Sequence record: MK250027.1
Length of the DNA stretch: 64,000 bases
Reading direction: 5' to 3' (one strand)
Every line of letters begins with the position of its first letter. Positions within the stretch are counted from its first letter, which is position 1. Positions 1-64,000 of this stretch are shown here, in pieces. The position numbers were made by a program, and so were the translations under genes. The notes beneath the pieces are model-generated. The model worked only from the letters and a program-made list of their open reading frames with translations, ran no database searches and was not told the origin of the DNA.

Positions 1-308
1 ACACTTGTACCGTTTTTTATTACTCTTATTAATTCATTTATATCTTGTAACATAAATACTTTTCCTTCAGGATCAAAGAACTAATCATTATTAACAAATT
101 TTCTGTTTAATAAAATATCTTTTGTCTTTAATGGTAATAATCTTGAAGTAATTTTCTATGCAAATCCAGTGAACTCACCAGGAAGTGTGTATTCACTGAA
201 GAATAAACTACTTCCTGGTGTTCCCTGTTCACCGTCTTTACCTTGTATACCATAAGTGGCAATACCTGGTGCATATGTATCATTATGAAATCTCTAAGAA
301 ATCTGCAT
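1..308 (-). CDS. Partial (runs off window) virion/tail-fibre-like protein with short collagen-like G-X-Y stretch; TAG=Gln
   Basis: Manual translation from ATG at 308: MQISQRFHNDTYAPGIATYGIQGKDGEQGTPGSSLFF..., open to the window edge when TAG is read as Gln. Confidence 0.6.
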
Positions 309-313
309 ACTTT

Positions 314-3300
314 TTATCGCTTATAAATTTTAACTGTTGGATATATATTCTTACCAGTTGTTTCATTAATCACAATAGTTAGAGTATTTAAATTTTCTTT
401 TGTTTCTATATTTGTAGAATAATTTTCATACTTATAATATGTGTTTAAATTAGCTGGTTTTTCAGTTACTATATTTATATTTGAATTTGGTTCTGTGTCT
501 TTTGCATAAAGTTCAACTTCAATATTTGACTATGCATTATAATATACTGATAATGTATGATTTATATAATTTTTCTAACCTGTATATTGAGAATCTTTAA
601 AATAATTCCAATTTTCATTAAATGATTCATTATTTATAAAATGATTAAATATTGCGGATGTTAAATTTATAGTTATAACTGTATTACCTTGATTAATATC
701 AGAAATATTATATGAAGAATCTGAATAATTAACAGATAATATGTCATTCGCAGTAGGATAAACAAATTTATTAATTAATATATAATCATTATGAATAACC
801 ATACAGTGTGAACCTAAGAATGATTTATCATCAATTCCTGTTTTATGTCCATCAATACTTATATAATCATTTTCATTAAGATATTTACGATAATAATTAT
901 TATCCCATGTCGCGCTTAATAATGAACGATTATCTACTAAATAATAATTTTTATTTAATCTCTATAAATTAGTGTCTTCAAATACTTTATTACCTGGATA
1001 ATTCTGTATTCTATTAATATTTTTTATTTTTGTATTAGATTGCAATAAATCAACATTAAGAATATCTCGTAATTCATCATCTATATAAAAATCAACCATA
1101 TTATTCGTATTAGGTGTAAACCATCCGTAATTAAATTTAATCTAATTAGGTATTGATAATGTAAATATTAATGGATTATATTCTTCTGTATTATGTATTA
1201 ATTTAACCTCTGCTTTTTCTGGGATAATATATATATCAATATCATTAGTAAATGTATCAACATATCGTTTTAACTTATCCTTCGGTGTTTCTAATGATAT
1301 TAATTTTGATATATACTTCTTAAAATGTGTTAAATTAGTTCCTGTTATCAATTTCGTGTTAGTTAATAAGTTTGTTTTATCATTTTTATATGATATAATA
1401 AACTAATCACTATTAAGAATATTTGATAATTTTATATTGTTAACATTATTTACATTATTTTGTTTCTTTATAGTTAATCCTAATTTATTTTCATTTAATG
1501 TTATTAATTTCGGATTTAATACATTTGTTATATTTAAATGCTAACTTATATTTTTTCCTATAGTTGTAGTACGTCTTATAACATTTTCAAGGATCTATTT
1601 AGCTGTATGATTATATTCACCATCTGCCTTTGTAATAATATACGCATGACTATTACTTGATATTGAATTTACATGAGTTAATGTACCTGGATAATCAATA
1701 TACTCATAATTTGTTAATACACCAATATCATTATAATTATTAACAGAAACATATTCATTACAATCAACTGAATTTTCCATATTAAATGAAACAAACTATG
1801 GTGAATTAGTTGATAATGTTGTATTTACTATCGGTACATCATACTATGTAAATAATGAAGACCATAAATTATGTTCATCTATTAATGACATTAATTGTTT
1901 ATGAAAATTATTCTTCTTATGAGCATGAATACCATTATTCATACAGTTAAGTGTCCTGAAATCAATATCATATGGTGCGTTAAGAACTGCATAATCAGCA
2001 TAACTCTAATATTCATTTGTTGTAACATTCTTTATGTTAGATGTGCCTTCATGTGCATAATCAATATAGAACTAATGATTAATCAATAAGATGAACCTTT
2101 CTTTTAACGATATATAAATCTCATTAGTTTTTGATAAATCATAATCGGTTAAAACAAATGCTTCAAACCCTGAATAATCTTCAAGATGAATATAACTATT
2201 AACAACCTTTGTATTTAACTTAATATTAAATTTAATACCGGAAAATATAAACTCAAGACTTTTAATATTAGAATTATAATATACAGATGCTGTATCAATA
2301 TTAGTATTATCTATCAATAATTTTTTAATGGAATGCTGTACAGAACCATTTAATATACTTTCCTTATATGTAATTGATTCATTATTAATATACAATATAT
2401 TATCTACTTTATTAGTTACATATTGATTTGTATCATAATCTGCTACATTATAAGTATTTTCACAGAAATTACCATTAAATTCATAATTTTCATTTAATGT
2501 ATTAACATCTAATATGTTATTATTATCATAATATTGTCCATTAGATTTCCATAAACATTGTACAGATGGAACAATAGGATATAATAATTCACTATTACCT
2601 GTATTATTAGGATTTACAAAATAATTATTTGATTTTAATTCTGGAATTACAGTATCATAATTATATTCCTAATATTTTTGTTTGTCTGCTATTTTTAATT
2701 TAGTATTTTCTATAACAGATATTGAATTCAAATTATTTACGTTTATAGTTGTACTTATATATGCTGTTTTAGAAGGTGTTATTATAAATGTCGTTCCTTT
2801 AGACACATTTACTTTATTGAATTTAAGTTTACCATCTAAAACTTCATACATCACTCCATGTTGTATTCTATAATCCGTTTCATCTGTTGCAATAGTTTCA
2901 CCTGCCGGAATATCAATATATAAATTATCCTCATTATGTAATGTTCTGCTTAAATCAATAGTTGTATCTATATCTTTAATATTAGTAATACCCATTATAG
3001 CAACTGCGACTTCTGTAGGTTTATACAAATGAATCTTATTAGTTATTAATAACGAAGGATTAATAGTAGAAATCATGCATGTATTTACATCATATGGATT
3101 TGTTATTACGCATAAATCCTATGTTTTATTAATAAACTACTATTGATTATCTAAACTATAATTCTTATAATTATCTGGTTCCCATACATTATTTCTCAAA
3201 TATCCATTTGTAATATTAAATACATTAACTGTATCATAAATACCATTTGTGTTATAAATTAATGGATACTTAATTTTATTAACTAAGTCACTAATATCTG

Positions 3301-6300
3301 TATTAACAGAATATGTATAATTAAGTTCTTTTGTTGATTTAAACTTAACAACATTATTGTAACGCCAACCTAATGTTTCAAAACAATAATTGGAGAATGC
3401 ACAATAATAATTATCAAAATAATCTGATTGATTTGTCAATGCATGCATTTCATAAGTTATATTACTATTAAAATATGAAATAGTATCATCTTTAATATTA
3501 ACAGGATCTTCTGATTCAACATAACAATGTAAATCACTTATATTATTTAAATAATTATGTTCAGAATTATTATCTATATTCTTTATCCAATCATTTTCAT
3601 TATCATCCGGTTGTATATCATTTTCAATATATTTAATACCATTATGTTTAATAAATGAAATACTGTTATTATATTCTTTATTTGTTGTATATAATGATGA
3701 TACAAGACCATTTACTTTATCAAATCCAAAATAATCATAATGAAAATCATCAAACTTTGGTGCTAATATATGTTGAACATACATATTATCATATGATGAA
3801 ATTATAGAAATACTCTTATCATTATAAGATCCAACTTTAATTATATTAGTATTAAATTTCTCAATACATTTTATAATACGATTAATCTGTACATCTAATG
3901 TTGCAGTTATATCATTATATTCCAAATCCTATGAATAAAATGAAATTCTATAGAAATAAGTATTTTCAGAATATCTACATTTCTATTTGGCAACATATGG
4001 ATTTATATTATAATCAGTCTCTAATAATCTATCATCATTTGATGCAATTATTTCATATACAATATGTTCAGTTGTAAACTTATTTGTTTCATATGTATTA
4101 CCAGCATTAGTAACAGAAGATTTAATAGGATAATCCTATGCAATAAATTTAATATGTTCACCACATTCAATAGGTTTATTGAAATGTAATATTATAAAAC
4201 TTTTATCAGTATCTTTATCTATCTTAATTTCTGATGAATCTAATGACATTAAATTTGAGTCTGGAGTATTAGTGACATAATTCTTAAAGAAATTCTTTAA
4301 ATCAATATCAGTCTAAACTCTACCTACATTATTATTTGTTATTGCGAAGAATAATCTATCATAATATTTCTTATCGAATATTACTTTATAAATATTCTCA
4401 TCTCCTTTATAAATATCACCATTTTCATCATATTTAGTTAATACTGTATTTCCTGTACTATTCTTAGAAGAAACAACATAACCATAATTAATGAAATCAT
4501 TTGCAGTTAAATATAATCCAAAATAACGATGCATAGAATATTCTTCCATATCATTATCATCAAACATAAACTCAAGGTTTATAATATTGGAATATATAAG
4601 ATTATGTCTTTCAAAGCCAGCAATAATATAATTATTAAACATTTCTTGTTTATTAGCTATATCTGAATTTAATATTTTAGATCCAAAATATGTTGTCTCT
4701 GACTAATTAACAAGAATGCCTCTATCTACTGATATACCTTTCCATATATTATTGCCTTGTCTATAATAAGGAGAATTCTAATTATAATCCTGTTCAATAA
4801 ATTGCAAATAACATTGTCCATAATTAGACAACATATTCTTATAATTATTAAGATATTGTCCAATAGATGTTGTTGTTCTTAAATCAAATGTCTTTATAAC
4901 CTTTGATTCTTTAATTAATTTCTTTAATTTTTCTGTATCATTAATTCCTTCACCTGAATATGTCTCTTCATTAAATATATCGTCATATCTGAATATCGCG
5001 AAGAATTCTGGTACATTATTTCCTATATGTAATGGCGCGAGAATCTTCATATTTTCAGAATAAAGACTATCTGTATTTGTTTCTGCACCATATTCATACA
5101 TTGTTTCATATTGATCTTTATAATCAGTATAAACCTTATGTGCTTTCAGAGAATTTTCTGGTAATCCAAATAAATTTTTAATAGGAATTTTACTGAATAC
5201 CTTTTTTATATCTCTTGGATAATTACCATCAGATGAAATAGGGTATTTACGAACATTCTTATTATTTAATACAGCATTAGCTTTAAATGTATCAAGATAT
5301 AAGTTATAATCTTTATCTACAACTAATTTAATATTTCCAGATAACTTTGGATTTGCTCTTAATAACATTGATGAATGATGTTGTGTATTAAGTTCATAAC
5401 CTTTATTATCATAATTTGTTAGATGCTTTTCATTTTCATCATTAGTAACTATTAATCGTCCGTTTATTTTATTGCTAGATTTATCAGTAATAGTTAAAAC
5501 AATATCTTCTGATGAGCTAATAGGATAATCATCATCTAAACTTATTGTAAATATACCAGGTTCTATCCTATTTTCAAATATAATATTATTATCTGTTTTA
5601 TTTATGAAATCATTAATATGAACACCATTAATTCTTAAATAATTTTTCAAAGCATTATTCTATAATGTTATAATATAATTTGAAGGAGTTTCTGTTTTTA
5701 CACGAATATTACTTCCATATACAGATATTTTATTTATAACAGACTATGTATTAATATCAGATATTTTTTTATCTTTTAAAACTATCATATCCGGTACTTG
5801 TTCTTTTAATTTATCCTAATCAATTATCAACTAATCTGTAATTTTGTCAACATATGAAATTTCTAAATTTGCTTCAATATCTGTTAAACTTTTATCGGAT
5901 ACTTCTTTTTCTGTATTTGTATAATCATATACATCTGTTAAATAAATATAATTTCCAGATAAAATAGGATATACACCATATCTAGGAATTTGTTTTGTTA
6001 AAGGATTCGCACATTCTTTTGTTTCAATACTATGTCCGTCTTCATCTATGTCTATTTCATAATTATATAATTTTTCATTATTGTTTATATCGTCATTACC
6101 AGTTGCTATTTCATACTTAGGTTTATCTTCATCCGTATTTATTAATACATAACGATGATATATAGCTCTATAAGAACTGTCTATACAACTTATACTCTTT
6201 TCACCTAATGTTATTAATTTTGTGTTATCAGCTATATTACCATTATTAGGATAATCGTTATTATCTTGGACAGGTACACTATAAATTATAGTATCTTTAT

Positions 6301-7645
6301 TATTAATAGTAGTATCATTATACTTATTACATATACGATTACTAAAATTATACATTTCTTTATAATCATTGAAGAATTCGGTTTCATCCTAATCAAAAAA
6401 CACGCTTGAATCAAATCGATTATATATTCTATATGAATTATTATGTGTACAAAAATTCTTGATTATAAAATCATTAATACTAAAGCTATAATTTTCAGCA
6501 TTATTATGATATATTTTTATATTAGTTCTATATGTCTTAAAAGGCTCTTTATCATTATTAAACGTAAATGAGCCGTTAATATTAAAAGTATAAAAATCAT
6601 TCTATGCATCCTTATCAACTTTAGTCGTAATATTTCTATCTTTAATATAAGTATTATATACAGTAGGAGACCAGATAAAAACAGGTTTATAATATATAAA
6701 TTTTAATGGTACTGATTTTTGTTTATATCCTAAATAAGCATTCTAAGAAACAACACATTCTGTATATGCACTAACAGACAATAATGATTTAGGATCTGTA
6801 TATATTGCACTAATTTGAAACCTTAATACATTTCGGTCTTCCTATATAAAATTATCAGGTACATACAATAAATTTGTATGTGGTATTAATGTATTATTAT
6901 CTGTATTATAATCAAATGCTGGTAATAATAATGTATTGTTATTAAGTTTATCATCTTCCCATTTTGGTAAAGTTATATCCTTAATTGCCTCTTGTAATTT
7001 CTGCTCTTCTATATTAATTTTATTATTATTATATAAAATTACGGGTTTAATAATTAATTTAAATGGAAAGTCACCTATATTTTTATCATATAAATTCCAA
7101 TTAGTTAATGAATCATTAATATGTGATTTATTATCGCTCCAATATATTTTAACATTAATCTTATAATTTGCAACATAATGATCATCAATATAACCTCCAT
7201 TAAAATTTGAATTAAATGCACTTGGTAAATCATTACCAATATTTACAAATGTACCTTCATCATATGTAGAATCGTCAGAATGAAATAATAAGTCACTAAA
7301 TATATTATTTGCTATATTTTTATTAACATTAATATTATTTAATGGGAATATATTTCCATAAATTATTTTATTTGAATTTTTCTCTGAATTCTTTCCATAA
7401 AAAGGTAATTTATCAAATTTTGCTGTTAATTCCATTTTAACAGGATATGGTAAATCACTATTTATATTTTCTTTATCTTTAAACTAAAACGAATCAGGGT
7501 CATATACATATCCTAATTTATCTGTATTCATGACAGGAATTGGATATTCTACATCTTCATACCCATTTATTAAAACAGATGAATTAATAACAACATCTCT
7601 CTTATTTGGTGTTAACTTAAATAAATATTTCTTTTCTTTTGCCAT
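314..7645 (-). CDS. Giant (2443 aa) putative virion structural protein; TAG=Gln
   Basis: Track ORFs 575-802, 1142-1351, 1595-1780, 2072-2395, 2669-3076, 3140-3925, 4313-4642, 4778-5650, 5831-6355 and 6842-7435 share one frame. I scanned the gaps and found only TAG, with no TAA/TGA until 314-316. Function inferred from operon context. Confidence 0.8.
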
Positions 7646-7686
7646 TTGTATCCTTAAATCAAATTCGTTTCATTATTTATTAGATG

Positions 7687-7730
7687 AAAAAAGAGATATT
7701 ACTTTTTATATTGAAGTAATATCTCTTTTC
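7687..7730. terminator. Intergenic hairpin / probable terminator
   Basis: AAAAGAGATATTACTT-loop-AAGTAATATCTCTTTT inverted repeat between two minus-strand genes. Confidence 0.6.
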
Positions 7731-7747
7731 ATTAAAATTATTTTTAT

Positions 7748-10003
7748 TTAATCATCTTCTGAAACACTAATATCATAATTAATATAATTAATACTTGCAA
7801 TATCTCCAAGATAACCAACGCTATCAAACTCTTTATCGATAGTATCAACTTTATCCTATAATGATATAGAAGTAATTACTTTTGTTCCTGATGATTCATC
7901 TGTATTCTCATACGCTATATTTTTTGCTATGTGTTTAAAATACAAACCATTAACTGAATTACTATTAGGTATTGTATCATCAAGGTGCGAAGTAACTCCA
8001 GACGAACTTAATGTATTATTAATAGCGATAGTTAACGCATCATCATTTACATCCTTAATTAAATCTGCAATTTCATTTGTTGATGAAAGATTATCAGGAA
8101 ATGATATAATAATAGAATTAGACCAATCTGATCTTAAAGGATTTGTTGGATAACCTGCTTCTGATATTGATCTTACTTTAATCTCTACACGTTCACCTTT
8201 CTAAATAGGTATATCTATTTGATTAATGTTAACTTCCGTGGAATCTGCGACATTCTCAACAACCCATTTATAGCCGTTACCATCATTTACTTTTGTCTTC
8301 ATCTATGACTATGATATATTCCAATCAGAGAATGTACCTGTAACGCTTGAACCTGTATTCTAATCATTATATGTAAATGTATTTAATAATACAGGTGTAT
8401 TATCTTCTTTAACATAACGATATGCAATATCAAATCCTATAATTTCTTCTTGTAATTCAGAATTTCCTATACGTGTTTTCTATACAGGTATAGAAAAGAA
8501 ACCTCTGATTCTATATTTAGGATCTGTTAATAAGGCACCATTTGAACGAACTTCAGACTAAAACGCAGAAACATTACTTGAATAACTAGACTATGCATTC
8601 TATAATTCCAATGTTTGTGTGTTTATTTGCTCCTGTTTCGCGTTATAATCACTGATGTTAGTAATATTCTATAACTCTGATTTTAAGTCCGCTATGGCAG
8701 ATTTAAGGCTATCTATCTTTGTCTTATCATCTGCAATAAGAGCTGCTGTATTCTTAATAGTTGTTGTGTCAATTGCCGCATTAATTTGTGTGTTAACCTA
8801 TACGACTCTCATATCGGATTCTGATAATGTTGGTGCATTTGGTTTCTAACCACTCCATGCGGTAACAGTTCTCTCCTTAGCCTCATCAATCATCTTTGCG
8901 CCCCAATCAACTACATAATTACTGTAATATTCAGATAATGAAGTTGTTGATACATTACCATTATTATCTTCATATAAAAGATTATCAGTATCAACTCTAA
9001 TCGGTGTTGACCATGTATCTCCTTGAAGATTATATGCTTCTGAAATACCTTTTACATATATAATATCATATTCATGTGCACCAACTCTTACAGAAATAAC
9101 TTTACTTCTGAATGGATCTTCATAATAATTAAGTGTCGCATAAACACCTGGCAAAGCCGCTCCTGTAATTCTCTTTAATCTTACCTTACTTGAATTCTAG
9201 TTAATCGCTATAATCTCAAATATTGAATCACTATATGATAACTAATCTCCAATAGATAACACATTATTTTTCCCCTAATCAATACCTTCGTTTGATATTG
9301 TAGAATATGTTATATTATCCAATGTATACCAAACATTACCGTTAATAATATCTGGATCCTATATAATCTAGAAAATTCCTGATTTAGTATTTCTTACTAA
9401 TGGTAGTTGAACAATCTCTTCATCTTCAGAATATGAAATATTATTATTAGCTAATAATGATTTCAATGAAAGATAATCCATACCAGATGTTATTTGATTA
9501 TTATTCCACAATGTTGTAGCTGAATCATCATTAGAATTAAGAATTACCCTTACAACCTTAACTCTATCTGCATCATCTTCTATCTAACCTGTTAAATCAA
9601 TATCGACAGTTAATCCTGGAAACATTAAGTCTTCAAAGAACCAATTAGTATCTAATTTAAATGTAGATGGATCTTGTAAACCTGCAATCTATGTCGGTGT
9701 CTAAGGAATCGAGCTCAACTTAATAGTTCTTCTTGAACCATCGTTAAGATTAATTGTTCCTTTACCAGTTGAAAGTGAATTAAGCGAATCTTCAACAGCT
9801 TTCAACCTATTAACAATCGAAGCATAACTTGGTAATTGATATTTAGAATTTGTTCCCTATGTATCTTGATATTCATAAGTTACGAATGTATCATTAGTTG
9901 TTAAAGATCTTTGCATAGCGGATAATAATGAAAGTTCATTAGTTTGCTATGCAATAGTCTTACGCATATTCTCTGCAAAACTGTTTATATTATTTGTACT
10001 CAT
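7748..10003 (-). CDS. Putative virion structural protein, 751 aa; TAG=Gln
   Basis: ATG 10003 (MSTNNINSFAENMRK...) to TAA 7748 with only in-frame TAGs; includes track ORF 8846-9154. Confidence 0.75.
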
Positions 10004-10016
10004 CTTATATTATCCG

Positions 10017-11897
10017 TTATTTATTTTCTAATTCTTGTATTCTATTATTTAAATCTTGTATATATTTAATCATTAATGGTATCAATGACTCATAATTGAC
10101 AAATGTTGTTCCTCTCTCATTATCATTTGTTTCATCACCTGTTCTATATACTAACTTATCAAATCCAAATCCTTGTAATATATACTAAGGCAAATCAATA
10201 CTTGGATATACATTATTGTTATATGTATAATAATTAACCTAAATACCGTTTATAATATCATTTATATTACCATTATCTGTTGTCCATTCACCTAATGCAG
10301 TATCAGCTTGTGATTCAACATTAAATATAGGTTTATAAACAGAAGGAACATTATAAGTATATTCATCATTCAAAATTTTTATTGGAGGCGTATAAGATGA
10401 ACCTTGATATATAGATGTATTGATAAAATCATTTTTTAAATTATTAAGTTGAATCTTAATAACATTATTGCCATCGCTTGTAGTTGAATCTGTAGACGTG
10501 TCTGTAATAGGTAATATAACATTTGTCTTTACATTCTATGCAATAATACCAGATGTTTTTGAACCATTAAGGTAACCATCTAATTTAGTTTCTAGTTCCT
10601 CTAATTTTTGTTTATTTTCATCTGTTAACTTAAGTGTTGTCATATAAGCATCTTGAATAGCCATTGTTGACTAAACATTAGTATTCATCACATCAATAGC
10701 TCTGTTAAGATTACTAACAACATCAGAAAAATCAACACTATTAATAGAAGACATTGTTGTATTATCCTATATCATCGCATCTGTATTATCATATACAGAT
10801 AAAGTCTTTATATTAACACGGAATGAATAACTATTACCAAAGAAATTTGCCTTATTAGGACCTCCAAATGATTTCTTCTTAGTTAATGTAGGAATCTTAA
10901 TACCTTCTGCTGTACTTTTTGGTGAATCTAAAAATACAATGCCAAAAAGATTTATTGCATATGCTGATTTCGTAGTATCATTCTAATCATAAACACTATA
11001 ATAAAGAAGAATTGCATTAAAACCAAATTCACATGGTTTTGATGTAATATCACAGAATTGATCTTTAAACTAATTATTAGCATCAATATTTACATCATCA
11101 TAAGAATTAATCTATATTTGATTATTTGTGTCATTACAAAAGTTTCTACAGGCAGTTTGTATCTATGTAATATCTTTTACAATTTCATATGCGTCATTCA
11201 ACTGATAATTTGAATTATTAACATTATCATATCTAGGTTTTGTATCACTTAATATTTTTAATGTATCTACATTATTTGTTCTTCCTTGTAAATGTTCATT
11301 ATCACCACAATTATATGTATGTCCATATATATAATTAGTTTCTGCGGAATCCTAAACCTATTTAAAAAATACAGGACCATTACCATAACTAGTTGGAATA
11401 TTAACATATGTTTCATTAAACATACCAAATTCTGTACTTAATGAATTACCTGCATCTATTGCTCCAAAACATTGAACAGTCCTTGTTTTATAATTGTCGT
11501 TATCTCCTTTTTCTCTATAATAAACGTCATTATTCTTTTGATTTCTCTCTAATGTTAATAAATTATTAATATGTCTATTCTCAAATGATTTTAACCAATG
11601 AAAGAAACAACGCTCAGTAACTGTATGGTATTCTTGATAATTATACTTATCATCATTTAATAATCTTGTTTCAAGATTCATCATATAATTCTATAAATCA
11701 GTTGCAATTGCTATTGATTCCTATTTAAGATCTGTATTACCAAACATTCTTGGAAGATTAAGTAAAGCATAATGTGACATTGCAACACCTGTTGCTCGAC
11801 TATTTAAATTCAAACCAATATCTTCATTAGCAGATGGGAAAACATATAATGTTGCACCGTTATCTCTCAACGGTCTTAATAAAGGTGTTCTAATCAT
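10017..11897 (-). CDS. Putative tail/structural protein, 626 aa, C-terminus resembling an intramolecular-chaperone coiled coil; TAG=Gln
   Basis: ATG 11897 (MIRTPLLRPLRDNGATLYVFPSANED) to TAA 10017; ends VNYESLIPLMIKYIQDLNNRIQELENK; includes track ORF 11358-11684. Confidence 0.7.
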
Positions 11898-11915
11898 TTT
11901 CTTTAAAAATTAATT

Positions 11916-12887
11916 TTATTTTCTCTCTATCATAATATCATCTGCTGAACGAACTGAATAATCTAATACATCCCAAGATGATCCATATTCATCATCATTG
12001 GCAATACATTTCAATGTAATTCTATTTAATTCATCCTTTGATATTCTTAAAAATTTATTTTCTTCCCTTGATAATACAACTCTATAAAATGCTTTTGATT
12101 TACTATCATTAAATCTTAATTTAACTATAGAACCAGGAATTCCATTTATAGAAGCAGTATGTTCATCATTTATAGTAACCGTATGATTGTAATCATAATA
12201 AGTATATATAAATCCAGATTTAATATCATTGTATTGATATTTTGGTAAATTCATTCTTTTTAACTAAATAGCTGTTGCAAACAGCATACTCTAATCAAAA
12301 GTAAATGACTAAGGTTCATTCAAACTCTACTCAGATGATTTACTTGCGCCATATAAACCAATATAACCTTGTTCATCAGAATAACTATTACTAAACTATT
12401 TCTTTAAACTATCAACACTACTTATAATCTATTCTAATGTATCAGCCAATGACTAAACGGTTCCATTTCCTAATTCAACACCAATAGCGCCAGAATTATG
12501 TGCATACTTATTCATATCTGAATTAATTTTATCATATGGTACAGTTTTTAATAAGCCACCATCATTATATAAATAACGTCCATTTAATGCATCATGGTTT
12601 ATACCTTCATTATTACTACCACCAGATCTAATAATCTATTCAAGACTTTTTGTATCTTCAACTGAAAACTATTTAGCTGTTATTTTATTAAATACACCAG
12701 TATTAGCCTTTACATAAGATTTCTAATCATCTGTATTATCTATATTAACTTTAATACATTGTTTATTACTATCATATATATTATCTATATAATCAGATAT
12801 TGATTGATTATTCTCATTAATAATTCTTGGAAGCTAACCAATCATTGTTCTTATAGATATATCATTTAATTTCTCTTTTAAACTCAT
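11916..12887 (-). CDS. Hypothetical late protein, 323 aa; TAG=Gln
   Basis: ATG 12887 in frame with track ORF 11916-12254 across about 10 TAG codons. Confidence 0.7.
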
Positions 12888-13146
12888 CTATATCAAATAA
12901 AGATTTTATTTACTTATTTATTTAGAGAAAATCATACATGTCAAAATTAAATTGATTATTTAAAATAAGTTAAATAAAACTTTATTATATTATATATTTT
13001 ACTAAACTTTTCTAATAATGTTTATCTATATATAAAATAAAAAAATGATATAATAAAGAAAAAATTCTAAATTACATCATTTATATTAATTTCAAAAATA
13101 TTTTACATTTTCCAAGGATCTACCTTTCTAAAAATATTATTTAATA

Positions 13147-13542
13147 NNNNNNNNNNNNNNNNNNNNNNNNNNNNNNNNNNNNNNNNNNNNNNNNNNNNNN
13201 NNNNNNNNNNNNNNNNNNNNNNNNNNNNNNNNNNNNNNNNNNNNNNNNNNNNNNNNNNNNNNNNNNNNNNNNNNNNNNNNNNNNNNNNNNNNNNNNNNNN
13301 NNNNNNNNNNNNNNNNNNNNNNNNNNNNNNNNNNNNNNNNNNNNNNNNNNNNNNNNNNNNNNNNNNNNNNNNNNNNNNNNNNNNNNNNNNNNNNNNNNNN
13401 NNNNNNNNNNNNNNNNNNNNNNNNNNNNNNNNNNNNNNNNNNNNNNNNNNNNNNNNNNNNNNNNNNNNNNNNNNNNNNNNNNNNNNNNNNNNNNNNNNNN
13501 NNNNNNNNNNNNNNNNNNNNNNNNNNNNNNNNNNNNNNNNNN
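13147..13542. other. Assembly gap (396 N) in the divergent intergenic region
   Basis: Run of N. Confidence 0.99.
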
Positions 13543-13686
13543 TGAAAAAAGTCTACATTATTTTAAATTATTTTTTAATTATTTTTAATGTAATTTTAAC
13601 TAATAAAATAGACTTTTAATTAAGACTTTAATATAATTATGCTATATAAATATAAGAAGAGAAAATTATACATATATAAAAGTAAA

Positions 13687-14712
13687 ATGAAAGTTGATAT
13701 AACATTTGATAACAAATGGTTTGTTGTCAGTTCAAATTATCTATTTGAACTTAATGTTATACGCAGAGCTTTTACAAGGGAAATTCCAAATGCGTGGATG
13801 TTAAAGAAGATTACTGACATACAAATTACTGATAGAGAATTCATGAACAAATATAATATGATTTCTACTAATTTGTGGTTAGAAATTATTAAGGTTGCTA
13901 AAAAGTTCAATATAGCAATGGAAATGACTCCAGCTGCACAGAATTATTTAAATTAGTTTACATTAAAGTTTGAAGATTTTAAGAGTTATATAGATGATAT
14001 TTTTGAAGGTGCAGAAACAGATGAAGGAAAAGAATTTAGACCATATGATTATCAGATAAAAGCGGCGTATACATTATTAAAATATAAAAAATGTTGTGGA
14101 GAAATTTCTACTTCAGGTGGAAAAACATTAATTTCATTCATGATATTCAAATATTTAATTGATACACAAAATATAGATAATATTTTATATATTGTTCCAT
14201 CAGTTGACTTAGCTAATCAATCTGCTGAACAATATGAACGATATGAGTCTTACCTTAAGAAACATAATCATAATTGGGAAATAGGAATTCTTAGGTCTGG
14301 TTTAACAAAGAAACAAAAAGAAAAAGTCGAATCATGTAATATATTGTTTGGAACTTTTCAAAGTCTTTGTAAACGTAAAAAAGAGTTTTTTGATAGATTT
14401 GAATCATGTATAATAGATGAGTGTTGTCATCCAGATACATTAATAACAATGGCAGATGGAAATAAAAAGAAAATTTCTGATGTTGTAGAAGGCGATAAAG
14501 TATTTACGTATAATGAAAACACAAAGAAAAAAGAAATACATGAAGTTGAGTATGTATATAAAAATTTATCATCACATGATGTAATATATGAATTAGAAAA
14601 AGAGGATGGTACATTTATTAAATTAACAGGTAATCATAAAGTTTTAACAAAAAATAGAGGTTATGTACGTGTTGATGATTTAAATATAGATGATGATATT
14701 TTAGAGTTTTGA
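13687..14712 (+). CDS. uvsW: UvsW-like SF2 DNA helicase, N-terminal half fused to N-intein; one TAG=Gln
   Basis: Reading through TAG 13954 joins the ORFs: FRPYDYQ (Q motif), ISTSGGKT (Walker A), CIIDE then intein start CCHPDTLITMADG; ends at TGA 14710-14712. Confidence 0.85.
14422..14709 (+). mobile_element. Split intein, N-terminal fragment (96 aa)
   Basis: Block A CCHPDTLITMADG, block B IKLTGNHKVLT, followed directly by a stop codon. Confidence 0.9.
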
Positions 14713-14719
14713 TTTTTTA

Positions 14720-14761
14720 CTTCTAACATGATGTTTAATTATTTATTCATCATGTTAGAAG
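14720..14761 (+). promoter_or_regulatory. 14-bp hairpin sequestering the endonuclease start codon
   Basis: CTTCTAACATGATG (14720-14733) pairs perfectly with CATCATGTTAGAAG (14748-14761), which contains ATG 14752. Confidence 0.65.
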
Positions 14762-15969
14762 ATATGGGTCTAAGAGAAGTTAATATGGATCAATTAAATG
14801 ATAAATCAATTTTATAGAATGTATTAAAAAATGTAGATATGTCTATACATGTTTGGAATAAACATGATTTTCTTATCAATAATAAAATTAATATAGATTT
14901 ATATAACAATGTATTTTTTAATTTTATCAAAAAATTAAGATTAGATGTTTATAATTTTTTAAAAGATAATTATACGGTAGATACAGTATAGGAATTATAT
15001 AACATGGTTTATGGTAAATCATCTATATGTAAAAAATGTGGTAAAAAATTAGAATTTATAAGATTTAATTAGGGATATAAAGATTGTGATAATTGTTATA
15101 AATTAGAAGCAAATAAATTAGGTACAAAAGACAAAATAATAGATTATATTAATAATACACAAAATACTATACCACTTATATAGTTTATATATAAACATCC
15201 TGTTTTAAAAATAGTTTTTTCAAAATTTCCTAAAATTAATACAGAAGAAGAATTATATTTATTTTTATATAATGATAAACCACATACATGTGAATGTTGC
15301 GGTAATAAAACAAAGTTTGTTAGATTTAGACCATTTCATACATACTCTGTATGGCCATATCATTAGTTTTGTTCAATTGAATGTAGAAATAAATGGTGGG
15401 CATAGAAACAGTGTGAAAATAATACAATATATAGAGCAAATGAAGAAACTTTAAATAGAGTTAAAAATGAGAATAGTATTAGAATGAAATAGAAGATTAA
15501 AGATGGTGAATTTACACCATGTTCAACTAATTCCTGGTGCCATTCTAGATATAAAATAAAATTTATTCAAAATAATAAATTAGTTACAAAATTTTTAAGG
15601 TCTTCATGGGAAGTTATATTTCAATTATTAAATCCTAATTTATTATATGAAAAGTTAAGAGTACAGTATATAGGAAAAGATAATAAATTACATAATTATA
15701 TAGTTGATTTTATAGATATTGATAATAAAATTGTATATGAAGTTAAGCCTGATAGTTGTAAAGAAGTTAGAGATAATATATTAAAAAATAATGCTTTAAT
15801 TAATTGGTGTAAACAAAATAATTATGAAATGCATTATATAGATGAAAATTATTTTTAGAAACATATTTTTAATGTTTCTTTATTAAAATATACAGATAAA
15901 GAATATAAAGATAAATTAGTAAATTTAATTAAAAGATATAAAACATTTAAGGTTGATTATGAAAATTAA
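14752..15969 (+). CDS. Free-standing putative homing endonuclease (Zn-ribbon CxxC motifs + PD-(D/E)xK/TnsA-like nuclease), 405 aa; TAG=Gln
   Basis: Open with TAG=Gln; CKKC, CDNC, CECC, CSIEC motifs; C-terminal RSSWE...YIVDFIDIDNKIVYEVKP; its stop overlaps the IntC start. Confidence 0.75.
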
Positions 15970-16075
15970 GAATATTAGAGTTTTAGAATATAAAGGAGAT
16001 GTATATAATTTGAGAATCAAAAGTGAGAATGAGTAGAATCATAATTATTATGCTAATGATTTATGTATAAGTAAT
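15959..16075 (+). mobile_element. Split intein, C-terminal fragment (39 aa)
   Basis: Own ATG; block F VYNLRI...HNYYAN, block G ending SN followed by Cys+1. Confidence 0.9.
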
Positions 16076-16936
16076 TGTCATCATGTAGGTGCTGCAAAAA
16101 GTTTTAAGGATATTTTACAAAAAACAGAAAATTTAAAATATTCTATAGGTGTAACAGGTACATTTCCTAAAGAAAGTATGTATGAGAATTTATATATACA
16201 ATCTATTATAGGACCTGTAATATATAAGTTAACAGCAAATCAATTAATTAATACAGAGAAAAGAGGAACACCTATATATGCAGTAATTCAATATCTTAAA
16301 TGGGCAGATCAAAAAACAAAGGAAACAATGTATATCTATAGAGCAAATAAAAATCCTATGGATATAGGCGCAGGTAGTAAGGTTCTGAAGATCGAAAGGA
16401 AAACGGTTAATGAATCATATACAAGATTAAAGTATATTTGTGATCAAGTTATCAAGACAAAGAAAAATGCTTTGGTACTATTTGGCGATATTAAATATGG
16501 ATATGGTAGAAAAGTATATGATTATATAAAAGATAATTCAGATAAAAATGTTTATTATACAGATGGAAATACACCAAATAAAACAAGAGATTATTATAAA
16601 GCAGAAATGGAAAAAGATACTTCTGGAAATACAGTGATAGTGGCGTCTATCAATACATTTGGTGAAGGTATCGATATTAAAAATCTTTGGTCTATTTTTT
16701 TGGTTGATACAGCGAAGTCTGAAAGATTAGTAAGACAAATATGTGGTCGTGGAATTCGTTTGTATCCAGGAAAAGATAAAGTTGTTATTTTTGATTTCGT
16801 AGATGATTTGAGATATTCTGCAGATCCTAATAAGAGATATAAAGATAATTATTTATGGAAACATGGTCAAGAGAGAAAGAAAATTTATCTTGAACAACAT
16901 TTCCCTGTATATGAGCAGAAGATAGATTTTAAATAA
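15959..16936 (+). CDS. uvsW: C-intein fused to the C-terminal half of the UvsW-like helicase; one TAG=Gln
   Basis: MKIKNIRVLEYKGDVYNLRIKSENEQNHNYYANDLCISN|CHHVG... restores motif II as DE+CHH; later GVTGT (III), TFGEGIDIKNL (V), QICGRGIR (VI). Confidence 0.85.
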
Positions 16937-16993
16937 TTTAAGAAATTATCGTTTAAAGAATAAATAATTAAACGATAATTTTAAATTTTTATT

Positions 16994-18475
16994 ATGTTGT
17001 TAAGTGAAGTCTTATATATAGCAAAAAATATAAATAAATATAAATCTCTTAATGAATCACTTAAGTCTAATATATTATCTGATATATTTCATAAGTTTGA
17101 TTATTCTAATATAACTATTGAACCTGTTAATAAAAACTATTATATAGGTTATACTGATAAGGGCGTTTCATTTTTTGATGTCAAATTTGAATATCAAAGG
17201 TTAGCAGAAAGAAATTAGTTAACACAAGATATGTGTGATACAGTGGAAGGAAGATAGAAAATTATTAATTGTGATTATAAAAAGAAAAAACGTAAGAAAT
17301 TATGGAATGGAACTTATGAAGATAATGGAATAATATATATGATTATGGAAGCTATCAAAAATAAGTCAACACATAAAATCGGTTTATCTGATATAACAGA
17401 TTCAGAATTAATAACTATATCACCAATAGACGCAAAGAAAAAAATATATAAAACTGGATTACAATTTTGGGTTGATTATGATAATAATCTTAGAGCTGTA
17501 GTAATAGATAACACAATAATATTATATATTTAGCAATTAAATCAATATAATTCATGGTTGAAACCAAATCCAGATTATCACGAGAAAACAGATTTCTCTA
17601 CATTTGCTGATAATAGGAATGATGAGTATTTAGAAAATTTTATAAATAAAGCATTTATTAAAATACCAGTTTATAATATATTAACATCTAATGTAGAATT
17701 AAAGAAAGAATTAGGTGCAAATAATGTTAAATCATTATAGAATGTTCCAGGAATATCAAAAGTATATGTGGTAAATACAGAAGGTATGGAAAATTCCAAT
17801 ATAGAGGAAAAACTAAAAACAAGAAGAGATTATAAAATATTTTTAGAGAGTCAAATAGATCTTAATAAGAAAAATATTGAAAGATATTAGAATGAATTAA
17901 AAATTAGGCGTTCGCAAGGTGTTGATTCTAAAATTATAAATAAGATTTATGATTTCCTTGATGTTTGTATGGATACAACAATAGAATTATAGAATTTAGA
18001 TAATGATGTATTGACAAATAAATCCGCCGATGATTTTATAGGAGATACCTATTGGCATTCTGCACCATTAGATTATGTATATTCATCTGCTTTAAAACGA
18101 ATATATCCAGATAGAAGTTTTTTTGATTCAAAAGTAAGAAATATGTATGGTAGAGGAACACATATGGAAACTAATTGGTCTTTTAATTCTATAGGAGATT
18201 GCTTGGTTGTGGCTAATTTAAAAGTTGAAAAATGTATAGAATATTCATAGTCTATAATTGATAGATATGACAAATATAATAATATAAAGAATAAAGCTGA
18301 TATTTCTTAGGATGAAATATTATATGAGTTGAATATATTAAAATCAAAGTATAAAGAATTAGAAGATTTTCTATCTTATAACTCATCTGTATATAATGAA
18401 ATAAGAAGGCAATTAGATAAAGCTAATATAGATCTTGATAAGATAATGACAAAAATAGATAATTTTCAATTTTAA
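16994..18475 (+). CDS. Hypothetical late protein, 493 aa, N-terminal LNES motif; TAG=Gln
   Basis: Track ORFs 16994, 17339, 17558 and 18011 are in one frame separated only by TAG; TAA at 18473-18475. Confidence 0.75.
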
Positions 18476-18511
18476 TATAATAAAGGGATAAGAAATAAAT
18501 CTTACCCCTTT

Positions 18512-18727
18512 TTATTTTTTATAAACAATTAAAGGTAATTGTTGAATACCGTTGAATGAATGTTGTACAGGAGGTTTTGAATAAATTTTCTTATTCTTAT
18601 TTTTTGATTTCTTTCCTATACCACCATTAAATCTATCACCAGAACCAAAAGTTCTCATACCAGCAGGAACTGGATCACCTATTCCTATTGTATTCATAGG
18701 CGTATTATAAACTACTCCTTCACACAT
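18512..18727 (-). CDS. Small hypothetical protein (71 aa)
   Basis: ORF starts 2 nt after the stop of the upstream minus-strand gene. Confidence 0.55.
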   Translation of the reverse strand: MCEGVVYNTPMNTIGIGDPVPAGMRTFGSGDRFNGGIGKKSKNKNKKIYSKPPVQHSFNGIQQLPLIVYKK

Positions 18728-18729
18728 AA

Positions 18730-19485
18730 TTATCTTAAACCATTGTTATTTTTAGGTAATGAAACTCCTATACCATTGGGTGCTCTTCGAGATAAAGACT
18801 ATAAAGCATTTATCTTATGTTTAACTGAAATACCAGGATGCTACTTACTTTCATATTTAGGATTATCTAAATCTAAGTATTCACTGTTTCCATCCTTATA
18901 TGGATCATATTCCTTAGATATTAATTCTCTTTCACCATTAGCATTTCTTATATATACATCATAATAGTTATAAACAAAAGACCATGTAAATGTATTGAAT
19001 GTACCCATTCTGGCTGCATAAGACATAGATAAATCTCCTATACTTGTTGGTGTTAACTATTGATAACAATAACTAACAGTTTCAAATCCACCATCATCCA
19101 ATAAGGAAACAGTTATATTAGGTAGATATAAAGGTGTTAACTATCCTAACCTTAAATATAAATCATATTGATGTCTAGCGACAAAATAACTAATATAACT
19201 TTCTGCAGTTTTAACAGTCAATGTTAATGTTTTCTCTAATAACATGTCTTCCTATTTTCCTGGACGTTTCTATATTTTATATTCTCTTCCTTGCTATATA
19301 ACAGAACCTGAATTTAAGCCTGGAAAATTAATTGATGCAATCTAAGCGTTAAAGAAATCTTCCAATGTTACATAAGGTAAATACATCCTATTTAATATTG
19401 GCATCCACTTTTCTGTAACATCTGGATAAAACCAATTGAAATCCAATGCTATTACGAAATTTTGATCTAGATTATTTAATAACAT
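18730..19485 (-). CDS. Tail tube / tube-initiator-like protein (gp19/gp54-like), 251 aa; TAG=Gln
   Basis: ATG 19485 in frame with track ORF 18841-19026; LTPTSIGDLSMSYAARMGTFNTFTWSFVYNYYDV resembles the C-terminal tube-fold pattern. Confidence 0.5.
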
Positions 19486-19553
19486 TTTTAATTAAACTAT
19501 ATGATTGTTTGTATATTTATTGAAGATTATTTTTTATTTTCAAATATTTTATG

Positions 19554-19561
19554 TATCTTTG
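19554..19561 (+). promoter_or_regulatory. Bacteroidota sigma-A -7 element (TATCTTTG), early promoter
   Basis: Matches TAnnTTTG; the same TGTATCTTTG recurs at 21106, 24493, 43739, 48159, 50608, 54465 and 55041, always just upstream of a gene start. Confidence 0.8.
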
Positions 19562-19602
19562 TGTTGTTAATACAAATAATAAACAATTTAAAATATAAAA
19601 TA

Positions 19603-19791
19603 ATGAGTGATATTACATTATATAAAGTAAAAACAGATAGAGGTTTTTTCATAGTGAATGCAATTGATGAAGTAGAGGCACGTTCACTTATGGAGAAGAA
19701 CGGTGAATATGTTCATACATGTGACAAAATCATAATTAAAGAAAATGATATTATACCATATAATTTATTTGATTCATGTATTAAATATTAA
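19603..19791 (+). CDS. Small early hypothetical protein
   Basis: ORF MSDITLYKVKT... downstream of the promoter. Confidence 0.65.
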   Translation: MSDITLYKVKTDRGFFIVNAIDEVEARSLMEKNGEYVHTCDKIIIKENDIIPYNLFDSCIKY

Positions 19792-19801
19792 ATTATGTGT
19801 T

Positions 19802-19981
19802 ATGAGTAAAAAGAAAACGTATTCAGAGAAAGTAAAAGATTTATGTGATAAATTTTGGAATGATTATCAAGTTACATGTGATATAGAATTTGTTGATAGA
19901 ACAATAAAATATTATATTGGAAGATTTAAAGCTATCGCAAGGTCTGCAGATAAAGAAATAGAAAAGTTATCTCAAAAATAA
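19802..19981 (+). CDS. Small hypothetical protein
   Basis: ORF MSKKKTYSEK... Confidence 0.6.
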   Translation: MSKKKTYSEKVKDLCDKFWNDYQVTCDIEFVDRTIKYYIGRFKAIARSADKEIEKLSQK

Positions 19982-20081
19982 AACTTTTTATATATTTAAT
20001 GTATAATACAAATATAATAGTTAACTGAGTTAATAATCCTCTAATAAAATTAACTTAATTAATAAAGAAAGGAATATTACT

Positions 20082-20927
20082 ATGGGTAAGCAAAAAAGAA
20101 GTGAAAATACGTATCAGAAGATTAACACAATCTTTAAGAGAGATGCGAATAATGTAATTATGCCTTATGATGAGTTTGCACTTCCCGAATTGGAATGGAT
20201 GCGAAATTGTAAGTTTGATGCAGAATCTAAAATCGATGGTACTAATACTCGTATTGAGGTAACTCGTGAATTTATTACATCTGATATTGGTAATAATGAA
20301 GGTATTAGATGGAGTGTTGCATATAAGGGAAAGACTGATAATGCACAAATTCCAAAGATGTTGTATACTTATCTTACTACTGTTCTTACAGAAGATAAAG
20401 TTCTTAATTCACTAGGACTTACAAAAGAGATGTATGTCAATGATGAGTTGATGAAAGAAAAAGGGTGGTCTGTATTGAATGAACAGTTTAATGTATATGA
20501 ATTGGATGAAACAAAGATTCCTAAGAGATATACATTGTATGGTGAAGGTTACGGAAATGGAATACAGTCTGGTGGATACTACAGACAAGATAATTCTTTT
20601 ATCGGATTTGATGTAAAAGTTGATGATATGTATCTCCTTCGAGAAAATCGTGATGAGATCTTTAATAAATTAGGTGTTGATATTGTTCCATTTGTAGGAC
20701 AACTTACTATTGACGAAGCAATTGAAATGGTAAAGAAAGGATTTAGATCTAAAATTGCAAAAGATGATCATCTTGAAGAAGGATTGGTTCTTCGTACACC
20801 TATGGGTTTGAAGAATCGTAGAGGTGAAAGAATTATATTTAAAATTAAAACATGTGATTTCCAGAAATATTTTTCAAAGTATGGAACATATGATAAGGTA
20901 GATCAACCAAAGAATGAAAACTTTTAA
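20082..20927 (+). CDS. RNA ligase (Rnl2-like nucleotidyltransferase)
   Basis: Motifs I ESKIDGTN, III LYGEGYG, IIIa FIGFDVK, IV EEGLVLR, V IFKIK. Confidence 0.85.
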   Translation: MGKQKRSENTYQKINTIFKRDANNVIMPYDEFALPELEWMRNCKFDAESKIDGTNTRIEVTREFITSDIGNNEGIRWSVAYKGKTDNAQIPKMLYTYLTTVLTEDKVLNSLGLTKEMYVNDELMKEKGWSVLNEQFNVYELDETKIPKRYTLYGEGYGNGIQSGGYYRQDNSFIGFDVKVDDMYLLRENRDEIFNKLGVDIVPFVGQLTIDEAIEMVKKGFRSKIAKDDHLEEGLVLRTPMGLKNRRGERIIFKIKTCDFQKYFSKYGTYDKVDQPKNENF

Positions 20928-20930
20928 TAT

Positions 20931-21068
20931 ATGATAGAAATTATTGAAATATGGTTTCCTATTATTGCATTTATTGCATGTTCATATTTAATATATATGG
21001 ATAGAAAACATTTTAAGAAAGTTGAAAAAGAATTAGATAAAATAGAAAAAGATATTCATCATGAATAA
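20931..21068 (+). CDS. Small membrane protein (45 aa)
   Basis: MIEIIEIWFPIIAFIACSYLIYMDRK..., one hydrophobic helix; below the track cutoff. Confidence 0.5.
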   Translation: MIEIIEIWFPIIAFIACSYLIYMDRKHFKKVEKELDKIEKDIHHE

Positions 21069-21105
21069 TTTTTTGATTTTATTTTTTTGTTTGAAATAAA
21101 ATATG

Positions 21106-21113
21106 TATCTTTG
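21106..21113 (+). promoter_or_regulatory. Bacteroidota -7 promoter element
   Basis: TATCTTTG with TTTG upstream. Confidence 0.75.
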
Positions 21114-21160
21114 TATTGTTAATAAAAATAATATTAATTAATTTTTAAATAATAAAAAAT

Positions 21161-21631
21161 ATGATTACACGTAAGGAACTTGTTGCTAAGTACAAGATTG
21201 CAGTTAAGCGAGTAAATGAGTTGGAGAACAAGAAGTATGAGTATAAGACTAATCGACCATGTGCTCCATTTGGTAATGTGAAGAATATGAATATTCCTGA
21301 CATTATTAGAGCTGGCGCAAATGTGCATGATAGTGATGCTAATGTAACAGAGCGTATTAAGCAGTATGGTATTCTTCCAGAGGATTTGAAGAATGCAAAT
21401 GATCATTTGTATGAGGGATTTGCAATTTCTACATGGGACCACGATTTTAAACTTCGTGTAGAGCAAATTCACGATGAGAAGAAGTTGAAGACATATAAGG
21501 AAGTAATGAATAAGTTGTCTGCTAACTTTACTGATGAGGATCGCTTCATGATTGAGATGGGTGAGATTGATGCACTTGACATCGATTTGGATGATGATGC
21601 ACCATCAGATGAAGTAAAGTCTGAAGAGTAA
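21161..21631 (+). CDS. Early hypothetical protein with acidic tail
   Basis: 156-aa ORF with strongly biased AAG/GAG codon use. Confidence 0.8.
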   Translation: MITRKELVAKYKIAVKRVNELENKKYEYKTNRPCAPFGNVKNMNIPDIIRAGANVHDSDANVTERIKQYGILPEDLKNANDHLYEGFAISTWDHDFKLRVEQIHDEKKLKTYKEVMNKLSANFTDEDRFMIEMGEIDALDIDLDDDAPSDEVKSEE

Positions 21632-21725
21632 TATTTGTTACTTAAACAAATATATGTATGGTTAATACTTAACCCAATGTGGTTGGGTATTAACCATTTT
21701 TCATTTTTAATTAAATTAAACTAAT

Positions 21726-22025
21726 ATGGATGAATTTTTAAAACAACTCATATCTAAATATAAACCAAAGTTTTCTCGTGATAAACTTTTTGGTGGATAT
21801 GATATTGATGTATATGATAGAGATCAGATAAAGCACGAAACAATTAATTATTTAAATGAACATTTTCAAAATCCTGATATAAAAAGTGAAGAGTATCATG
21901 ATTATTATAAGAAAATGTTAATAATTAAAGAGTTCGCAGAAACATTTGAAACATATTTTGCAAATTTAAGTTTTAGATTACCAGTACCATCAGGTACAGA
22001 AGTTTATTGTTCACAACGAGATTAA
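21726..22025 (+). CDS. Hypothetical protein
   Basis: ORF, tight operon packing. Confidence 0.7.
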   Translation: MDEFLKQLISKYKPKFSRDKLFGGYDIDVYDRDQIKHETINYLNEHFQNPDIKSEEYHDYYKKMLIIKEFAETFETYFANLSFRLPVPSGTEVYCSQRD

Positions 22026-22028
22026 TAT

Positions 22029-22427
22029 ATGAATAGTTTTATTAAGTTAGATAATGGAATAGTTCTTAATATTTCACAAATAGAAACATTCGGACCAATT
22101 TGGCCATTTGACTTACTAGAGTTCGATGATTCACAACCTATAGGTGATAATATTGGCGATTCTGTTAAACGTTTATTTCAAGATAAAGAACATAATAATA
22201 TTGCAAAAGAAATGGTTAGAACTTCATTTGCTACACCATTAAATTGCAATGATAATATGAGAAAATACGGTGAAGGCAAAATACTTAATTATACGGTTCT
22301 CTTAAAATCTGGTCATAAGTTTTTTATTACTGAAGCAGAATATAATAATATTTTGGAAGTTATGAATTTATCTGCAAATAATGTATATTCTAATGTAGAT
22401 AAAAAGTATACTAAATTTGATTTTTAA
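22029..22427 (+). CDS. Hypothetical protein
   Basis: ORF, tight operon packing. Confidence 0.7.
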   Translation: MNSFIKLDNGIVLNISQIETFGPIWPFDLLEFDDSQPIGDNIGDSVKRLFQDKEHNNIAKEMVRTSFATPLNCNDNMRKYGEGKILNYTVLLKSGHKFFITEAEYNNILEVMNLSANNVYSNVDKKYTKFDF

Positions 22428-22429
22428 TT

Positions 22430-23044
22430 ATGAATTTTGAATACGAAACAACATGTTATAAATTTACAGACAATGATACATATGTCTCTATTGATGATAT
22501 ATTGGATGAGATTGATAAGCATGCTATAAAAATAGGTTGTAGTACTAATAGACCAAAATCCGCAAATGAAATTATAAATGATAATTTGAAACAATGGAAT
22601 AATTTTGAGCCTTATTCAAATACATTTAGAAAGAAACATATTTGTTGGTTTCCTGTATATATACAAATTGGTTTAGATAAAGATCTTGCTGATTATTTTG
22701 TATTGAAAGATATTAGTAATGATTATCATAGAGCAATTTATTATAAGATTTCGGGTGAATATGCGTTTACATTGTGTTATGATGGTTATATATATAAGAG
22801 AGAATCGTTCTCAGATTATTGTGATTATCTTCCATGTTATGTATTACCGTGTACAGCAAAAGATGTATTAGCACATAATTCATGTTGTAAGTTAAAAGAT
22901 ACTGCATTATTGCTGAAGGAAATTTGGGAAGATGTAAAAAAGAACTATTCTGATGCAATTGAGCAAAACATATGGTTTGAAAATGGTTATTACTACCATA
23001 CAGAACATTATATAAAAAATAAGTTTATTCATTTTGATTTTTAA
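22430..23044 (+). CDS. Hypothetical protein
   Basis: ORF, tight operon packing. Confidence 0.7.
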   Translation: MNFEYETTCYKFTDNDTYVSIDDILDEIDKHAIKIGCSTNRPKSANEIINDNLKQWNNFEPYSNTFRKKHICWFPVYIQIGLDKDLADYFVLKDISNDYHRAIYYKISGEYAFTLCYDGYIYKRESFSDYCDYLPCYVLPCTAKDVLAHNSCCKLKDTALLLKEIWEDVKKNYSDAIEQNIWFENGYYYHTEHYIKNKFIHFDF

Positions 23045-23052
23045 TTTATTAT

Positions 23053-24435
23053 ATGTCAAAACAATACGATAAATTTAATTTGGAAGTTGAACAAGATCCA
23101 CTTGTTCAACTTCATAAAACTGATTATAATAATTATAGTGATTTGTCACATTTTGTAGATGAATACTATAAAGCGCAAGCACTTATAAAGGAATGTGGTA
23201 ATTTTTATAAATCTTTTCTTTTAAGTAAACTTTTAACCTATTCTAAACTTACAAATACTTCATACAAAGAAAATGAATATAATTTCTTTAATATTCATAT
23301 AACAGGAATACCATATAAAGCTGAAACATATTGTCTATATGATATGTTTGATGATTTGGATAATAATTATAAAGGGTATTATAATTATAAGTCATTGAAG
23401 GGATATGAAAAACTTGCATATTCACGTGCAGTATTTAAGTTTAAGGAATTTTGTGATAATTCTAAAGATAAGTTATTTACTATAAGAATTGAATGTAACA
23501 GAACTTCATATTTTCCAGGAGATAAAGATAAAGAAACAAATTATTATTTTACATTTAATGATTATATTTTTAAATCATGTATGTGTGAACATTATATTTC
23601 ATCATATAGTTCTATAACATATAATAATAAGTATGATGATGTAAATAATAAAGATCTTCAATCTAAATTAAAAAAACTGGTTGATAAAGAAAAGAAATCT
23701 TTATATGATTATATGAAAGAACTTGATTTTTTATATAAAAAAGAATTTGATACATTCTATAAAGATGAATTAAAAAAATTATTTAAAACTATAAATGTTC
23801 CTATTATTTATATAAATATCGATAATGATTTAAAGGATTGTGCATATTCGTCATATAATTCATATAAGAAAAAAGTTAAATCAAAAGATATAGATAAAGA
23901 TATTAAAGAACTTACAGAAAAGTATAATAATGATGGTGAGCGAACATCATTATATTTAAGTGAAATATTATCTGATGATGAAATTGATAATATGTTTGAT
24001 TCTTTTGAATATAAAGGTTGGTATAGTATGTATGATTGGATCCTGAAATATATTAATGATAATTATTATAATAAGATTATTGAACTTGTAAAACGTAATA
24101 TTGCAGATTCTACATATGCATATAGAACTATTATAAGAACATGTTCAGAATATAATAATAATCAAAAATTATATATTATAGGTAAACATAATGAATCACA
24201 TTATTTTTGTAATCAAAATGATGTAGATAAAATTAAAATAGAACTTATAGAAAGAGAATTAGTATGTACATATATAAAAGTTAATAAACATCTTAAATAC
24301 AGTTGGCCTTCGAATGCACCAACTGTTGTAAATGAATTGACGCGAACAGTTAAGTTTAATGTAGATACAAATTCTGTAAGTTCTTTTAAAGAATCAACAG
24401 ATACATATGAAATAGCAAATAAAGATAGATATTAA
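23053..24435 (+). CDS. Hypothetical protein (460 aa)
   Basis: Long TAG-free ORF. Confidence 0.8.
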   Translation: MSKQYDKFNLEVEQDPLVQLHKTDYNNYSDLSHFVDEYYKAQALIKECGNFYKSFLLSKLLTYSKLTNTSYKENEYNFFNIHITGIPYKAETYCLYDMFDDLDNNYKGYYNYKSLKGYEKLAYSRAVFKFKEFCDNSKDKLFTIRIECNRTSYFPGDKDKETNYYFTFNDYIFKSCMCEHYISSYSSITYNNKYDDVNNKDLQSKLKKLVDKEKKSLYDYMKELDFLYKKEFDTFYKDELKKLFKTINVPIIYINIDNDLKDCAYSSYNSYKKKVKSKDIDKDIKELTEKYNNDGERTSLYLSEILSDDEIDNMFDSFEYKGWYSMYDWILKYINDNYYNKIIELVKRNIADSTYAYRTIIRTCSEYNNNQKLYIIGKHNESHYFCNQNDVDKIKIELIERELVCTYIKVNKHLKYSWPSNAPTVVNELTRTVKFNVDTNSVSSFKESTDTYEIANKDRY

Positions 24436-24492
24436 AATTAATCTGTTACCTAAGTTTTAGGTAACAGATTTTTTTATTTAAAATATTTGATG

Positions 24493-24500
24493 TATCTTTG
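24493..24500 (+). promoter_or_regulatory. Bacteroidota -7 promoter element
   Basis: TATCTTTG. Confidence 0.75.
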
Positions 24501-24539
24501 TAATATAATAAATAAGTTAGATAATTAAAAAATAAAATT

Positions 24540-24746
24540 ATGATTAAATATATTTTTGCGTTTGTAATGTTCCTTATGGTATTTGGAATTATCTGTTTGC
24601 CATTTTATGTAATTTATCAAGGATTCGTATTGGTTGCATCTGGTTCACTATGGGGAATTCTTTCTGTTGCCGTAGGATTGATTATACTTAGGTTGTTTAA
24701 ACCTATTTCAAATTTGTATGAAAATAAAGATTTTAAAATATTTTAA
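24540..24746 (+). CDS. Small membrane protein (2 TM)
   Basis: Two hydrophobic stretches. Confidence 0.7.
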   Translation: MIKYIFAFVMFLMVFGIICLPFYVIYQGFVLVASGSLWGILSVAVGLIILRLFKPISNLYENKDFKIF

Positions 24747-24749
24747 CAT

Positions 24750-25169
24750 ATGGTTTACATTGATATTAAAACAGTTTCATATAATGAACTTAAGAATTTG
24801 ATTAATTCAGAAGCATTTATGTTTGATAATGAAAATGATTCAAATGTAAATCTTACTAAATTGATTCAACCGATGTTTATTAAAATTATGTGCAGAGATA
24901 CATTACGTATTAACGCATATAAGGATAATATTGGTAAAGTTCATATTATGAATGGAGAGAATGAATTTTCAGCTATTAATGAATTGATAAGCGGAAATAT
25001 TTGTATTACAGATTTTCCTGAATCATTTAAGCAGTTCAATAATCTTCCATATAATGAATGGCATTCATATAATAAGAAACAAATAGAGATTACACCTGTA
25101 TTTGAACTTCATATTTTGGAATGTCCTAATGAAGATGAAAAACAGTTTTATTTAAATATGATTAAATAA
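24750..25169 (+). CDS. Hypothetical protein
   Basis: ORF. Confidence 0.7.
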   Translation: MVYIDIKTVSYNELKNLINSEAFMFDNENDSNVNLTKLIQPMFIKIMCRDTLRINAYKDNIGKVHIMNGENEFSAINELISGNICITDFPESFKQFNNLPYNEWHSYNKKQIEITPVFELHILECPNEDEKQFYLNMIK

Positions 25170-25231
25170 ACATTTTTATTGTTCTTCATTATAAATAGTT
25201 GTGAAAGATTAAAATAAAATAATTAATAACT

Positions 25232-25780
25232 ATGGACGATCAGAAACAATATATACAGGATGATAATGAGAATGTATATAAGGTTATGCCAACTCATTAT
25301 CTTAAATTATCTCCATGGAATGATGGTGAGGATCGTCGTGTAATGGAGAAAGATATAAATGGATATAAGTATATATCATATAAAAACGCATGTATGATTA
25401 TTAATAATCAATTTGCGAATAAGACAGAAAAATGGACACATAATGGTAAGGAGTACATTGCATCAAAAATAAATGAAGATAAATCTGTAGATGAATATAC
25501 AGCTTTAATCAGTATGTTACCAAACCATAAAGCTATCCTTCATGATAGCAAGAATCTCATGAAACATTTTAAAGATGAAATGTCTCTTACAATTACATCT
25601 GAGGATAATAGTACAGAATTGAAAATGGTTAAACATAAGGGAAAGATTTATTATATTCTTCTTTTAAATAAACCATGTTCTCGAGTAAAAGCATATAATC
25701 TTTTTGGAGAATTTGTTCAATGGGTAGGAATTAAAGATTGCAAACCTATTTTTTGTGAAACAACTAAAAAATATATTTAA
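25232..25780 (+). CDS. Hypothetical protein
   Basis: ORF. Confidence 0.7.
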   Translation: MDDQKQYIQDDNENVYKVMPTHYLKLSPWNDGEDRRVMEKDINGYKYISYKNACMIINNQFANKTEKWTHNGKEYIASKINEDKSVDEYTALISMLPNHKAILHDSKNLMKHFKDEMSLTITSEDNSTELKMVKHKGKIYYILLLNKPCSRVKAYNLFGEFVQWVGIKDCKPIFCETTKKYI

Positions 25781-25782
25781 TT

Positions 25783-26268
25783 ATGAAATTACATAACGGC
25801 ATTTATCATACAAGAAATTCATATAGTAAAGACTGTAAATTTTGGAAAGAAAAGTGTATTCCTTATATTGAATGGTATAAGAAACATCGACTTAGAAATA
25901 TTCAATTGAGAGAACATAGAATTCCAGATGATTATGATAAGAGAGATGTTATGTCTCATCTTATGCATTGTTATACAGATTTATATATGCAATCACATAT
26001 TGGACGTGTAAAGAAATCTGTTATACGAAAAATATTTAATTATTGGTATAAACAACCGGGCGCATATCTTAAGAATGATGAATATCTTAATTATGATATT
26101 TTAACACCATATCCTATGTATACAGGAGATAGAGATGATGTTAGATTCCCTGTAGGTGAACCTGGTTGTTTTATTCTCTATATTACATTATTTAAAAGAA
26201 ATAAGAATGCTCTTACGAAGAAACAACAAAAATTATTGAATGAACTTCATTCATATAGAGAAAAATAA
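25783..26268 (+). CDS. Hypothetical protein
   Basis: ORF. Confidence 0.7.
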   Translation: MKLHNGIYHTRNSYSKDCKFWKEKCIPYIEWYKKHRLRNIQLREHRIPDDYDKRDVMSHLMHCYTDLYMQSHIGRVKKSVIRKIFNYWYKQPGAYLKNDEYLNYDILTPYPMYTGDRDDVRFPVGEPGCFILYITLFKRNKNALTKKQQKLLNELHSYREK

Positions 26269-26275
26269 ATTTATT

Positions 26276-27130
26276 ATGAATAATTTTGATGATGCAATAA
26301 AAAAGAAATTATTAGAAGATGTTAATAATTTCAATGATATAATTTATAATAGAAAGACTATTAATGAAAGTTCTATTAATAGAATGTTTTATTGGATTAA
26401 TACATGTGATTGCGCATTTATTATTGCATTTAGATATGAATTAACAAATGTAGTAAATCCTGATAAAACATATTACGGACCTAATAATGATTGGAAAGAT
26501 AAAAAGATATTCACTCATGAAGAGAATCGCATGAAGAATAAATTGCTTTATGGTGAATTACTTAAATTAAAATATGGTGTTATCAAGGTAAAAGGTGTAT
26601 ATCCAGAAGGTATGGATAAAGAATCATCTGAAGAAAGTTATTTAGTTGTAAATAGATTTAATGATCTTGAATTTTTAAATAATATTTTAAGATTAGGAGA
26701 ATTTTATAATCAAGACTCTATCTATTATAAGCCGAAGAATAAAACATATGGTTATCTTATAGGCACGAATAATGCATACCCAGGTTATCATAAGAAAGGA
26801 GATGAAAGTACATTAAAATTAGGTACTGCTTCAAATTTTATGTCACGACTTGGAAATAAAGCATTCTCATTTATTCCAAAAAATGCTATTAAATTTAATA
26901 ATAAAGAAGATGCAGTAAATACAGAATCTGAATATCAAAAGTATTGGACAGATTATTCAGGAACGTCATTTAAAGATAGAAAAAAGAACAGAACAATAAA
27001 TCCTAAATTACAAGAAGCTTTAGAATTTTGGAGAACTAATTTAGGTGGTATTGATATTATTGAAAAAATGCATCCAAAAACAAGATTATGTATGTTTAGT
27101 TTTTTAAGAGAAAATTTAAATAATGAATAA
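26276..27130 (+). CDS. Conserved phage hypothetical protein (INESS...AFR...KGVYPE...EESYLVVN...QDSI pattern)
   Basis: ORF; start moved to the second Met to avoid overlap with the upstream gene. Confidence 0.7.
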   Translation: MNNFDDAIKKKLLEDVNNFNDIIYNRKTINESSINRMFYWINTCDCAFIIAFRYELTNVVNPDKTYYGPNNDWKDKKIFTHEENRMKNKLLYGELLKLKYGVIKVKGVYPEGMDKESSEESYLVVNRFNDLEFLNNILRLGEFYNQDSIYYKPKNKTYGYLIGTNNAYPGYHKKGDESTLKLGTASNFMSRLGNKAFSFIPKNAIKFNNKEDAVNTESEYQKYWTDYSGTSFKDRKKNRTINPKLQEALEFWRTNLGGIDIIEKMHPKTRLCMFSFLRENLNNE

Positions 27131-28133
27131 TAAAGATAATTAGATAATTTCAAAATATATAGAAAATAATTCTATTAAAAAGAATTGTCAATATTGGAAT
27201 CATATAGATACAGATGATCAAATTTATATTAAAGATAAATTTAAACATATCAAAGATATAAAATTATCAGAATGTCTCTATATGATTCTTCATCATTTAG
27301 ATAATAGACCAATTTGTCCTATATGTCATAAAGAAATAAAACTAGAAAGATTCTCATTAGGATACAAAACATTTTGCTCTAATACATGTAAATATTCAGA
27401 TAAAGGAAAACAACTTATTCATGAAAAACAAAAGGAGACATGTTTAGAAAAGTATGGAGTTGATAATCCTATGAAAGATATTTCCATCAAAAATAAATCT
27501 ATATCTAAATGTAAAGAAACAAATAAACGAAAATACAATGTTGAATATAATTTTCAACGTGAAGATATAAGAAAACAAATTATTCAAACAGTAAAAAATA
27601 AAACCGGTTATGAATATGCGTTTTTAAATAAAGAAAAAGTATTATATACATTACATAATAAATATGGCTCTGGTATAGATAATGTATTTCAATTAGATAG
27701 TATTAAAGATAAATCGAATAAAACAAAAGAATTAAATAATAGTTTTAATACTTCTAAATATGAAGATTTAACATATGAAATATTAAGAGAACATTATAGT
27801 AATGTAATAAGACAATTTAAATCAGAATTATATCCATTTAATTGTGATTTTTATATTGTAGATAAAGATACATATATAGAAATAAATGCAAGTTGGACAC
27901 ATGGCAAACATCCATTTAATGAGGATGATTTAAATGATGTTAAACTTTATAATGAATGGATGAATAAATCAGACTATTATAAGAATTCTGCTTATAATTG
28001 GAGATTTAGAGATACAAAGAAAAGGAATATTGCAAAAGAAAATAATTTAAGATATTTTGAAATATTCCCTATAAATATAGAAGATTTAAAAAATAAATTG
28101 AAAAAAATTATTCAAAAAATAGACAATTTATAA
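27123..28133 (+). CDS. Putative homing endonuclease (Zn-ribbon + repeats + PD-(D/E)xK/EDxHD-like nuclease); one TAG=Gln
   Basis: ATG 27123 in frame via TAG; CPIC, FCSNTC, ETCLEKYGVDNP, C-terminal CDFYIVDKDTYIEINASWTHG. Confidence 0.75.
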
Positions 28134-28175
28134 AATTTCTTCTATAAATAGATAGAATAAAGAAAATTAGGAATA

Positions 28176-29300
28176 ATGCCTAAGAAAGTTTAGTTTGAAG
28201 AATTTGAGTAGAGATTAAAAAATAAATTTGGTGATAAGTTTAAATATATTGATTTAAGTTTAATAGATAAAGAAAACTTTAATTATTTAGATAAGTATCC
28301 TATTAAATGTTTAATACATAATAAAATAGCATATAAAGAGCCGAAAATCTTTTTAAGATCTACAACATTAAATATATGTAGTAAATGTCAAAGGGAATAG
28401 CAAGTTCGTGATTCACATAAAATGCATGAAGGTAAAGAAAGACATTATACATCAGTTGATGAATTTCTAGAGCGTTTATATTAGAAATATAAAGATAAAA
28501 TAACTATTGATAAAAATGATATTTTATTAAATAAAAATGGTTCAGTAAATTTTTCATAGAAAATGAAATTTATATGTCAAAAACATGGTGAATTTTATTG
28601 TAAACCATCCGATATATTTCGTTCAACTCATGGATGCTCAAAATGTGCTAATGAATATATGAAATTAAAAAATATTCAATATGGTGAAGAACGAAGATAG
28701 TCATTTATAAATGATGCTATTAAAATTCATGGTAATCAATATGATTATTCAAAGGTTGATATAACAGGTAAACTAAAAAAAGTTGAAATTATATGTAAAG
28801 ATCACGGTTCATTTTTTATGATGCCATCTTTACATTTAAGAGGTGAAGGTTGTAAACTTTGTAATAAAACAAATTTATTAAATTGTGAACGACGTTTATA
28901 TCAAATATTAATTGATAATTTTCCTAATGAAGAAATTATTAAATAGTATCATAACTTTTTAGGAAGACAAAGTTTAGATTTTTATTTTCCTAAATATAAA
29001 ATAGGAATAGAATATCAAGGTAAGCAACATTTTGTTACTAGTGAATATTTACATAATGACACAAGGCATTCATTAAAACATTAGAAAGAACTTGATGAAA
29101 AGAAGTTCAATAAATGTAAAGAACATAATGTTACACTTTTATATTTTACATTTGATAAATAGTATGAAAATATTGAATATTACTCAAAACTATATGTAAA
29201 TATAAAAGACTTAATTGAAAAAATACAATATATAATAAATAATTACAATGTTTGCGTTAATAGTAATACAGACATTGAGCAACAAAAATTAAATACATAA
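28176..29300 (+). CDS. Putative homing endonuclease (repeated C-x2-HG...GC-x2-C modules + Vsr/DUF559-like nuclease), 374 aa; TAG=Gln; absent from the ORF track
   Basis: Manual translation: HGNQYDYSKV...IICKDHGSF...GEGCKLC; LDFYFPKYKIGIEYQGKQHF; several in-frame TAG. Confidence 0.8.
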
Positions 29301-29306
29301 TAAATT

Positions 29307-31855
29307 ATGAGCAACAAAAAAGTAGTTGGAATTGATTTAGGTACTGGAAACAGTGCGGTAGCCATCATCGAGAATGGCGTAGCTAAAGTAATTGAAAATG
29401 CAGATGGTTATAAGACAACTCCATCTGTAGTGTACATCAAGGGTGATGAAACAAAAATTGGTGCAGCCGCAAAACGTGGTATGGTAATGAATCCAAAGAA
29501 TACCATTTCATTTGTAAAGCGTTTTATGGGTGCTAAATGGGATGATCCTGATGTACAGAAGATGTTAAAGATGGTAACATATGATGTTATCGATGAAAAT
29601 GGAAATCCTCGTCTTAAGATTGACGATAAAACATATTCACCAGAGCAAATTTCATCTATGATTCTTAAGAATATGTATGAAGTTGCAAAGGGATTCTATG
29701 GAACAGAAGATTGTAAAGACGCTGTTATTACTGTTCCTGCATGGTTTAATGATATTCAGCGTAATGCTACAAAGGTAGCAGGTCAGTTGGCTGGTTTGAA
29801 TGTTCTTCGTATTATTAATGAGCCAACTGCAGCAGTTCTTTCTTCAAATATTGATACAAAATCTGGAGATAAGATTGTTCTTGTTAATGATCTCGGTTGT
29901 AAATATTCTGTTACTGCATCCGCGCTTGCTGCTTAATCACTAAAGCAAGTGTAAAGTTAAAAACCCGTTAATTGCTGAGAGTCCCACGTTAGTTATATAC
30001 TAATGATAAAAATGGTCTTAAATACCGCTATTAGATGGTGACATACTAATTAGCACCAACTTTAATGTGTTGGGTATGGTAAAAAGTTTAAGAATTGGGT
30101 GACCGCCGTAAATCTTAAAATATATTAAGATAGAGCAGCCAAGTATCTTGGTAACAAGATAAAGGTTCAACGACTAGAAAAAGTAATCCTATTAATTTAT
30201 GAAGAAATTTCCACGAATGCGGGTTAGTTTAGAAGTGGTACAAGTGATATAAGATAAATATTTAAAGTATTTATTTATCTTATGATTAATACATAGTTCT
30301 TTGATTTATTGATTAAACACATATTTAAATTATATGATGAAAATAATAATTTGGAATTTAAGTTTGTGTTTGATTATGAATTAAATGAATTTAATCAATA
30401 ACTTCTAAATGAAAGAGATAGTCTTGAGGAATGAAAGTTCCTCGGTAAGATAAAGAGCTTACAAAGTTAAATAGAAACAAATAGGGTACAGAGGATGTTT
30501 CTATTGTTGAGATTTCTGATGGTATGATTGAGGTTCTTGCATCTGATGGTGATGTGTTCCTTGGCGGTCAGAATTATGATAATGCCATTGTTCAGTGGCT
30601 TATCGATGAGTTTAAGAAAGATACAGGTATTGATTTGAGTAAGGATAAGATGGCATATGCACGTCTTGTAGAGGCAGCAGAGAAAGCAAAGTGTGAGTTG
30701 TCAACTACTACTCAGACAGAGATTAACCTTCCTTATATTACTGTATCTGATGGTGTTCCTCAGATGTTGATTAAGACTCTTAATCGCGCTACATTTGAGA
30801 GACTTACAGAAGATCTTACAAATAAGGTTGTAGAGATTGCACATCGTGCTGTAGAGAAGGCAGGTATTACAGAGGATCAGATTAGTGAGATTCTTCTTGT
30901 TGGTGGTTCTTCACGTATTCCTTCAGTTCAGGATGCATTGGAGAAGTCATTTAACAAACCTTTGAATAAGACCTGTAATTTTGATGAGGCTGTTGCACTT
31001 GGTGCTGCTATTCAGGCAAATACACTTGCAGGTAATGCAACAGAGGATTCAGTACTTCTTTTGGATGTTACACCAATTTCACTTGGTATTGAGGTAAATG
31101 GTTGTGAGATGGCTAAGTTGATTGAAGCTAATACAACTATTCCTACACGTAAGTCACAGACATTTACAACTGCAGTAGATAATCAACCAGCTGTAACTAT
31201 TAAGGTACTTCAGGGTGAACGTCCAATGTCCGCTGATAATAAGGTAATTGGTACATTTAATTTGGAGGGTATTGCACCAGCTCCTAAGGGTGTTCCTCAG
31301 ATTGAAGTAACATTTGATATTAATGCGGATGGTATTCTTGAAGTAACTGCAAAGGATAAGGGTACAAATAAGGAACAGAAGGTAACAATTCAGTCTCCTA
31401 ACGCACTTTCTGATGAAGAGATTGCACGTATTAAGGCAGATGCTGAGAAGTTTGCAGAAGCAGATAAGAAGAAGAAAGAGGAAGTTGATAAGTTGAATAC
31501 TGCAGAACAATATGCAACACAGGTTCAGAAGTATATTGATGATGAGAAAACAGGTGCATCTGTTCCATCTGATAAGAAAGAAACATTGAAGACAAAGATT
31601 ACTGCAGTTCTTGATGCAGTTTCTAAGAAGGATGTATCAGCAGCAGAGACTGCACGTGCAGATCTTGAAACTGTATTTAAACCTATTGTTGAGGAAATGT
31701 ATAAGAATGCAGGTGGTGCAACAGCAGGTCAACCTCAGAATGAATCACAGGGAAATCCATTTGCTAATGCAGGATTTGGTGATGCAAATGCTTCAACTTC
31801 TGATACTAAGGCAGATGATGACGTTCAAGAGGCAGATTTTGAGGAAGTAAAGTAA
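29307..31855 (+). CDS. dnaK: DnaK/Hsp70, two exons (29307-29900 and 30485-31855) split by a group I intron
   Basis: GIDLGTGNS, TVPAWFND, INEPTAA; splicing gives VNDLGC|GTEDVSIVEISDG (canonical DLGGGTFDVS); LVGGSSRIP, LLDVTP, EAD..E tail. Confidence 0.95.
29901..30484 (+). mobile_element. Group I self-splicing intron (584 nt) without a full-length ORF
   Basis: Exon ends in U and intron ends in G; core elements AATTGCTG, GCAGCCAAG, GGTTCAACGACTAG and AGAGATAGTC (P7 GACTA/TAGTC); removal restores the frame and the conserved motif. Confidence 0.9.
30282..30401 (+). pseudogene. 39-codon intron-internal ORF, probable homing-endonuclease remnant
   Basis: MINTQFFDLLIKHIFKLYDENNNLEFKFVFDYELNEFNQ with one TAG; ATG sits in a 12-bp hairpin in the peripheral loop. 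Confidence 0.4.
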
Positions 31856-31969
31856 TAAAAATATAAGGTCTTGAAATATAGACCTTATTCTAAATAAGTT
31901 ATATATATTATAACAATATACAATTTAGAAATAATGAAAACTATTAAAAGTGAGTAAAAGTATGTAAAG

Positions 31970-32008
31970 AAGGGACGTTATCATGGAAATTGTATAACGT
32001 CCCTTTTT
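31970..32008 (+). terminator. Intrinsic terminator-like hairpin immediately upstream of dnaJ
   Basis: AAGGGACGTTAT-loop-ATAACGTCCCTT followed by a T tract. Confidence 0.7.
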
Positions 32009-32039
32009 ATGTTTAAACATTAATTTATTTGATTTAAAT

Positions 32040-33128
32040 ATGGCAAAAGACTTGTATGATATATTAGGTATTGAGAAAGGTTGTAATGATCAGAAAAAGA
32101 TTAAAACTGCATTTAGACAACTTTCTAAGAAATACCATCCAGATATGCAGAGAGGAAAATCAGATGCAGAGGTAAAGGAAGCTGAGGAAAAGTTTAAGGA
32201 TGTTAACCATGCATATGAAGTTTTGAGTGATCCTCAAAAGAAAGAGAATTATGATAATTTTGGTGATGAAAATGGAAGACCAAATCCATTTGGAGGCTCC
32301 GGTGGTTTTAATCCATTTGGTGGTGATTTTGATCCATTTGGAGGATTTAATCCATTTGGAGGATTTGGTGGAAGTTCACGTCAGAAGAAAAATCAGGTTC
32401 AACCAGGTAGAGATATTCAGATGAAGATTCCTGTATCTATTGAAGATATATTTAAGGGAGTTAAGAAGAGTGTTAAATTTAAGAGAAACGTAAGGTGCTC
32501 TGTATGTCATGGTGCAGGTGGAACTGGTCAGAAGACATGTCCAAAGTGTCATGGAACTGGTAGAATTATTCATCAGCAGCAATTTGCAATGGGGTCATTC
32601 TCTATTCATGAAGAAGTTTGTCCATTGTGTCATGGAACTGGTTTTTATGTAGAGAACAAATGTGATAAGTGTGGTGGTTCTGGATTTGATAAGAAAGAAG
32701 TAAAACTTGATATTGAATTACCATCTGGTGTACAGAATGGAGAATATCGTGTATATAGTGGTGAAGGATCCGAATCAAAGAATGTTTCAGGACCTAATGG
32801 TAATTTTATCGCTATTGCAGATTATACGTTTGATACAGATAGGTATCAGGTTGATGGGTTGAATGTAGTTGAACATATTCATGTCCCTTATTATAAATTG
32901 TTGCTTGGCTGTTCATATACTCTTAATATTCCTTCTGGTGTAAGTAAGGTTGTTAAGTTGAAGAGTTGTATTAAGGAAGGAACAATTATGAGATTAACTG
33001 GTGAAGGACTTAAGAGACCTGATGGTCAAAAGGGTGATTACTTCATTTGTGTTCATTATCAATTTCCAGAAGACCTTAGTGCGAATGATAGAGCATTGCT
33101 TGAAGTTATAGAGAAAAACAATAAATAA
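32040..33128 (+). CDS. dnaJ: DnaJ/Hsp40 co-chaperone
   Basis: J-domain HPD, G/F region, four CxxCxGxG repeats. Confidence 0.95.
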   Translation: MAKDLYDILGIEKGCNDQKKIKTAFRQLSKKYHPDMQRGKSDAEVKEAEEKFKDVNHAYEVLSDPQKKENYDNFGDENGRPNPFGGSGGFNPFGGDFDPFGGFNPFGGFGGSSRQKKNQVQPGRDIQMKIPVSIEDIFKGVKKSVKFKRNVRCSVCHGAGGTGQKTCPKCHGTGRIIHQQQFAMGSFSIHEEVCPLCHGTGFYVENKCDKCGGSGFDKKEVKLDIELPSGVQNGEYRVYSGEGSESKNVSGPNGNFIAIADYTFDTDRYQVDGLNVVEHIHVPYYKLLLGCSYTLNIPSGVSKVVKLKSCIKEGTIMRLTGEGLKRPDGQKGDYFICVHYQFPEDLSANDRALLEVIEKNNK

Positions 33129-33194
33129 TATTTATTAAAACAATTTAGCTATTTTTATATATAAATAAAAATAGCTATTTTTATTTTGTAAACC

Positions 33195-33581
33195 ATGGAA
33201 GATTTTAGTAAAGTAGAAGGTATTAAGACTAAAGGTGGAAAACCTTATGTGTAGAATAAAGAACTTATGAAAGAGATTGTACTTTCAAAGTAGAGAGATG
33301 AACTTACATATAACGCTGTTGTTATGCTTTAGTTAATTGCCGAAAATTTAGCAAAGAAAAAACATTATAAATGTCAAGAGGATAAAGAAGATTGCATACA
33401 AACAGCAATGATGGATGTTGCCATGTATTGGAGAAGCTTTGACCCTGAGAGATTTAATAATCCATTTGCTTATTATACAAGTATGTTATGTAATGGATTA
33501 TCAAAAGGATGGAATAAGATATATGGTAAATTTAAAGCATCTGAGATGACAAGTCTTGACAACAATATACATTCATTTTAA
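33195..33581 (+). CDS. T4 gp55-like late-transcription sigma factor, 128 aa; three TAG=Gln; absent from the track
   Basis: YVQNKEL...EDCIQTAMMDVAMYWRSFDPERFNNPFAYYTSMLCNG matches the gp55 pattern (YVNNKEL; FDPEK..NPFAYFT). Confidence 0.8.
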
Positions 33582-33600
33582 AATTAAATAATATAAATTT

Positions 33601-34134
33601 ATGCCTGCATATGATAGTTATATTGCAGAACATGGAACTGCAATAAGTGATTTAACATTGAAGAAAATGTTAGTTAATAAAAAAGATATTTAGGATAAAA
33701 TTAATAATACATTTGCATATGAAGATACGCCAGCTGTAATTCCTGGTAAATCTATTGATGATACAATAGATAAACAATTAGATTCTTTGAATGAAGATAC
33801 TGGTATGAATTCATTGATTACACAAGCAGCAATGATGAAAGCAAAAAGTGAGACTGATAAAAAAGAAGATTTAAAACAAAAAACAGAGCGACGTAAGAAT
33901 TTCATTGAATCTATGATGTATCAGCAAGGTGAACTTTATTATCAACAACATCATTATTTTATGGATGGTAAGACAAAACGTAGAGTTCGTAAAGCAGTTG
34001 AACGTGCATATGATAAAGGTAAGTATAATAAGAGCGGAATTTATTTTGAACAACCACAAACAAAGACTATTATTAGAAAACCAAAGAATACTAATAAGGA
34101 ACCAGTAAATATGCAAGATATGTTAAAGATGTAA
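33601..34134 (+). CDS. Hypothetical protein, 177 aa; one TAG=Gln
   Basis: ATG 33601 in frame with track ORF 33787-34134. Confidence 0.7.
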
Positions 34135-34161
34135 AAATAATATATATGCTCTATTAGATAT

Positions 34162-34953
34162 TTGATTTCTGATAGAGCATTTAATTTATATATGGATAAA
34201 GATTTAGATACTATATTAAAAGAAAAGTTTGATATTTGTTATATATTAACTTTAAGTGATAGAGAAGATAGACGTAGTAGAATGCAATATCAATTTCATA
34301 AGATGTATTTAGATGATATAGATAGAAGTGATTTTTATCATTATCATTATACTACTAAATTTCCTTATAATAAGTTAATTGCAAATGCGTTTAATGAATC
34401 AGGTTTAGGTAGATTTACAAAACCTAATGAGTATGATTGTTCAAGGAATCATTATTCTATTGTAAAGGAATGTTATGATAGAGGATTTAATAATATTTTA
34501 ATAATGGAAGATGATTTAAAATTCTTAAATAATAATCAGACTTTTACTAATTTTATTGATAATATTCCTGTAGATTATGATATACTTCAATTTGGTGGAT
34601 TTACTACAGATCCAAAAGCAAAAGGTATATTAGAAAAATATAATGAGAATATTTATTGGGTAAAACATAGAGATATTGGTTTATGGAATGCGTCTATGTA
34701 TGCTTTATCACGAAAAGGTATGGAATATTACATTGCATTTATGGATAAATTCTTTTGGGTTGCAGATGGACCATTATTTAAAGCGCCAATAAATGATAAG
34801 TTAGTAAATACATACGTTTCTACTATACCTTTAGTTATTCAGGAAAATAAAAATATTGTTTTATCAGATATAAGAAATAATGTGAATGATAAAATAGATT
34901 ATCAGAATGACAATGTATATGAATCACAAGTTAAGTTATCAGACTACTATTAA
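34162..34953 (+). CDS. Glycosyltransferase family 25-like
   Basis: YILTLSDREDRRSRM, CSRNHY, ILIMEDD, DYDILQFG, ASMYALS. Confidence 0.8.
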   Translation: MISDRAFNLYMDKDLDTILKEKFDICYILTLSDREDRRSRMQYQFHKMYLDDIDRSDFYHYHYTTKFPYNKLIANAFNESGLGRFTKPNEYDCSRNHYSIVKECYDRGFNNILIMEDDLKFLNNNQTFTNFIDNIPVDYDILQFGGFTTDPKAKGILEKYNENIYWVKHRDIGLWNASMYALSRKGMEYYIAFMDKFFWVADGPLFKAPINDKLVNTYVSTIPLVIQENKNIVLSDIRNNVNDKIDYQNDNVYESQVKLSDYY

Positions 34954-35008
34954 AAATTAATTTTTGATTTTTGTATAAATAAAAAAATAATTTTATATAA
35001 TAATCTAA

Positions 35009-35374
35009 ATGACTATGATTAACATGTATGACGAGGCTAATATAGATTTAGAAGAAATGATGTACCTTCAAGATGTTCAGGATGAAATAGAAGGTGATGA
35101 AGAACAAATTGAAGACGATGATATTTATGAAGATGATTATGATTTAACTTCTTCTTTTTTAGATAAACAATCTTTATTAAAAGATGATGAGCGTAGACAT
35201 ATAAAAGTTTTACATAAACCAACGGGAAAAATATTTTCTGGAAAGTTATATGGTAAATGCGCTGGTATTCCTGATAAGTATGTATTTTCTATGCGAGAGG
35301 TGATAGATAATAAGGAAGTTGAGCCATTGAAGACTAAGATCTTTAAATTGTCAGATCTTGTGAAGAAAAAATAA
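35009..35374 (+). CDS. Hypothetical protein with acidic N-terminus
   Basis: ORF. Confidence 0.7.
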   Translation: MTMINMYDEANIDLEEMMYLQDVQDEIEGDEEQIEDDDIYEDDYDLTSSFLDKQSLLKDDERRHIKVLHKPTGKIFSGKLYGKCAGIPDKYVFSMREVIDNKEVEPLKTKIFKLSDLVKKK

Positions 35375-35407
35375 ATATCATAACTAAATTATTAATAAAG
35401 GAAACTA

Positions 35408-35590
35408 ATGGTAAAGAAAATGGCACCGCGACGGGTAAAGATTTGTCCAGGATGTCCCTCAAAAGGATTGGATTTTGATGTGACTCCACAATTTAATTTC
35501 GTTCCAGAGAAAAAACGAGATACTAAAAAAATTACAATTATCAGTGATGTAAAAAATCATATTAAAGGAAAGATTTCATCATTGTTTTAA
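35408..35590 (+). CDS. Small hypothetical protein
   Basis: ORF. Confidence 0.55.
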   Translation: MVKKMAPRRVKICPGCPSKGLDFDVTPQFNFVPEKKRDTKKITIISDVKNHIKGKISSLF

Positions 35591-35594
35591 TAAA

Positions 35595-35636
35595 ATAAGA
35601 GATTATAGTTTTTTGTATACTATAATCTCTTATTTT
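35595..35636. terminator. Bidirectional terminator between convergent genes
   Basis: AATAAGAGATTATAG-loop-CTATAATCTCTTATT. Confidence 0.7.
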
Positions 35637-36082
35637 TATAAATCTAAATCATATGTATCTAAATTAATCATCTATAAATGTAATGTATCATGCTCTTTAT
35701 CGAATTTCTATTCTATTTTCTTTATTCTTCCTTCAATTTGTGACCAATTTTTATTTGCATGATTTATTGTATCTACCATGTGATTAATTACATTTTTTTG
35801 TTTAACTACATCATGATGAATATGTTCTAAATCTCTATCCATATCCTATCCATTTTTGAATATAATGTTACCAGCACCTTTTAAATTACCGAATGCAGTA
35901 ATAGCATTTATACCAATTAATGAGTTTTCATCAAAATAATATGCAACAGCTTGTTCACCAGGGGATAAATGTTTTGACATTAAATTTTGATATGCTTCTT
36001 CATAACATACGAATGGATAACGGTTATATGAATTTATATTTGATTTAGCAGTAGGTAATATTTCGTATTGATTGTTATTCAT
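35636..36082 (-). CDS. Hypothetical late protein, 148 aa, paralogue of the 56657 N-domain; TAG=Gln
   Basis: Reads through TAG 35846 to TAA 35636. Confidence 0.7.
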
Positions 36083-36153
36083 CTTAATTAAAACTAAACT
36101 TTATATATTTATTGAAAATCAATAAATAGAATAAAGGTTTAATATCATAAATA

Positions 36154-36678
36154 ATGGAAAAGGATATTATATTAGCTAAAGGTAATATATAGAATGTGCT
36201 TAAACGAATAGGCGTATATAAAAGTAATTTATTTTGTATAGGTGAAGATGATATAACAAAATCAGGTGTTATTGTATGTAACGGTGATATTATTTCTTCA
36301 CGTATATTAGATATTACTATAAAGGCCGGTGGTGCAACTGGTAGTATGTTATCATATAATTAGAATTATATTAATCATATAGATGTAAAATATGTTGATC
36401 CTAATGATAAAGATATAAAAACAATGTCATTTAATATACTTGATAATGATGCTTTAATTGAAATTATTAAGTTTATCACAGAAAAATAGCAAGATAAAGA
36501 AAACATCGAAAAAATTGAGAAAAACTAGCTAATTTTTGATGAAAAACTTAAAAAAATCTAGCAATTTTTAATCGAAAATAAAACACAGATAGAATGTATT
36601 GGAGAATTGAAAAACTAGATTTTAGATATGAATAATAAACTTGATGTTTTACTTACAGAAAGAAGTTTAAGACATTAA
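36154..36678 (+). CDS. Hypothetical protein with C-terminal coiled coil, 174 aa; TAG=Gln
   Basis: Manual translation MEKDIILAKGNIQNVLKR..., six TAG. Confidence 0.65.
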
Positions 36679-36701
36679 TTTAATTTTACAATATAATTTA
36701 T

Positions 36702-37646
36702 ATGATGAAGAAATAGAATAATAAATTTGTATCATTTTATGATTATAAGAAAAGTAATTCATTAAGATATAAATTAATGAATGAAAATATAAAGTATAAT
36801 TATGAATATACATCCTATAAGAATGAAATGATATAGTTATATGAAGAATATATAAATAGATATTTTTTAAATACAAGTATATTTAATCCATATGATAATT
36901 ATATTGATTCATTAAATGAAGGATTAATTATGTCATATAATTATGATATATTTGCAGAATATCTTGAGAAATATTCAGGTATAACGGTATTGGATATTAA
37001 TTATGTTGATAATAATGATGCAGATACAAAAATGTTATATTTTATTACATATGAAGATGAATATAATAAGTATAAAGATAAGTTAAAAACGTATATTAAT
37101 AAATGCGGTTATTTTATTTCATTATTAAATAAGTATACATATCAAGGATTAAAGCTAGTAGATATATAGGTTGAACCAAAATTTATTGTGGAAGTAACAT
37201 CAGGTATATATGATAAATATGATTTAATATATGATAAAGAAAATGATGGTATTAAAAATAAATGTAATGGTATTTTATATCATATAACTTTGGATGCAAA
37301 ATATAATAAAATAAAAGATAATGGATTAATACCAAAATCAGGAAATAAAAAATCTATTCATCCTGAAAGAATTTATTTTTATCCATCAAATCTTATAGAT
37401 AAACCTGATATATCATTAATTTCACAAGCAAAATTTTTATATAAACCTAATGGAAAATATATAAATTCTGTTATGAAATATGTAACGAAAAAAGGGTTAA
37501 AAATAGATATATTAAAAATTGATTTATATAAGTATCAAAATATAAAATATAGATTTTTTCAAGATCCTAATCATCCACAAGGAATATTTACATATGAACC
37601 TGTACATCCAGAATGTGTAGAATTATATAAATCATTTTATGTTTAA
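36702..37646 (+). CDS. LNE-motif protein with C-terminal ADP-ribosyltransferase/KptA-like domain; TAG=Gln
   Basis: Joins track ORFs 36930 and 37188 via TAG; LYHITLDAKYNKIKDNGLIPKS...HPERIYF...ILKIDL. Confidence 0.55.
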
Positions 37647-37768
37647 AATATGAGTAAAGAAACAAATATACATTTGAAAGCAATAATATAGGTAATTATA
37701 TTATTTTTAATTTTAGGAATAATATATTTTATAATAACTTTATAATTCAAAATTAAATCTATTTAAGC

Positions 37769-38275
37769 ATGGATCGTGGTGAACGACGTTATCGTCAAAA
37801 GAAAAAGTGGATTTCTCGTTTAAAGAAATTATGGAATTCACATGTATTTTGGAATTATATTTCTCCTGTAAAGAAAAAGAAACCAAAATGTATTAGAGAA
37901 ATGAAAGAACATAGAGCTACATCATGGCAAGATTTTACGAAGGATCATTTTGGTGTATTAGTTAAAAATACAGGAACTGTTATGACTGATAATAAACGTT
38001 TGGATATTACAGAAGAACATAAGAGAAAAATGCAAAACAGAAAACTTACAAAGGAAGATCAAGAAGAAGTTGATGAATATCTTGATAGAAAAGAACATCC
38101 ATATAGGTTTGAAGATTTTTGTTGTAATTGTGATAATTTTCCTGGAGATAGATTATATGAATCTAGAGAATACGATGGTAAAGATGTTTGTCCATTTGTA
38201 GAAAGATTTAAATCTGGTGAATTAAATGGAGATACAGAATGGCAGAAGTTAGGATGTGAAAGTTTTATTGATTAA
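37769..38275 (+). CDS. Hypothetical basic protein
   Basis: ORF. Confidence 0.7.
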   Translation: MDRGERRYRQKKKWISRLKKLWNSHVFWNYISPVKKKKPKCIREMKEHRATSWQDFTKDHFGVLVKNTGTVMTDNKRLDITEEHKRKMQNRKLTKEDQEEVDEYLDRKEHPYRFEDFCCNCDNFPGDRLYESREYDGKDVCPFVERFKSGELNGDTEWQKLGCESFID

Positions 38276-38373
38276 TTAAATATTATTATAGGTGATTAGC
38301 AAATTATAGTTAATCACCTATAACTTTTTATATATTTTCTTATATAATCTTTAACTAATAATATTTTTAATTT

Positions 38374-40095
38374 ATGACAATGATGAAAACAGATATTGAA
38401 ATTTCGCAGAGTGCACAACTTCAAAGTATTGATTATGTATTTGAAAAACTTGTTCCTTATGATGATCGTATAAAAAATGGATATATTGAGCAGTACGGTA
38501 ATTATATGGGTAAAATTCCATTGACATATTTAAAATCAGGAATGGAATGTGCAAATAAACATCTTATTCTTGTAACTTCAATTAGTCCTACTAAATCTGG
38601 TATTGGTAAGACAACTGTAAGTGTAGGATTGAATGATGCACTTAAGAAATTAAAGAAAAATTCCATTGCGGTATTGAGAGAACCTTCTCTTGGACCATGT
38701 TTTGGTATGAAAGGAGGCGCATGTGGAGGTGGTTATTCACAAGTAGTACCAATGGATAAGATTAATCTTCATTTCACGGGAGATTTTCATGCAATTACAA
38801 CAGCAAATAATATGATTGCTTCTGCAATCGATAATTATTTCTATCATAATCCAGAAAAAGAATTAGATATAAAGAAAATTACATTTAGACGCTGTTTAGA
38901 TATTAATGATAGGTCTCTTAGAACTATTTACACAACACAGCGATATGGAAAACTTATTCAAACAGGATTTGATATTACACCAGCATCAGAAATGATGGCA
39001 ATTTTTTGCATGGCATATGATATAGATGATTTACGTAAACGTATTGATAAAATTATCATTGCAGAGCGAGAAGATGGTAGTTTTATGTATTGTAAAGAAT
39101 TAGGAATAACCGGTTCAATTGTTGCATTGTTATCAGATGCGATTAAACCTAATTTAGTACAGAGTCTTTATAATAATCCTGTTATTATTCATGGTGGTCC
39201 ATTCGCTAATATTGCACATGGTTGTAATTCAGTTATCGCAACACGTATGGGATTGTCATTATGCGATTATGTTGTAACAGAAGCAGGATTCGGTTCAGAC
39301 CTTGGTGCTGAAAAATTCATTGATATTAAATGTAGAACTGCAGGTTTTTCGCCAGATGTTATTGTATTGGTTGCGACTATTCCAGGTTTGAAAAATCAAG
39401 GTGGTTGTAAAGATATAACAAAGGAAGATACAAGATCACTTGAGACAGGACTCAAGAACCTTGATCAACATTTGAATGCACTTAATACATTTGGTTATAA
39501 GATTATTGTCACTAATAATGTATATGATACAGATACGCGAAATGAACAGATAATTCTTGAGAATTTCTGTAAGAGTAGAAAGGTAAAGTGTATTAAGAAT
39601 ACATGCTATGTAGATGGTAGAGATGGAGCATTAAATTTAGCACAAGAAGTTATTGATACCATTGATAATACGAAGCATATAGCATTTCCAAATTGGGCAT
39701 ATCAAAAATATGATAATATAAAAGATAAGATTTCAGATCTTTGCGAAAATATTTACGGTATAAATCCAGATAATATACGTTATTCATATAAGGCTGAAAA
39801 GTTTATTGAGAAATATGATAAGACATATGAGAATTATAAGGATGAATTAATTCAGGAAATTAGTGAATATCCTATTTGTATGGCAAAGACACAATATTCA
39901 TTTTCAGATAATCCATCAGTATTGCCAGTACCAACACATGATACTACATTTACTATTGATGAAATTAAAATTAATAGAGGTGCTGGATTTTTAGTTGTTA
40001 TTGCAGGTAATATGATGCGAATGCCGGGTTTACCAAAAGAACCAGCAGCAAAGAAAATAGATTATGTTGATGGAAAAATTACAGGATTGAATTAA
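38374..40095 (+). CDS. fhs: Formate--tetrahydrofolate ligase
   Basis: SPTKSGIGKTT, LREPSLGP, KGGACGGGYSQV, NLHFTGDFHAIT, HGGPFANIAHGCNS, VTEAGFGSDLGAEKF, MPGLPKEPAA. Confidence 0.97.
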   Translation: MTMMKTDIEISQSAQLQSIDYVFEKLVPYDDRIKNGYIEQYGNYMGKIPLTYLKSGMECANKHLILVTSISPTKSGIGKTTVSVGLNDALKKLKKNSIAVLREPSLGPCFGMKGGACGGGYSQVVPMDKINLHFTGDFHAITTANNMIASAIDNYFYHNPEKELDIKKITFRRCLDINDRSLRTIYTTQRYGKLIQTGFDITPASEMMAIFCMAYDIDDLRKRIDKIIIAEREDGSFMYCKELGITGSIVALLSDAIKPNLVQSLYNNPVIIHGGPFANIAHGCNSVIATRMGLSLCDYVVTEAGFGSDLGAEKFIDIKCRTAGFSPDVIVLVATIPGLKNQGGCKDITKEDTRSLETGLKNLDQHLNALNTFGYKIIVTNNVYDTDTRNEQIILENFCKSRKVKCIKNTCYVDGRDGALNLAQEVIDTIDNTKHIAFPNWAYQKYDNIKDKISDLCENIYGINPDNIRYSYKAEKFIEKYDKTYENYKDELIQEISEYPICMAKTQYSFSDNPSVLPVPTHDTTFTIDEIKINRGAGFLVVIAGNMMRMPGLPKEPAAKKIDYVDGKITGLN

Positions 40096-41180
40096 TGAAT
40101 GATAAAATAATAGATATAAATGAGTGGTTGAGATGGGTGATTTCCTTACATCCATCTCAAAAACAAATTAATACCATAAAACCATATTGGAAATGCAACT
40201 CTAAGGGAGATTATCTTAAAGTATTTAAAAAAGATATAGGACGATTTGGTAAACCTATACCAAATATTAATGATACAGAATGGATAGATGGTAAATATTC
40301 ATGGGAGTTAGATAGATTATTTGATATATATAAATTTGTTCCTAATTGTGAACAACTCGCAAAGGTTAATATAGGATATTTTGTATTAAAAGAAACATTA
40401 GACAATGATAAATGGAAATATTATATTCAAGTGATAAAACAATATGATAAAGAAGTGAAAGATTATAAAGGTGGTCCATTTACATTTAGAATTATAATGG
40501 TAGACTTTGGTATTTTTAAATTATACGCACGTCAAACAAGAGAATTAGAAGGTGACCATAAACATGTAATGTATTCTAATATTAAAAATAAAGAATTAGA
40601 GGAACAAAATAAGTTTATTGAATGCTGGAGTGATGATCAATGTATATTCATATCTATACCAGGACTAAAAATCAATAAAGATTTAATAAAAGGTAAATCT
40701 CAAAAAATTGAATTACAAAAAGAAAAACGTTTATATTGTTTTAATGATAATAATGGAAACAAATATCAATTACCAGAATTATATTATCCTACAAATATAA
40801 GAACATTTATTGATTATTGTATAGATAAAAAAATATTACCATTTTCAAAAACTGTTAGAATTTGGTCTAAAACTGATTATTATGAGATATATTCAGACCC
40901 TGAAAATAAATCGTTCAAAGATTATATGTCAGAGGACGAAATGTTATATCGTTATCCATTTCCTATGATGAATATTAAATCAAAAAAAGAAATAAAAGAA
41001 TATATTAATGATAGGAAGCAAAAACATGCATGGGAAATAAATCGAGGTTTACCAAAAACAGTTACAATAAATTATAATATAAATGATATATTCGTACCTA
41101 TTGATTCAATTACGCAAGATATATGTAATGAATTTATATATAAGATGAATAATAGTAAATTATATGAAATAATACAATGA
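40095..41180 (+). CDS. Hypothetical protein
   Basis: 361-aa ORF coupled to fhs. Confidence 0.75.
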   Translation: MNDKIIDINEWLRWVISLHPSQKQINTIKPYWKCNSKGDYLKVFKKDIGRFGKPIPNINDTEWIDGKYSWELDRLFDIYKFVPNCEQLAKVNIGYFVLKETLDNDKWKYYIQVIKQYDKEVKDYKGGPFTFRIIMVDFGIFKLYARQTRELEGDHKHVMYSNIKNKELEEQNKFIECWSDDQCIFISIPGLKINKDLIKGKSQKIELQKEKRLYCFNDNNGNKYQLPELYYPTNIRTFIDYCIDKKILPFSKTVRIWSKTDYYEIYSDPENKSFKDYMSEDEMLYRYPFPMMNIKSKKEIKEYINDRKQKHAWEINRGLPKTVTINYNINDIFVPIDSITQDICNEFIYKMNNSKLYEIIQ

Positions 41181-41671
41181 ATAAGGAATTACAACAATAT
41201 ATAAATAAAGCAGATAATTCTCAAAATATAAAGTATTTTGAGAATATGATGAATGCTTTATATAATAAAGCATATGAATATCGTAAATTAAGAGATGAAG
41301 CAATTATATCTAATAAAGATTTGAGAGGAAAATATGTAAGGTTATCAAAAGAACGAGATTATGATAATCCAGTATATATGCATGTAGTTAATCAGTTCGT
41401 TACAAATGATGGTGGTAGAGATAGATACCAAGTATATCTTGAAGGATTAACATTTAGATATAGTGATGCAACTATATATTTGGATAATATATGGCAAGAA
41501 GTAGATGGATGTAGACAAATTCATTATGATATTCATGAATTTGAAAATCTTCAAGTTAAATATTTAACAGAAGGAGAATTCAGAAAGTTATATATGGAAA
41601 TGGTTAGTAATATGGTATCTATTTATGAACATGCAGAAAAGTTAATAAATAATAAAATTTCATCAAAATAA
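41177..41671 (+). CDS. Hypothetical protein
   Basis: ORF with ATGA overlap. Confidence 0.75.
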   Translation: MNKELQQYINKADNSQNIKYFENMMNALYNKAYEYRKLRDEAIISNKDLRGKYVRLSKERDYDNPVYMHVVNQFVTNDGGRDRYQVYLEGLTFRYSDATIYLDNIWQEVDGCRQIHYDIHEFENLQVKYLTEGEFRKLYMEMVSNMVSIYEHAEKLINNKISSK

Positions 41672-41814
41672 TTTTAGACTTTATTAATATAATTATATAT
41701 AAAATACATAACGAATGTTAATTATAAGTTAAGTTATTTTAATTATTAAAATTAAAATTAAAAATATTTTAGACTTTTTTAACATTCTTATGTAAAATAT
41801 ACATAAGATTTTAA

Positions 41815-42225
41815 ATGATTGAATTTCTATATAAAGGACAAAAATGTTTTACTAATAATCTTCCGAAGAAATTAAAGAGAATGAAGATTACAAAGGATGA
41901 TATAGAAATCCTTAGAGAATTTGATGAAACTGAAAAGAAAGTAAAACCAGAAGATAATAACAATGAATTTGATGATTGGATTAAAGTTGTATATTGGGAT
42001 CCTATTACAAATTATACACATATTGGTTTTACACATGGTATGAATAAACCTGATAAAAATGAATTTTTTAAAAATTCTAAATGGAATGAAGAAACAAAAA
42101 CAGGGTTAAAATATTGTACTAAAGAATGGATTGATAATGTTGTTTTGTTAAATGGAATACCTAAATATCCTATTGTAATAGGTGATGATGGTAAACCTGT
42201 GTTAGAAACAAAATATAATTGGTAA
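41815..42225 (+). CDS. Hypothetical protein
   Basis: ORF. Confidence 0.7.
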   Translation: MIEFLYKGQKCFTNNLPKKLKRMKITKDDIEILREFDETEKKVKPEDNNNEFDDWIKVVYWDPITNYTHIGFTHGMNKPDKNEFFKNSKWNEETKTGLKYCTKEWIDNVVLLNGIPKYPIVIGDDGKPVLETKYNW

Positions 42226-42231
42226 TTATTA

Positions 42232-42993
42232 ATGTCTAAAGATGATTTAGTAAATATACAAGAACAACCAGGAATTTATATGATTTAGAATGATATAAAT
42301 AAAAAATGTTATATAGGCTAGAGTATAAATTTACATACAAGATTGTTACATCATATAAATAATTCTATAAATAATCGTTATAATGCACCAATATATAGAA
42401 CATTTAAAAAATATGGTATAGAAAATTTTTCTGTATATATTTTAAAAAAATTTGATAATCCTATAACTACATATATTAAAGAATAGTTAGATATTTATGA
42501 GAAGAAATATATTAATGAATATAATAGTTATGGAAGCACGGGATATAATCAAACAAAAGGTGGTGATGGAGGTATAGATGGATATAAATTTACTAAAGAA
42601 CAAAAATTAACAATTTCTAAAAATTCGTATAAAATATAGAATGATGGTAGAAATACAATATATTGTTATGATATAAAAAATAATAAATTTATTGAATCAA
42701 CATCATTATAGGAATTAAAACGATAGTTAAATGTTAATTTTAGAACAGGATGTATTAGAAATTTATTAATATATAATCAATATATTTTATCACGTTCAAA
42801 AGATGATTTATTATAGAAAATTAATAAGTATAATAATAAATTATAGGAGTATAATACAAATGGTTGTAGTAAATTAACTCATGAAATGAAAGATGATATA
42901 ATTAATAATATATCAGAAAAAGAATTTCTTAGTAAATATAATGTATGTAAATCTACATATTATCATTATAAAGAAAAATTAAATATATCTTAA
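42232..42993 (+). CDS. GIY-YIG homing endonuclease, 253 aa; TAG=Gln; absent from the track
   Basis: PGIYMI(Q)NDINKKCYIG(Q)SINLHTRLLHH...YEKKYI...GYNQTKGG; TAG falls on the conserved YIGQS Gln. Confidence 0.9.
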
Positions 42994-43016
42994 TTGCGTG
43001 TATTAAGATATAGTAT

Positions 43017-43088
43017 TGGGGATTAGTATAGTGGTCAGTACAGAGGTCTCTAAAACCTTTAGGCCGAGTTCGAGTCTCGGATCCCCAA
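43017..43088 (+). tRNA. Amber suppressor tRNA (anticodon CUA), Gln-type
   Basis: Acceptor TGGGGAT/ATCCCCA (U1-A72), D stem GTAT/GTAC, anticodon arm GAGGT-CTCTAAA-ACCTT, T arm CCGAG-TTCGAGT-CTCGG. Confidence 0.92.
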
Positions 43089-43130
43089 CAATTAAATGAC
43101 ATAAGTAATATTTTAAAGATTTGATGAATT

Positions 43131-43415
43131 ATGAAGCAGAAGACAATTATTAAGACAGAATATTACGCAGATGATGGTAGAGTATTTAATAATGAGAATG
43201 ATTGTAAGTTATATGAGGATAAAGTGAAAATTCCAAAGATTGGATTATACTCGGTTATTGATAAGTATGACGCTAAATCAGTTGTTAATTATATAGATTT
43301 GATTTTAGGACAATATAATGTTATTGGAGATTCATATATTAGAGATACTAAAATTAAAAATATGTTAACACATCTTCAAAAACAATTTTCTAGTTATTTA
43401 CCGGATGAAAAGTAA
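43131..43415 (+). CDS. Hypothetical protein
   Basis: ORF. Confidence 0.7.
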   Translation: MKQKTIIKTEYYADDGRVFNNENDCKLYEDKVKIPKIGLYSVIDKYDAKSVVNYIDLILGQYNVIGDSYIRDTKIKNMLTHLQKQFSSYLPDEK

Positions 43416-43461
43416 TATATAAGATGTCTTATTCTATTAAAAATAATAGTGAGATGATTTA

Positions 43462-43680
43462 ATGAATAAGGAAGATATATTGAAGAATGAATATACAGAA
43501 ATTGCAGACTTAGCAACAAGAATGATTAATAATGCAAAAGAAGCAGAAGCATTATATAATGAAGTAAAGAGAATTAATAGTATGCAATTAATAGAAGATA
43601 ATTTATTTAACCTTCAATTTGTAATGAATTGGCAGGATATTTTGAATAAGGTATCTATTACACAGGTTGAAGATTGTTAA
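43462..43680 (+). CDS. Hypothetical protein
   Basis: ORF. Confidence 0.65.
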   Translation: MNKEDILKNEYTEIADLATRMINNAKEAEALYNEVKRINSMQLIEDNLFNLQFVMNWQDILNKVSITQVEDC

Positions 43681-43738
43681 GAAATATAAGGTCGAGATTA
43701 TTTTTTAGTCTCGACTTTTTTAATTAAAATATTTTATG

Positions 43739-43746
43739 TATCTTTG
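43739..43746 (+). promoter_or_regulatory. Bacteroidota -7 promoter element
   Basis: TATCTTTG. Confidence 0.75.
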
Positions 43747-43773
43747 AATTGTTAAATATAAAAATAGAATTTT

Positions 43774-44574
43774 ATGAAAGCTAAATCATATATATTTGTA
43801 CATAATAAAGAAAAATCTACATATAATATTCCAGACGAATATTTTGTAGATAATACAAATCTTAGAATAACTCATTTTAATACAGAAAATAGTTATTTTA
43901 ATATATCTGCATATGGATTTCTTATTAAGAAAGATATTTTTGATAAAGAATGTAAATCATTTTATACATTAAATCCTGTATCTAAATATACAAATGGTGA
44001 TATTAATGGAAGACGCATTGCATTTGTAAAAATTAATAAAGAATTACCAAAATATGATTTAACCGGAAATGCTATTAAAAGTTCTTTATCTTCAGATAAT
44101 TGGACAGTTGTAAATGTTATAGATAATACATCAAGATGGACAAGAATTCCAGATGATTGTTATTTACTTACACCAAAGTTTAAATCAAGTGGACTTAAAA
44201 TTCGGTGTTTTGAAAAAGAAGAAGATGCTATTGCTGAATATAATAAAAATGAAGAGAAAAAATCAGCAAATAAAAAAGCAAAATGGAACGCAATAAATAC
44301 GGCGCCAAATAATGGTAATATCAATTTAGCAACACTTAAATATAAAGTTGAACGAATTCATATAAAGACAAATTATTTGAAGGATGTTCATGAAGGTGAT
44401 ATTATATATGGCGTTATTTCTGTATTAGAGAATGGTAAGAATAAACTTAATGTATCATCTCATTATGCAAATTATGTAGATGTATATGTTAATGATAAAT
44501 TATATAAAACAGTTCCCATGAATGTATTTGGAGATTTACTTTCAAAACATTTACAATTATCTGTTTTTGTTTAA
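43774..44574 (+). CDS. Early hypothetical protein
   Basis: 266-aa ORF. Confidence 0.75.
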   Translation: MKAKSYIFVHNKEKSTYNIPDEYFVDNTNLRITHFNTENSYFNISAYGFLIKKDIFDKECKSFYTLNPVSKYTNGDINGRRIAFVKINKELPKYDLTGNAIKSSLSSDNWTVVNVIDNTSRWTRIPDDCYLLTPKFKSSGLKIRCFEKEEDAIAEYNKNEEKKSANKKAKWNAINTAPNNGNINLATLKYKVERIHIKTNYLKDVHEGDIIYGVISVLENGKNKLNVSSHYANYVDVYVNDKLYKTVPMNVFGDLLSKHLQLSVFV

Positions 44575-44600
44575 TTAATAATCTTAAAAATAATTTTAAT

Positions 44601-44903
44601 ATGAAATTTTCAACATATATTAATAATATAATAGATGCAATATTTTTTCCGAATTTTCTTATTGAAGAACGGGAAGATAATAAGAAATTAAATGAATCAT
44701 ATAAAAATTATATCAAATCAATTAATGATTATGGTGATTCAGGATGGAAAGAAGCAACTAAATATGCGAAGTTAGTAGATAATTTAAGTTATCAACTAGA
44801 TGTATTAGCAAGGGATTATAAGAATTTAACAAATATAAATAGAGATTTAAAAAGAAAATTAGAACGGTATTATAAAACAGGAAAAAATTCTAAGAAAAAG
44901 TAA
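44601..44903 (+). CDS. Hypothetical protein (coiled coil)
   Basis: ORF. Confidence 0.7.
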   Translation: MKFSTYINNIIDAIFFPNFLIEEREDNKKLNESYKNYIKSINDYGDSGWKEATKYAKLVDNLSYQLDVLARDYKNLTNINRDLKRKLERYYKTGKNSKKK

Positions 44904-44944
44904 ACTATTTTATATTTCTTATATATAAATAATATAATTATTAA

Positions 44945-45351
44945 GGGGATGAATTTGGATTTGCTTATTAATTATGTGGTAATAAATCGTGTAGGAAAGT
45001 TAATAGCCTTTTGTAGTAATACAAAGAAACTTAGCAAATAAATTTAAATGACGACGAAATAGAATTTCGTATGGCAGCTTAATCCTGATAGGATTGGTAA
45101 TATACACCCATTGAAGCATTTGCTCCTTATACGGTAAGTTTGAGCATTGCCACGGAGTTCGTAAGAGTGATAATCTCTGTTAAATAAAACTCTTACATAT
45201 ACTTATTCATTGTCCAATAAGAGTGATTATGACATTAAACTGTTTAACTCTAATAACACAGATATAAATGAAAACTAATAAAGACATACGCACGTAGATA
45301 GTTTATTATTGACATGTTAGTAATACGTGGTTTCGAGTACCACCATCTCCA
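44945..45351 (+). ncRNA. ssrA: tmRNA; tag reading frame ...DDEIEFRMAA* (about 45050-45082)
   Basis: 5' GGGGATG pairs with 3' CATCTCC-A including the G3-U70 Ala determinant; T arm GTGGT-TTCGAGT-ACCAC; internal tag ending AA-stop; exact resume codon uncertain. Confidence 0.88.
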
Positions 45352-45490
45352 CATTTTTAGATTATATTTCATAATATAGAATTTTTAATTGTTTAATTTT
45401 GTAAATGAGTTGTATGTTTAGATAAACATATGACTCATTTTTTTGTATAATAATAAATAAGATAATAAAACTAAATATAAGCATAAATAT

Positions 45491-47377
45491 ATGCCAACTA
45501 AATTTATAGCAAGAAAGTTTAATCCAGGGAAAGCAGATCATAATAAAATAAATACACTTATTAATCTGTCTTCACTTAGTTTAAATTCAGCATAGAGTAT
45601 TCTTAAAACTTCATTGGCTTTAGGATCTACTCAAACAAGTAATTATTCTGGTGATTCATTAACACCGTTTAATGATATTTTAAATCAAGATTAGAATAAG
45701 TTTACATAGTATGCAGATATTACTAAAAATACAAGTTAGTCTTATGCATACTATGATTTGTCATATCAATAGAGAAGAGAATAGTTAAGGTAGTTTGCTT
45801 CACAACAAACTATTTCATTTGTTTTAGATACTATTGCAGATGAATCTATTATATTGGATGAAAATAATTATTTTGCATAGTTAGATTTAAATCTTCTTAA
45901 ATTAAAACTTAATACTAATTATAAAGGTGCAAATGGAGAAACTGCTGATGATTTAATAAAGAATTGTCAGAAAGCATTTAAGATTATATATTCAACATAT
46001 GGATGGGATAAATCTAATGATGCATGGAATTATTTTAAGAAATTTCTTATAGAAGGTTATCTTGCATTTGAGATTGTTGTTGATAATCTTATGAAACCTA
46101 CAAGAATCATAGGTATGAGGGAATTGGATCCTGCTACATTGGAACCTGATATTGAAATTGATCCAATGACAAATAAAGAAGTAAAGGTTTGGTATCAATA
46201 TAAAGGTGACGCATAGTTAGAAAGGAAAATTCCAGATTCTAATATTGTATATATATCATGGTCAACAGGTATGTATGGAGAGTAGTCACGTGTATCATAT
46301 CTAGAAGGTTTAATAAGATCATATACAATGTTAACATAGTTGGAGACTTCTCGTATGGTATGGAATATCATGAATGCATAGAAAAGAGTTAAAGTAGGTA
46401 TTCCTGTAGGTAATATTTCTTAGGATAAAGCTCGTGCACGCGTAAATGAAGTTAAAGCAGATTGGAATGAAGAAACAACAGTTGATGAAATATCAGGTGA
46501 GATGGTAGTAAATGGACAACCACGATTCTCATTTTCAAAGACACATTTCTTCCCTGTACGTGATGGTAATTCAATGACTATAGAAGAAATCCCAACAGAA
46601 GGATATGATTTAAGTGATATTACTCCATTGAAATATTTCTGGAGGCGTTTTATATTAGAAACTAAAATACCAGCTAATAGATTTATGATTGATCCTGCAG
46701 CAGAAGGAGCGCATCCATTGGGTGGTGATGATGCAAGTATAACACGAGAGGAATATGCGTTTGGACGTTTTATTAGTCGTGTTAGAAATATATATCGTGA
46801 AATTTTGTTAAAACCATTATGGGTACAAATATGTTTAATGATGCCAGAGTTAGCAAGTTCTGAATTATTGAAACAATGTATAGGTATTGTTTTTAATGAA
46901 GAAAATATGTTTGTTAAAGCAAAAGAAAGAACTGCGTTAAAACAAGGCGCGGAAATTATAGGTACATTAGCATAGATTCAATTAGGTGAGAATAAACCAT
47001 TCTTTAGTATGAAATTCTTAATTGAGAAATTCTTAGGTATGTCTGATGAAGATTTTGCACTTAATGAGAAATATAAACAAGGTGAAATTATAGAGCGCTT
47101 AGAACAAGCTAAAACTATTAAACAACATCAAGAAATGGGTAAACAAGTTGGTGAACAACAAGGTAATGGAACTCCTGGTGAAATGGATTTCGGCGGAGGT
47201 TCTGATGCAGGTGGCGGAAGTTCATTTGACGATTCATTTGGAGGCGGTTCTGATGCAGGCGGTGATTTTTCTGGAGGTGATGAAGTATTCTCTGGTGGTG
47301 ACACTGGTATGGGATCCGGTGGTTCTGAAATTGCAGATACTGGTGGCGGTGATGAAGGTGGAGGTGACTTCGCTTAA
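45491..47377 (+). CDS. Portal vertex protein (T4 gp20-like), 628 aa; many TAG=Gln
   Basis: LDTIADESI, GIPVGNIS.DKA, FFPVRDG..TIEEIP, LKYFWRR...IPANRF, ITREEYAFGRFISRVR; Gly/Asp-rich tail. Confidence 0.88.
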
Positions 47378-47461
47378 TCAAAATATTAAAGGATTAGATA
47401 TTGAATTATCTAATCCTTTATTCATTTAAAAATAAATATATTAAAATATATTATTATAATA

Positions 47462-48091
47462 ATGAGTGATAAATAGAAACATTTTTATGGATGTTTACCA
47501 TCTAAATTGGATGGTACAGAACATATAGTAAATGTTGATTCAAAAATAGTATTACCAGATGAATTTTCATTGCGTGATGTAATGCCGCCAGTAAGAGATC
47601 AAGGAAACACATAGACATGCGTATGTTAGTCTTTAACTGCAATGTTGGATTTCCTTCATAACAGTAAAGTAGGAACTGATGGTAAATGTAATAATTATTC
47701 TATAAATGATTTGTATAGATAGAGATCTAATTATCCATAGGAAGGCATGTCAATTAAAGAAGCTATGAAAATTCTTAAGGATAAAGGCCTAAATGGAGAA
47801 AAGATTAATTCATACGCATTAGTTCCATCAGTAGAAGTTATGAAAAGAACTTTAGTTATGTTTGGACCTTGTTGCGCTGGATTACCTGTGTATTCTGATA
47901 ATGATCCATATTTTTGGAAGAAAGGTTGTGAATATGCAGGGGGTCATGCGATCTGTATTTGTGGATATAATAAAAGAGGATTTATTATTAGAAATTCGTG
48001 GGGAAGTTCATGGGCAGATCATGGATATATAACGATTCCTTATGATGAATATGAAGATTCTGTATTTGAAGCATGGACTGCAATTTTATAA
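47462..48091 (+). CDS. Papain-like (C1) cysteine peptidase, 209 aa; TAG=Gln
   Basis: VRDQGNT(Q)TCVC (oxyanion Q, catalytic C), GGHAICICGY, IRNSWG. Confidence 0.85.
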
Positions 48092-48158
48092 TAATATATT
48101 AAAGATGATTAGTAATGTTAAATGTTACTAATCATTTTTTATTATAATATAATTTATG

Positions 48159-48166
48159 TATCTTTG
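48159..48166 (+). promoter_or_regulatory. Bacteroidota -7 promoter element
   Basis: TATCTTTG. Confidence 0.75.
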
Positions 48167-48202
48167 TATAAACAATTTTATATTTAATTTATAATATTTA
48201 AT

Positions 48203-48658
48203 ATGATGAACTTTAATCATCCTTATAATGAAGATAAGTGTATAGAAAGACTTATGAAAGAATATCATAAGCATAATAATTTAATAGTAGCATTTGATTT
48301 TGATAATACAGTATTTGATTACCATAATGATGGTGGTGATTATTCAGATATTATAGATATTTTGGATTTATGTCATCAGTTAAAATTTACATTGGTATTA
48401 TATACATGTGAAACAAGTACAAAAAAATTAGCATGGAAAATAAATTGGTGTAAAGAACATATGGGATTTAAACCAGATTATGTAAATAGTTCTCCTGTAT
48501 TGAATAATATTACATCTAATGGTAAAATATATTATAATATACTCTTAGATGATCGTGCAGGACTAAATGAAGCATATTCTATACTTGTACATGTTATTTC
48601 AAATATAGAAGGCGAAAAAGGTATTTATTTAGAACCACAATGGGATAAAGAAAGATAA
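48203..48658 (+). CDS. HAD-superfamily hydrolase
   Basis: IVAFDFDNTV (DxD motif I), LYT (II), ILLDDRA (IV). Confidence 0.75.
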   Translation: MMNFNHPYNEDKCIERLMKEYHKHNNLIVAFDFDNTVFDYHNDGGDYSDIIDILDLCHQLKFTLVLYTCETSTKKLAWKINWCKEHMGFKPDYVNSSPVLNNITSNGKIYYNILLDDRAGLNEAYSILVHVISNIEGEKGIYLEPQWDKER

Positions 48659-48693
48659 TAAAATAATAATATTAATTTTAAATAATTTAGAAA

Positions 48694-49563
48694 ATGAAGA
48701 CTATAGATCTTATTAATGGTAATAAGTCAGAAGTAAAGTATGAACTTACTACATTCCCTGATGGTGAACCACATATTAAGTTCCTTGATGATATTAATCG
48801 TAAGGATTCTTATAATGTTAAGTGTCGTATTACAAATCCATCAGAGTTGTTCGTTGTAATGCAAGTTGGACATATTCTTAAGCGTCAGGGTGTAGAGTTT
48901 AATCTTTATATTCTGTATCTTATGAGTATGCGTATGGATCGTGTTATTAATTTCAATGAAGCTTTTACATTGGAGATTGTTGCTAACATGATTAATAGTT
49001 TTGAAGCTGAACATGTGTATATTTTTGAAGCACATTCTGAACGTACATTTAAGTTGATTAAGAATTCTGAACCATATTATGTATTGAGTATGTGTGAAGA
49101 TTATAATAAGATGCGTAAAGATTGTTATGAAGCAGAAAATGCAGTTATTTGTTTCCCTGATCATGGTGCATATGAGCGTTATTCAAAGGATTTCTATCCA
49201 ACATCTGCATACATTTGTATGAATAAAGTTAGAGACCTTGATAATAAGGGCGTTATTAAGTCCATGGAGATTTCAAAGATGCAACTTCCATTTATGCATG
49301 AGGAAGATGTTGAACAGATTACTATTGTAGATGATTTGTGTGATGGTGGTGGAACATTCTGTTGGGCTGCTAGTATTCTTAAAGAAAGATTTCCTAAAGC
49401 AAAGTTGAATATTTTTGTTAAACATATGGTAAATCCTATAGGATTAAAGAAACTTATAGGTTCATTTGATAATGTTTATATTACAGATTCATATAGAGAT
49501 TGGACATCTGAAATTGAAGTAAATGTTAATTCAACAGATAAAGTTCATATTATCCATTTGTAA
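48694..49563 (+). CDS. prs: Ribose-phosphate pyrophosphokinase-like enzyme (Prs / phage Adps-like)
   Basis: FPDGEPHI, RMDR, CFPDHGAYERY, IVDDLCDGGGTF. Confidence 0.8.
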   Translation: MKTIDLINGNKSEVKYELTTFPDGEPHIKFLDDINRKDSYNVKCRITNPSELFVVMQVGHILKRQGVEFNLYILYLMSMRMDRVINFNEAFTLEIVANMINSFEAEHVYIFEAHSERTFKLIKNSEPYYVLSMCEDYNKMRKDCYEAENAVICFPDHGAYERYSKDFYPTSAYICMNKVRDLDNKGVIKSMEISKMQLPFMHEEDVEQITIVDDLCDGGGTFCWAASILKERFPKAKLNIFVKHMVNPIGLKKLIGSFDNVYITDSYRDWTSEIEVNVNSTDKVHIIHL

Positions 49564-49655
49564 AAAATATAAAGTCTAGATGATTTTCTTGATTATCTAG
49601 ACTTTTTCTTTTTAACCTAATATATAATATATAATTAATTTTTAATAATAAGAAT

Positions 49656-50258
49656 ATGAAAGAAAACGAATTTATTGATGAAGTCGACGAGACAGAAGTA
49701 AATCCAGATATTGAAAATAATAACACAGAAGATACAAGTTCAGATATTAATGAAGATGATATTGTTACAGATGAAGATGATAATGAGTATGTAACAAAAG
49801 AATATGCTGATAATCTTATTAATGAACTTAATAAAGCAAAGCAAGAAGCAAAATCATGGAAAGATCGTTATACATATCTTTATTCTGATTGGGATACATA
49901 TAAGCGTAGAGTATTAAGAGAAAAAGATAATATTTCTAAATATGGAAGTGAGAAAGTGATTAAGGATATTCTTCCTATTATTGATGATTTTGATAGAGCA
50001 TTTATGCATATGTCTGATGAGCAGAAGGAAGGAATTTCTATTATTTACAAGAATTTTATTTCTGTATTGGAGAATCATGATGTTACTATCATTCCTGCAA
50101 ATCATGGTGATGATTTTAATGATAATCTTCATGAAGCTGTTTCAGTTGTACCTTCAATGGATGATAGTGAGAAAGGTAAGATTGCTGATTGTATCACAAA
50201 GGGATATATGTTGCATGATAAAGTTATTAGATATGCAAAGGTAATTGTATTCAATTAA
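49656..50258 (+). CDS. grpE: GrpE nucleotide exchange factor
   Basis: DILPIIDDFDRA, FNDNLHEAV, KGYMLHDKVIRYAKVIV. Confidence 0.92.
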   Translation: MKENEFIDEVDETEVNPDIENNNTEDTSSDINEDDIVTDEDDNEYVTKEYADNLINELNKAKQEAKSWKDRYTYLYSDWDTYKRRVLREKDNISKYGSEKVIKDILPIIDDFDRAFMHMSDEQKEGISIIYKNFISVLENHDVTIIPANHGDDFNDNLHEAVSVVPSMDDSEKGKIADCITKGYMLHDKVIRYAKVIVFN

Positions 50259-50502
50259 TATATCTAATATCATCGTCATCATATAATTGTTTAAGCATAT
50301 CATCAATATTCAATTTTTGAAATTGTTTCTACTATATACTCATATCAAAATTAAATCTATTTTCTGATTTATTATATTTTGCAATAGTTTTATCAAAATC
50401 AAATTGATTATCAGTATCAAATATAGAACGGAGTGTATAGTTTTTACCATTATGACGTAATGTTTTTACAAATTCTCTATTAGTTGGATATTTTCTATTC
50501 AT
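50251..50502 (-). CDS. Small hypothetical protein (83 aa); TAG=Gln
   Basis: MNRKYPTNREFVKTLRHNGKNY..., two adjacent TAG, TGA stop. Confidence 0.5.
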
Positions 50503-50607
50503 CTTTAAATATATACATTAATTATAATTTATTTATTCAGAATTGTTAATGAATATTAAATATAGAAAATAACTAAGTAAATATTTTTATATTTAGAAAA
50601 TATGTTG

Positions 50608-50615
50608 TATCTTTG
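50608..50615 (+). promoter_or_regulatory. Bacteroidota -7 promoter element
   Basis: TATCTTTG. Confidence 0.75.
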
Positions 50616-50639
50616 CAGTGTTAATAATTATTAAAGAAT

Positions 50640-51170
50640 ATGAATACAAATGAAGCAAAAGTAATCAACTGGTTTGATATTAAGGACGATGTAAAAGTCA
50701 TTAATGAGAATACTAAACATAAAAATAATGTTGAGAATAAAGTAAAACATAATCATGCAAATAATATTAATATATTTGATGGGTCTATTCAAGTAAATCA
50801 TGCTATTTGCAAAAAAACTACTGCAAAGATTATTGAGTCATTTGAAAGTGTACTTGTACATAATGTAGCTGATAAAGTAAAGTATCATTGTGATGGTGGC
50901 ATCTTTAATGGTAAGACAGTTTGTATTAAATGTCGTGCTAATGCATATAATACAGGTGGAAACTTTACATTCACAGAAGATGATTTAACAGCGGATATGA
51001 TTGCTGTTTATTACTATGATGAGAATAGTAATCTTGGACATTGGTTTATTTGTGATAGAAATCGTTTGAGCAAGAATAAGATGAAACAATCACAAAATAT
51101 TTATATTGTTCATCAAGATTATATTAAGAAACATGCATGGTGTGAATATACGGTAACGTTTAATAAATAA
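50640..51170 (+). CDS. Early hypothetical protein
   Basis: ORF. Confidence 0.75.
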   Translation: MNTNEAKVINWFDIKDDVKVINENTKHKNNVENKVKHNHANNINIFDGSIQVNHAICKKTTAKIIESFESVLVHNVADKVKYHCDGGIFNGKTVCIKCRANAYNTGGNFTFTEDDLTADMIAVYYYDENSNLGHWFICDRNRLSKNKMKQSQNIYIVHQDYIKKHAWCEYTVTFNK

Positions 51171-51272
51171 TTTTTAATTTTTTTGAGAAAAAAGTTTGTA
51201 AAATTATAGACTTTTGAAAAAAATTTAGATATATATTATATAGAATAAATTAAAATAATAAATAAGATAATT

Positions 51273-51401
51273 ATGAAAACTTTAAATATGACATATGGTA
51301 TGCATCCAGTTTGTGGTATGGTTCACATGTTCCCATGTGGAGGTGGTCGACCTATGTCTTTACTTGAGGATTTAAAGTTTTCTTGTATGTTGCAATCATA
51401 A
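51273..51401 (+). CDS. Putative Met/Cys-rich leader peptide (42 aa)
   Basis: MKTLNMTYGMHPVCGMVHMFPCGGGRPMSLLEDLKFSCMLQS: 7 Met, 3 Cys. Confidence 0.6.
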   Translation: MKTLNMTYGMHPVCGMVHMFPCGGGRPMSLLEDLKFSCMLQS

Positions 51402-51430
51402 CCGGTTAACTCAACATATATACAATTTTT

Positions 51431-51479
51431 AAACCTCAAGTAGAAAATATCAGAAAATCTACTTGAGGTTTTATTTTTT
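51431..51479 (+). terminator. Terminator/attenuator hairpin ahead of the tRNA cluster
   Basis: AAACCTCAAGTAGA / TCTACTTGAGGTTT followed by a T tract. Confidence 0.75.
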
Positions 51480-51484
51480 AATAT

Positions 51485-51559
51485 GGTCCGTCTGGTGTAA
51501 TTGGTAACATGACAGATTGTGATTCTGTTGTTCAGGGTTCGAGTCCCTAACGTGACCCA
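51485..51559 (+). tRNA. tRNA-His(GTG), imperfect acceptor stem
   Basis: ACAGA-TTGTGAT-TCTGT anticodon arm, G-1/C73, TTCGAGT loop. Confidence 0.8.
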
Positions 51560-51576
51560 AAATATTATTAATATTT

Positions 51577-51652
51577 AGCGTAGTGGCCCAGTTGGTCTAA
51601 GGCACCTGTTTTGGGAACAGGTTAGATCGCACGTTCGAATCGTGTCTACGCT
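51577..51652 (+). tRNA. tRNA-Pro(TGG)
   Basis: AGCGTAG/CTACGCT; CCTGT-TTTGGGA-ACAGG. Confidence 0.9.
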
Positions 51653-51767
51653 ACAGAATAGAGTTCTTATGTTATCCTTACATAACTAAAAGAACTAAAA
51701 CTTAAGATGGTAAGGCATCTATATAATGGAAGTTCACGCCCAAGGGAAGATTTATAAGTTATAATTT

Positions 51768-51842
51768 ACTCTGTTAACTCAATTGGATTAGAGTATTTCG
51801 CTACGAACGAAAAGGTTGTGAGTTCGATTCTTACACAGAGTA
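51768..51842 (+). tRNA. tRNA-Arg(ACG)
   Basis: ACTCTGT/ACAGAGT; TTTCG-CTACGAA-CGAAA. Confidence 0.9.
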
Positions 51843-51851
51843 CAAGTAAAT

Positions 51852-51924
51852 ATCTCTATAGCTCAAAAGAATAGAGCAGTTCTCTCCTAAAGAACAGATA
51901 ACAGTTTGATTCTGTTTGGAGATA
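51852..51924 (+). tRNA. tRNA-Arg(CCT), T-loop TTTGATT
   Basis: ATCTCTA/TGGAGAT; GTTCT-CTCCTAA-AGAAC. Confidence 0.8.
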
Positions 51925-52441
51925 CAAACAAAATTAACATTATTAATATAGACTTTTATCTATTAATGGAATATATTATAATGTAATTTGAATTTTAAAA
52001 TACTATTAAAATGTGGGGAGTAGAGTTCCCATCATTTAAAGAGTTTCGAGAAGAAGGTATTGTATGTAAAAGCATTAAGTTTCGTTTAGCTGACGAAATG
52101 TTACCAAGCGGTGATGGTATTCATGTACATAGGTCCATCCGTATAACTTCAGGGAATCGTAAGCATTAATCTTGGAGAGTACAGTTTTTAGTCTGAAATG
52201 ACGAATTTTCCTACTGGTTGCTCAATATGATATTAAGAGTCGGAGATAATTATTTGTAAGTTCCACAATTACGAGAGGAAAATGGAATTAAGTTGAAGGA
52301 ATAACGTGATTATTCTTGGTGTGATTAGGAGAACGAAAATAACCAGTATGTATGGTGTACGTGTGCATACAGAAACAAAGCAAATAATAGCCCTTAGAGA
52401 ATTTGCCGAGTAAAGGACATTAATAGTATTTTTATTTATTT

Positions 52442-52519
52442 GCAGTATTGGTGTAGCTGGAGGCGCATTCCTGACTTCCACTCAGGCGGCTTGCGCGAGT
52501 TCGATTCTCGCATACTGCT
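52442..52519 (+). tRNA. tRNA-Gly(TCC)
   Basis: GCAGTAT/ATACTGC, U73; CCTGA-CTTCCAC-TCAGG. Confidence 0.9.
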
Positions 52520-52728
52520 CATAATAAGGTAGAGTATCAATGAATGATAGAGAATAAGTTCCTGTCTGAGATCAACCTATCTGTAGTATTTAGATAATTT
52601 TATGTATACATAAAATTATAACGAAGTTTATATTACCTGTAGTCGTAATATTCAAATCGTTCGTTGACATAGTTATTCCGTGATGTAGTAGAGAGTTATA
52701 ATCAGCATATAACAAACGGAATATTTTT

Positions 52729-52801
52729 GCGGAAGTATATCAATGGCTAGATAGATACGTTGCCAACGTATAGGTTGTGAGTTCGAGTCTCATTTTCCGC
52801 T
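52729..52801 (+). tRNA. tRNA-Gly(GCC)
   Basis: GCGGAAG/TTTCCGC, U73; ATACG-TTGCCAA-CGTAT. Confidence 0.9.
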
Positions 52802-52944
52802 CTATAAACGTTTCGAGGTTTTAAAGTTGAATGTACCACCTTGCGCTTGTGTTGCTATTCACCTTTGAGTAATAGTAAAAAACTTATGGTACCAAGGATG
52901 TTTTCTACGTTGTTACATCCATTTTTTTGAATATGATAGAATAT

Positions 52945-53089
52945 GAGAGTCAATACAGCAAATTAAATTGATAGATAATGTTTGAAGATTATACACAAAA
53001 AGACTCTTGAATCAAATTATAATGGGAGGCAATACAGCAAATTTTGTATTAAGGATTATTTTGCTAAAATAATATTCTATACGCCTCCT
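52945..53089 (+). ncRNA. Two tandem structured RNA elements sharing CAATACAGCAAATT
   Basis: Copy 1 closed by AGAGTC/GACTCT, copy 2 by GGAGGC/GCCTCC. Confidence 0.5.
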
Positions 53090-53096
53090 GATACTT

Positions 53097-53179
53097 GACG
53101 AGTTGCTGAGAATTGGTTAATCGCACGGTCTGCAAAACCGTTGGTCTTTGACATGTCGGTTCGAGTCCGACACTCGTCT
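53097..53179 (+). tRNA. tRNA-Cys(GCA) with a 13-nt variable arm
   Basis: GACGAGT/ACTCGTC, U73; ACGGT-CTGCAAA-ACCGT. Confidence 0.9.
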
Positions 53180-53212
53180 CTTTAGATTAATATTTTAAAA
53201 TACTATTATAAG

Positions 53213-53473
53213 ATGAAGAAATTATTTTCTTTTATATTTTATACAATAATGATTACATCATTATTTGGATGTGCAACAAAACAAGATACAATTAATTATC
53301 TTAATAATTATGTACATAAAAATATTTCTGAAAATTGTATAAACATTTTCAGTAATCAAAGATATAATGAATATATTGATACTGTTACTAATATTAAATA
53401 TTATGTTTATATAGATTATAATAGTAACATCAATATAACAGATAAAAGATTTCCGAGGTATACAGCTCGTTAA
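53213..53473 (+). CDS. Small putative lipoprotein
   Basis: MKK + hydrophobic stretch + LFGC lipobox. Confidence 0.65.
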   Translation: MKKLFSFIFYTIMITSLFGCATKQDTINYLNNYVHKNISENCINIFSNQRYNEYIDTVTNIKYYVYIDYNSNINITDKRFPRYTAR

Positions 53474-53771
53474 AAGAGGTTGACTTGTATATTCTACATT
53501 ACCTACTGTATAACAATATATGAGTGTACATGTGAAAAGATACACCATGTTCTATTAATATAAAAATGTACATATATATGGTAACAATTATATTAATATC
53601 AGATGCATGACATATATGAATATAATAACGAATTCGTGAAATGACTATTGTTTTTAGTTGCTTGGAAACGGCGAACTTAGTTTTATCAATAGAGGAAGTA
53701 TAATATTAAAACAGTTAAATGTAAATCTTTCTGAGACAATGGGGACAACTTGTAGTAAGAGAGTATTTTTA

Positions 53772-53886
53772 GCTAGTATAGTTTAGTGGCAAAACACCCA
53801 AATCCCAGGGATAAGAGATGGTTTGAGTTGTAGTGTACAATACAATATACAGAAGATTTTGGTGAGTTCGATTCTCACTGCTAGCT
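53772..53886 (+). ncRNA. tRNA-like RNA (Gly-like ends) with an extra ~44 nt in the central region
   Basis: GCTAGTA/TGCTAGC-U, D arm GTTT/AAAC, T arm GTGAG-TTCGATT-CTCAC; no canonical anticodon arm. Confidence 0.6.
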
Positions 53887-53892
53887 CAATAT

Positions 53893-54022
53893 GAAGTGCG
53901 TAGTTTAAATGGTAAAACATCCTTTGAGTAGGACTCTGACGAGAGATAGATAACAATGTTAGACTCTATTTAATTCCATTGTTTTATTAATGAGTATAGG
54001 TTCGAATCCTATGGTACTTCCA
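53893..54022 (+). ncRNA. tRNA-like RNA with ~60-nt central expansion
   Basis: GAAGTGC/GTACTTC, D arm GTTT/AAAC, T arm ATAGG-TTCGAAT-CCTAT; irregular anticodon arm. Confidence 0.6.
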
Positions 54023-54310
54023 AATTTATATAGATAAAAAGATTCTGGTGATTAGATAAAACATTATAAGAAAAGAGAAAAAACTTAGGTAACTGCAGAT
54101 AACTAAGGGTCGTAAGAGTATATGAAGAAAGATGAACTATGGATACCTCCTTATAATGCGTTTTATCAATAATTAAAGTAGTCTATAATATAAGTTCATT
54201 AACGTTATAGAAAAAACGAATATTGATAAGTCTACTATGCAGATGGGGCATTGAGAATGCCGTATAGTTCTAAAGCATCGTAAAACAGTTTATTTATATA
54301 TTTTTAATAT

Positions 54311-54385
54311 GGCTAGATAGCTCAGTTCGGTTAGAGCGCGTGATTCATATCCACGAGGTCGTGTGTTCGATCCACACTCTTGCTA
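54311..54385 (+). tRNA. tRNA with CAT anticodon (Met or Ile2)
   Basis: GGCTAGA/TCTTGCT; CGTGA-TTCATAT-CCACG; GTGTG-TTCGATC-CACAC. Confidence 0.85.
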
Positions 54386-54464
54386 CAGTGTTTTTAGTTG
54401 TTTATTAATGATTTGAGATATATCAATTTTTGGTATATCTCTTTTTTATTTAGAAAATAATTTG

Positions 54465-54472
54465 TATCTTTG
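54465..54472 (+). promoter_or_regulatory. Bacteroidota -7 promoter element
   Basis: TATCTTTG. Confidence 0.75.
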
Positions 54473-54498
54473 TATTATTAATTTAAATTTAATAGGTT

Positions 54499-54990
54499 AT
54501 GAAGAAATATAAAGTATATCAACTTCGTCGAGAAAATGAAGTTATTATCGATGATAATGAAATATATGATGCAAGAATGAAAGTTATTGCAGAGTATGAA
54601 ATTAAATCAGATAGAATTGATTTTGATATTATTTCAGAAGATATATGGCATTTATGTAATGTTCATTGTTGGGATAGATCATGGCATGCAGGTGAAGGTG
54701 TTCAGAAAGATGATATTATATTAACTCCTACATCTGACTTTGATGGTTTCTGTAATAGTGATATTGTCGTAGAAACCGAAGATGGACTTTATCTTGCAGA
54801 ATCATTTGGATTTATGAAAGTAAATTCGTTAGAAGATGCATCATATAGAATCATTGCGAGATTTCCGTTTATTTCGTGGGATAATATGAGAAATAAGAAT
54901 GAATATGATAAAGATAAACTATCTGAAGTAAAACGTAAGATTGATTATGAGAATAAATTGATGTTAGAAGAATATAAAAATAAAAAATAA
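54499..54990 (+). CDS. Early hypothetical protein
   Basis: ORF. Confidence 0.75.
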   Translation: MKKYKVYQLRRENEVIIDDNEIYDARMKVIAEYEIKSDRIDFDIISEDIWHLCNVHCWDRSWHAGEGVQKDDIILTPTSDFDGFCNSDIVVETEDGLYLAESFGFMKVNSLEDASYRIIARFPFISWDNMRNKNEYDKDKLSEVKRKIDYENKLMLEEYKNKK

Positions 54991-55040
54991 TTTTTTGGAA
55001 TAATTTCTCCTAAATATTTTTTTATTTAAAAAAGAACATG

Positions 55041-55048
55041 TATCTTTG
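55041..55048 (+). promoter_or_regulatory. Bacteroidota -7 promoter element
   Basis: TATCTTTG. Confidence 0.75.
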
Positions 55049-55095
55049 TATTGTAAATAATAAACATATAATAAACAATTAAAAATATAAAAATT

Positions 55096-55533
55096 ATGGC
55101 AACAGTTAAGATTTCTCCAGCACAGGTTTTTCCAGTAGCAAACAAGATTCGTGCAGCAAAGCACATCTCAATGAAGGAAGCATACGCAGAAGCAAAGGCA
55201 CAGCTTATTGCTGAAGCAGAGAATGCAGTTAAGACAGCAGAGACTGTAGTTGAAGTACCTACTAATGTTGTAGAGATTCCTGTAAATATGGAGTTGCATG
55301 CACAGCTTGTAGAGAAGATGCAGAATGCAAATGTAAAGTTCGTATTCTTGAACAATAAGGGTAAGAAGATTATCACTACTGGTACTTTGAATATGTCAAA
55401 GGTTCCTACAAACCGTAAGGTACAGGGACGTAAGGAAGTAAAAGATGAGAACACACAGGTATTCTATGATGTTCGTCATGGTGTATATCGTTCATACCAG
55501 AAGGATAAGTTGGTAGAGATTATCTCTAAGTAA
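55096..55533 (+). CDS. WYL_2/DUF2693-like SH3-fold protein
   Basis: VKFVFLNNKGKKIITTGTLN...VFYDVRHGVYRSY. Confidence 0.6.
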   Translation: MATVKISPAQVFPVANKIRAAKHISMKEAYAEAKAQLIAEAENAVKTAETVVEVPTNVVEIPVNMELHAQLVEKMQNANVKFVFLNNKGKKIITTGTLNMSKVPTNRKVQGRKEVKDENTQVFYDVRHGVYRSYQKDKLVEIISK

Positions 55534-55926
55534 AATATTAAGTTATTAGTAACAAAAGGAAATAACAGGTTGTTTATTGAATGTAGACAATTTGTTATTT
55601 CCTTTATATAATATATAAATCGTTTCTGATAATAAATATAGAAGTGATTTTTATTTAATATGTTTATGAACTGATATTTTGCTAAGCATATGTCTGAATT
55701 GGAAAGCATATGTAATTTTCGTGCAATGTTCAATTTTAATTAATTTTAATTTTGATAGGTTAAGGAGTAAGCCTATAAGTGCGAATAATAAAGTCGTATT
55801 GAAAATCAAATTTTGATTCCATAAAAGTTGGAATATGGTTTTTGAAGGCTAAGATGAAGTTATAAGAGATATTTGATATATTTCTTTTCATCGAATAATA
55901 AAAAATAACATAGAAACAATTAATTT

Positions 55927-56529
55927 ATGAAGAAAAAAATGATGTTAAAGAAAATTTTATTATTTACGCTATTGTTTTTATTACCTTTCATATCAATAAA
56001 TGCCAGAACTATTGATAGTAATAATAATGCGTATGAAGAAGTAAATACAAAGACAACTACAGTAGTTAAACATACAAAGTCTAGTATTGAAAATTCACTA
56101 GTAGAAGAAGCTAGAACATATATCAAGTCGTTATATCCTGGTTGTCCAGATATAATTCCTAGTTATATTGTGAAAGCAGGTTTAGCAAATGGTATTGATA
56201 TTTGTTTTATGCTTGCTCAAACTCAATTAGAAACTACCTTTGGAAAGGCAGGTGTAGGAAGAACAACCTCAAGACGTTCTTTGTTTGGTATCGAGAAAAG
56301 ATACTATAAAAATTATAAAGAGGCTATTAATGCGTATGTAGACACATTAAGAACCAAATATTTAGTAAAAGGCCGTACAGAACAACATCTTATGAATAAT
56401 TATGTTAATAAAGACGGTCATCGTTATGCTGGTAATCCTAAGTATGAAAGTCAACTTAAGAAACATTATAATACAATTGCGTCTAAAACAAAAATAAAGC
56501 AATTGCAACACCAGTACAAGAGATTATAA
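55927..56529 (+). CDS. Glucosaminidase-like (GH73) peptidoglycan hydrolase with N-terminal signal/anchor
   Basis: Hydrophobic N-terminus; FMLAQTQLETTFG, SLFGI, INAYVDTLRTKY, RYAGNPKY. Confidence 0.7.
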   Translation: MKKKMMLKKILLFTLLFLLPFISINARTIDSNNNAYEEVNTKTTTVVKHTKSSIENSLVEEARTYIKSLYPGCPDIIPSYIVKAGLANGIDICFMLAQTQLETTFGKAGVGRTTSRRSLFGIEKRYYKNYKEAINAYVDTLRTKYLVKGRTEQHLMNNYVNKDGHRYAGNPKYESQLKKHYNTIASKTKIKQLQHQYKRL

Positions 56530-56656
56530 TTTTGAATAATCTCAAATCTTCTAGCAAATCAATTTATTCATATTAAATATAAAACAAGGGTAATGTTCAT
56601 GTTATTTGAGCATTACCCTTTTCTAATAAATATAATAAAGAAATTTTATTAAACAG

Positions 56657-58030
56657 ATGGCTTTATTTTTAAATAACAATATGCAATACGGTTCTGATAA
56701 TAAGACATATAGTGATTCTATTGTAATGTGTTATAATAAATAGTTTTTCTCTGATTATGACACAGCCAAAGAATCATTAATAAATAAAAATTCATTACCA
56801 GGTGAAATTACATTTGCTTATTATTATGATAAAAATTCAGAGTATGGACAAAATGCTATTTTTTCTGTTGGACCATTAACTCAAGGATCAAATATCATAT
56901 ATAAAAACGCTAATGAAATAGATACAGTCGTAGATACATTAAATGAAACACTTACATATATAAATTCAAGTGTATCTAATATAGATGAACGAATTAATAC
57001 TTCATTAAATAATTGTAGAGATTATGTAGATGAAAAAATTGATGATTTTAAAGTAGATATATCAGAAATAGAAAGTAATTTAGACATTCTTAATCGCAGA
57101 TGTAAAGATGATAGTACAAATTTAAATTTATAGATTCGTACTTTAAGAATTGATATGAATAATAAATTTGATGATACTAATAAAAATATTAAAAAATATA
57201 TTGATAATACATCAACTGCAATTGTTAACTATATTAATAATACATCCGACAATATTGTTGATTATATTAATCGTTCAATTTCTGAATCTTTTGATAATAC
57301 AGTAGATAATACAAATTCATCTATTAATTATACAAAAAATGAATTGACAAGTTCTATTACTAATTTTAAGAATGAGTTAAATTAGAAAATCACAGGTTTA
57401 GAAGGTACTCATAATAGTGATATTACTCGTTTAACTAACATTATTGATGAAGATGTTAAAGCAGATTTAACTAGATTATCTAATAGATTAAATAATTATA
57501 TTATATCAAATGAAGCTAATATAAAATCTATCAATGAAAGTATATCCACAAATGTATTAACTTTAAATGATAAAATAGAATCAGTTGCTGGTAGAATTGT
57601 AGATTATAGTCCTAGACTTTCAGATATAGAAAAACAAATATCAGTTGTTAATAATATTCCAGCAACAATAGAAAGTCAAAATAAATCTATTTCAAATCTT
57701 AATGACAAAATGAAACAAATTGAGGACAAATATAATATACATTTTCAAGCTAATATAGAACAAAATCAAAAAAATATAACGTTATTAAACGAAAATATAT
57801 CTGATATTAAAATAGATATGGCTGAAATACGTACAAGTATTCGTGTAGATTAGGGTACAATAGGCGATAATATTAGAACTATAGAATAGAAAATAGATGA
57901 TATAATTGAAAGATTAACAAAAATAGATGTATCAATTAATACATTAGAAAATTATGATAAAACAAATGATGATACCCATAAAGATTTATTAGTAGAATTA
58001 AAATCTTATAAAAATTCATTAGATTATTAA
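56657..58030 (+). CDS. Coiled-coil late/virion protein, 457 aa; TAG=Gln
   Basis: Frame scanned, only TAG until TAA 58028. Confidence 0.75.
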
Positions 58031-58052
58031 AAATTAAAAATTAAATTATATT

Positions 58053-60608
58053 ATGGAATATAAAAGTGCGTTACTGAATGAGTTAATATCTATATTAGAT
58101 AAACGTAGTCAAATAGGAGAATAGAAATTATCAGATACTATTAATTATGTAAAAAGTTATGATTCATCTATTACACGTAAATTAAGTAATGATGTAGATA
58201 ATCTTAATTCTTCTATTAATAATGTTGGCGATTTAATTACAGGGAAATTAAATACAAGTATTAATAAAATTAATAGTGAATTAAGTTAGACTATATAGAA
58301 TGTATCCTCAAAATTAGATTCATCAATTAAAGAACTAATTAGAAATATTAATAGTTCATTTAATATAGTTAATAATGATCAAACATTATTATTATCTCAA
58401 CTTAAAGATGAATTAGGAATTGACATAAACAATGTTGATAATAAATATGATTCATTAGTAAGGAATTTATCAACTAATTTAAATAGTAGTATTTCAGATT
58501 TATCAACAAGACTTACACAAAAAGTTAATTCTATTGATACTAAATATGATTCTGATATAGATAGTTTAAAGTCTAAGCATGCAGAAGATATTGGCGAATT
58601 ATAGAGATTAATTAATAGTACTGAAGAAAAGTTATCAAATAAAGAAACAAGAGATATTGGATCTGTTGAATCTAATATAAGAACAACTGAAACAACTTTA
58701 AGAAATGATTATGGTACGAAGATAGATACTTTAAATACATCAGTTAATAATTATTTCAATAAACAAGATACAAATATTAATTATAACAATATTTCTATAG
58801 GTGAAGTATCTACAAGATTAAAAAGAGAGGTAGACAACTTATAGAATACATTAAATGTATCTACAACAGATATTTATAATAAATTAGGTATTATAGATAA
58901 TAAAATTGATACATCATTAAGTAACTTAAATGATAAAATTAATAATTAGTTTGATGCATCAATTAAAGCATTAAATACATCTATCATCACATTAAAAGGT
59001 GACATAAATACTAAATTTGTAACTACAAATACATCTATAAACTTATTAGATAGTAAATAGAAAAAAATAGACACATCATTATCAAATCTTATAAGAACAT
59101 TTAATGATTTGATATATACAGAAAAAGTTAATGGCATTATTGATACATTCAGAGAAATGGAAGATTTCTTAAGTAATATATCAGATGATAGTACATTAAC
59201 CGGAATGATGAAAGATCTTAAAACATCTATTGATCAACATATTAATAGTTCTATTGATGAAGTTAATGGAACTATTTCAAGTGTTAAATAGGAAATAGGT
59301 TCAAACATTAATACTCGTATTAATGCTCTTGAACAAACATTAAATACTACCGTAAATAATAATATCGTAGATATTAATTCTTCAATAAGTGATATTAGTA
59401 CAAAATTAGATGCATCTATTAAATAGCAATAGCAATATGTTCAAGGTAATATTGAAAGTATTAATTCTTCATTAGATAAATTAAATACAACTATTACATA
59501 GAATGTAGATACTTCATTAAAGAGTATTCAATCATAGTTAAATACATCTTTGAATACAGTTAATACAAGTATATCAGGATTAAATCAAGATATAGTAAAT
59601 ACAAAAAGTAGGGTTAGTAAGTTAGAATTAGAAAATGTTGTAAGTATTTAGAATACACAAGGTACAAATAATAAAACATGGAATAATAATAATAATTCTG
59701 TATAGGATGATACATATGTTGTAAATACATAGGTATTTAATACACATGTAAATGGTAAACCTGTAAAGCAATCAGTTCGTCTTGTTAATGATAATATTAT
59801 TAAAGAGATGAATAAATCTGAAAAAGCTGTTACAACATAGTTACTTGCAATTAATACAAAATTATCAAATATTGATAGTAGTATTTCAAATGTATTAGAT
59901 ACATCTTATATTAATAAGAAAAACAAATATACAACTAATGGATTTAATACAATTGGCACATGTTTAGATTTTATTATTAATGATATGTATTATACTGCAC
60001 CTGCTGCTGTTAATGTAACATATAATGTAACACCTACATCATTTATTAGAGGCAAGAATACTGCTGTTACATTTACATATAAAGTGAATAATTATCTTAA
60101 TAATATACAAAGTATTACTTATAATAATCAGTCAAAAACAGAAAAAGAATTTACAGAAACTATTACTGTTAATAATTCTGTATCTAGATCATTGTCTGTT
60201 ATATCAAATTATGTTGATAGTAAAGACGCGAAACCTGCTGCATTTACAAAAACAATATCATCTAATGCAACACTCGAATTATATGTATGGACATCAACCT
60301 CTACTACATTTAATAAAGCATATACAGCAAGTAATATGCCAGATGGTTATACAATATATAATTATAGTTCATCTAATTATAGTATTAATGTAAATAATGG
60401 TAATACTGCTAAATATATATTCTTTGTATCTGATAAGAATTTATCAGAAGCAAAGTTCTTTGTATATGAACATGGTGGTTCGCCTACATTAGGTGGTGGT
60501 ATTTCTAATTTAGGAACTATAACAATATAGAAATATGATATTGCGATAACATATTACTTATATAGATCAAATAATGTTCTTAACGGAAATTGGGACATTA
60601 AGTTTTAA
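58053..60608 (+). CDS. Long coiled-coil tail-fibre-like protein with beta-rich C-terminus, 851 aa; TAG=Gln
   Basis: Joins track ORFs 59109 and 59985; recurring LDSSI/LNTSI/IDTSL/LDASI units. Confidence 0.7.
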
Positions 60609-60644
60609 CAATAAATAATAAAAATAATTATATAATTTAATTAT

Positions 60645-63600
60645 ATGGCAATTAAAATTCCAGATACACTGAGAACATCGAATAGTACATATCCTATTGC
60701 GTTATCAGAAGAAATACAAGGTGGTATTCGTGGAGTTTAGACTGTAGATGATTTAAGTAAGATTAATAAAGCTTTAATATCAACTGGTATGTTAGTATGG
60801 GTTGAAAAGTCAAAGAGTTATTATAAGTATACTAATGGTGAATGGACCATATTATCTGCATCTGCATCAGGAACACCATTACTTACATCTGCATAGATTA
60901 AAGTTTTAAAAGAGCAAGGTGTTTTACCAGAGAATTATATTTGGATACGAACTAAAGGAGATAGTGATTTTATTGAAGGTGAAGTAACTAATAATACATA
61001 TAAAACATCAAATAACGGAAATTATATAGATATTTTATTTCAAGCTATAAGACAGTTACAAACAGAAGTTGCTAAAATGAGGAATACATTCAAATATGGT
61101 ATGTATTCTTGCACTAATAAAGAAATGGCAGTTTCAAATGTTGTTAATGAAATGAAAACAACTCCCGCAGAAGAACCATTATGGGCAATAGAAGAAGATG
61201 GATTATCTTATGTATATGCATTGGATTTTTTACAAGGATATGATAAAGATCCTTCAAAACAAACATATAGTTTTTTTACGAAAATAAATGGTTTGATTGA
61301 AAATGTTAATGGTTAGTATTATGATATTTCAGATACTAATCGAGAGAAATCAAAAAATGTATATTTTACTCATAAATCTACGGATTCTATGGATGATGAA
61401 GATATAGATGATAAAAGTATATTTAATGACGCAGATGGAAGGGCTCCTGAAAGTATTAGTATGTTGGAAGCAATGGATGATCCAAAACAATTTATTTATA
61501 TGACAATAACCAATAAAAAAGAAAATGGAAAAACTTTTTTATTGGATTTCTCCGTACTTATAGAGCCTAAAAAACATAAGTCTATATCTTCAGGTACATA
61601 GCGTGTTTCTATAGATAATATTAACTTCACTAATTTAATGCCAAATTATGTTGATACAGTTAATGTTATGTTATTACTTAATCGTAAAATGTGTAAAGAA
61701 ACAACTGTAGGAGATGTAACGACATATACATGGTATGGAAATAACTATCTATATGTTTCTATTAGTGATTATTATTCTAATGATGTAATTATTCAGGGAT
61801 ATTATAATAAAAATGATGGAAAACTTTATAAGAATATTCAAGATTTAGGTGATCAATATTTCTTTAGTACTGTATATTTTGGTAATTTAAAATTGAATAA
61901 ATTTAACATTTATTCAAGATATTAGGATTTTACTAAATTCATAAATGAAACAGATAAAGTTGTTAAACCTAATATACCTAATGATAGTGATTATAGATAT
62001 AAAGTTGCACATATAACAATACGTTCTGTTACTGATGAAGCGGAATTAAAAGAAATAAAACAATATCTTCCAAATAATGAATTAATATGGGAAGAAAAGA
62101 ATAGTGTTTTATGGATAAAAACAAACAATAAAACAGTACAAATTGGAGGTACTAGTAATTCAAATAATAACGGAAATCAAAATAACAATAATAGTGATAG
62201 TATGACACAAGAAGAATTAATAAAAGCCCTTAAGGAAATGGGTATTGTTTATGATTCAAATAATGGGTTAGAATTAGAATAGGCAAAAGTTGAGGACATT
62301 ACTTTTATTAATTCTAATTTGACAGACAAATATGTATATTCAATAGATTCAGAAGGAAATCTACATTCTACTATAGTTCCTAAAGTAACATTGAAATCAC
62401 GTGTTGCAAATAAAGGCTTATATGAATCAAATAAACCAGGTTCTACATTTACAAGTCGTGGATTCGTCGCAAATCTCGTGTGTGGTGAGAAGAATACGGA
62501 ATTAGGAATTGATAATACATTAAGTGCAAGTTCAAATGGTTCAATATTAAATGAATCTGATAGAATTCACATTTCTCAATTTTATGCTCCATTATCAACA
62601 GATATAGAAGAAGGTAAAATAGGATGTTCTCATGCATTTATAGAGTTAACAAATACATCTCCATATGATTTCTAGTTAGATGGATGCTATTTGCATTTCT
62701 TCTCACTTAATGATACAAATTAGACAACATATTATAATTTACCATTAAAGGGTGTAATTCCTGCAGGTAATACATTTTTGATTAGAGGCAAAAAATATGC
62801 TGATTACAAGAATTCCAATGTATTCATTAAGGTAAATTCATTTGATATAGAATGGTTTATAGAAAAAGATCAACTTATAGATTTAACCGTTAATACTATA
62901 TATAATGGATATGCACTTGCGTTAACATATGGTAATACAGTAGTAGAAAATGGAGTAGAAACAGAAATTAGTCCAGTAACAACATTAGCAAAAGTAGATA
63001 CAGATAAAACAAACAAATATAGAGATAATTATATTGACGGTATTATATATTCTTATAAAGTTGCTAATATTCCTAATACATATAGAACATGGGCTATATT
63101 TAATTCCGGATATAATGTATTATCTAATAGCTTATTTAGAGAAACATTCTTATTGGACCCATCAAAACAAGGTTATCAAGCATTGAATTCAAATAAGAAG
63201 GATACATCTAGAGTACGTCATGCTACAACAGCAGATTTCTAGTTATTATCTTTAGCAAATGAATTCATACAATTCCCAAAATCTGATTCAGTAAAAGCCG
63301 TTTCTGATTATACACCAAAAGCATCATTTGAACATAAAACAGTTATTACAGAAAAGAGTAATATTGATTTAAATAAACCAAATATGATTACATGTGCGTT
63401 TGGTATTAATATGTTAACAACAAGATGTTTTAACTGGATTTCAGGAGGTATTTTTGATGAATTCATTTGGATTAGAAAGAAAGGTAGTATAACAGCTTGG
63501 AAAGATTGTGTACGATATGAATCTTATACAAGTTCAAAATGTGGTGTTGTTACAGAAAAATCTACTAATGAAATTCAAAAGAAAACATTTAATGTTGATA

Positions 63601-64000
63601 ATGAAAAGATAAAGGAATTAAAAGAATGTGTATATGATAGAATAACAGGTATATTTCCTGGTACTACCACACAATATACTGCACATAAGGTAATAGTTAC
63701 ATTACCTACGCCGTCAACTGGCACATCAGAATATGAATATTGCGTTGGACGACCATTATTAGATGGTACACCTGATCCTGATCATACAAATGTATCAGAT
63801 CCATATACATTTACAATGTATGCAAGTTCTTATGTTCCTAGAGTTTATCAAACATCTGACCAACAAGGTTTCCATTGGATTGAATATCAAGTATGGGCTG
63901 GTGCAGCTAAGAAATTAAATGAATACATTAATAATACTAAGAGTACAACATATATGCCAGTATTAGTAAATACTGGTGATATGACTCAATCTGGTTCTCG
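60645..64000 (+). CDS. Partial giant protein (>1118 aa): lamin-tail-like domain + purple-acid-phosphatase-like N-domain + metallophosphoesterase; TAG=Gln
   Basis: Joins five track ORFs; FIELTNTSPYDF(Q)LDGCYL...GVIPAGNTFLIRG, TRCFNWIS, YEYCVG, TSDQQG, VNTGDMT. Confidence 0.75.

What the first reader, a model, noticed from the sequence alone, without database searches (positions are those of the whole stretch)
1..64000. TAG is reassigned to Gln, and only in one temporal class of genes
Dozens of track fragments join in frame across TAG with no TAA/TGA, giving proteins of up to 2443 aa. TAG lands on conserved Gln positions (GIY-YIG YIGQS). A CUA-anticodon tRNA with a U1-A72 Gln-type acceptor is encoded. 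TAG is abundant in structural genes, portal, protease and endonucleases, but absent from dnaK, dnaJ, grpE, fhs, prs, RNA ligase and all genes behind host-type promoters. Code-15 recoding is established for Lak and some crAss-like phages; the strict partition is visible directly here.
Basis: partly seen in the sequence, partly recalled or inferred. Interest (0 to 1): 0.7.

Follow-up and report, generated by a model that had tools for sequence, protein, structure and literature searches.

The report
Lak megaphage reads TAG as glutamine
This window is a piece of a Lak megaphage of gut Prevotella, whose already published habit of reading the stop codon TAG as glutamine in only some of its genes is fully confirmed here, and those genes sit behind a T4-like late promoter signal.

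Summary
The window is about 99.3% identical to Prevotella phage Lak-B1. Reading TAG as sense raises coverage by ORFs of 100 aa or more from 59% to 86%, and the longest ORF grows from 574 to 2443 aa. TAG aligns with glutamine: 108 of 112 distant GIY-YIG homologues have Q at the YIGQS column. Between Lak lineages TAG exchanges mainly with CAA and CAG. A tRNA(CUA) with glutamine-type features lies at 43017-43089. The partition is strong: 31 TAG-free genes against 8.4 expected. It is conserved between lineages: 0 of 127 Gln codons in TAG-free genes are TAG in Lak-A1, against 23 of 104 in TAG-rich genes.

All of this was published for this phage clade (Devoto 2019, Crisci 2021, Borges 2021/22). The finding is therefore correct but already known.

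I did not find the following in those papers:
- A Bacteroidetes-type promoter box occurs only before TAG-free genes.
- A T4-like AATAAATA box lies 30-40 nt before TAG-bearing genes.
- The gp55-like late sigma gene itself carries three TAGs.

"Strict" and "temporal" overstate the case. Two helicases carry TAG, the capsid gene has a single TAG, and no timing data exist.

The parts
43017..43089 (+). Suppressor tRNA with anticodon CUA. Glutamine-type features: U1-A72, G2-C71, G3-C70, G10, U35, A73.
   Evidence: ARAGORN finds it (the label 'Pyl' is only the program's default for CUA). Rfam tRNA score is 61.7 bits. The cloverleaf and a comparison with the Lak tRNA-Gln(UUG/CUG) genes are. A Bacteroidales tRNA-Gln shares U1-A72, G2-C71 and A73. 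The Lak-A1 copy has two compensatory changes in the anticodon stem and an unchanged loop, CTCTAAA.
42232..42993 (+). GIY-YIG homing-type endonuclease with 8 in-frame TAGs. One of them is the conserved Q of the YIGQS motif.
   Evidence: Pfam GIY-YIG, E = 3.4e-8. Translation. Q30 column: 108 of 112 distant homologues have Q. A standard-code homologue uses CAA at that column.
42226..43102 (+). Variable cassette holding the GIY-YIG gene and the tRNA(CUA). It is present in 11 of 15 Lak records. In Lak-B1, B3, B6 and B9 a 407-bp segment replaces it.
314..7645 (-). Giant ORF of 2443 aa with 30 in-frame TAGs and an ATAAATA box 35 nt before the start. Function unknown, probably virion-associated.
   Evidence: Twenty-four of its TAGs align to Lak-A1, with 10 changed from TAG to CAA/CAG and 7 in the reverse direction.
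7748..12896 (-). Three TAG-rich ORFs with 22, 13 and 12 TAGs, at 7748-10003, 10017-11897 and 11916-12896.
   Evidence: The first matches phrog_29329. Late boxes lie at -21 and -25.
13147..13542 (.). Assembly gap (N) inside a divergent A+T-rich intergenic spacer. No gene demonstrably crosses it.
13639..16936 (+). DEAD/ResIII helicase broken at its DECH box by a split intein with a free-standing endonuclease. ORF1 (13639-14712) is the N-extein plus IntN and has 1 TAG. The HEN ORF (14728-15969) has 8 TAGs. ORF3 (15953-16936) is IntC, with 1 TAG, plus the C-extein.
   Evidence: Pfam hits to ResIII, DEAD, Intein_splicing and Helicase_C. phrog endonuclease hit. Lak-B1 has the uninterrupted gene, which gives the exact junction.
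16994..19485 (.). Two TAG-rich genes, each with 8 TAGs and each with ATAAATA at -34 or -35: 16994-18475 (+) and 18730-19485 (-, tail-tube-like).
19501..27130 (+). Block of 12 TAG-free genes, including the RNA ligase (20082-20927) and a SAM-lyase-like gene (26240-27130). Host-type boxes start at 19552, 21104 and 24491.
28176..29300 (+). HNH-type homing endonuclease with 9 TAGs and a late box at -32. It sits 6 nt upstream of dnaK and did not align to the Lak-A1 stretch compared.
   Evidence: phrog_559, E = 1.8e-35..
29307..33128 (+). TAG-free chaperone genes: dnaK exon 1 (29307-29936), an ORF-less intron of group I type (29937-30523), dnaK exon 2 (30524-31855) and dnaJ (32040-33128).
   Evidence: Pfam HSP70 positions 1-195 and 210-599, and DnaJ. 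Weak group I intron match that includes the AAGAGAUAGUCU core.
33195..33581 (+). gp55-like late sigma factor of 128 aa. TAGs at codons 20, 33 and 46. ATAAATA box at -34.
   Evidence: phrog_234 'late sigma transcription factor', E = 4e-11. Its only PDB match is T4 gp55, 7d7c_F, E = 0.014. It is single-copy in Lak-B1, with 3 TAGs. Three TAGs are also counted in the aligned Lak-A1 gene.
35636..37646 (.). Three TAG-bearing genes of unknown function with 3, 6 and 3 TAGs. The first two have late boxes, at -30 and -32.
37769..42225 (+). TAG-free run just upstream of the suppressor cassette, including fhs (38374-40095).
   Evidence: Pfam FTHFS, E = 8.6e-205..
45491..48091 (+). T4-type portal (45491-47377, 14 TAGs, late box at -38) and a papain-family peptidase (47462-48091, 5 TAGs, late box at -30).
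   Evidence: Pfam Portal_T4, E = 1.6e-59, and Peptidase_C1, E = 5.3e-10..
48157..56529 (+). TAG-free block: host-type boxes starting at 48157, 50606, 54463 and 55039; the prs-like gene (48694-49563); grpE (49656-50258); a tRNA array (51485-54386); a WYL_2 gene; and a glucosaminidase gene (55927-56529).
56657..63998 (+). TAG-rich genes that look tail- or baseplate-like, with 5, 17 and at least 9 TAGs. Late boxes at -31 and -34. The last ORF runs off the end of the window.

Best explanation
The window is part of a Lak megaphage genome of the Lak-B type, a virus of gut Prevotella, which uses the standard code. The phage carries two sets of genes.

Set 1 has no in-frame TAG. It includes chaperones, fhs, prs, the RNA ligase, the tRNA array and, elsewhere in the genome, RF2. 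Part of this set sits behind a box that matches the Bacteroidetes primary-sigma -7 element. These genes can be transcribed and translated by the untouched host.

Set 2 uses TAG for about half of its glutamine codons. It includes the portal, a peptidase, tail-like and giant ORFs, homing endonucleases and the gp55-like sigma factor. Its genes sit 30-40 nt downstream of an AATAAATA box that resembles the T4 late promoter.

A phage tRNA(CUA) derived from tRNA-Gln is presumably charged by the host GlnRS, since no phage GlnRS was found. It inserts Gln at UAG. The phage RF2 keeps UAA and UGA as stops. Until enough suppressor is present, set-2 proteins terminate early. That includes the late sigma factor (TAGs at codons 20, 33 and 46) and the capsid protein (TAG at codon 11). 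The code switch therefore acts as a translational gate placed on top of, and upstream of, the late transcription switch.

What is shown: the recoding, its meaning (Gln), the partition, the conservation of the partition, and the two motif classes. What is inferred: the timing, charging by host GlnRS, the role of RF2, and the gating function.
For: Identity. The portal is 97.5% identical in protein to Lak-B1 through B9. The DNA is about 99.3% identical to Lak-B1 positions 370468-433256.

Recoding.

Meaning of TAG:
- The conserved Q30 column of the GIY-YIG protein has Q in 108 of 112 distant homologues.
- Summed log-odds over 22 TAG columns give Q +20.2 bits and the next residue +3.6.
- Against Lak-A1, window TAG aligns with TAG 61 times, CAA 24, CAG 16 and K codons 7.

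tRNA.

Partition:
- In the window there are 31 TAG-free genes against 8.4 expected, with p = 4e-16.
- In Lak-B1, 333 of 548 ORFs are TAG-free against 111 expected, and they are clustered along the genome (runs z = -8.7).

Selection. In TAG-free genes 0 of 127 Gln codons are TAG in Lak-A1. In TAG-rich genes 23 of 104 are.

Promoter classes:
- The host-type box precedes 44 TAG-free Lak-B1 ORFs, 1 ORF with a single TAG, and none of the 163 ORFs with two or more TAGs (p = 1e-8).
- The late box lies at -30 to -40 in 78 of those 163 ORFs against 41 of 333 TAG-free ORFs (p = 4e-17). In the window the figures are 13 of 19 against 2 of 31 (p = 6e-6).

Late sigma.

Other machinery. The RF2 gene of Lak-B1 is TAG-free, and no GlnRS was found there.

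Capsid gate. The TAG at codon 11 of the capsid gene is conserved in Lak-A1, B1 and C1.

Literature. The same conclusions on code 15, Sup-CTA, RF2 and TAG-rich structural regions appear in PMC6784885, PMC8346664 and bioRxiv 10.1101/2021.08.26.457843.
Against: - There are no timing, RNA-end or protein data. No RNA run holds the window.
- Only 44 of 333 TAG-free ORFs show the host-type box, and no third motif was found for the rest.
- The box's -33 TTTG partner is not evident in the consensus.
- Helicases carry TAG, and Borges et al. state that Lak replication genes are mostly in the alternative code. The TAG set is therefore not simply 'late structural'.
- The capsid gene almost avoids TAG and a possible lysin has none. 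Expression level may shape TAG use as much as timing does.
- The tRNA(CUA) has no recognisable promoter box of its own, so when it is made is unknown.
Confidence: 0.85

Rival explanations
1. TAG use tracks translational cost or expression level rather than infection time. UAG is decoded slowly and in competition with RF1, so genes that need much protein avoid it and low-copy genes tolerate it. On this reading the two classes are expression classes.
For: The Lak-B1 capsid gene has the highest GC in the genome (0.42) and prefers CAG. It has only 1 TAG among 27 Gln-type codons. dnaK and dnaJ are also outliers in GC and CAG use.
Against: Mean GC of the two classes is nearly the same, 0.273 and 0.259. 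Many TAG-free genes are small genes of unknown function. The host-type box is exclusive to TAG-free genes and the late box is enriched before TAG genes. The single capsid TAG sits at codon 11 and is conserved in three lineages, which looks like a gate rather than drift.
Confidence: 0.2
2. The TAG-free class is simply recently acquired host DNA (dnaK, dnaJ, grpE, fhs, prs) that has not yet had time to accumulate TAG.
For: These genes have cellular homologues, and dnaK and dnaJ have atypical GC.
Against: Phage DnaK is only 46-52% identical to the best Bacteroidota matches returned, so the acquisition is old. These genes are shared by Lak-A and Lak-B at 57-78% codon identity, yet none of the aligned Gln codons has become TAG. 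In TAG-rich genes 22% have. Most TAG-free genes have phage-typical GC.
Confidence: 0.04
3. TAG is read as something other than, or in addition to, Gln. For example, the tRNA(UUA) found in every Lak genome has a non-Gln acceptor stem and could read TAG. Or TAG is still a stop and the fragments are the real products.
For: ARAGORN labels the CUA tRNA 'Pyl'. Lak-B1 has a tRNA(UUA) with G1-C72. Crisci et al. found this tRNA in 51 of 51 Lak genomes. Many TAG columns are variable in distant homologues.
Against: Q is by far the best-scoring residue. TAG exchanges with CAA, a two-base change, more often than with any one-step neighbour. ORFs of up to 2443 codons without TAA or TGA are conserved across lineages. 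TAG shows no excess near the 3' ends of ORFs.
Confidence: 0.03

Closest known systems
Lak megaphages of Prevotella, genetic code 15 (Devoto et al. 2019, PMC6784885; Crisci et al. 2021, PMC8346664)
   Same: This is the same phage clade. DNA is about 99.3% identical to Lak-B1, and the tRNA cassette is 100% identical to Lak-B7 and B8. The published features match: GC of 26%, TAG read as Q, a Sup-tRNA(CTA), RF2, TAG-free regions longer than 5 kb, and TAG-rich structural regions.
   Different: Nothing essential differs. This copy has a split-intein and endonuclease insertion in a helicase gene that Lak-B1 lacks. Its dnaK intron also lacks the ORF that Lak-B1 carries there.
Stop-codon recoding as a regulator of late and lytic genes in gut phages: crAss-like, Agate, Jade and others (Borges et al., bioRxiv 10.1101/2021.08.26.457843; Ivanova et al. 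2014)
   Same: The model is the same: early genes in the standard code, late structural genes recoded, suppressor tRNA and release factor as switch parts. They also report a recoded homing endonuclease inside an early gene.
   Different: They stress lysis genes as the most recoded. Here the only recognisable peptidoglycan hydrolase (55927-56529) has no TAG. The searches I ran in these papers turned up no promoter-motif analysis or gp55 link. Only the Devoto paper was searched for the word 'promoter', which does not occur in it.
Phage T4 late transcription: gp55 sigma with the TATAAATA late promoter (established knowledge; structure 7D7C)
   Same: There is a gp55-like protein. An A/T-rich octamer, AATAAATA, that differs from TATAAATA at one position lies at a fixed distance before late-type genes.
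   Different: The Lak protein is shorter, 128 aa against 185. gp33-like and clamp partners were not sought. The sigma gene itself needs UAG suppression, which has no T4 counterpart.
Fractured genes: split inteins separated by a free-standing homing endonuclease gene (Dassa et al. 2009, from memory)
   Same: The helicase is cut at its DECH box into an N-extein plus IntN, a separate endonuclease ORF, and IntC plus a C-extein that begins with Cys.
   Different: Splicing was not tested. The endonuclease (8 TAGs) and IntC (1 TAG) are recoded, so the helicase of this variant would depend on suppression more than the intein-free Lak-B1 allele does.

Membership tests
Lak megaphage (Prevotella phage Lak clade) | Near-identity of DNA and marker proteins to published Lak genomes | tested here: met
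   The portal is 97.5% identical to Lak-B1 through B9 and 92.6% to Lak-A1 and C1. Five collinear blocks are 98.5-99.5% identical to Lak-B1.
Genetic code 15 (TAG read as Gln) in a phage | In-frame TAG inside conserved ORFs, with coding density restored when TAG is read as sense | tested here: met
   Coverage rises from 59% to 86%. 187 in-frame TAGs occur in 53 genes.
Genetic code 15 (TAG read as Gln) in a phage | TAG columns correspond to Gln in homologues that use the standard code | tested here: met
   Many portal TAG columns are variable. The strong signal comes from GIY-YIG Q30, portal Q297 and the codon exchange between lineages.
Genetic code 15 (TAG read as Gln) in a phage | A cognate suppressor tRNA(CUA) is encoded | tested here: met
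Genetic code 15 (TAG read as Gln) in a phage | A release factor that spares UAG (RF2) is encoded | tested here: inconclusive
   RF2 is not in the window. It is present and TAG-free in the near-identical Lak-B1, at 291632-292768. The window's own genome is not held.
Genetic code 15 (TAG read as Gln) in a phage | Gln shown at UAG in the protein | not testable with these tools
   This needs proteomics.
T4-type late transcription system | A gp55-family sigma factor | tested here: met
   phrog_234, E = 4e-11. T4 gp55 is the only PDB hit, at E = 0.014, which is weak.
T4-type late transcription system | A TATAAATA-like box upstream of late genes | tested here: met
   AATAAATA peaks at -30 to -40 from the start codon. 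The enrichment has p = 4e-17. No transcript ends have been mapped.
T4-type late transcription system | A gp33 co-activator and dependence on the sliding clamp | not tested
   Not searched.
Bacteroidetes primary-sigma promoters (-33 TTTG, -7 TAnnTTTG; established knowledge) | A -7 TAnnTTTG element | tested here: met
   TGTATCTTTG occurs 8 times exactly in the window, always on the + strand and before TAG-free ORFs. In Lak-B1 it precedes 44 TAG-free ORFs and none with two or more TAGs.
Bacteroidetes primary-sigma promoters (-33 TTTG, -7 TAnnTTTG; established knowledge) | A -33 TTTG element at the right spacing | tested here: inconclusive
   The consensus upstream of the box is T-rich but shows no clear TTTG.
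Split intein / fractured gene | An IntN that starts with Cys, an IntC that ends in Asn followed by Cys, and an intein-free allele that gives a seamless junction | tested here: met
   The N-extein ends in DE and IntN begins CCHPDT. IntC ends in ISN and the C-extein begins CHH. The joined reading restores the DECHH sequence found in the intein-free Lak-B1 gene. The Pfam Intein_splicing score is 34.8 bits, just under the cut-off of 35.8.

The most novel reading that the evidence does not exclude
The code switch may be wired into a T4-like transcription cascade.
- A host-type promoter box occurs only before TAG-free genes.
- A gp55-type late box precedes TAG-bearing genes.
- The only gp55-like sigma gene carries three N-terminal TAGs, and the capsid gene carries one conserved TAG at codon 11. 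Suppressor supply would therefore gate late transcription itself, not only late translation.
- The suppressor locus appears to exist as two alleles. One is an intron-less tRNA(CUA) linked to a GIY-YIG endonuclease. The other is a tRNA(CUA) interrupted by a 245-nt intron of group I type in Lak-B1, B3, B6 and B9, the genomes whose published tRNA count is one lower. If so, all 15 original Lak genomes encode a CUA suppressor.
Probability: 0.55. Interest if true: 0.55.

Novelty: already known. Interest (0 to 1): 0.3.

Why it matters
The core finding repeats what is published for this exact phage clade, so its value is confirmation. Annotation of this window must use code 15, or about a quarter of it falls into fragments.

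The additions give the gating hypothesis concrete parts that can be tested: two promoter boxes, a late sigma gene that needs suppression, a single conserved 'gate' TAG in the capsid gene, and a second, intron-bearing suppressor allele. No Lak phage has been cultured, so sequence-level predictions of this kind are what reporter assays in Bacteroides or Prevotella, or metatranscriptome 5'-end mapping, could test.

Tried and rejected
- Other reassignments. TGA as sense gives no longer ORFs. TAA as sense only adds many short spurious ORFs in this 26% GC DNA.
- Pyrrolysine. This is only ARAGORN's default label for a CUA anticodon. The alignments favour Q.
- The 151-aa ORF across the gap. It is an artefact of N.
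- Whole-genome analysis of the window's own assembly. No genome is held, and the nearest held record is an 86.6-kb fragment. I used the public Lak-B1 record instead.
- A third, 'middle' promoter motif for TAG-free genes that lack the host-type box. No k-mer survives multiple testing.
- Recent transfer from the host as the cause of TAG-free genes. Rejected.
- Single-TAG ORFs as exceptions. In Lak-B1, 35 of 52 have the TAG in the first fifth of the ORF, so most are probably over-extended starts. The helicase TAG at codon 106 is a real exception.
- TAG as an occasional terminator. There is no excess of TAG near the ends of ORFs.
- RNA evidence. No RNA run holds the window.
- Reaching Prevotella genomes by name. 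I used a Rikenellaceae genome, reached through a dnaK locus, for a Bacteroidales tRNA-Gln.
- Pfam on the large TAG-rich ORFs. It gave no informative family.

Full report
**What the window is.** The DNA has 26.1% GC and one run of N at 13147-13542. Its T4-type portal protein is 97.5% identical to those of Prevotella phages Lak-B1 through B9 and 92.6% identical to Lak-A1 and C1. Five collinear blocks covering almost the whole window are 98.5-99.5% identical to Lak-B1 positions 370468-433256. It is therefore a Lak-B-type megaphage. The window's own assembly is not held, so I fetched the public Lak-B1 record and part of Lak-A1 for comparison.

**The assembly gap, tested first.** The N run lies in a 742-nt spacer between two divergent genes, 11916-12896 (-) and 13639 (+). 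The flanks are 88-90% A+T, and no open run longer than 25 codons touches the gap in any frame. The '151-aa ORF' at 13103-13558 is N translated as X, and I dropped it. The flanks map collinearly to Lak-B1 with similar spacing, 376 nt against 396 N. I did not read or fill the letters, and nothing below depends on them.

**Is TAG sense?** With TAG as a stop, ORFs of 100 aa or more cover 59% of the window and the longest is 574 aa. With TAG as sense, coverage is 86% and the longest stop-to-stop frame is 2451 codons. Making TGA sense changes nothing. Under TAG=Q, 19 ORFs hold 3-30 in-frame TAGs, 4 hold one, and 31 hold none. Every complete ORF ends in TAA or, twice, in TGA, and never in TAG.

**What does TAG mean?** Four lines of evidence point to glutamine.
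- *Conserved column.* In the GIY-YIG endonuclease (42232-42993) the Q of YIGQS is a TAG. 108 of 112 distant homologues have Q there. One of them is a standard-code gene with CAA at that column and TAG as its terminator. Another database homologue is itself recoded, so not all of the homologues are independent.
- *Log-odds.* Over 22 TAG columns of the portal and GIY-YIG alignments, summed log-odds give Q +20.2 bits. T is next at +3.6 and every other residue is negative. Most portal TAGs sit on variable columns.
- *Codon exchange.* In codon alignments with Lak-A1, window TAGs match TAG 61 times, CAA 24 times, CAG 16 times and Lys codons 7 times. The reverse direction shows the same pattern. The two-base change between TAG and CAA is commoner than any one-step change to another amino acid, which is the behaviour of synonymous codons.
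- *The tRNA.* The tRNA at 43017-43089 has anticodon CUA, U1-A72, G2-C71, G3-C70, G10, U35 and A73. The tRNA-Gln genes of Lak-B1 share U1-A72, G2-C71, G3-C70 and A73, and a Bacteroidales tRNA-Gln shares U1-A72, G2-C71 and A73. The Lak-A1 copy differs by two compensatory pair changes in the anticodon stem and keeps the loop.

**Is the partition real?**
- In the window TAG makes up 32% of all Gln-type codons. Under homogeneity 8.4 genes would lack it, but 31 do (chi-square p = 4e-16).
- In genes with three or more TAGs, TAG is 49% of Gln codons.
- Out-of-frame TAG is equally frequent in both classes, so composition is not the cause.
- In Lak-B1, 333 of 548 ORFs are TAG-free against 111 expected. 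Eight of these are ORFs of at least 600 aa, against 0.07 expected. The classes are clustered along the genome (runs z = -8.7).
- The classes are maintained by selection. Between the window and Lak-A1, 23 of 104 CAA/CAG codons in TAG-rich genes are TAG in the other lineage, and 40 of 123 TAGs are CAA/CAG. Among 127 aligned Gln codons in TAG-free genes, none is TAG.

**What are the classes?**
- *TAG-free genes* include the RNA ligase, a SAM-lyase-like protein, DnaK (two exons), DnaJ, GrpE, formate-tetrahydrofolate ligase, a divergent ribose-phosphate pyrophosphokinase, a GT25 glycosyltransferase, a WYL_2 protein and a glucosaminidase.
- *TAG-bearing genes* include the portal, a papain-family peptidase, tail-tube-like, baseplate-like and tape-measure-like proteins, giant ORFs, three homing-type endonucleases and a gp55-like late sigma factor.

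**Two upstream motifs separate the classes.** A discriminative k-mer search on Lak-B1 upstream regions found both.
- *Host-type box.* TGTATCTTTG contains the Bacteroidetes -7 element TAnnTTTG (established knowledge). It lies 32-57 nt before 44 TAG-free ORFs, one ORF with a single TAG, and none of the 163 ORFs with two or more TAGs (p = 1e-8).
- *Late box.* AATAAATA is one base away from the T4 late promoter TATAAATA. It peaks sharply 30-40 nt before the start codon of 78 of those 163 ORFs, against 41 of 333 TAG-free ORFs (p = 4e-17).
- *In the window.* All eight exact host-type boxes are on the + strand before TAG-free ORFs. The late box precedes 13 of 19 TAG-rich genes and 2 of 31 TAG-free genes (p = 6e-6).

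I found no promoter-motif analysis or gp55 link in the Lak and recoding papers I searched. Only the Devoto paper was searched for the word 'promoter', which does not occur in it.

**A link between the code switch and the transcription switch.** ORF 33195-33581 matches the phage 'late sigma transcription factor' family (phrog_234, E = 4e-11). Its only PDB match is T4 gp55. It is single-copy in Lak-B1. It carries TAGs at codons 20, 33 and 46, three TAGs are also counted in the aligned Lak-A1 gene, and it has a late box at -34. If this protein drives the AATAAATA promoters, late transcription itself waits for the suppressor. This is inference.

**Limits of 'strict' and 'temporal'.**
- The DEAD-box helicase has an internal TAG at codon 106 in both the window and Lak-B1.
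- The DnaB-like helicase of Lak-B1 has 3 TAGs. Borges et al. say that Lak replication genes are mostly in the alternative code.
- The major capsid gene of Lak-B1 has the genome's highest GC and 26 CAA/CAG codons. Its one TAG, at codon 11, is conserved in Lak-A1, B1 and C1, and a GATAAATA box lies at -61. This looks like one gate codon in a gene that otherwise avoids a costly codon.
- The glucosaminidase gene has 7 Gln codons and no TAG. If it is the lysin, that runs against the published emphasis on recoded lysis genes.
- Most single-TAG ORFs are probably over-extended starts.

**Switch parts outside the window.** Lak-B1 encodes a TAG-free RF2 near host-type boxes and no GlnRS. This fits charging by the host enzyme. 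These points, and the tRNA(UUA) found in all Lak genomes, are published.

**The suppressor locus is polymorphic.** The cassette holding the GIY-YIG gene and the tRNA(CUA) (42226-43102) is present in Lak-B2, B4, B5, B7, B8, A1, A2 and C1. In Lak-B1, B3, B6 and B9 a 407-bp segment replaces it. These four are the genomes listed with 30 rather than 31 tRNAs. The replacement contains two tRNA halves separated by 245 nt. That spacer gives a weak, full-length group I intron match with the P7 core. Splicing after the U of a U-G pair and after a terminal G gives a canonical cloverleaf with U1-A72 and anticodon CUA. The product is 55/73 identical to a Bacteroidales tRNA-Gln. The splice sites are my prediction and are not shown experimentally.

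**Mobile elements.** The window's helicase is cut at its DECH box by a split intein with a free-standing endonuclease gene, and Lak-B1 has the uninterrupted gene. dnaK is interrupted by a 587-nt ORF-less intron of group I type. Lak-B1 carries an extra 356-aa ORF there, with 8 TAGs and a late box. Four of the five endonuclease-type ORFs examined are TAG-rich even when they sit inside or beside TAG-free genes. Borges et al. noted the same for an Agate phage.

**Verdict.** The finding is already known for this clade, so interest is low to moderate. The promoter classes, the TAG-gated sigma and capsid genes, and the intron-bearing suppressor allele are the parts worth a follow-up.

Noticed in passing
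window 13639-16936: The DEAD/ResIII helicase gene is split at its DECH box. ORF1 ends in an intein N-half. A free-standing endonuclease ORF with 8 TAGs follows. ORF3 begins with an intein C-half that ends in ISN, followed by Cys. Lak-B1 has the intact gene, so this is a presence/absence polymorphism of the 'fractured gene' type.
   Followed up: partly
window 29937-30523: dnaK is interrupted between HSP70 profile positions 195 and 210 by a 587-nt ORF-less insert. The insert gives a weak group I intron match that includes the AAGAGAUAGUCU core. In Lak-B1 the insert is about 910 bp longer and holds a 356-aa zinc-finger ORF with 8 TAGs and a late box.
   Followed up: partly
window 42226-43102; Lak-B1 MK250020.1 412033-412348 (locus L023 12033-12348): The cassette with the GIY-YIG gene and the tRNA(CUA) is replaced in Lak-B1, B3, B6 and B9 by a tRNA-like gene whose halves are separated by a 245-nt intron of group I type. 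Predicted splicing gives a second, different tRNA(CUA) with U1-A72. tRNA finders miss it, which may explain why some Lak genomes were reported without a CUA suppressor.
   Followed up: partly
window 44945-45354 (+): An Rfam tmRNA match sits exactly at the gathering score (47.3 bits against 47) just upstream of the portal gene. ARAGORN does not call it. I did not look for a tag peptide.
   Followed up: no
Lak-B1 MK250020.1 52583-54586 (-); loci L146 and L147 for Lak-A1 and C1: The major capsid gene (Gp23 family) has the highest GC in the genome (0.42), prefers CAG, and has a single TAG at codon 11. That TAG is conserved in Lak-A1, B1 and C1. A conserved GATAAATA lies 61 nt upstream.
   Followed up: partly
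window 33195-33581: The gp55-like late sigma factor gene carries three TAGs in its first 46 codons and has its own late-type box. This suggests a feed-forward or autoregulatory loop that depends on the suppressor.
   Followed up: partly
window 55927-56529: The glucosaminidase-domain protein, a possible endolysin or virion lysin, has no TAG among 7 Gln codons and no recognised promoter box. It lies directly before TAG-rich tail-like genes.
   Followed up: no
window 51485-54386 and 53772-53886: An array of eight tRNA genes (His, Pro, Arg x2, Gly x2, Cys, Met) lies behind a host-type box at 50606. There is also a 115-nt Rfam-only tRNA match that probably contains an intron.
   Followed up: no
Lak-B1 MK250020.1 344976-345048: A tRNA with anticodon UUA and a G1-C72 acceptor stem, which is not Gln-like, lies outside the window's range. 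TAA is the stop of 483 of 548 ORFs, so how this tRNA is tolerated remains unexplained. Competition from the phage RF2 is one possibility.
   Followed up: no
Lak-B1 genome-wide: In ORFs with several TAGs, the TAG codons are mildly enriched in the first tenth of the ORF (169, against 111-147 in the other tenths; chi-square p = 0.01). This fits early termination as a gate, but over-extended start codons may contribute.
   Followed up: partly

Follow-up and report, generated by a model that had tools for sequence, protein, structure and literature searches.

The split inteins of Npu and Ssp DnaE divide at the canonical position into an IntN of about 100 residues and an IntC of about 36-39 residues, the latter ending in ...SN and followed by Cys; they use class-1 chemistry, with an acidic IntN and a basic IntC. 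The locus described here resembles them in each of these respects, its class-1 chemistry being predicted, and differs in that the DnaE halves lie at distant loci, have no endonuclease between them and belong to a bacterial host. In the fractured genes of environmental phages (PMC2677866), a hairpin lies at the endonuclease start, and the 3' end of the endonuclease gene overlaps the start of IntC by 6-69 bp. In T4, the free-standing GIY-YIG endonuclease SegE is encoded next to uvsW and targets it (PMC2988022). Lak phages, for their part, are reported to read TAG as Gln and to carry RF2 (PMC6784885, PMC8346664), and the two papers that describe this make no mention of inteins or of UvsW.

We analyzed a stretch of 64,000 nucleotides from sequence record MK250027.1, referred to as the window, to which all positions below belong. 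The window is from a Prevotella megaphage, a giant phage of the gut, of the Lak-B4/B7/B8 type in which TAG encodes Gln. It carries a tRNA with anticodon CTA at 43017-43089 on the + strand, and ORFs of at least 150 aa cover 43% of it under table 11, 80% when TAG is sense and 46% when TGA is sense. TAG is a sense codon here on the basis of this tRNA and ORF coverage, and since TGA as sense reaches only 46% coverage against 80% for TAG, TGA 14710 is a genuine stop codon.

An element of 1654 bp (14422-16075) interrupts a uvsW-like gene for an SF2 helicase of repair and replication between the E and C of motif II (DE/CH), so that one helicase gene becomes three co-oriented genes encoding the N-extein with IntN, a nuclease, and IntC with the C-extein. 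The features of the locus are as follows.

13687..14421, + strand: N-extein, residues 1-245 of the UvsW-like SF2 helicase (motifs I to II, ending ...CIIDE), with Pfam ResIII and DEAD matches
14401..14421, + strand: diverged extein tract, left part (-21 to -1); 34/52 differences fall within -21..+86
14422..14712, + strand: IntN, 96 aa from C246 to F341 with block B TGNH, then TGA at 14710-14712; TIGR01445 and PDB matches
14720..14761, + strand: RNA hairpin with a perfect 14-bp stem; folding -26.7 kcal/mol, z -4.5
14752..15969, + strand: free-standing gene for a nuclease of 405 aa, a putative homing endonuclease, with TAG in frame at 8 codons; phrog_15427 'endonuclease', E 7e-24
15959..16075, + strand: IntC, 39 aa ending ...CISN, in-frame TAG at 16034-16036; family profile and invariant residues
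16076..16936, + strand: C-extein, UvsW from CHHVG (rest of motif II through RecA2), 286 aa and stop; Pfam Helicase_C
16076..16162, + strand: diverged extein tract, right part (+0 to +86); same difference cluster
16944..16990, + strand: terminator-like hairpin with a U-rich tail, 3' of the C-half; folding z -2.85
43017..43089, + strand: suppressor tRNA, anticodon CTA, needed to decode TAG in the two helicase halves and in the nuclease

The N-half (13687-14709, 341 aa) stops at TGA 14710-14712, its final 96 residues beginning with C246 immediately after ...CIIDE. The nuclease ORF comprises 405 aa from ATG 14752, or 413 aa from ATG 14728, and ends with TAA at 15967-15969. The IntC ATG at 15959 is in a frame other than that of the nuclease and overlaps the nuclease stop by 11 nt; the 39 residues of IntC lead into CHHVG, and phrog_9690 spans IntC and the C-half. 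The coordinates and counts given in the first-pass annotation, including the frame change and the overlap, all hold. A scan of the + strand found no terminator between the three genes, and a sigma-70 promoter scan was uninformative (38 sites, 37.1 expected). The same split layout, with IntN and IntC in separate ORFs that have their own stop and start, is present in an independently assembled Lak genome (L007), a Lak-like contig (L011), the cultured Salmonella phage S16 and the cultured Proteus phage PM2.

Comparison with known helicases identifies the host gene as a UvsW-type SF2 helicase with the motif II sequence DECH and a predicted helicase activity. The intein-free homolog P0084 matches T4 UvsW (PDB 2oca) with an E-value of 2.5e-35, residues 113-529 against 108-501, with DECH aligned, and the C-extein was aligned to T4 UvsW through P0084. 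A precise empty allele occurs in Lak-B1, B3, B5, B6 and B9, in A1 and A2, and in C1. When 14422-16075 is deleted, the window aligns to Lak-B1 without gaps over 1747/1747 bp and reads ...CDECHH.... This comparison with intein-free uvsW alleles had been proposed at the outset; the sister Lak genomes read DECHH, aligned to DECH in T4 UvsW, and the empty allele places the junction at DE/CH, confirming an insertion within the Walker B motif (motif II) of an SF2 helicase.

TAG codons are found at 13954-13956 (N-extein codon 90) and 16034-16036 (IntC codon 26). The earlier observation that both helicase halves carry TAG is therefore correct. The codon 90 TAG is kept in all Lak alleles, intein-free ones included, so the requirement for amber suppression is not special to the split form. 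At the position of IntC codon 26, L011 has CAG and L007 has TTA.

The intein signature of the N-half is well defined. The TIGR01445 model (intein_Nterm) aligns from its first position to residues 246-321, with 38.6 bits against a cut-off of 24.5, and Pfam Intein_splicing (PF14890), run on the N-half alone, gives 34.7 bits, just below its cut-off of 35.8. IntN also matches NrdJ-1 (8ubs) and Ssp DnaB (1mi8) in the PDB with E-values of about 2e-5. The splicing residues are present, namely C1, T314-G-N-H317 of block B, the terminal S38-N39 and the +1 residue C40; even among very diverged relatives there is no variation at Cys1, TGNH, the terminal Asn or the +1 Cys.

As a single sequence, IntC has no match in the PDB, while its family profile matches intein C-termini only, and weakly (6y75/6tmm, 7cfv and 8ubs, E 0.01-1.5). 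Across 12 relatives, V15-Y-N-L, H28-N-Y, A32-N and S38-N39 with +1 C40 are invariant. IntC deviates in having Ser for the penultimate His and Asn for Asp in block F (VYNL). Npu DnaE likewise ends ...ASN, so that Ser before the terminal Asn is not disqualifying. IntN has a net charge of -6, and the N-terminus of IntC is basic.

We also considered a predicted complex of a sister pair, P0083:240-341 with P0203:1-46, whose members are relatives of the window halves (79/96 identical residues in IntN and 33/39 in IntC). The complex prediction reached 0.75, against 0.01 for the best control, a mark reached on the same scale by 51/78 solved complexes and 2/108 mismatched pairs; runs agreed in at least 90% of contacts, with a partner pLDDT of at least 73. 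As split inteins have solved structures, this score may reflect likeness only. The TIGR01445 and PDB matches, the empty allele and the fractured-gene hallmarks together uphold the initial identification of a naturally split intein with a free-standing endonuclease in motif II.

The hairpin at 14720-14761 encloses ATG 14728, ATG 14731 and ATG 14752, and ATG 14764 lies 3 nt past the stem. In L007, the loop has changed but the two arms of the stem have the same sequence (z -4.05). The ATGs of the 5' arm there lead to a TAA, making ATG 14752 the likely start of the nuclease. The protein contains two Cys4 zinc-ribbon-like modules (about 15028-15096 and 15289-15384) and a C-terminal PD-(D/E)xK domain (about 15472-15966), with E308, D327 and E338-x-K340 invariant across 56 homologs. 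Pfam Tn7_TnsA-like_N (PF08722) is matched by 27/56 family members; the window nuclease itself falls under every Pfam cut-off, that of PF08722 included. Against the PDB, its single sequence gave nothing meaningful and its profile gave a weak match to the core of T7 endonuclease I (E 0.07).

The AF2 model of the nuclease (pLDDT 92) has a TnsA-like PD-(D/E)xK fold. Its best structural match is TnsA (1t0f), with a VIA-align Z of 9.1 and an rmsd of 3.0 over 127 residues, and Foldseek compares the two with a probability of 0.99 and an E-value of 8e-3. Vsr (Z 5.9) and I-Bth0305I (Z 5.4) are matched by VIA-align at the fold level only. A Vsr-like/EDxHD assignment, as in I-Bth0305I, was rejected: neither sequence nor profile matches 3r3p or 1cw0, and the catalytic Lys is retained. 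GIY-YIG was also set aside, with no such Pfam match in the nuclease or its 56 relatives.

Some Lak-B genomes carry the element and others lack it; outside a diverged tract these genomes differ by about 1%. This tract accounts for 34 of the 52 differences from the Lak-B1 empty allele, all within -21..+86 of the junction, and is 69% identical to every other allele; we read it as a probable signature of co-conversion or of an imported flank. In Lak-B2, a recombinant, the element sits on a B1-like left flank. From -109 to +79 the extein flanks of L007 do not differ from the empty allele of A1, so the diverged tract of the window is not a general requirement for immunity. Between Lak and S16, IntN is 54% identical and the N-extein 25%.

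Taken together, the locus very probably holds a mobile element, composed of a split intein and a nuclease, that inserted into uvsW and would act through trans-splicing and homing. Under this mechanism, the 1654-bp element would have invaded Lak-B uvsW precisely between the Glu and Cys of DECH. The two helicase halves would be translated separately, each needing the phage amber suppressor, and IntN and IntC would fold together into one Hint domain. Class-1 trans-splicing through Cys1, TGNH, the terminal Asn and the +1 Cys would then join ...IIDE to CHHVG..., so that an intact UvsW of about 531 aa is formed and the intein pieces are set free. Nuclease levels would be held low by the hairpin that buries its start and by the eight TAG codons. 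In a mixed infection, the nuclease would cleave uvsW in related Lak phages that have the empty allele, and repair would copy in the element together with neighboring extein sequence.

If the TGA and the frameshift were assembly or sequencing errors, the intein would in truth be contiguous. Contiguous mini-inteins do exist in the family (P0249, P0250, P0252, P0321 and P0366), and the public read-derived contigs that we found reach neither 14710 nor 15959, although their pieces (14257-14451, 14433-14664 and 15359-15567, from two small public runs in Logan) all match the window exactly; no RNA run contained the locus. Against such an artefact, Lak-B4, B7 and B8 agree at all 3401 bases and Lak-B2 is 99.7% identical, and Logan and ENA assemblies contain the nuclease ORF in unchanged form (P0004). 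L007, which is 9-16% diverged at the nucleotide level across segments, has retained the TGA, hairpin and ATG/stop overlap in its independent assembly; S16 and PM2, both cultured, show the same three-ORF layout; in at least 84 cluster representatives (50% identity) the protein stops directly after IntN; and TGA is a true stop in this genome. This explanation is already close to refuted, and we give it almost no credence. The nuclease insertion might also have destroyed uvsW and left its pieces to decay, given that an essential motif is interrupted and that many sister genomes hold an intact copy. Between the window and L007, both element-bearing, dN/dS values are 0.092 (N-extein), 0.091 (C-extein), 0.071 (IntN) and 0.10 (IntC), with dS of 0.43-0.83 over these segments and the nuclease gene and of 0.5-0.8 in the exteins, and both intein halves and the exteins are thus under purifying selection. 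There are no stops besides the recoded TAG, the layout is widespread, and in L011 the split intein persists with only 67 bp separating its halves and no nuclease gene, indicating that the two-piece helicase is maintained on its own. A dead gene is accordingly very hard to credit. Fusion of IntN to the nuclease by read-through of TGA 14710, for which the window offers a shared frame, was rejected as a conserved feature because the L007 element is 1655 bp, its frames differ and a TAA intervenes.

The halves could instead associate through their intein pieces without splicing, the intein serving as dimerization handles in the way that interaction domains do in the endonuclease-fractured NrdA of phage Aeh1. 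A non-covalent solution is documented for the fractured nrdA gene of phage Aeh1 (PMC3045599), and IntC lacks the penultimate His and the block F Asp. Association alone would not, however, require the invariant Cys1, TGNH, terminal Asn and +1 Cys, the intein halves match the helicase in their low dN/dS, and an unspliced complex would probably leave a Hint domain of ~135 aa between the Glu and His of motif II. We regard assembly without splicing as improbable. Greater weight attaches to a working split intein whose nuclease no longer homes, being inactive or in another role, with presence and absence of the element produced by ordinary recombination of co-infecting strains. The dN/dS of the nuclease (0.245) is above that of its neighbors, the gene is lost in L011, and the L007 flanks equal an empty allele. 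Conversely, a value of 0.245 indicates that purifying selection is still acting, the catalytic E/D/ExK residues are invariant, the hairpin stem is conserved, and co-conversion is consistent both with the diverged flank tract and with Lak-B2 being a recombinant. Loss of homing is a doubtful reading, though one with a genuine minority chance of being right.

Beyond trans-splicing and homing, the element could be a two-key timer rather than a pure parasite, with UvsW assembly and homing both dependent on the phage's own amber suppressor being switched on and then on trans-splicing. This is suggested by the IntC TAG, the eight nuclease TAGs and the placement of the start codon in a conserved hairpin, but we consider it unlikely. 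T4 UvsW switches replication from an origin-dependent to a recombination-dependent mode; if the timer reading were true, the timing of this switch in Lak-B4-type phages would be set by recoding and splicing.

The same element family occupies the same site in S16 and PM2, and in metagenomic phages it is found in at least 84 clusters at 50% identity. The family also has forms with a split intein lacking the endonuclease gene, an IntN-endonuclease fusion and a contiguous mini-intein. The fractured-gene architecture noted in the first-pass annotation is borne out by the hairpin and the overlap. The locus is not unique, as S16, PM2 and many metagenomic phages share the element at this site. It adds a new and well-supported case to an arrangement for which other phages already provide examples.

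With this locus, UvsW, at its DE/CH catalytic box, joins the genes fractured by a split intein and a putative homing nuclease, and a TnsA-like PD-(D/E)xK enzyme joins the endonuclease types of such loci. A single family displays the empty site, the contiguous mini-intein, the split intein without nuclease, the split intein with a free nuclease and the IntN-nuclease fusion; these are all the stages of the model proposed for endonuclease entry into inteins, and actual intermediates are thus available for testing it. The naturally occurring IntN/IntC pairs of the family are numerous and diverged, have a Cys +1 junction and are candidates for protein ligation tools, an orthogonal pair for engineering being a prospect only. 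Cultured S16 and PM2 permit experiments that are barred in an uncultured Lak phage. Where T4-like and Lak genomes are annotated with a 'helicase / hypothetical / helicase' triplet, the annotation should be changed to a single UvsW, presumably assembled by splicing.

The Lak locus has close counterparts in gp114/gp114.1/gp115 of S16 (HQ331142) and the corresponding genes of PM2 (MF001355), which carry the same element family at the same uvsW DE/CH site. Identity to Lak is 54% (S16) and 50% (PM2) in IntN, 43% in IntC and 34% in the nuclease. Both phages use the standard code and are annotated only as helicase / hypothetical / helicase. Their nuclease, of 291 aa, has one Cys-rich module, and its start overlaps the stop of the N-half without a comparable hairpin. 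In the openly searchable literature, no paper was found that calls the S16/PM2 arrangement a split intein, links S16 with an intein or links a split intein with UvsW.

From the T4 SegE system (PMC2988022), uvsW is a known target of mobile endonucleases in T4-like phages, but SegE lies beside uvsW rather than inside it and involves no intein. With Aeh1 nrdA/mobE (PMC2677866, PMC3045599), the Lak locus shares an essential phage gene fractured by a free-standing endonuclease, a hairpin that limits endonuclease translation in Aeh1 and would do so in Lak, and an overlap between the endonuclease and the downstream gene; unlike Lak, Aeh1 has no intein and its pieces assemble non-covalently. The Lak nuclease shares the restriction-endonuclease-like fold with I-Bth0305I, other Vsr-like enzymes and TnsA of Tn7. 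It has no sequence match to I-Bth0305I or Vsr and keeps its Lys (E338-x-K340), and TnsA is a transposase subunit rather than a homing enzyme, whereas the Lak protein is a putative homing endonuclease.

The closest architectural parallels are the fractured genes gp41-1, NrdJ-1, IMPDH-1 and related loci of environmental phages (Dassa et al. 2009, PMC2677866). Like them, the Lak element splits a DNA-metabolism gene of phage origin with a canonical-site split intein and has a free-standing endonuclease between IntN and IntC; its IntN matches NrdJ-1, and it shares the start hairpin and the overlap, which is 11 nt in Lak. It differs from them in its UvsW host and DE/CH site, which are not among the host enzyme types given there, in a nuclease that is TnsA-like with a classical ExK rather than GIY-YIG or Vsr-like, and in the recoded TAG codons of its genes.

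The uvsW locus consists of two helicase half-genes with a nuclease gene between them (coordinates on the given strand):

13687-14709: uvsW N-half, 341 aa, stop TGA at 14710-14712
14752 (ATG) to 15967-15969 (stop TAA): nuclease ORF, 405 aa, eight in-frame TAG codons
15959 (start ATG): uvsW C-half, in a different frame from the nuclease and overlapping its end by 11 nt
13954-13956 (N-half) and 16034-16036 (C-half): TAG codons of the helicase halves, one each

The N-half reads CIIDE and continues into 96 residues beginning CCHPDTLI (IntN), while residues 1-39 of the C-half (IntC) end in CISN and are followed by CHHVG. Every number in the first-pass annotation was rechecked, and its coordinates, lengths, frames, overlap and TAG codon in each half were all correct. 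A run of 396 N occupies 13147-13542, immediately 5' of the N-half, so the operon promoter region is unreadable. The downstream neighbour gene (16994-18475) encodes 493 aa and has eight TAG codons.

Over 13600-17000, the Prevotella phages Lak-B4, Lak-B7 and Lak-B8 are 100% identical to the window, and Lak-B2 is 99.7% identical. All four are megaphages of ~550 kb assembled from baboon faeces. The tRNA genes of the window and the gene blocks compared for TAG use lie as follows:

43017-43089: suppressor tRNA, anticodon CTA
51485-54386: tRNA cluster, eight more tRNA genes
20037-27127 and 37757-41668, contrasted with 7751-12905, 28161-29297, 42226-42990 and 45461-48088: gene blocks compared for TAG use

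The suppressor tRNA has the 5' end UGGGG and a U1:A72 pair, which we take to be reminiscent of tRNA-Gln. Coverage of the window by ORFs of at least 150 aa is 43% under table 11, rising to 80% when TAG is taken as sense but to only 46% when TGA is. Lak phages are described as decoding TAG as Gln and as encoding both release factor 2 and a suppressor tRNA with anticodon CTA (PMC6784885, PMC8346664). Based on the CTA tRNA, the ORF coverage and these papers, TAG was translated as Q throughout and TGA was taken as a true stop. TAG use in the window is patchy, with some gene blocks lacking TAG and others carrying 2-4 per 100 codons, which fits the published Lak pattern. The nuclease gene has 1.9 TAG per 100 codons, on par with the window's TAG-rich genes, and the helicase halves have 0.3.

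The NCBIfam intein N-terminal model TIGR01445 matches from C246 onwards (38.6 bits, cut-off 24.5). The 96-aa IntN matches the solved inteins NrdJ-1 and Ssp DnaB (E ~2e-5), while an IntC profile (39 aa, 12 relatives) searched against the PDB matched intein C-termini only, weakly (E 0.01-1.5). The locus has Cys1, the TGNH of block B, the terminal Asn and the +1 Cys, and none of these varies among relatives. P0084, an intein-free UvsW-like relative of 531 aa, aligns with T4 UvsW (2oca) over almost its full length (E 2.5e-35). The DECH boxes of the two are aligned, which places the insertion between the E and the C of motif II. Together, the profile and structure matches, the invariant splicing residues and the DECH alignment bear out the earlier proposal of a split intein within helicase motif II.

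Comparison with intein-free uvsW alleles, which the first-pass annotation had called for, revealed an exact empty site in Lak-B1 with DECHH intact. In Lak-B1, B3, B5, B6, B9, A1, A2 and C1, half of the query was covered, in two pieces. With 14422-16075 (1654 bp) removed, the window aligns to Lak-B1 ungapped over 1747/1747 bp, and the Lak-B1 product reads CICDECHHAG. The same annotation had held that assembly would need amber suppression as well as trans-splicing. Both halves do carry TAG, but this need is not particular to the split gene: the empty alleles share the codon-90 TAG, so amber suppression is needed by Lak uvsW generally. The IntC TAG is the sole allele-specific one; the equivalent codon is CAG in the Lak-like locus L011 and TTA in L007, a 549-kb Lak contig from a separate assembly.

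Differences from Lak-B1 are concentrated around the insertion, with 34 of 52 within -21 to +86 of the junction (31% divergence) and 1.1% difference over the remaining 1639 bp. Element-bearing Lak-B2 has the Lak-B1 base at 10/10 window-differing positions left of -82; judged from these alignments, it is evidently a recombinant with a crossover near the element. The flank pattern is as expected from homing with flank co-conversion, and ordinary recombination could also yield it. Between -109 and +79, the extein flanks of L007 do not differ from the empty allele of Lak-A1, so the diverged tract is specific to the B4-type allele. Its identity to every other allele is only 69%, suggesting that it was imported from a donor not yet sampled.

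Salmonella phage S16 (gp114, gp114.1, gp115) and Proteus phage PM2 have an identical layout and share the DE/CH site with Lak; these triplets are annotated helicase, hypothetical, helicase. Lak and S16 are 54% identical in IntN versus 25% in the N-extein, 43% in IntC versus 30% in the C-extein, and 34% in the nuclease. PHROGs holds distinct families for N-half plus IntN and for IntC plus C-half. Among the best 120 clusters (90% identity) for the N-half, 41 are 307-386-aa proteins with a terminal intein domain, and among the 150 top-ranked cluster representatives (50% identity), 84 end directly after IntN by a conservative motif test. The family also includes contiguous mini-inteins (P0249, P0250, P0252, P0321, P0366), in-frame N-extein-IntN-nuclease fusions with a separate IntC gene (P0042 from L008-L010, P0273, P0278, P0308, P0354), and L011, a TAG-recoded split intein without nuclease whose halves lie 67 bp apart (1197-1266). 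These architectures are stages of the gene-breaking model (PMC2677866).

In the standard-code phage of L008-L010 (1366-4348), the fusion forms one 687-aa ORF whose end is overlapped by 23 nt by the IntC plus C-half ORF, with T5orf172/MUG113-type genes immediately downstream. The gap in L011 has no significant hairpin (z -0.9), and its IntN carries a TAG codon (Q264). The metagenomic protein P0277 (640 aa) is a UvsW-like N-half with two inteins, one full in Walker A (ESPTG/C...HHN/SGKS) and one a C-terminal split IntN at DE/C. In S16, gp113 is annotated in its own right as a homing endonuclease and lies between inh and the split uvsW (L002, 2524-3159). In T4 the corresponding place is occupied by segE, which targets uvsW (PMC2988022); the S16 uvsW region would thus hold two mobile nucleases. 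Lak-B2 has five more Intein_splicing matches (L015, L017-L020), and a decayed nuclease-like remnant (L014, 161909-162127) lies near one of them:

MK250021.1, 519915-522251, 320388-320723, 527182-528261, 526516-527283 and 164077-164370: extra Lak-B2 intein loci

There seem to be several inteins in Lak genomes, and the Lak papers are silent on them.

A perfect 14-bp stem at 14720-14761 (-26.7 kcal/mol, z -4.5) spans ATG 14728, ATG 14731 and ATG 14752. The two arms of the stem are unchanged in L007, although the loop has diverged there (z -4.05). Because the 5'-arm ATGs of L007 lead into TAA, the nuclease likely starts at ATG 14752, or at ATG 14764 just beyond the stem. A hairpin with a U-rich tail lies 3' of the C-half, and no terminator-like site was found between the three genes. 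In the window allele, the IntN and nuclease ORFs share one frame, parted only by TGA 14710 (14710-14727), and read-through would make a fusion resembling the natural P0042 and P0273. The shared frame was rejected as a conserved feature, L007 having another frame and a loop TAA.

The nuclease has no Pfam match above cut-off and falls in a PHROGs family labelled endonuclease (E 7e-24). E308, D327, E338, K340 and two Cys4 clusters are (nearly) invariant across 56 homologues; 27 of these match Tn7_TnsA-like_N, and some match NUMOD3. The nearest structural neighbour of the AF2 model (pLDDT 92) is TnsA (by Foldseek, probability 0.99 and E 8e-3; by VIA-align, Z 9.1 and rmsd 3.0 over 127 residues), and Vsr and I-Bth0305I come next (VIA-align Z 5.4-5.9). 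The invariant residues, the Cys4 clusters and this model thus identify a predicted PD-(D/E)xK enzyme of the classical type, whose DNA-binding modules would be zinc-ribbon-like. Lak-B2 carries one copy of the nuclease. The nuclease core (15693-15865) shares 71-74% DNA identity with an uncultured 462-kb phage and with the Campylobacter T4-like phages CPt10, where the counterpart is annotated as a pseudogene, and vB_CjeM_WX1.

Association was modelled on the natural sister pair P0083:240-341 and P0203:1-46 in place of the window's own halves, to which they are identical at 79/96 and 33/39 positions. The predicted complex scored 0.75 versus 0.01 for the best control, against a mark reached by 51/78 solved complexes and 2/108 mismatched pairs, with at least 90% contact agreement between runs and partner pLDDT of at least 73. 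Since split-intein complexes already have solved structures, the score indicates likeness to them rather than proof of binding.

The evidence best supports a mobile split intein accompanied by a homing nuclease, in which UvsW would be rebuilt from its halves by trans-splicing and the element would be spread by the nuclease. The occurrence of the locus in independent assemblies and in cultured relatives all but rules out an assembly artefact. L007 has the three genes alike on an A/C-type backbone, at a dS of 0.43-0.83 from the window. The dN/dS values are 0.092 (N-extein), 0.091 (C-extein), 0.071 (IntN), 0.10 (IntC) and 0.245 (nuclease); constraint on the intein halves is thus as strong as on the helicase, and somewhat weaker on the nuclease, and these values exclude a dead uvsW gene. 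That the split intein functions while the nuclease no longer homes is a lesser prospect, though one we weigh seriously. Non-covalent assembly of the halves without splicing is unlikely, given the invariance of the catalytic residues and an insertion that divides the DECH box itself.

A literature search, with subscription journals outside its scope, found no paper that connects UvsW, S16 or Lak to a split intein. The arrangement is, as first proposed, that of the fractured genes of Dassa et al. 2009, whose hairpin at the endonuclease start and endonuclease/IntC overlap both agree with the present locus (PMC2677866). The original fractured genes carry GIY-YIG or Vsr-like endonucleases, whereas the nuclease here is neither, and their host enzymes do not include UvsW, the host of this element.

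Follow-up and report, generated by a model that had tools for sequence, protein, structure and literature searches.

A conserved Ala-Ala-stop ending in the read-through codons of a dnaK group I intron of Prevotella megaphage Lak-B, a putative intron-encoded degradation tag

The dnaK gene of Prevotella megaphage Lak-B was found to be split by a group I intron from which any protein translated from unspliced RNA ends in Ala-Ala followed by a stop codon, an ending that is retained at codon level in dozens of related introns at the same DnaK site in huge gut and rumen phages. This suggests that the Ala-Ala-stop is selected at the peptide level, with a putative ssrA-like degron, inferred from sequence alone, as the best available explanation. 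The stretch of DNA analysed (64,000 nt of MK250027.1, hereafter the window) has a GC content of approximately 25%, many in-frame TAG codons, a suppressor tRNA-CUA, eight further tRNAs and a tmRNA, with the intron region being 100% identical to that of Lak-B4, B7 and B8.

The ORF at positions 29307 to 29936 (+) was confirmed to end in VNDLG-C-KYSVTASALAA, with TGT at 29898-29900 and TAA at 29934-29936, and the DnaK frame resumes at GGT 30485. The observation of the earlier note, that reading on from exon 1 into the intron appends a tail ending ALAA before a stop, therefore holds. One correction was required, as intron-less alleles identified in IMG/VR (L005 and L006) read DLG C GTEDVS (GGT TGT GGT ACA), showing that the Cys codon at 29898-29900 belongs to the exon. 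Exon 1 thus covers 29307 to 29900 (+) and encodes 198 residues, the first part of the nucleotide-binding domain (NCBIfam DnaK NF001413, profile positions 2-192, E 1e-67), while exon 2 covers 30485 to 31855 (+) and encodes 456 residues (profile positions 194-622, E 9e-156). The intron-less allele L005 scores 753.5 bits against this profile, above the curated cut-off of 648 bits.

The intron spans 29901 to 30484 (+), being 584 nt in length, following U29900 and ending with G30484. No intron was found in the window with Rfam at the gathering threshold, with only a weak partial hit to RF00028 being obtained over J8/7-P7-P9 (17 bits, E 0.12, against a gathering score of 50 bits). However, a homologous intron without an endonuclease ORF (L143) scores 59.4 bits over the full model (positions 1-253). 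The read-through codons K-Y-S-V-T-A-S-A-L-A-A occupy 29901 to 29933 (+). Of these, the codons Ala-Ser (GCAUCC, 29916 to 29921) form the internal guide sequence, which pairs with the exon end GGUUGU in P1 (U29900 with G29916) and covaries with the exon across homologues (UGU with GCA, GGU with GCC and GCU with GGC). The codons Ala-Leu-Ala form the 5' strand of P2, and the last Ala codon and the TAA open its loop. The stem described in the earlier note is real and corresponds to this P2 hairpin (29922 to 29952), which was predicted with RNAfold at -11.9 kcal/mol, with a 5' strand at 29922-29930, loop L2 at 29931-29943 and a 3' strand at 29944-29952, the helix sequence covarying strongly among homologues. 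The two terminal Ala codons, GCT GCT, lie at 29928 to 29933, and two back-up in-frame TAA codons follow the first within 27 nt (29952-29954 and 29958-29960). Further intron features are a conserved core segment, GGUUCAACGACUAG, at 30164 to 30177 (P6/P7 5' side), which was used to find relatives, and the J8/7-P7 3' strand, AAGAGAUAGUCU, at 30413 to 30424, located by the partial RF00028 alignment.

Contigs of pig-gut metatranscriptome libraries from two studies (X15 and X16) were found to carry a joint from 29900 to 30485 that skips exactly 584 nt, one of these being a contig of 1808 nt with long flanks. Other contigs of the same or similar libraries contain the intron, representing RNA or DNA, and depth over the intron is lower than over the exons. 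This fits splicing together with a pool of unspliced or excised RNA, but intron-less strains could give rise to the same joint, and it is considered as supportive only.

A single tail of this kind carries little weight. Among the 7274 stop-terminated segments in the six frames of the window, only 4 end in AA and 2 in LAA, making one case rare at a given site (about 3-5e-4) but unremarkable somewhere in 64 kb. Conservation was therefore examined among homologous introns, with the question, set beforehand in the earlier note, being whether these keep the ALAA-stop at protein level despite nucleotide change. Initial results suggested that they do not. Introns of the same family found through the core motif occupy the same Hsp70 site in other phages and in giant-virus MAGs, as well as capsid-like, polymerase and ribonucleotide reductase genes, and their read-through peptides are KN, KL, K, nothing at all, or end in ECY or LVF, with sister introns at the same DnaK site stopping after 0-2 codons. 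This is the ordinary early stop that keeps ribosomes out of the intron core (PMC3073962). Other searches added little. A blastn hit in Lak-A1 was AT-rich low-complexity sequence rather than an intron, a pattern scan of metagenomes returned only two near-identical Lak copies, a pattern anchored on the guide sequence returned only three loci already identified, and two further loci (L025 and L026) were chance pattern matches. Within the Lak-B and Lak-C lineage, where the tail is KHSVTASALAA in Lak-B1-type and Lak-C1, there is too little variation to be informative.

The reading of an unconserved peptide was rejected upon examination of the closest relatives. The tail is KKYTASALAA in locus L038 (final codons GCA GCA UAA), KSVCASRVAA in L049 (with a completely covaried P2), RELCLRAA in L034 and KRHENCLRAAA in L141, with L028, ending in FMAKN, being the only one of these not ending in Ala. 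As gene callers report exon 1 plus tail as a separate protein, a collection of 5.8 billion proteins was searched with the 209-residue ORF and with an exon-only query from the exceptional L028 lineage, the latter being unbiased with respect to the tail. Together these gave 184 read-through ORFs with 101 distinct tails of 7-16 residues, on exons down to about 50% identity. Of the 184, 165 end in Ala and 134 in Ala-Ala, while among the 101 distinct tails 87 end in A, 69 in AA and 44 in [LVIMFA]AA, the nonpolar-Ala-Ala end of ssrA-type signals that is also found in the window tail. The exon-only query contributed 76 new ORFs, 66 ending in A and 48 in AA. On the exon tree, the number of Fitch changes at residues -1 to -8 is 15, 18, 37, 32, 37, 40, 49 and 65, compared to a median of 15 for exon-1 columns, with conservation thus rising toward the C-terminus. 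The full ALAA is not conserved, as position -3 is L, V, R, S, M, F, I or A. In addition, 14 of the 101 distinct tails (about 14%) do not end in Ala (AKN, SIK, SAY, RAE, LAF and others), 22 have Arg at -3, which is not a documented ClpX motif, one clade ends in a single Ala after Arg (CLRA), and three protein clusters stop directly at the exon end, as in locus L155. These exceptions, together with the sister introns that do without any tail, count against a universal requirement.

To distinguish peptide from RNA conservation, DNA was retrieved for 12 more lineages, giving 19 sequences, of which 17 have tails ending in Ala. In these 17, the third positions of the last two codons sample all four bases, while GC is nearly invariant. 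Fitch changes at the three positions are 1, 2 and 7 for the first Ala codon and 0, 0 and 6 for the second, that is, 13 changes at two third positions against 3 at four first and second positions (binomial P = 1.2e-4). The freely evolving codons just upstream change 5-8 times at every position, and the third positions of the two Ala codons change as many times. The 12 extra loci were chosen with their tails known, meaning that exceptions are under-represented in this test, and intron mobility blurs the tree, although this would affect all positions alike. The stop is kept in 17 of 17, having changed once from UAA to UGA (L151). Length changes also preserve the frame. The guide sequence is read in two codon phases (A-S versus C-L, C-I or W-L), with a P1 loop of 9, 12 or 15 nt in one and 10 or 16 nt in the other, and a distance from guide to stop of 12 or 15 nt versus 8, 11 or 14 nt, so that both phases converge on Ala-Ala-stop. 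In most sequences the other two frames also meet a stop before or at P4, hence a need for some stop does not by itself explain the frame maintenance. Intron cores are 48-95% identical, with a median of only 69%, indicating that the tails are not merely recent copies. Selection on the terminal Ala-Ala-stop as codons is therefore considered very probable, though a period-three RNA motif cannot be formally excluded.

The intron lies inside the codons of the DLG(G/C)GT phosphate-binding motif. In bacteria, ribosomes follow the polymerase and so run across the 5' splice site of RNA that is not yet spliced. Here they would read 11 intron codons, covering the P1 loop, the guide sequence and the 5' strand of P2, and terminate at the UAA in the P2 loop before the catalytic core, this being the known ribosome-exclusion stop. 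That part is read from the sequence or rests on established knowledge, and what the present comparison adds is that in this subfamily the last two codons before the stop are held as Ala-Ala, seemingly by selection acting on the codons. The remainder is inference, namely that the released 209-residue fragment, carrying a nonpolar-Ala-Ala-COOH end, would be recognised and degraded by host ClpXP, or by another protease acting on ssrA-type ends, and that this half-ATPase would be useless or harmful to the cell; the presence of ClpXP in the host is likewise presumed. The interpretation of the earlier note, a built-in degron destroying a potentially dominant-negative fragment with a stop position that could couple translation to intron folding, is partly supported, in that the terminal Ala-Ala-stop is conserved within a large subfamily but not in more distant members, while the stop-codon element was already established (PMC3073962). 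ClpX recognises the C-terminal LAA of ssrA tags and similar ends such as the VAA of cleaved RseA (PMC8138137), and, according to the earlier note, tmRNA tags of Bacteroidota also end in ALAA. The tmRNA of the phage itself, at 44945 to 45354 (+) (RF00023, 47.3 bits against a gathering score of 47), has a tag frame ending in DDEIEFRMAA-TAA (GCA GCT TAA at 45074-45082), and proteolysis directed at Ala-Ala ends is therefore evidently relevant in infected cells. The degron mechanism is plausible and the most economical reading, and is held to be about as likely as not.

The main rival, though regarded as unlikely, is a constraint on the RNA alone, in which the apical G-C and C-G pairs of P2 and a loop motif GCNUAA are needed for folding or a tertiary contact, the UAA must be in frame to stop ribosomes, and Ala-Ala is a by-product. 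In line with this, in most of the 19 folded sequences the penultimate Ala codon is the top of the P2 5' strand and the last Ala codon plus stop open L2, GC-rich stems in an AT-rich genome naturally read as Ala in one frame, and an in-frame stop just after the 5' splice site is a known selected feature (PMC3073962). However, the pattern has a period of three, with GC frozen and the third base free twice in a row, and the lower P2 pairs covary freely while these two do not. Moreover, both codons lie wholly in the loop in L038 and L150 and wholly in the stem in L141 and L156, being split in most others, L028 and L155 lack the motif yet keep a P2 hairpin, and the change to UGA keeps the stop rather than the sequence.

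Selection on the peptide for a purpose other than proteolysis is a more doubtful possibility. Ala-Ala before UAA could favour fast, clean termination and ribosome release so that P1 and P2 can fold, or the tailed fragment could have a function of its own. The codon-level signature would fit this equally, and since a terminating ribosome sits on the guide sequence and P2, release kinetics should matter for splicing. However, Ala-Ala is not known to improve termination, the tolerated substitutions (V, I or S at -1 or -2) resemble the weaker ssrA variants used in synthetic biology, and a 198-residue half of the nucleotide-binding domain is unlikely to fold. Chance with shared ancestry, whereby a mobile intron recently spread a neutral relic among dnaK genes, is already disfavoured and appears improbable. 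Although the family carries homing endonuclease ORFs, the divergence of the intron cores, the contrast between the GC positions (0-2 changes) and the codons just upstream, and the compensating indels that restore the frame argue against it.

Among known systems, group I introns of bacteria and phages (T4 td, nrdB and nrdD types) carry an in-frame stop just downstream of the 5' splice site that keeps ribosomes out of the ribozyme core, with translation up to the splice site interacting with folding (PMC3073962), a rule followed by the sister introns at this DnaK site. Here the stop instead lies 7-16 codons in, inside the P2 loop, and is preceded by two codons conserved as Ala-Ala. As in ssrA tags (YALAA) and RseA 1-108 (GVAA) (PMC8138137), the tail is a short unstructured extension of about 10 residues ending in nonpolar-Ala-Ala-COOH and marks an incomplete translation product, but it is read directly from the intron codons rather than added co-translationally by tmRNA-SmpB, making it ssrA-like and not an ssrA tag, and its upstream part shows no conserved adaptor-binding motif. 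The alanine tails of RqcH/RqcP in Bacillus subtilis flag aborted nascent chains for ClpXP, yet these are added without a template on split 50S subunits, whereas two templated Ala codons precede a normal stop here. In eukaryotes, translation straying into non-coding sequence through read-through or intron retention yields C-terminal tails that destabilise the product, a similar concept but a generic property of non-coding sequence acting through proteasomal pathways, in contrast to a specific, conserved dipeptide in a self-splicing phage intron. Full-text literature searches found no description of an intron-encoded degron, no function ascribed to such read-through peptides, and no mention of the Lak dnaK intron or the Lak tmRNA, with the Lak genome paper mentioning only tRNA introns and neither tmRNA nor chaperones. 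The early in-frame stop and the Ala-Ala-COOH degron are each known, while their conserved combination inside the P1-P2 region of a ribozyme is new.

Self-splicing introns in bacterial and phage protein genes face coupled transcription and translation, so that each unspliced transcript can yield a truncated protein, and the accepted view is that introns only place a stop codon to protect their own fold. If the degron reading is correct, which is about an even prospect, this would be the first quality-control signal encoded by a self-splicing intron, in a phage that also carries its own tmRNA with an Ala-Ala tag, and proteins made from unspliced pre-mRNA would be destroyed by the host machinery for tmRNA-tagged proteins. 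A conserved degron would show that an intron also pays for the damage it causes to its host gene, a new form of intron-host mutualism and a natural example of a genetically encoded ssrA mimic. It also suggests that read-through peptides of other introns, and the fragment ORFs discarded in metagenome annotation, deserve a systematic look.

The intron of the window additionally contains, at 30282 to 30402 (+), the remnant of a homing endonuclease-like ORF, as identified by comparison with relatives (L012, L147 and L153-L155) that carry an ORF of 350-377 residues at this position. Downstream of exon 2, a gene for the co-chaperone DnaJ is situated at 32040 to 33128 (+) (TIGR02349, E 5e-84, below the curated cut-off).

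A tmRNA encoded by the phage was identified at 44945-45354 (+) of the window, with a score of 47.3 bits against the RF00023 gathering score of 47, although it was not called by ARAGORN. Its tag frame was found to read ..NDDEIEFRMAA-TAA, and the same gene is present in the nearest virus record (L157). The word tmRNA does not occur in the main text of the Lak genome paper. A suppressor tRNA with anticodon CUA was identified at 43017-43089 (+). Across the whole window, the reading of TAG as Gln opens very long ORFs, such as that at 314-7645 (-) of 2443 aa with 30 TAG codons, and the portal gene at 45491-47377 with 14. By contrast, dnaK, dnaJ and several neighbouring genes contain no TAG at all, and so are readable under both codes. 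Furthermore, a 115-nt match to the tRNA model (36 bits) was found at 53772-53886 (+) that was not called by ARAGORN, this probably being the intron-containing tRNA reported for baboon Lak phages.

Two free-standing homing endonuclease/HNH-like ORFs were found directly upstream of the intron-bearing dnaK, at 27123-28133 and 28176-29300 (+), with matches to phrog_3339 and phrog_559 (E 2e-35), respectively. The second of these requires TAG to be read as Gln at 9 codons. Within the intron of the window itself, only a short remnant of an intron ORF is retained (30282-30402), starting MINT-TAG-FFDLLIKH, while Lak-B1-type and other relatives carry a long insert or an ORF of 350-377 aa at this place (loci compared: L012, L147, L153, L154 and L155). 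Metatranscriptome contigs showed a further variant, in which 168 nt are replaced by 27 nt at 30234-30403. The phosphate-2 motif of this DnaK, which is encoded on both sides of the intron (29889-29900 and 30485-30496), reads DLGCGTED instead of the canonical DLGGGTFD. Cys at this position is common in the Lak-like clade, in intron-less alleles as well.

Related group I introns were found to occupy the same Hsp70 codon position (D-C-G-G|) in giant-virus MAGs, namely the IMG/VR GVMAG contigs L024, L031, L032, L039 and L040. Their read-through tails are conserved but different, being ..CGV(S/N)PL(I/V)ECY and KLLPPVGVNPTLVF. The insertion site is thus shared between phages and eukaryotic giant viruses. 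An intron of the same family is also carried by the ribonucleotide reductase alpha gene of a 636-kb phage (L011 / L020; LR756504.1 and IMG/VR 3300012582_000004), where it lies after GGG and gives the tail KL-stop. Immediately before the GGG codons, the upstream reading frame ends in an intein-like ...VYDLEIKNNHTYQVDGLGLVHN motif.

In related phage contigs, dnaK was found to be preceded by an FtsH-like protease gene (Peptidase_M41) in L149 (1-699), and to lie beside an IS605 OrfB/TnpB-like (Cas12f-like) gene in L150 (1-841). Additionally, a contig filed in a genome collection as 'uncultured Firmicutes bacterium RUG343' (L141; ONIZ01000001.1, 410,106 bp) was found to be the same 410-kb sequence as an IMG/VR viral contig. 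It carries the intron-bearing phage dnaK, and is therefore probably a huge phage that was binned as a bacterium.

What the first reader, a model, noticed from the sequence alone, without database searches (positions are those of the whole stretch)
33195..33581. The late sigma factor is itself amber-gated: a genetic-code checkpoint for the late programme
The gp55-like gene has three in-frame TAGs within its first 46 codons, so under the host code it yields at most a 19-aa peptide. Full-length sigma needs the phage suppressor tRNA, and a TATAAATA box (33160-33167) in a hairpin directly upstream suggests positive autoregulation. TATAAATA/AATAAATA boxes precede most TAG-rich genes (e.g. 7674, 12915, 16959, 19514, 28143, 36106, 36121, 45452, 47431, 56625, 60610). 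Model: host promoters, then suppressor tRNA, then late sigma, then recoded structural genes, a switch coupling translation recoding to transcription.
Basis: partly seen in the sequence, partly recalled or inferred. Interest (0 to 1): 0.8.

Follow-up and report, generated by a model that had tools for sequence, protein, structure and literature searches.

The report
Amber-coded late sigma factor of Lak megaphage
In a Lak megaphage of gut Prevotella, the T4-type late sigma factor gene contains three TAG "stop" codons that only the phage's own suppressor tRNA can read, and TAG-rich genes sit behind T4-like late promoters while TAG-free genes sit behind host-type promoters, so late transcription and the genetic-code switch look wired together.

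Summary
ORF 33195-33581 (128 codons) has in-frame TAGs at codons 20, 33 and 46. The window is a Lak-B-type Prevotella megaphage that reads TAG as Gln and encodes a Gln-like tRNA-CUA at 43017-43089.

The protein belongs to the T4 gp55 family (phrog_234 E=4e-11; best structural match T4 gp55, 7d7c_F) and is the only gp55-like gene in Lak-B5.

Its orthologue carries 1-5 TAGs in all 11 TAG-recoded lineages examined (54-100% identity). The sites turn over. Flanking dnaK/dnaJ have 0 TAG in 88 Gln-type codons, and standard-code relatives have none.

TATAAATA/AATAAATA are not over-represented overall. Their placement is far from random: (A/T)ATAAATA lies about 35 nt before the ATG of 13/18 TAG-rich genes against 2/35 others (p=8e-7; genome-wide p=5e-17). 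A Bacteroidetes sigma-A-type module (TGTATCTTTG) precedes only TAG-free genes.

Weak points:
- The box before sigma sits in the loop of the dnaJ terminator and is not conserved in Lak-A/C, so autoregulation is doubtful.
- No early promoter was found before tRNA-CUA.
- Sigma's TAG load is typical of TAG-rich genes, not exceptional.
- Timing is untested.

It extends a published model (recoding regulates late genes) rather than founding a new one.

The parts
33195..33581 (+). gp55-family late sigma factor gene, 128 codons, read with TAG=Gln
   Evidence: phrog_234 E=4e-11; the only PDB sequence hit is T4 gp55; AF2 pLDDT 86; Foldseek top hit 7d7c_F, prob 1.0, TM 0.69; single copy in Lak-B5
33252..33254 (+). 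in-frame TAG, codon 20, directly after the invariant Tyr18-Val19
   Evidence: TAG in Lak-A/B/C and L012, CAA in L007
33291..33293 (+). in-frame TAG, codon 33
   Evidence: TAG in Lak-A/B/C, CAA in L007, L010 and L011
33330..33332 (+). in-frame TAG, codon 46
   Evidence: TAG in Lak-A/B/C, L008, L009 and L010; CAG in L007
33147..33187 (+). hairpin (12-bp stem, 6-nt loop) plus T-run: intrinsic-terminator-like element after dnaJ
   Evidence: RNA fold -12.8 kcal/mol, z=-4.9; three compensatory stem changes in Lak-A/C; hairpins of other sequence at the same place in L007 and L013
33160..33167 (+). TATAAATA box 35 nt before the sigma ATG, spanning the hairpin loop and right arm; possible weak late promoter
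   Evidence: full-site PWM score 3.8 where typical late sites score >=8-10; not conserved in Lak-A/C
43017..43089 (+). suppressor tRNA, anticodon CUA, Gln-like
   Evidence: ARAGORN; Rfam tRNA 61.7 bits; shares U1-A72/G2-C71/G3-C70 and the D-arm with the phage tRNA-Gln UUG and CUG genes; compensatory anticodon-stem change in Lak-C1
32040..33128 (+). dnaJ-like gene upstream of sigma, TAG-free
   Evidence: 0/53 TAG among Gln-type codons in 4 relatives
33601..34134 (+). conserved gene of unknown function downstream of sigma, TAG-poor
7674..7681 (-). late-type box AATAAATA, 36 nt before the ATG of the 2443-aa TAG-rich gene
10018..10025 (-). late-type box before gene 7748-10003
12915..12922 (-). late-type box before gene 11916-12896
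16959..16966 (+). late-type box in a hairpin loop before gene 16994-18475
19514..19521 (-). late-type box before the tail-tube-like gene 18730-19485
28143..28150 (+). late-type box TATAAATA before the HNH endonuclease gene 28176-29300
36106..36113 (-). late-type box before gene 35636-36082
36121..36128 (+). late-type box before gene 36154-36678
45452..45459 (+). late-type box before the portal gene 45491-47377
47431..47438 (+). late-type box before the protease-like gene 47462-48091
56625..56632 (+). late-type box before the baseplate-hub-like gene 56657-58030
60610..60617 (+). late-type box before gene 60645-63998 (open-ended)
21104..21113 (+). early, host sigma-A-type promoter core TGTATCTTTG (one of 8 in the window; the others are at 19552, 24491, 43737, 48157, 50606, 54463, 55039), all before TAG-free genes

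Best explanation
The window is part of a Lak-B-type Prevotella megaphage. ORF 33195-33581 encodes the phage's single gp55-family sigma factor, a short sigma with a region-2-like domain only, like T4 gp55. The gene is written in the phage's recoded dialect: TAG codons 20, 33 and 46 are read as Gln by the phage tRNA-Gln(CUA) at 43017-43089. While host RF1 still reads TAG as stop, only a 19-residue peptide can be made. The genome has two clean promoter classes. A 57-nt Bacteroidetes sigma-A-type module (core TGTATCTTTG) precedes TAG-free genes. A T4-like late promoter, (A/T)ATAAATA with a conserved A at the T4-predicted start site, about 35 nt before the ATG, precedes TAG-rich genes: portal, protease, tail tube, baseplate, tape measure. 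The most likely reading is that the gp55-like sigma directs host RNA polymerase to these late promoters. Late expression would then depend on the suppressor twice: once to make sigma and again to translate the late mRNAs (a coherent feed-forward arrangement). Shown here: the TAGs, the homology and fold, TAG=Gln, conservation of the recoded state of sigma, and the promoter-to-TAG association. Inferred: that this sigma reads ATAAATA, that TAG terminates early in infection, that tRNA-CUA appears before sigma, and any adaptive checkpoint role. Autoregulation from the box at 33160 is possible in this strain but is not a conserved feature.
For: Identity of the genome and code: tblastn gives 97.7% to Lak-B genomes, the only differences being the 3 TAG positions. 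The DNA is identical to Lak-B5 over 520 nt. ORF coverage rises from 47% to 80% with TAG as sense. Sigma identity: phrog_234 'late sigma transcription factor' E=4e-11. The only PDB sequence hit is T4 gp55 (E=0.014). AF2 model pLDDT 86. Foldseek rank 1 is 7d7c_F, gp55 in the RNAP open complex (prob 1.00, TM 0.69/0.64), followed by sigma region-2 structures. There is one gp55-like gene in Lak-B5. TAG=Gln: at the invariant Gln of the CIQTAM motif the codon is TAG in 6 lineages and CAA/CAG in the others, including standard-code relatives. The same holds for SKEQDELT in L049 against L048/L050. tRNA-CUA resembles the phage tRNA-Gln genes. Conserved recoded state: 11 TAG-recoded lineages carry 3, 3, 2, 3, 4, 3, 3, 5, 1, 4 and 2 TAGs in sigma. 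Over 8 lineages sigma has 25/42 Gln-type codons as TAG, against dnaK+dnaJ 0/88 (p=7e-16) and the downstream gene 2/45 (p=2e-8). Standard-code relatives have none. Promoter coupling in the window: 13/18 against 2/35, p=8e-7. Promoter coupling in the whole Lak-B5 genome: an unbiased k-mer test ranks ATAAATA first (78/159 against 33/281, p=3e-17) and TGTATCTT next (0/159 against 39/281, p=2e-8). The box start is sharply peaked at -40 to -26. Genes behind early modules have 1 TAG against 190 CAA/CAG; genes behind late boxes have 569 against 983. A is conserved 5-6 nt after the box (70/74 and 64/74), which is where T4 late transcripts start. A(-13) is also the commonest T4 variant (PMC2988020). The accessory gene RF2 is TAG-free. 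Two other phage sigma-70-family genes are TAG-free.
Against: No expression data exist: no RNA run holds this sequence, and Lak is uncultured. TAG positions in sigma are not conserved (14 alignment columns). Sigma's TAG share is not significantly above the TAG-rich class (p=0.06; rank 44/509 by density), so selection for a checkpoint is not demonstrated. No early-type promoter lies upstream of tRNA-CUA or of sigma, so the order tRNA before sigma is assumed. The link between this sigma and ATAAATA rests on homology with T4 only. About 38% of TAG-rich genes with their own upstream region lack the box, and 13% of TAG-free ones have it. One TAG-free sigma-70-family gene has a good late-type box. 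Published work notes that Lak replication genes are also largely recoded, so 'recoded' does not simply equal 'late structural'.
Confidence: 0.6

Rival explanations
1. Passive tolerance, not a checkpoint. Sigma is simply expressed after the code switch, so TAG is a neutral synonym of CAA/CAG there. The TAGs are mutational drift in a TAG-permissive gene and have no regulatory role of their own.
For: Sites turn over among lineages. The TAG share of 25/42 does not differ significantly from the 45% of the TAG-rich class (p=0.06). With about 5 Gln-type codons per gene, having at least one TAG in every lineage is expected for any permissive gene. TAGs sit mostly in the variable N-terminal third, where Gln is tolerated.
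Against: Sigma is an isolated TAG-rich gene between TAG-free or TAG-poor neighbours in nearly all lineages, so its class is maintained gene by gene. Whatever the origin of the TAGs, the decoding consequence (no sigma without suppression) remains. TAGs genome-wide show a mild 5' bias that CAA/CAG lack (chi-square p=0.01 against 0.31).
Confidence: 0.35
2. The TATAAATA at 33160 is only the loop of the dnaJ terminator and not a promoter. Sigma is transcribed by terminator read-through or from an unrecognised middle promoter, without autoregulation.
For: The hairpin plus T-run folds at -12.8 kcal/mol. In Lak-A/C the stem is kept by three compensatory changes while the box is lost. L007 and L013 have unrelated hairpins at the same place without a box. 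The full-site PWM score is 3.8, below typical late sites, and is -4.7 in Lak-A/C.
Against: The box is a perfect 8-mer at exactly the modal distance of -35. Another late gene (16994) also has its box in a hairpin loop. L008, L010 and L014, where sigma opens its own transcription unit or has a long upstream gap, carry boxes at -38, -37 and -31. A transcript starting 5-6 nt after the box would lack the left arm and escape the hairpin.
Confidence: 0.5
3. The ATAAATA promoters are read by another factor: one of the two TAG-free phage sigma-70-family proteins, or host sigma with a phage adaptor. The gp55-like protein would then control a different or smaller regulon.
For: Lak-B5 encodes two further sigma-70-family genes. 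No direct sigma-to-promoter evidence exists. No gp45-like clamp was found with T4 gp45 as query.
Against: The motif, its A(-13) variant, the lack of a -35 element and the conserved start-site A match the gp55 promoter type. Full-length sigma-70-family factors normally need -35/-10 pairs. The gp55 fold match is specific.
Confidence: 0.12
4. There is no real gating. Full-length or functional sigma is made early through leaky TAG read-through, a virion-delivered factor, or an internal start.
For: None found here. The possibility cannot be excluded without expression data.
Against: Three TAGs in series multiply any leak. The next ATG is at codons 72-73, downstream of helices 1-2 and of the invariant N-terminal Tyr. 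The host uses the standard code.
Confidence: 0.06

Closest known systems
Bacteriophage T4 gp55 late sigma factor and its TATAAATA late promoters
   Same: Small, highly divergent sigma with a region-2-like domain only. It has the best sequence and fold match, the conserved N-terminal Tyr, and a disordered C-terminal tail that begins with SLD as in T4 (...SLDFLYEAND against ...SLDNNIHSF). The cognate-looking promoter (A/T)ATAAATA has no -35 element and a start-site A at the T4 distance.
   Different: 128 aa against 185 aa; it lacks the T4 segment between residue ~110 and the tail. A rather than T dominates the first box position. The host is Bacteroidota. No gp45 or gp33 homologue was identified here. 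The gene itself contains recoded stop codons, which T4 does not use.
Stop-codon recoding as a regulator of late/lytic genes in Lak, crAss-like and other gut phages (Borges et al. preprint 10.1101/2021.08.26.457843; Devoto et al. PMC6784885; Crisci et al. PMC8346664)
   Same: TAG read as Gln; a suppressor tRNA-CUA and RF2 are encoded; structural genes are recoded and other genes are standard-code compatible; the proposed code switch happens during infection.
   Different: Those papers do not mention the sigma factor or any promoter: 0 occurrences of 'sigma' and 'promoter' in the preprint, and only a generic mention of sigma factors in Devoto. New here are the recoded late sigma gene, its conservation, and the two promoter classes that track TAG use.
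Bacteroidetes sigma-A promoters (-7 element TAnnTTTG)
   Same: The early module core TGTATCTTTG contains TAtcTTTG with a T/A-rich upstream part. The motif is as used in the Bacteroides literature (e.g. PMC12632263, PMC4747536).
   Different: The phage copies are a much longer, nearly invariant 57-nt module, with 54 copies in Lak-B5.

Membership tests
T4 gp55-type late sigma factors | Sequence homology to gp55 / phage late sigma profiles | tested here: met
   phrog_234 E=4e-11 and phrog_12791 E=4e-4; the only PDB hit is gp55, E=0.014, over residues 12-102; tblastn hits annotated late sigma factors of Sinorhizobium, Synechococcus and Xanthomonas phages
T4 gp55-type late sigma factors | Sigma region-2-like helical fold matching gp55 | tested here: met
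   AF2 pLDDT 86; Foldseek rank 1 is 7d7c_F, prob 1.00, TM 0.69, followed by sigma-E/sigma-S region 2. The Foldseek E-value is only 8e-3.
T4 gp55-type late sigma factors | No region 4 / no -35 recognition (very small sigma) | tested here: met
   128 aa; TIGR02937 matches model positions 17-63 only; no conserved -35-like element upstream of the boxes
T4 gp55-type late sigma factors | [quoted passage not shown] | tested here: inconclusive
   The conserved, low-confidence tail ...TSLDNNIHSF shares SLD and a terminal aromatic with T4 ...SLDFLYEAND (epitope described in PMC2988020). No clamp homologue was found with T4 gp45. Binding was not tested.
T4 gp55-type late sigma factors | Cognate TATAAATA-type promoters before late genes | tested here: met
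   In silico only. (A/T)ATAAATA lies at -40 to -26 before TAG-rich and structural genes, p=8e-7 in the window and p=5e-17 genome-wide; A is conserved at the predicted +1.
T4 gp55-type late sigma factors | Binds host RNAP core (beta' coiled-coil) and needs the co-activator gp33 | not testable with these tools
gp33 was not searched for.
Stop-codon-recoded (code 15) phage with late-gene regulation | In-frame TAGs in structural genes, absent from another gene class; no TAG stops | tested here: met
Stop-codon-recoded (code 15) phage with late-gene regulation | Phage-encoded suppressor tRNA-CUA and RF2 | tested here: met
   tRNA-CUA at 43017-43089; RF2 in Lak-B5 at 286783-287856, TAG-free, above the curated cut-off
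Stop-codon-recoded (code 15) phage with late-gene regulation | Temporal switch from standard to recoded decoding during infection | not testable with these tools
   No RNA runs; the phage is uncultured
Intrinsic (rho-independent) terminator | Stable stem-loop followed by a T-run directly after a stop codon | tested here: met
   33147-33187, -12.8 kcal/mol, z=-4.9, compensatory changes in Lak-A/C. The simple scanner missed it because the stem has only 2 G-C pairs.

The most novel reading that the evidence does not exclude
The master regulator of late transcription is deliberately kept in the recoded dialect across the whole TAG-recoded Lak-like clade. The genetic-code switch would then be the upstream trigger of the late transcriptional programme, not just a filter on late proteins. 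That makes a two-layer coherent feed-forward circuit (suppressor tRNA to sigma to late promoters to mRNAs that again need the suppressor), which could time lysis and block late expression in cells where the code switch fails.
Probability: 0.3. Interest if true: 0.8.

Novelty: new variant of a known kind. Interest (0 to 1): 0.6.

Why it matters
Recoding has been proposed to act after transcription, on late proteins. If the late sigma factor itself needs the suppressor, the code switch also sits above late transcription. That gives a concrete, testable circuit for how a 540-kb uncultured gut phage orders its programme. The two promoter classes found here (54 host-type modules; about 110 T4-type late boxes) allow gene timing to be predicted from sequence alone in Lak and related huge phages. 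They also provide defined parts (sigma, promoter, tRNA-CUA) for testing in Bacteroidales.

Tried and rejected
- The window's own genome is not held, so Lak-B5 (identical over the sigma locus) was used instead.
- T4 gp45 as a query found nothing in Lak-B5, which is uninformative.
- The rpoB and rpoC families found nothing in Lak-B5. A phage multisubunit RNAP is therefore unlikely, but divergent forms are not excluded.
- No RNA sequencing run holds the locus.
- A search for a third (middle) promoter class among 163 unassigned upstream regions gave only terminator tails and a shared leader.
- An early-module PWM scan found no site before tRNA-CUA or sigma. The best non-site score was 0.5, against at least 30 for real sites.
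- The gene downstream of sigma was considered as a gp33-like co-activator. It has no family hit and no clamp-type tail, so the idea was dropped.
- The cluster of three TATAAATA inside the GIY-YIG gene (42294-42373) was judged to be coding-sequence chance.

Full report
**What the window is**

The 64-kb window has 26% G+C. Reading TAG as sense raises coverage by ORFs of at least 100 codons from 47% to 80%. No gene ends in TAG. A tblastn search with the ORF's translation hits all Prevotella phage Lak genomes at 96-98%; the only mismatches with Lak-B are the three TAG positions. The DNA is identical to Lak-B5 (MK250024) over 520 nt around the gene. Lak phages are known to read TAG as Gln and to encode tRNA-CUA and RF2 (PMC6784885, PMC8346664).

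**The observation**

ORF 33195-33581 has 128 codons. In-frame TAGs lie at 33252, 33291 and 33330, which are codons 20, 33 and 46. Under the host code only 19 residues can be made. TATAAATA lies at 33160-33167.

**Is it a late sigma factor?**

- The best profile is phrog_234, 'late sigma transcription factor' (E=4e-11). NCBIfam sees only a partial sigma-70 region 2.
- Against all PDB sequences the single hit is T4 gp55.
- An AlphaFold model built on 24 homologues has pLDDT 86. Its best Foldseek match is gp55 in the T4 late open complex (7d7c_F, prob 1.00, TM 0.69), followed by region-2 domains of sigma-E and sigma-S.
- The invariant Tyr18 aligns with T4 Tyr10, one of the N-proximal aromatic positions stated to be absolutely conserved in gp55.
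- The disordered C-terminal tail ...SLDNNIHSF is conserved and resembles the T4 clamp-binding tail ...SLDFLYEAND. No clamp was identified.
- Lak-B5 has one gp55-like gene.
- It also has two full-length sigma-70-family genes, both TAG-free, and no detectable rpoB or rpoC.

**TAG is Gln and needs the phage tRNA**

At the invariant Gln of CIQTAM the codon is TAG in six lineages and CAA/CAG in the rest, including standard-code relatives. The same holds at SKEQDELT in L049 against L048 and L050. The tRNA-CUA at 43017-43089 is the best-scoring tRNA in the window (61.7 bits). It shares the acceptor pairs U1-A72, G2-C71 and G3-C70 and the D-arm with the phage tRNA-Gln(UUG) and tRNA-Gln(CUG) genes. It shows a compensatory anticodon-stem change in Lak-C1. 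The reading of those acceptor pairs as GlnRS identity elements rests on my own knowledge, not on a tool result.

**Conservation**

All three TAGs are kept in Lak-A1, Lak-B5 and Lak-C1. Eight more divergent Lak-like contigs (62-83% identity) and one at 54% (L049) all carry in-frame TAGs in the orthologue. Over the 11 lineages the counts are 3, 3, 2, 3, 4, 3, 3, 5, 1, 4 and 2. The TAGs occupy 14 different alignment columns. Standard-code relatives have none.

Across eight lineages the TAG share of Gln-type codons differs sharply between sigma and its neighbours:

| Gene | TAG / Gln-type codons | Comparison with sigma |
|---|---|---|
| sigma | 25/42 | - |
| dnaK + dnaJ | 0/88 | p=7e-16 |
| downstream gene | 2/45 | p=2e-8 |

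So sigma is a stable member of the recoded class, standing as an island between standard-code neighbours. Its TAG load is not exceptional within that class:
- it ranks 44 of 509 genes by TAG density;
- 60% of its Gln-type codons are TAG, against a class mean of 45%;
- the pooled test gives p=0.06.

TAGs genome-wide are mildly biased to the 5' end (p=0.01), whereas CAA/CAG are not.

**Promoters**

Raw counts of TATAAATA and AATAAATA are at or below chance, but their placement is not. In the window, (A/T)ATAAATA starts 22-39 nt before the ATG of 13 of 18 genes with at least 2 TAGs, against 2 of 35 others (p=8e-7).

I fetched the whole Lak-B5 genome and called 509 ORFs. An unbiased k-mer comparison of upstream regions of TAG-rich against TAG-free genes gave these results:
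- ATAAATA ranks first: 78/159 against 33/281, p=3e-17.
- TGTATCTT ranks next: 0/159 against 39/281, p=2e-8.
- The late box is sharply peaked at -40 to -26.
- Five to six nucleotides after the box there is a conserved AA (70/74 and 64/74). This is the distance at which T4 late transcripts start. A at the first box position is also the commonest T4 variant (PMC2988020).
- TGTATCTTTG contains the Bacteroidetes -7 element TAnnTTTG. It is the core of a nearly invariant 57-nt module with 54 copies.
- Genes directly behind early modules have 1 TAG against 190 CAA/CAG. Genes behind late boxes have 569 against 983.

TAG-rich genes in the window include portal, protease, tail tube, baseplate hub, tape measure and three homing endonucleases. 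TAG-free genes include RNA ligase, dnaK/dnaJ, PRPP synthase and others.

**The box before sigma**

The box sits at the modal distance (-35). It lies in the loop and right arm of a 12-bp hairpin followed by a T-run, which is the dnaJ terminator (-12.8 kcal/mol). In Lak-A/C the stem is preserved by three compensatory changes while the box is lost. L007 and L013 have different hairpins there and no box. L008, L010 and L014 have boxes at -38, -37 and -31. The site lacks the conserved A at the predicted -1, and its full-site PWM score is 3.8, where typical late sites score 8 or more. Another late gene (16994) also carries its box in a hairpin loop. A transcript started after the box would lack the left arm of the hairpin. 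Autoregulation is therefore possible in this strain but is not a conserved property.

**What remains open**

No early module lies upstream of tRNA-CUA or of sigma. The tRNA follows a TAG-free block and a TAG-rich GIY-YIG endonuclease gene. There are no RNA data.

The published model (10.1101/2021.08.26.457843) already proposes that recoding regulates late and lytic genes. That preprint notes that Lak replication genes are largely recoded, and it mentions neither sigma nor promoters. Other Lak papers do not either. No paper combining a late sigma factor with recoding was found.

**Verdict**

The sigma assignment and the promoter-to-code coupling are well supported in silico. The 'checkpoint' is a plausible consequence of the gene's coding, but it is not shown to be selected, and its timing is untested. 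It is a new, testable extension of a known model.

Noticed in passing
window 44945-45354 (+): tmRNA-like RNA (Rfam RF00023, 47.3 bits against a gathering score of 47, E=1.3e-15) just upstream of the portal gene. ARAGORN did not call it.
   Followed up: no
window 29307-29936 and 30524-31855 (+): An HSP70/DnaK-like gene is split in two by about 590 nt (phrog_22485 positions 2-194 and 209-612). No Rfam intron reaches the gathering score. The split also appears in relatives L007 and L013. dnaK and dnaJ are TAG-free and unusually CAG-rich for this genome, which suggests recent acquisition.
   Followed up: partly
window 13639-16936 (+): A DNA helicase gene is interrupted by a TAG-rich HNH endonuclease gene (14728-15969). 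The helicase halves carry one TAG each.
   Followed up: no
window 42232-43089 (+); Lak-C1 locus L130: A TAG-rich GIY-YIG homing endonuclease gene lies directly upstream of tRNA-CUA, the tRNA its own translation needs. The same arrangement is found in Lak-C1. All three homing endonuclease genes in the window are TAG-rich.
   Followed up: partly
Lak-B5 193461-194474 (-) and 334772-335707 (+): Two TAG-free sigma-70-family genes. One is the second gene behind an early module (a candidate middle sigma). The other has a good late-type box at -38 although it has no TAG.
   Followed up: partly
window 19552, 21104, 24491, 43737, 48157, 50606, 54463, 55039 (+): The early promoter is a nearly invariant 57-nt module (54 copies in Lak-B5). 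It is often followed by a shared leader, AACAATTAAAAATATAAA, before the ATG.
   Followed up: partly
window 33601-34134 (+): A gene of unknown function is kept directly downstream of sigma in 7 of 8 divergent lineages. It has no family hit, is TAG-poor, and has a conserved core YQQGELYYQ.HHY.MDGKTKR.
   Followed up: partly
window 53772-53886 (+): A tRNA-like match of 115 nt (Rfam 36 bits), possibly a tRNA with an insert, in the tRNA cluster 51485-54386.
   Followed up: no
Lak-B5 340103-340175 (+): A tRNA with anticodon UUA (reads TAA), although TAA is the main stop codon (451 of 509 genes). This was already noted in the literature (PMC8346664).
   Followed up: no
window 13147-13542: A run of 396 N (masked or a gap). 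It covers part of an ORF on the minus strand and the region upstream of the helicase gene.
   Followed up: no

What the first reader, a model, noticed from the sequence alone, without database searches (positions are those of the whole stretch)
42232..43088. GIY-YIG endonuclease sits 23 nt upstream of the amber suppressor tRNA and depends on it
The nuclease has several TAGs, starting at codon 19, so it can be made only when the adjacent tRNA-CUA works. A homing endonuclease linked to the suppressor could spread or defend the recoding locus in mixed infections, forming a selfish cassette that carries its own decoding key.
Basis: partly seen in the sequence, partly recalled or inferred. Interest (0 to 1): 0.65.

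Follow-up and report, generated by a model that had tools for sequence, protein, structure and literature searches.

The report
Homing nuclease tied to amber-suppressor tRNA
In this Lak megaphage an intact selfish DNA-cutting enzyme gene, itself written with eight recoded TAG codons, sits beside the phage's only TAG-decoding tRNA, and its relatives in many other gut phages are almost always found right next to such a tRNA, so the key to the phages' altered genetic code appears to be a hotspot for mobile elements.

Summary
The window is Prevotella megaphage Lak-B7/B8. ORF 42232-42993 (+) is an intact 253-aa GIY-YIG homing endonuclease (HEG) with 8 in-frame TAGs, the first at codon 19. A tRNA(CUA) lies 23 nt downstream at 43017-43089 and is the only tRNA-CUA in 550 kb.

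Of the 20 closest non-redundant HEG clusters (Lak, six RefSeq crAss-like phages, others), 17 have a same-strand tRNA-CUA, mostly 12-32 nt from the HEG. In those it lies upstream. The window's lineage has lost that copy and kept a second one downstream.

Sister genomes Lak-B1/B3/B6/B9 replace exactly 42226-43102 (HEG plus tRNA) with a different tRNA-CUA. That tRNA is split in its anticodon by a 245-nt group I intron, which ordinary tRNA finders miss. crAss-like phages show the same kind of swap.

The dependence on the suppressor holds in Lak but is not a family trait: most crAss-like homologues have no TAG.

Best reading: a Seg-like free-standing HEG that uses the essential suppressor-tRNA locus as its homing site and carries a tRNA with it. 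Cleavage and homing are inferred, not shown. It is a new variant of a known kind (compare T4 SegB).

The parts
41815..42225 (+). Upstream ORF (136 aa, no TAG, no Pfam hit). Its stop codon (42223-42225) is the left edge of the variable segment. The last ~1 kb before the edge (41250-42225) differs ~4.3% between Lak-B7 and Lak-B1, against a ~0.7% background.
42226..43102 (+). Variable cassette of 877 bp: HEG plus tRNA-CUA. It is present in Lak-B2/B4/B5/B7/B8. In Lak-B1/B3/B6/B9 it is replaced by 406 bp holding an intron-split tRNA-CUA of a different type.
42232..42993 (+). Free-standing GIY-YIG homing endonuclease gene, 253 codons plus TAA, read with TAG=Gln. dN/dS is 0.21-0.37 against other Lak-lineage homologues.
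42232..42549 (+). Catalytic GIY-YIG domain (residues 1-106). Y16, Y27, R37, H41, E90 and N106 are invariant in the family and match I-TevI Y6, Y17, R27, H31, E75 and N90. The predicted fold superposes on I-TevI 1LN0/1MK0.
42286..42288 (+). First in-frame TAG (codon 19). The others are at 42319 (codon 30, on the invariant Gln of YIGQ), 42484, 42637, 42709, 42724, 42814 and 42844. Codons 19, 30, 136 and 195 are TAG in all four Lak-lineage homologues compared.
42880..42978 (+). C-terminal three-helix region (residues 217-249), the presumed helix-turn-helix DNA-binding module. It follows a low-confidence linker (residues 101-138) and a small beta/alpha middle domain.
   Evidence: for secondary structure and pLDDT; for the PHROG match over residues 12-232; its function is inferred by analogy with I-TevI
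43017..43089 (+). Amber-suppressor tRNA(CUA), here called tRNA#2. It has a U1:A72 pair, G2:C71, G3:C70, discriminator A and no encoded CCA. Its D-arm is like those of the phage's own tRNA-Gln(UUG/CUG). It is the only tRNA-CUA in the Lak-B7 genome.
43131..43415 (+). Downstream ORF (94 aa, no TAG), conserved in all Lak types. It served as the anchor to fetch the locus in relatives. The right edge of the variable segment lies 13 nt after the tRNA.

Best explanation
The ORF is an intact free-standing GIY-YIG homing endonuclease built like I-TevI and the T4 Seg proteins: an N-terminal nuclease, a flexible linker and a C-terminal DNA-binding part. It belongs to a clade whose members sit immediately beside the amber-suppressor tRNA(CUA) gene of TAG-to-Gln recoded gut phages (Lak megaphages, crAss-like Suoliviridae and others). 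The likely mechanism is as follows. When a phage with the HEG and a related phage without it infect the same cell, the enzyme cuts the HEG-free suppressor-tRNA locus. Repair then copies the HEG together with its adjacent tRNA-CUA (co-conversion), replacing the resident tRNA. The cassette's own tRNA differs in sequence and is presumably not cut. The suppressor tRNA makes a good homing site because a recoded phage cannot lose it. In Lak the HEG has also acquired many TAG codons while its neighbours have none. Its translation must therefore wait until the suppressor tRNA has accumulated, which acts as a built-in delay. The same locus is contested by a second mobile element, a group I intron inserted between U35 and A36 of the CUA anticodon. 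In Lak-B1/B3/B6/B9 this intron-bearing tRNA is the alternative allele to HEG plus tRNA. Shown here: the gene's identity, intactness and purifying selection; TAG=Gln; a single tRNA-CUA in the genome; the conserved adjacency; the sharp presence/absence polymorphism; and tRNA-plus-HEG replacement as a unit in two phage groups. Inferred: the cleavage target, homing, immunity of the cassette's tRNA, and delayed translation.
For: Identity and intactness; dN/dS 0.21-0.37. Code and dependence: TAG use is bimodal, and the HEG has 31.6 TAG per 1000 codons while lying between TAG-free ORFs at 37769-42225 and 43131-44903. There is one tRNA-CUA in Lak-B7. Adjacency: of the 20 clusters (80% identity) closest to the window's HEG, 17 have a same-strand tRNA-CUA ending 1-134 nt (mostly 12-32 nt) before the HEG start. 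Of the 21 more distant GIY-YIG clusters none has a tRNA-CUA directly upstream (within 250 nt), and 8 follow other tRNAs. Six RefSeq crAss-like genomes from four subfamilies show the pair. Inside tRNA clusters the HEG follows the CUA tRNA specifically (L083, L088). Sporadic distribution: among about 37 tRNA-CUA loci of one sequence type, only one has the HEG. Unit replacement: Lak-B7 versus Lak-B1, and cr53_1 versus cr56_1/cr109_1. HEG and neighbouring-tRNA identities are correlated (Mantel r 0.49, p 0.0002). Opportunity for homing: both alleles occur in runs of one study, and recent recombination among the nine baboon Lak genomes is published (PMC6784885). SNP density rises about six-fold in the ~1 kb left of the cassette. 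Precedent: T4 SegB cuts tRNA genes at the T-psi-C motif and drives preferred inheritance of the tRNA region (PMC2330249), and SegB homologues co-localise with tRNAs (PMC13096335).
Against: No cleavage site or homing event has been observed, and Lak phages are uncultivated. In the window itself the canonical upstream tRNA is missing. HEG divergence between Lak-A and Lak-B (about 70% aa) matches the divergence of the flanking genes (about 74% nt), so within Lak the gene has mostly been inherited vertically rather than recently transferred. In one crAss-like lineage all 16 loci with a given tRNA also carry the HEG, so no empty site was found there. The SNP peak next to the cassette is not unique: similar peaks lie at 48000-48500 and 40000-40500. 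The HEG-tRNA correlation could come from shared vertical descent alone. Identical tRNAs occur beside HEGs that are only 65-72% identical.
Confidence: 0.65

Rival explanations
1. One reading: the pair is a self-contained cassette whose defining feature is that the nuclease needs the adjacent tRNA, so the dependence itself maintains the linkage.
For: In Lak the HEG has 8-11 TAGs, four of them conserved across lineages, and lies in an otherwise TAG-free block beside the only tRNA-CUA. A few non-Lak members also contain TAG: L137 has 4, L088 has 2 and L084 has 1.
Against: 13 of the 17 tRNA-CUA-linked clusters have no TAG in the HEG, yet they keep the same 12-32 nt adjacency. Every recoded late gene of the phage depends equally on the tRNA wherever it lies. 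A tRNA acts in trans, so physical linkage is not needed for decoding.
Confidence: 0.12
2. It is a generic tRNA-cluster HEG, like SegB, that recognises a motif common to all tRNA genes such as the T-psi-C arm. It lies next to a CUA tRNA only by descent, with no special relation to recoding.
For: More distant relatives sit just after tRNA-Met, Trp, Ile, Leu or Ser. SegB recognises the T-psi-C motif. SegB homologues show no isotype preference.
Against: 17 of the 20 closest clusters are next to a CUA tRNA and none of them next to another isotype. This holds in very different genomes (100-kb crAss-like, a 167-kb contig, 550-kb Lak) and inside multi-tRNA clusters. The adjacent tRNAs are only about 60-70% identical to each other, so a single frozen ancestral pair is an incomplete explanation. 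No T4 or T-even record is among the 45 listed of 63 hits at E<=1e-6.
Confidence: 0.13
3. It is a domesticated nuclease that serves the phage, for example by excluding competing phages, or by SegB-like segmental amplification of the suppressor locus. Amplification could explain the two flanking tRNA-CUA genes in Lak-A/C.
For: The gene is under purifying selection and has been retained since the Lak-A/B split. It is fixed in one crAss-like lineage, 16 of 16 loci. SegB-driven amplification of tRNA genes has been shown in T6. Lak-A/C have a tRNA-CUA on both sides of the HEG.
Against: The two Lak tRNAs are about 60% identical, so they are not recent duplicates. The gene is dispensable: Lak-B1/B3/B6/B9 and most tRNA-CUA loci lack it.
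Confidence: 0.08
4. It is a decaying pseudogene broken by stop codons, and the adjacency is accidental.
For: Under the standard code the frame is cut into pieces of at most 47 aa.
Against: Only TAG interrupts the frame, never TAA or TGA. TAG falls on an invariant Gln. All catalytic residues are intact. dN/dS is 0.2-0.4. TAG recoding is genome-wide.
Confidence: 0.02

Closest known systems
T4 SegB, a free-standing GIY-YIG homing endonuclease in the T4 tRNA gene cluster (PMC2330249; PMC13096335)
   Same: It is a free-standing GIY-YIG HEG embedded among phage tRNA genes. It is absent from close relatives. The proposed effect is the same: preferred inheritance of the HEG together with neighbouring tRNA genes after cleavage of the HEG-free allele.
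   Different: There is no close sequence relationship: no T4 or T-even record among the 45 listed of 63 hits at E<=1e-6. SegB homologues show no isotype preference, whereas this clade is tied to amber-suppressor tRNA(CUA). The hosts are recoded Bacteroidota phages. In Lak the HEG itself is written with TAG codons.
I-TevI, the intron-encoded GIY-YIG endonuclease of the T4 td intron
   Same: The catalytic domain matches in fold and residues, and the two-part layout with a flexible linker is the same.
   Different: I-TevI lies inside a group I intron. The gene here is free-standing and intergenic, while the intron at this locus (in Lak-B1) has no ORF. The C-terminal domain shows no detectable Pfam similarity.
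Free-standing HEG and ORF-less intron at one gene: F-CphI with the psbA intron in cyanophage S-PM2 ('collaborative homing'), and T4 mobE with I-TevIII (PMC2790892; review PMC3984707)
   Same: A free-standing HEG and an ORF-less group I intron are associated with the same essential gene in a phage population.
   Different: In those cases the HEG and the intron sit in the same genome and cooperate. Here they are on alternative alleles: 0 of about 10 intron-bearing tRNA-CUA lineages have the HEG adjacent. The base rate of the HEG is too low for that to be statistically meaningful.
Recoded intron endonuclease in Agate phages (Borges et al., bioRxiv 10.1101/2021.08.26.457843)
   Same: The nuclease ORF is enriched in the reassigned stop codon and sits in an early, standard-code region. 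The authors proposed that this delays endonuclease production until late infection.
   Different: That case uses TGA=Trp, is intron-encoded, and is not linked to the suppressor tRNA gene.
Bacterial tRNA group I introns: cyanobacterial and plastid tRNA-Leu(UAA), tRNA-fMet (PMC3984707)
   Same: The Lak-B1 allele has a ~245-nt ORF-less group I intron in the anticodon loop, with a U.G pair at the 5' splice site, a conserved P7 core and a terminal G.
   Different: The host gene is a phage amber-suppressor tRNA. The insertion lies between anticodon positions 35 and 36, and the internal guide pairs with CUCU of the CUA anticodon loop. A relative in L264 carries an HNH endonuclease ORF.

Membership tests
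GIY-YIG homing endonucleases (I-TevI / Seg type) | GIY-YIG catalytic domain detectable by profile | tested here: met
   Pfam PF01541 at 34.1 bits (cut-off 22.6), residues 13-105; PHROG homing-endonuclease families, E down to 4.9e-19
GIY-YIG homing endonucleases (I-TevI / Seg type) | Catalytic residues present: the two Tyr of GIY and YIG, plus Arg, His, Glu and Asn | tested here: met
   Y16, Y27, R37, H41, E90 and N106 are invariant in a 16-sequence family alignment and line up with I-TevI Y6, Y17, R27, H31, E75 and N90 (register corrected by eye)
GIY-YIG homing endonucleases (I-TevI / Seg type) | Fold of the catalytic domain | tested here: met
   AlphaFold2 model with mean pLDDT 77; Foldseek top hits are 1LN0/1MK0 (I-TevI), E 1.4e-5, TM 0.82, rmsd 2.4 A
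GIY-YIG homing endonucleases (I-TevI / Seg type) | Separate C-terminal sequence-specific DNA-binding domain | tested here: inconclusive
   A confident three-helix module at residues 217-249 follows a disordered linker. This protein has no Pfam hit there, but several homologues carry NUMOD1 or HTH domains
GIY-YIG homing endonucleases (I-TevI / Seg type) | Sporadic presence or absence among closely related genomes at a fixed site | tested here: met
   Present in Lak-B2/B4/B5/B7/B8 and absent from B1/B3/B6/B9, with flanks 96-99.5% identical. Only 1 of about 37 related tRNA-CUA loci is occupied
GIY-YIG homing endonucleases (I-TevI / Seg type) | Site-specific double-strand cleavage of the HEG-free allele, followed by gene conversion | not testable with these tools
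   Needs enzyme assays or phage crosses
SegB-like tRNA-gene-associated endonucleases | Located within or beside phage tRNA genes | tested here: met
   23 nt from tRNA-CUA in the window; 17 of the 20 closest clusters lie beside a tRNA-CUA
SegB-like tRNA-gene-associated endonucleases | Sequence homology to T4 SegB beyond the shared GIY-YIG domain | tested here: not met
   tblastn of the protein against 50,697 phage records at E<=1e-6 gave 63 records; none of the 45 listed is T4 or a T-even phage. So it works like SegB but is not filed as SegB
Amber-suppressor tRNA charged with Gln | Cloverleaf tRNA with anticodon CUA | tested here: met
   ARAGORN; Rfam RF00005 at 61.7 bits
Amber-suppressor tRNA charged with Gln | TAG corresponds to Gln in conserved proteins, and the tRNA resembles tRNA-Gln | tested here: met
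   TAG sits at the invariant Q30 and alternates with CAA/CAG between homologues. The tRNA has U1:A72 and a D-arm like the phage tRNA-Gln genes. The sister tRNA type shares its acceptor and D arms with genuine tRNA-Gln(UUG) genes
Amber-suppressor tRNA charged with Gln | Aminoacylation with Gln by the host enzyme | not testable with these tools
   Needs biochemistry or proteomics
Group I intron (alternative allele in Lak-B1/B3/B6/B9) | P1 with a U.G pair at the 5' splice site, conserved P7 core, terminal G, and helices supported by covariation | tested here: met
   Alignment of 11 intron-bearing tRNA-CUA genes. RNAalifold predicts 66 pairs, 40 with compensatory changes, an invariant U.G in CUCU/GGAG, and an invariant GACUAU/AUAGUC helix. 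The last intron base is G in 9 of 11 sequences
Group I intron (alternative allele in Lak-B1/B3/B6/B9) | Match to the curated Rfam model RF00028 | tested here: inconclusive
   15.7 bits against a gathering score of 50; E 0.14 on a 481-nt search
Group I intron (alternative allele in Lak-B1/B3/B6/B9) | Self-splicing that yields a mature tRNA | not testable with these tools
   In silico splicing by group I rules gives a 73-nt cloverleaf with anticodon CUA. No RNA data are available

The most novel reading that the evidence does not exclude
The HEG plus tRNA(CUA) module would be a horizontally mobile 'recoding cassette'. Homing with co-conversion would move amber-suppressor tRNAs between unrelated gut phages (Lak, crAss-like and others). 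This would explain suppressor tRNAs found in phages with no visible recoding, and it would seed new TAG-to-Gln reassignments. The group I intron in the anticodon loop would be a rival or immunity element that breaks the nuclease's target, so selfish elements would be fighting over the gene that switches the genetic code. Intron-split suppressors would also explain part of the 'recoded phage without a detectable suppressor' puzzle.
Probability: 0.2. Interest if true: 0.85.

Novelty: new variant of a known kind. Interest (0 to 1): 0.62.

Why it matters
How phages acquire and keep an alternative genetic code is an open question. Published surveys note two mismatches: suppressor tRNAs in phages that show no recoding, and recoded genomes that have no detectable suppressor (PMC7886860; PMC12386605). 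Three results here bear on this.

First, the amber-suppressor gene is the preferred address of one clade of homing endonucleases across very different gut phages. Second, HEG-bearing and HEG-free alleles at the same site carry different suppressor tRNAs, so the tRNA travels with the nuclease. Third, some genomes, such as Lak-B1/B3/B6/B9 and crAss cr115_1, carry their only suppressor split by a group I intron that standard tRNA finders miss. The original Lak tRNA table has no Sup-CTA entry for several baboon genomes.

Together these give a concrete and testable route for horizontal spread and turnover of the code-switching tRNA. They also offer an immediate annotation fix. Finally, the TAG-rich nuclease in a TAG-free neighbourhood is a natural example of stop-codon gating of a potentially self-harming enzyme.

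Tried and rejected
(1) The window's own assembly is not held. G001 is an 86-kb fragment with no GIY-YIG hit. I used the GenBank Lak records through locus handles instead.

(2) The metagenome scan with the downstream protein returned only 4 loci, all near-identical Lak types. It added no deep sampling of Lak diversity.

(3) Rfam did not recognise the Lak-B1 insertion as a group I intron at useful significance. The case for the intron rests on homologues and covariation.

(4) I looked for mutual exclusion of intron and HEG. None of about 10 intron-bearing tRNA-CUA lineages has the HEG adjacent. However, only 1 of about 37 intron-free loci of a comparable tRNA type has it, so the contrast is not significant and I make no claim from it.

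(5) I tried to find empty-site alleles for the commonest crAss-like HEG lineage. All 16 loci with that tRNA carry the HEG, so no insertion point could be defined there.

(6) The promoter and terminator scan gave no more than chance, so co-transcription of the HEG and tRNA remains open.

(7) No RNA run holds the locus. Laid contigs show only which allele is present, not expression.

(8) The pseudogene reading is rejected (see rivals).

(9) ARAGORN calls the split tRNA 'Ser(cga)'. I reject this. That splice choice violates the group I rules, the tRNA has no long variable arm, and its intron-free homologues read CUA.

(10) Complex prediction, the ESM Atlas search and the large representative-protein search were not needed and were not run.
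Full report
WHAT THE WINDOW IS. A 4.5-kb stretch of the window (41000-45500) is 100% identical to Prevotella megaphages Lak-B7 and Lak-B8 and 99.6-99.7% identical to Lak-B2/B4/B5. These phages are known to read TAG as an amino acid (PMC6784885; bioRxiv 10.1101/2021.08.26.457843). The window shows this directly. With TAG=Gln, fragmented frames fuse into long ORFs such as a 2443-aa protein and a T4-type portal. Of 55 ORFs, 24 carry 188 in-frame TAGs and 31 carry none.

THE OBSERVATION. ORF 42232-42993 (+) is open for 253 codons with TAG=Gln. It has eight TAGs, at codons 19, 30, 85, 136, 160, 165, 195 and 205, and no in-frame TAA or TGA. It is a GIY-YIG endonuclease by four lines of evidence:
- Pfam PF01541 scores above its cut-off.
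- PHROG homing-endonuclease families match along most of its length.
- The sequence matches the I-TevI catalytic domain.
- An AlphaFold2 model has an N-terminal domain that superposes on I-TevI with TM 0.82.
Y16, Y27, R37, H41, E90 and N106 are invariant in the family. The tRNA(CUA) lies at 43017-43089, 23 nt after the stop codon.

DEPENDENCE ON THE SUPPRESSOR. Whole-genome ARAGORN on Lak-B7 finds a single tRNA-CUA in 550,702 bp, and it is this one. TAG codes for Gln:
- Codon 30 is the invariant Q of the YIGQ motif.
- TAG swaps with CAA/CAG between Lak homologues.
- The tRNA has U1:A72 and a D-arm like the phage's own tRNA-Gln genes.
The HEG is one of the most TAG-rich ORFs in the window, with 31.6 TAG per 1000 codons and 62% of its Gln codons. 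The five ORFs before it and the four after it have none. So in this phage the nuclease can be translated only once the suppressor is working. Borges et al. proposed the same delay logic for a TGA-rich intron endonuclease. The gene is under purifying selection, with dN/dS of 0.21-0.37.

THE LOCUS IS POLYMORPHIC. Lak-B1/B3/B6/B9 align to the window on both sides but lack exactly 42226-43102, the HEG plus the tRNA. They carry 406 other bases there. Those bases hold a different tRNA (acceptor UGCCCUA...) split in its anticodon loop by 245 nt. Lak-A and Lak-C genomes have the order tRNA#1(CUA), 31 nt, HEG (10 TAGs in Lak-A2), 30 nt, tRNA#2(CUA). IMG/VR, ENA and Logan contigs repeat the same three states. 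Each genome keeps at least one suppressor:
- Lak-B7 type: tRNA#2 only.
- Lak-B1 type: the split tRNA#1 only. No intron-free tRNA-CUA was found in 547,991 bp.
- Lak-A/C: both.
The supplementary tRNA table of the original paper lists Sup-CTA for A1, A2, C1, B2, B4 and B5, but leaves columns for other baboon genomes blank. The genomes without the cassette were also reported with 30 tRNAs instead of 31. The split suppressor thus seems to have gone unnoticed.

THE INSERTION IS A GROUP I INTRON. It is 74% identical (E 5e-30) to an unannotated insertion at the same anticodon position of a tRNA-CUA in crAss-like phage cr115_1. A scan for its core motif found 39 viral contigs. Many of them have tRNAs (CUA, Leu-UAA, Lys, Ile and others) interrupted by this intron family. 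An alignment of 11 intron-bearing tRNA-CUA genes gives 66 consensus pairs, 40 of them with compensatory changes. These include:
- an invariant U.G pair at the 5' splice site, where exon CUCU pairs with the guide GGAG;
- an invariant P7-like helix;
- an anticodon stem that pairs across the intron.
The last intron base is G in 9 of the 11 sequences. Splicing by these rules gives a 73-nt cloverleaf with anticodon CUA. Rfam's model scores it only weakly. One 282-kb contig (L264) has a ~1-kb version at the same site that encodes an HNH endonuclease.

LINKAGE ACROSS GENOMES. Homologues at 40-52% identity in non-Lak contigs lie 1-14 nt after a tRNA-CUA. A profile-guided scan of IMG/VR returned 80 loci. 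I clustered these, plus L082-L084, at 80% identity:
- Of the 20 clusters closest to the window's HEG, 17 have a same-strand tRNA-CUA ending 1-134 nt (mostly 12-32 nt) before the HEG start.
- Of the 21 more distant clusters, none has a tRNA-CUA directly upstream, within 250 nt. Eight of them follow other tRNAs.
Six RefSeq Suoliviridae genomes from four subfamilies are annotated 'tRNA-Gln' (CUA by ARAGORN) followed 14-25 nt later by 'homing endonuclease', mostly just before the large terminase gene. The window's own type is one of the three exceptions, because its tRNA is downstream. Conversely, most tRNA-CUA genes have no HEG: only 1 of about 37 loci of the tRNA#1 sequence type has one, and none of about 33 closely similar tRNA-Gln(UUG) loci does. 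A nuclease that is nearly always at one kind of site, while most such sites are empty, is the pattern expected of a site-specific homing element.

THE tRNA TRAVELS WITH THE HEG. In Loutivirinae, cr53_1 (no HEG) and cr56_1/cr109_1 (with HEG) share flanking homology on both sides, but they carry unrelated tRNA-CUA sequences at the same site. This mirrors Lak-B7 versus Lak-B1. HEG identity and neighbouring-tRNA identity are correlated (Mantel r 0.49, p 0.0002). There are exceptions, though, where identical tRNAs sit beside HEGs only 65-72% identical. Between Lak-B7 and Lak-B1 the ~1 kb left of the cassette is about 4.3% divergent against a background of about 0.7%. That fits a conversion tract, but similar peaks exist elsewhere. 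Both alleles occur in runs of a single study, and recombination among the nine baboon Lak genomes is published.

WHAT IS NOT SUPPORTED. 13 of the 17 tRNA-linked clusters have no TAG in the HEG. The nuclease's need for the suppressor is therefore a feature of Lak and a few other loci, not the glue of the association. Within Lak the HEG has diverged about as much as its flanks, so its descent there has been mostly vertical. No cleavage, target or homing has been demonstrated. Promoter and terminator scans were uninformative, and no RNA data exist.

COMPARISON WITH WHAT IS KNOWN. The closest functional analogue is T4 SegB. It cuts tRNA genes at the T-psi-C motif and forces inheritance of the T4 tRNA region (PMC2330249). 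Its homologues co-localise with tRNAs without isotype preference (PMC13096335). The gene here is not a close SegB homologue and is isotype-specific. Searches of the held literature found no description of a homing endonuclease tied to suppressor tRNAs, and none of intron-split suppressors in Lak or crAss-like phages. Absence from that library is not proof of absence.

VERDICT. This is a new variant of a known kind: a Seg-like free-standing homing endonuclease specialised on the amber-suppressor tRNA locus of recoded phages. In Lak it is itself gated by TAG codons, and it competes at the locus with a group I intron.

Noticed in passing
window 44945-45354 (+): A tmRNA-like gene lies between the suppressor locus and the portal gene. 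Rfam RF00023 gives 47.3 bits against a gathering score of 47. ARAGORN calls the Lak-A2 orthologue a tmRNA with tag peptide DDEIDFRMAA. A ribosome-rescue RNA next to the code-switch tRNA may be relevant to TAG read-through.
   Followed up: partly
Lak-B7 genome 345556-345628 (outside the window; L023): A tRNA with anticodon UUA (ochre-suppressor type) is present in both Lak-B7 and Lak-B1. It is listed as Sup-TTA in the original paper. Its role is unknown, since TAA appears to be used as a stop codon.
   Followed up: no
window 53772-53886 (+): Rfam tRNA match of 115 nt (36 bits) that ARAGORN did not call. It probably corresponds to the long 'Gly CCC' tRNA with an insertion in the published Lak table. 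It lies inside the tRNA cluster 51485-54386.
   Followed up: no
L264 (IMGVR_UViG_3300045988_113697, 282 kb), tRNA starting at position 8536 of the reverse-complemented locus (- strand of L264): A tRNA-CUA is interrupted at the same anticodon position by a ~1-kb intron that encodes a 272-aa HNH endonuclease. This is an intron-borne homing system aimed at the suppressor anticodon loop.
   Followed up: partly
L165 2966-3266 (crAss-like phage cr115_1, NC_055898.1 region 30.5-30.8 kb): An unannotated tRNA-CUA with a 228-nt group I intron lies just upstream of the terminase gene. The RefSeq record lists no feature there.
   Followed up: yes
L078 1-3346 (OIXA01000380.1): A Lak-A-like contig keeps tRNA#2, but its homology to other Lak-A genomes starts only 42 nt before the tRNA. 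Upstream are repeated AT-rich elements and an unrelated small ORF. This is either a rearrangement at the 3' end of the HEG or an assembly chimera.
   Followed up: partly
window ~30341-30350, 40000-40500 and 48000-48500: Compared with Lak-B7, Lak-B1 has about 900 extra bases at ~30345. There are local SNP clusters at 40000-40500 (15 differences) and 48000-48500 (29 differences). These may be further recombination or mobile-element scars.
   Followed up: no
window 38374-40095 (+): A phage-encoded formate-tetrahydrofolate ligase (Pfam FTHFS, E 8.6e-205) with no TAG codons. It is an auxiliary metabolic gene, conserved in the Lak-like contig L081.
   Followed up: no
Lak-B1 genome 201404-201478 (-), against Lak-B7 201704-201777: ARAGORN calls the Lak-B7 gene tRNA-Lys(UUU). 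It calls the Lak-B1 orthologue a tRNA with a four-base 'tttt' anticodon, that is, an enlarged anticodon loop. Both Lak-B genomes also have a tRNA-Ser(GCU)-like gene with a 141-nt insertion (Lak-B7 130955-131170).
   Followed up: no
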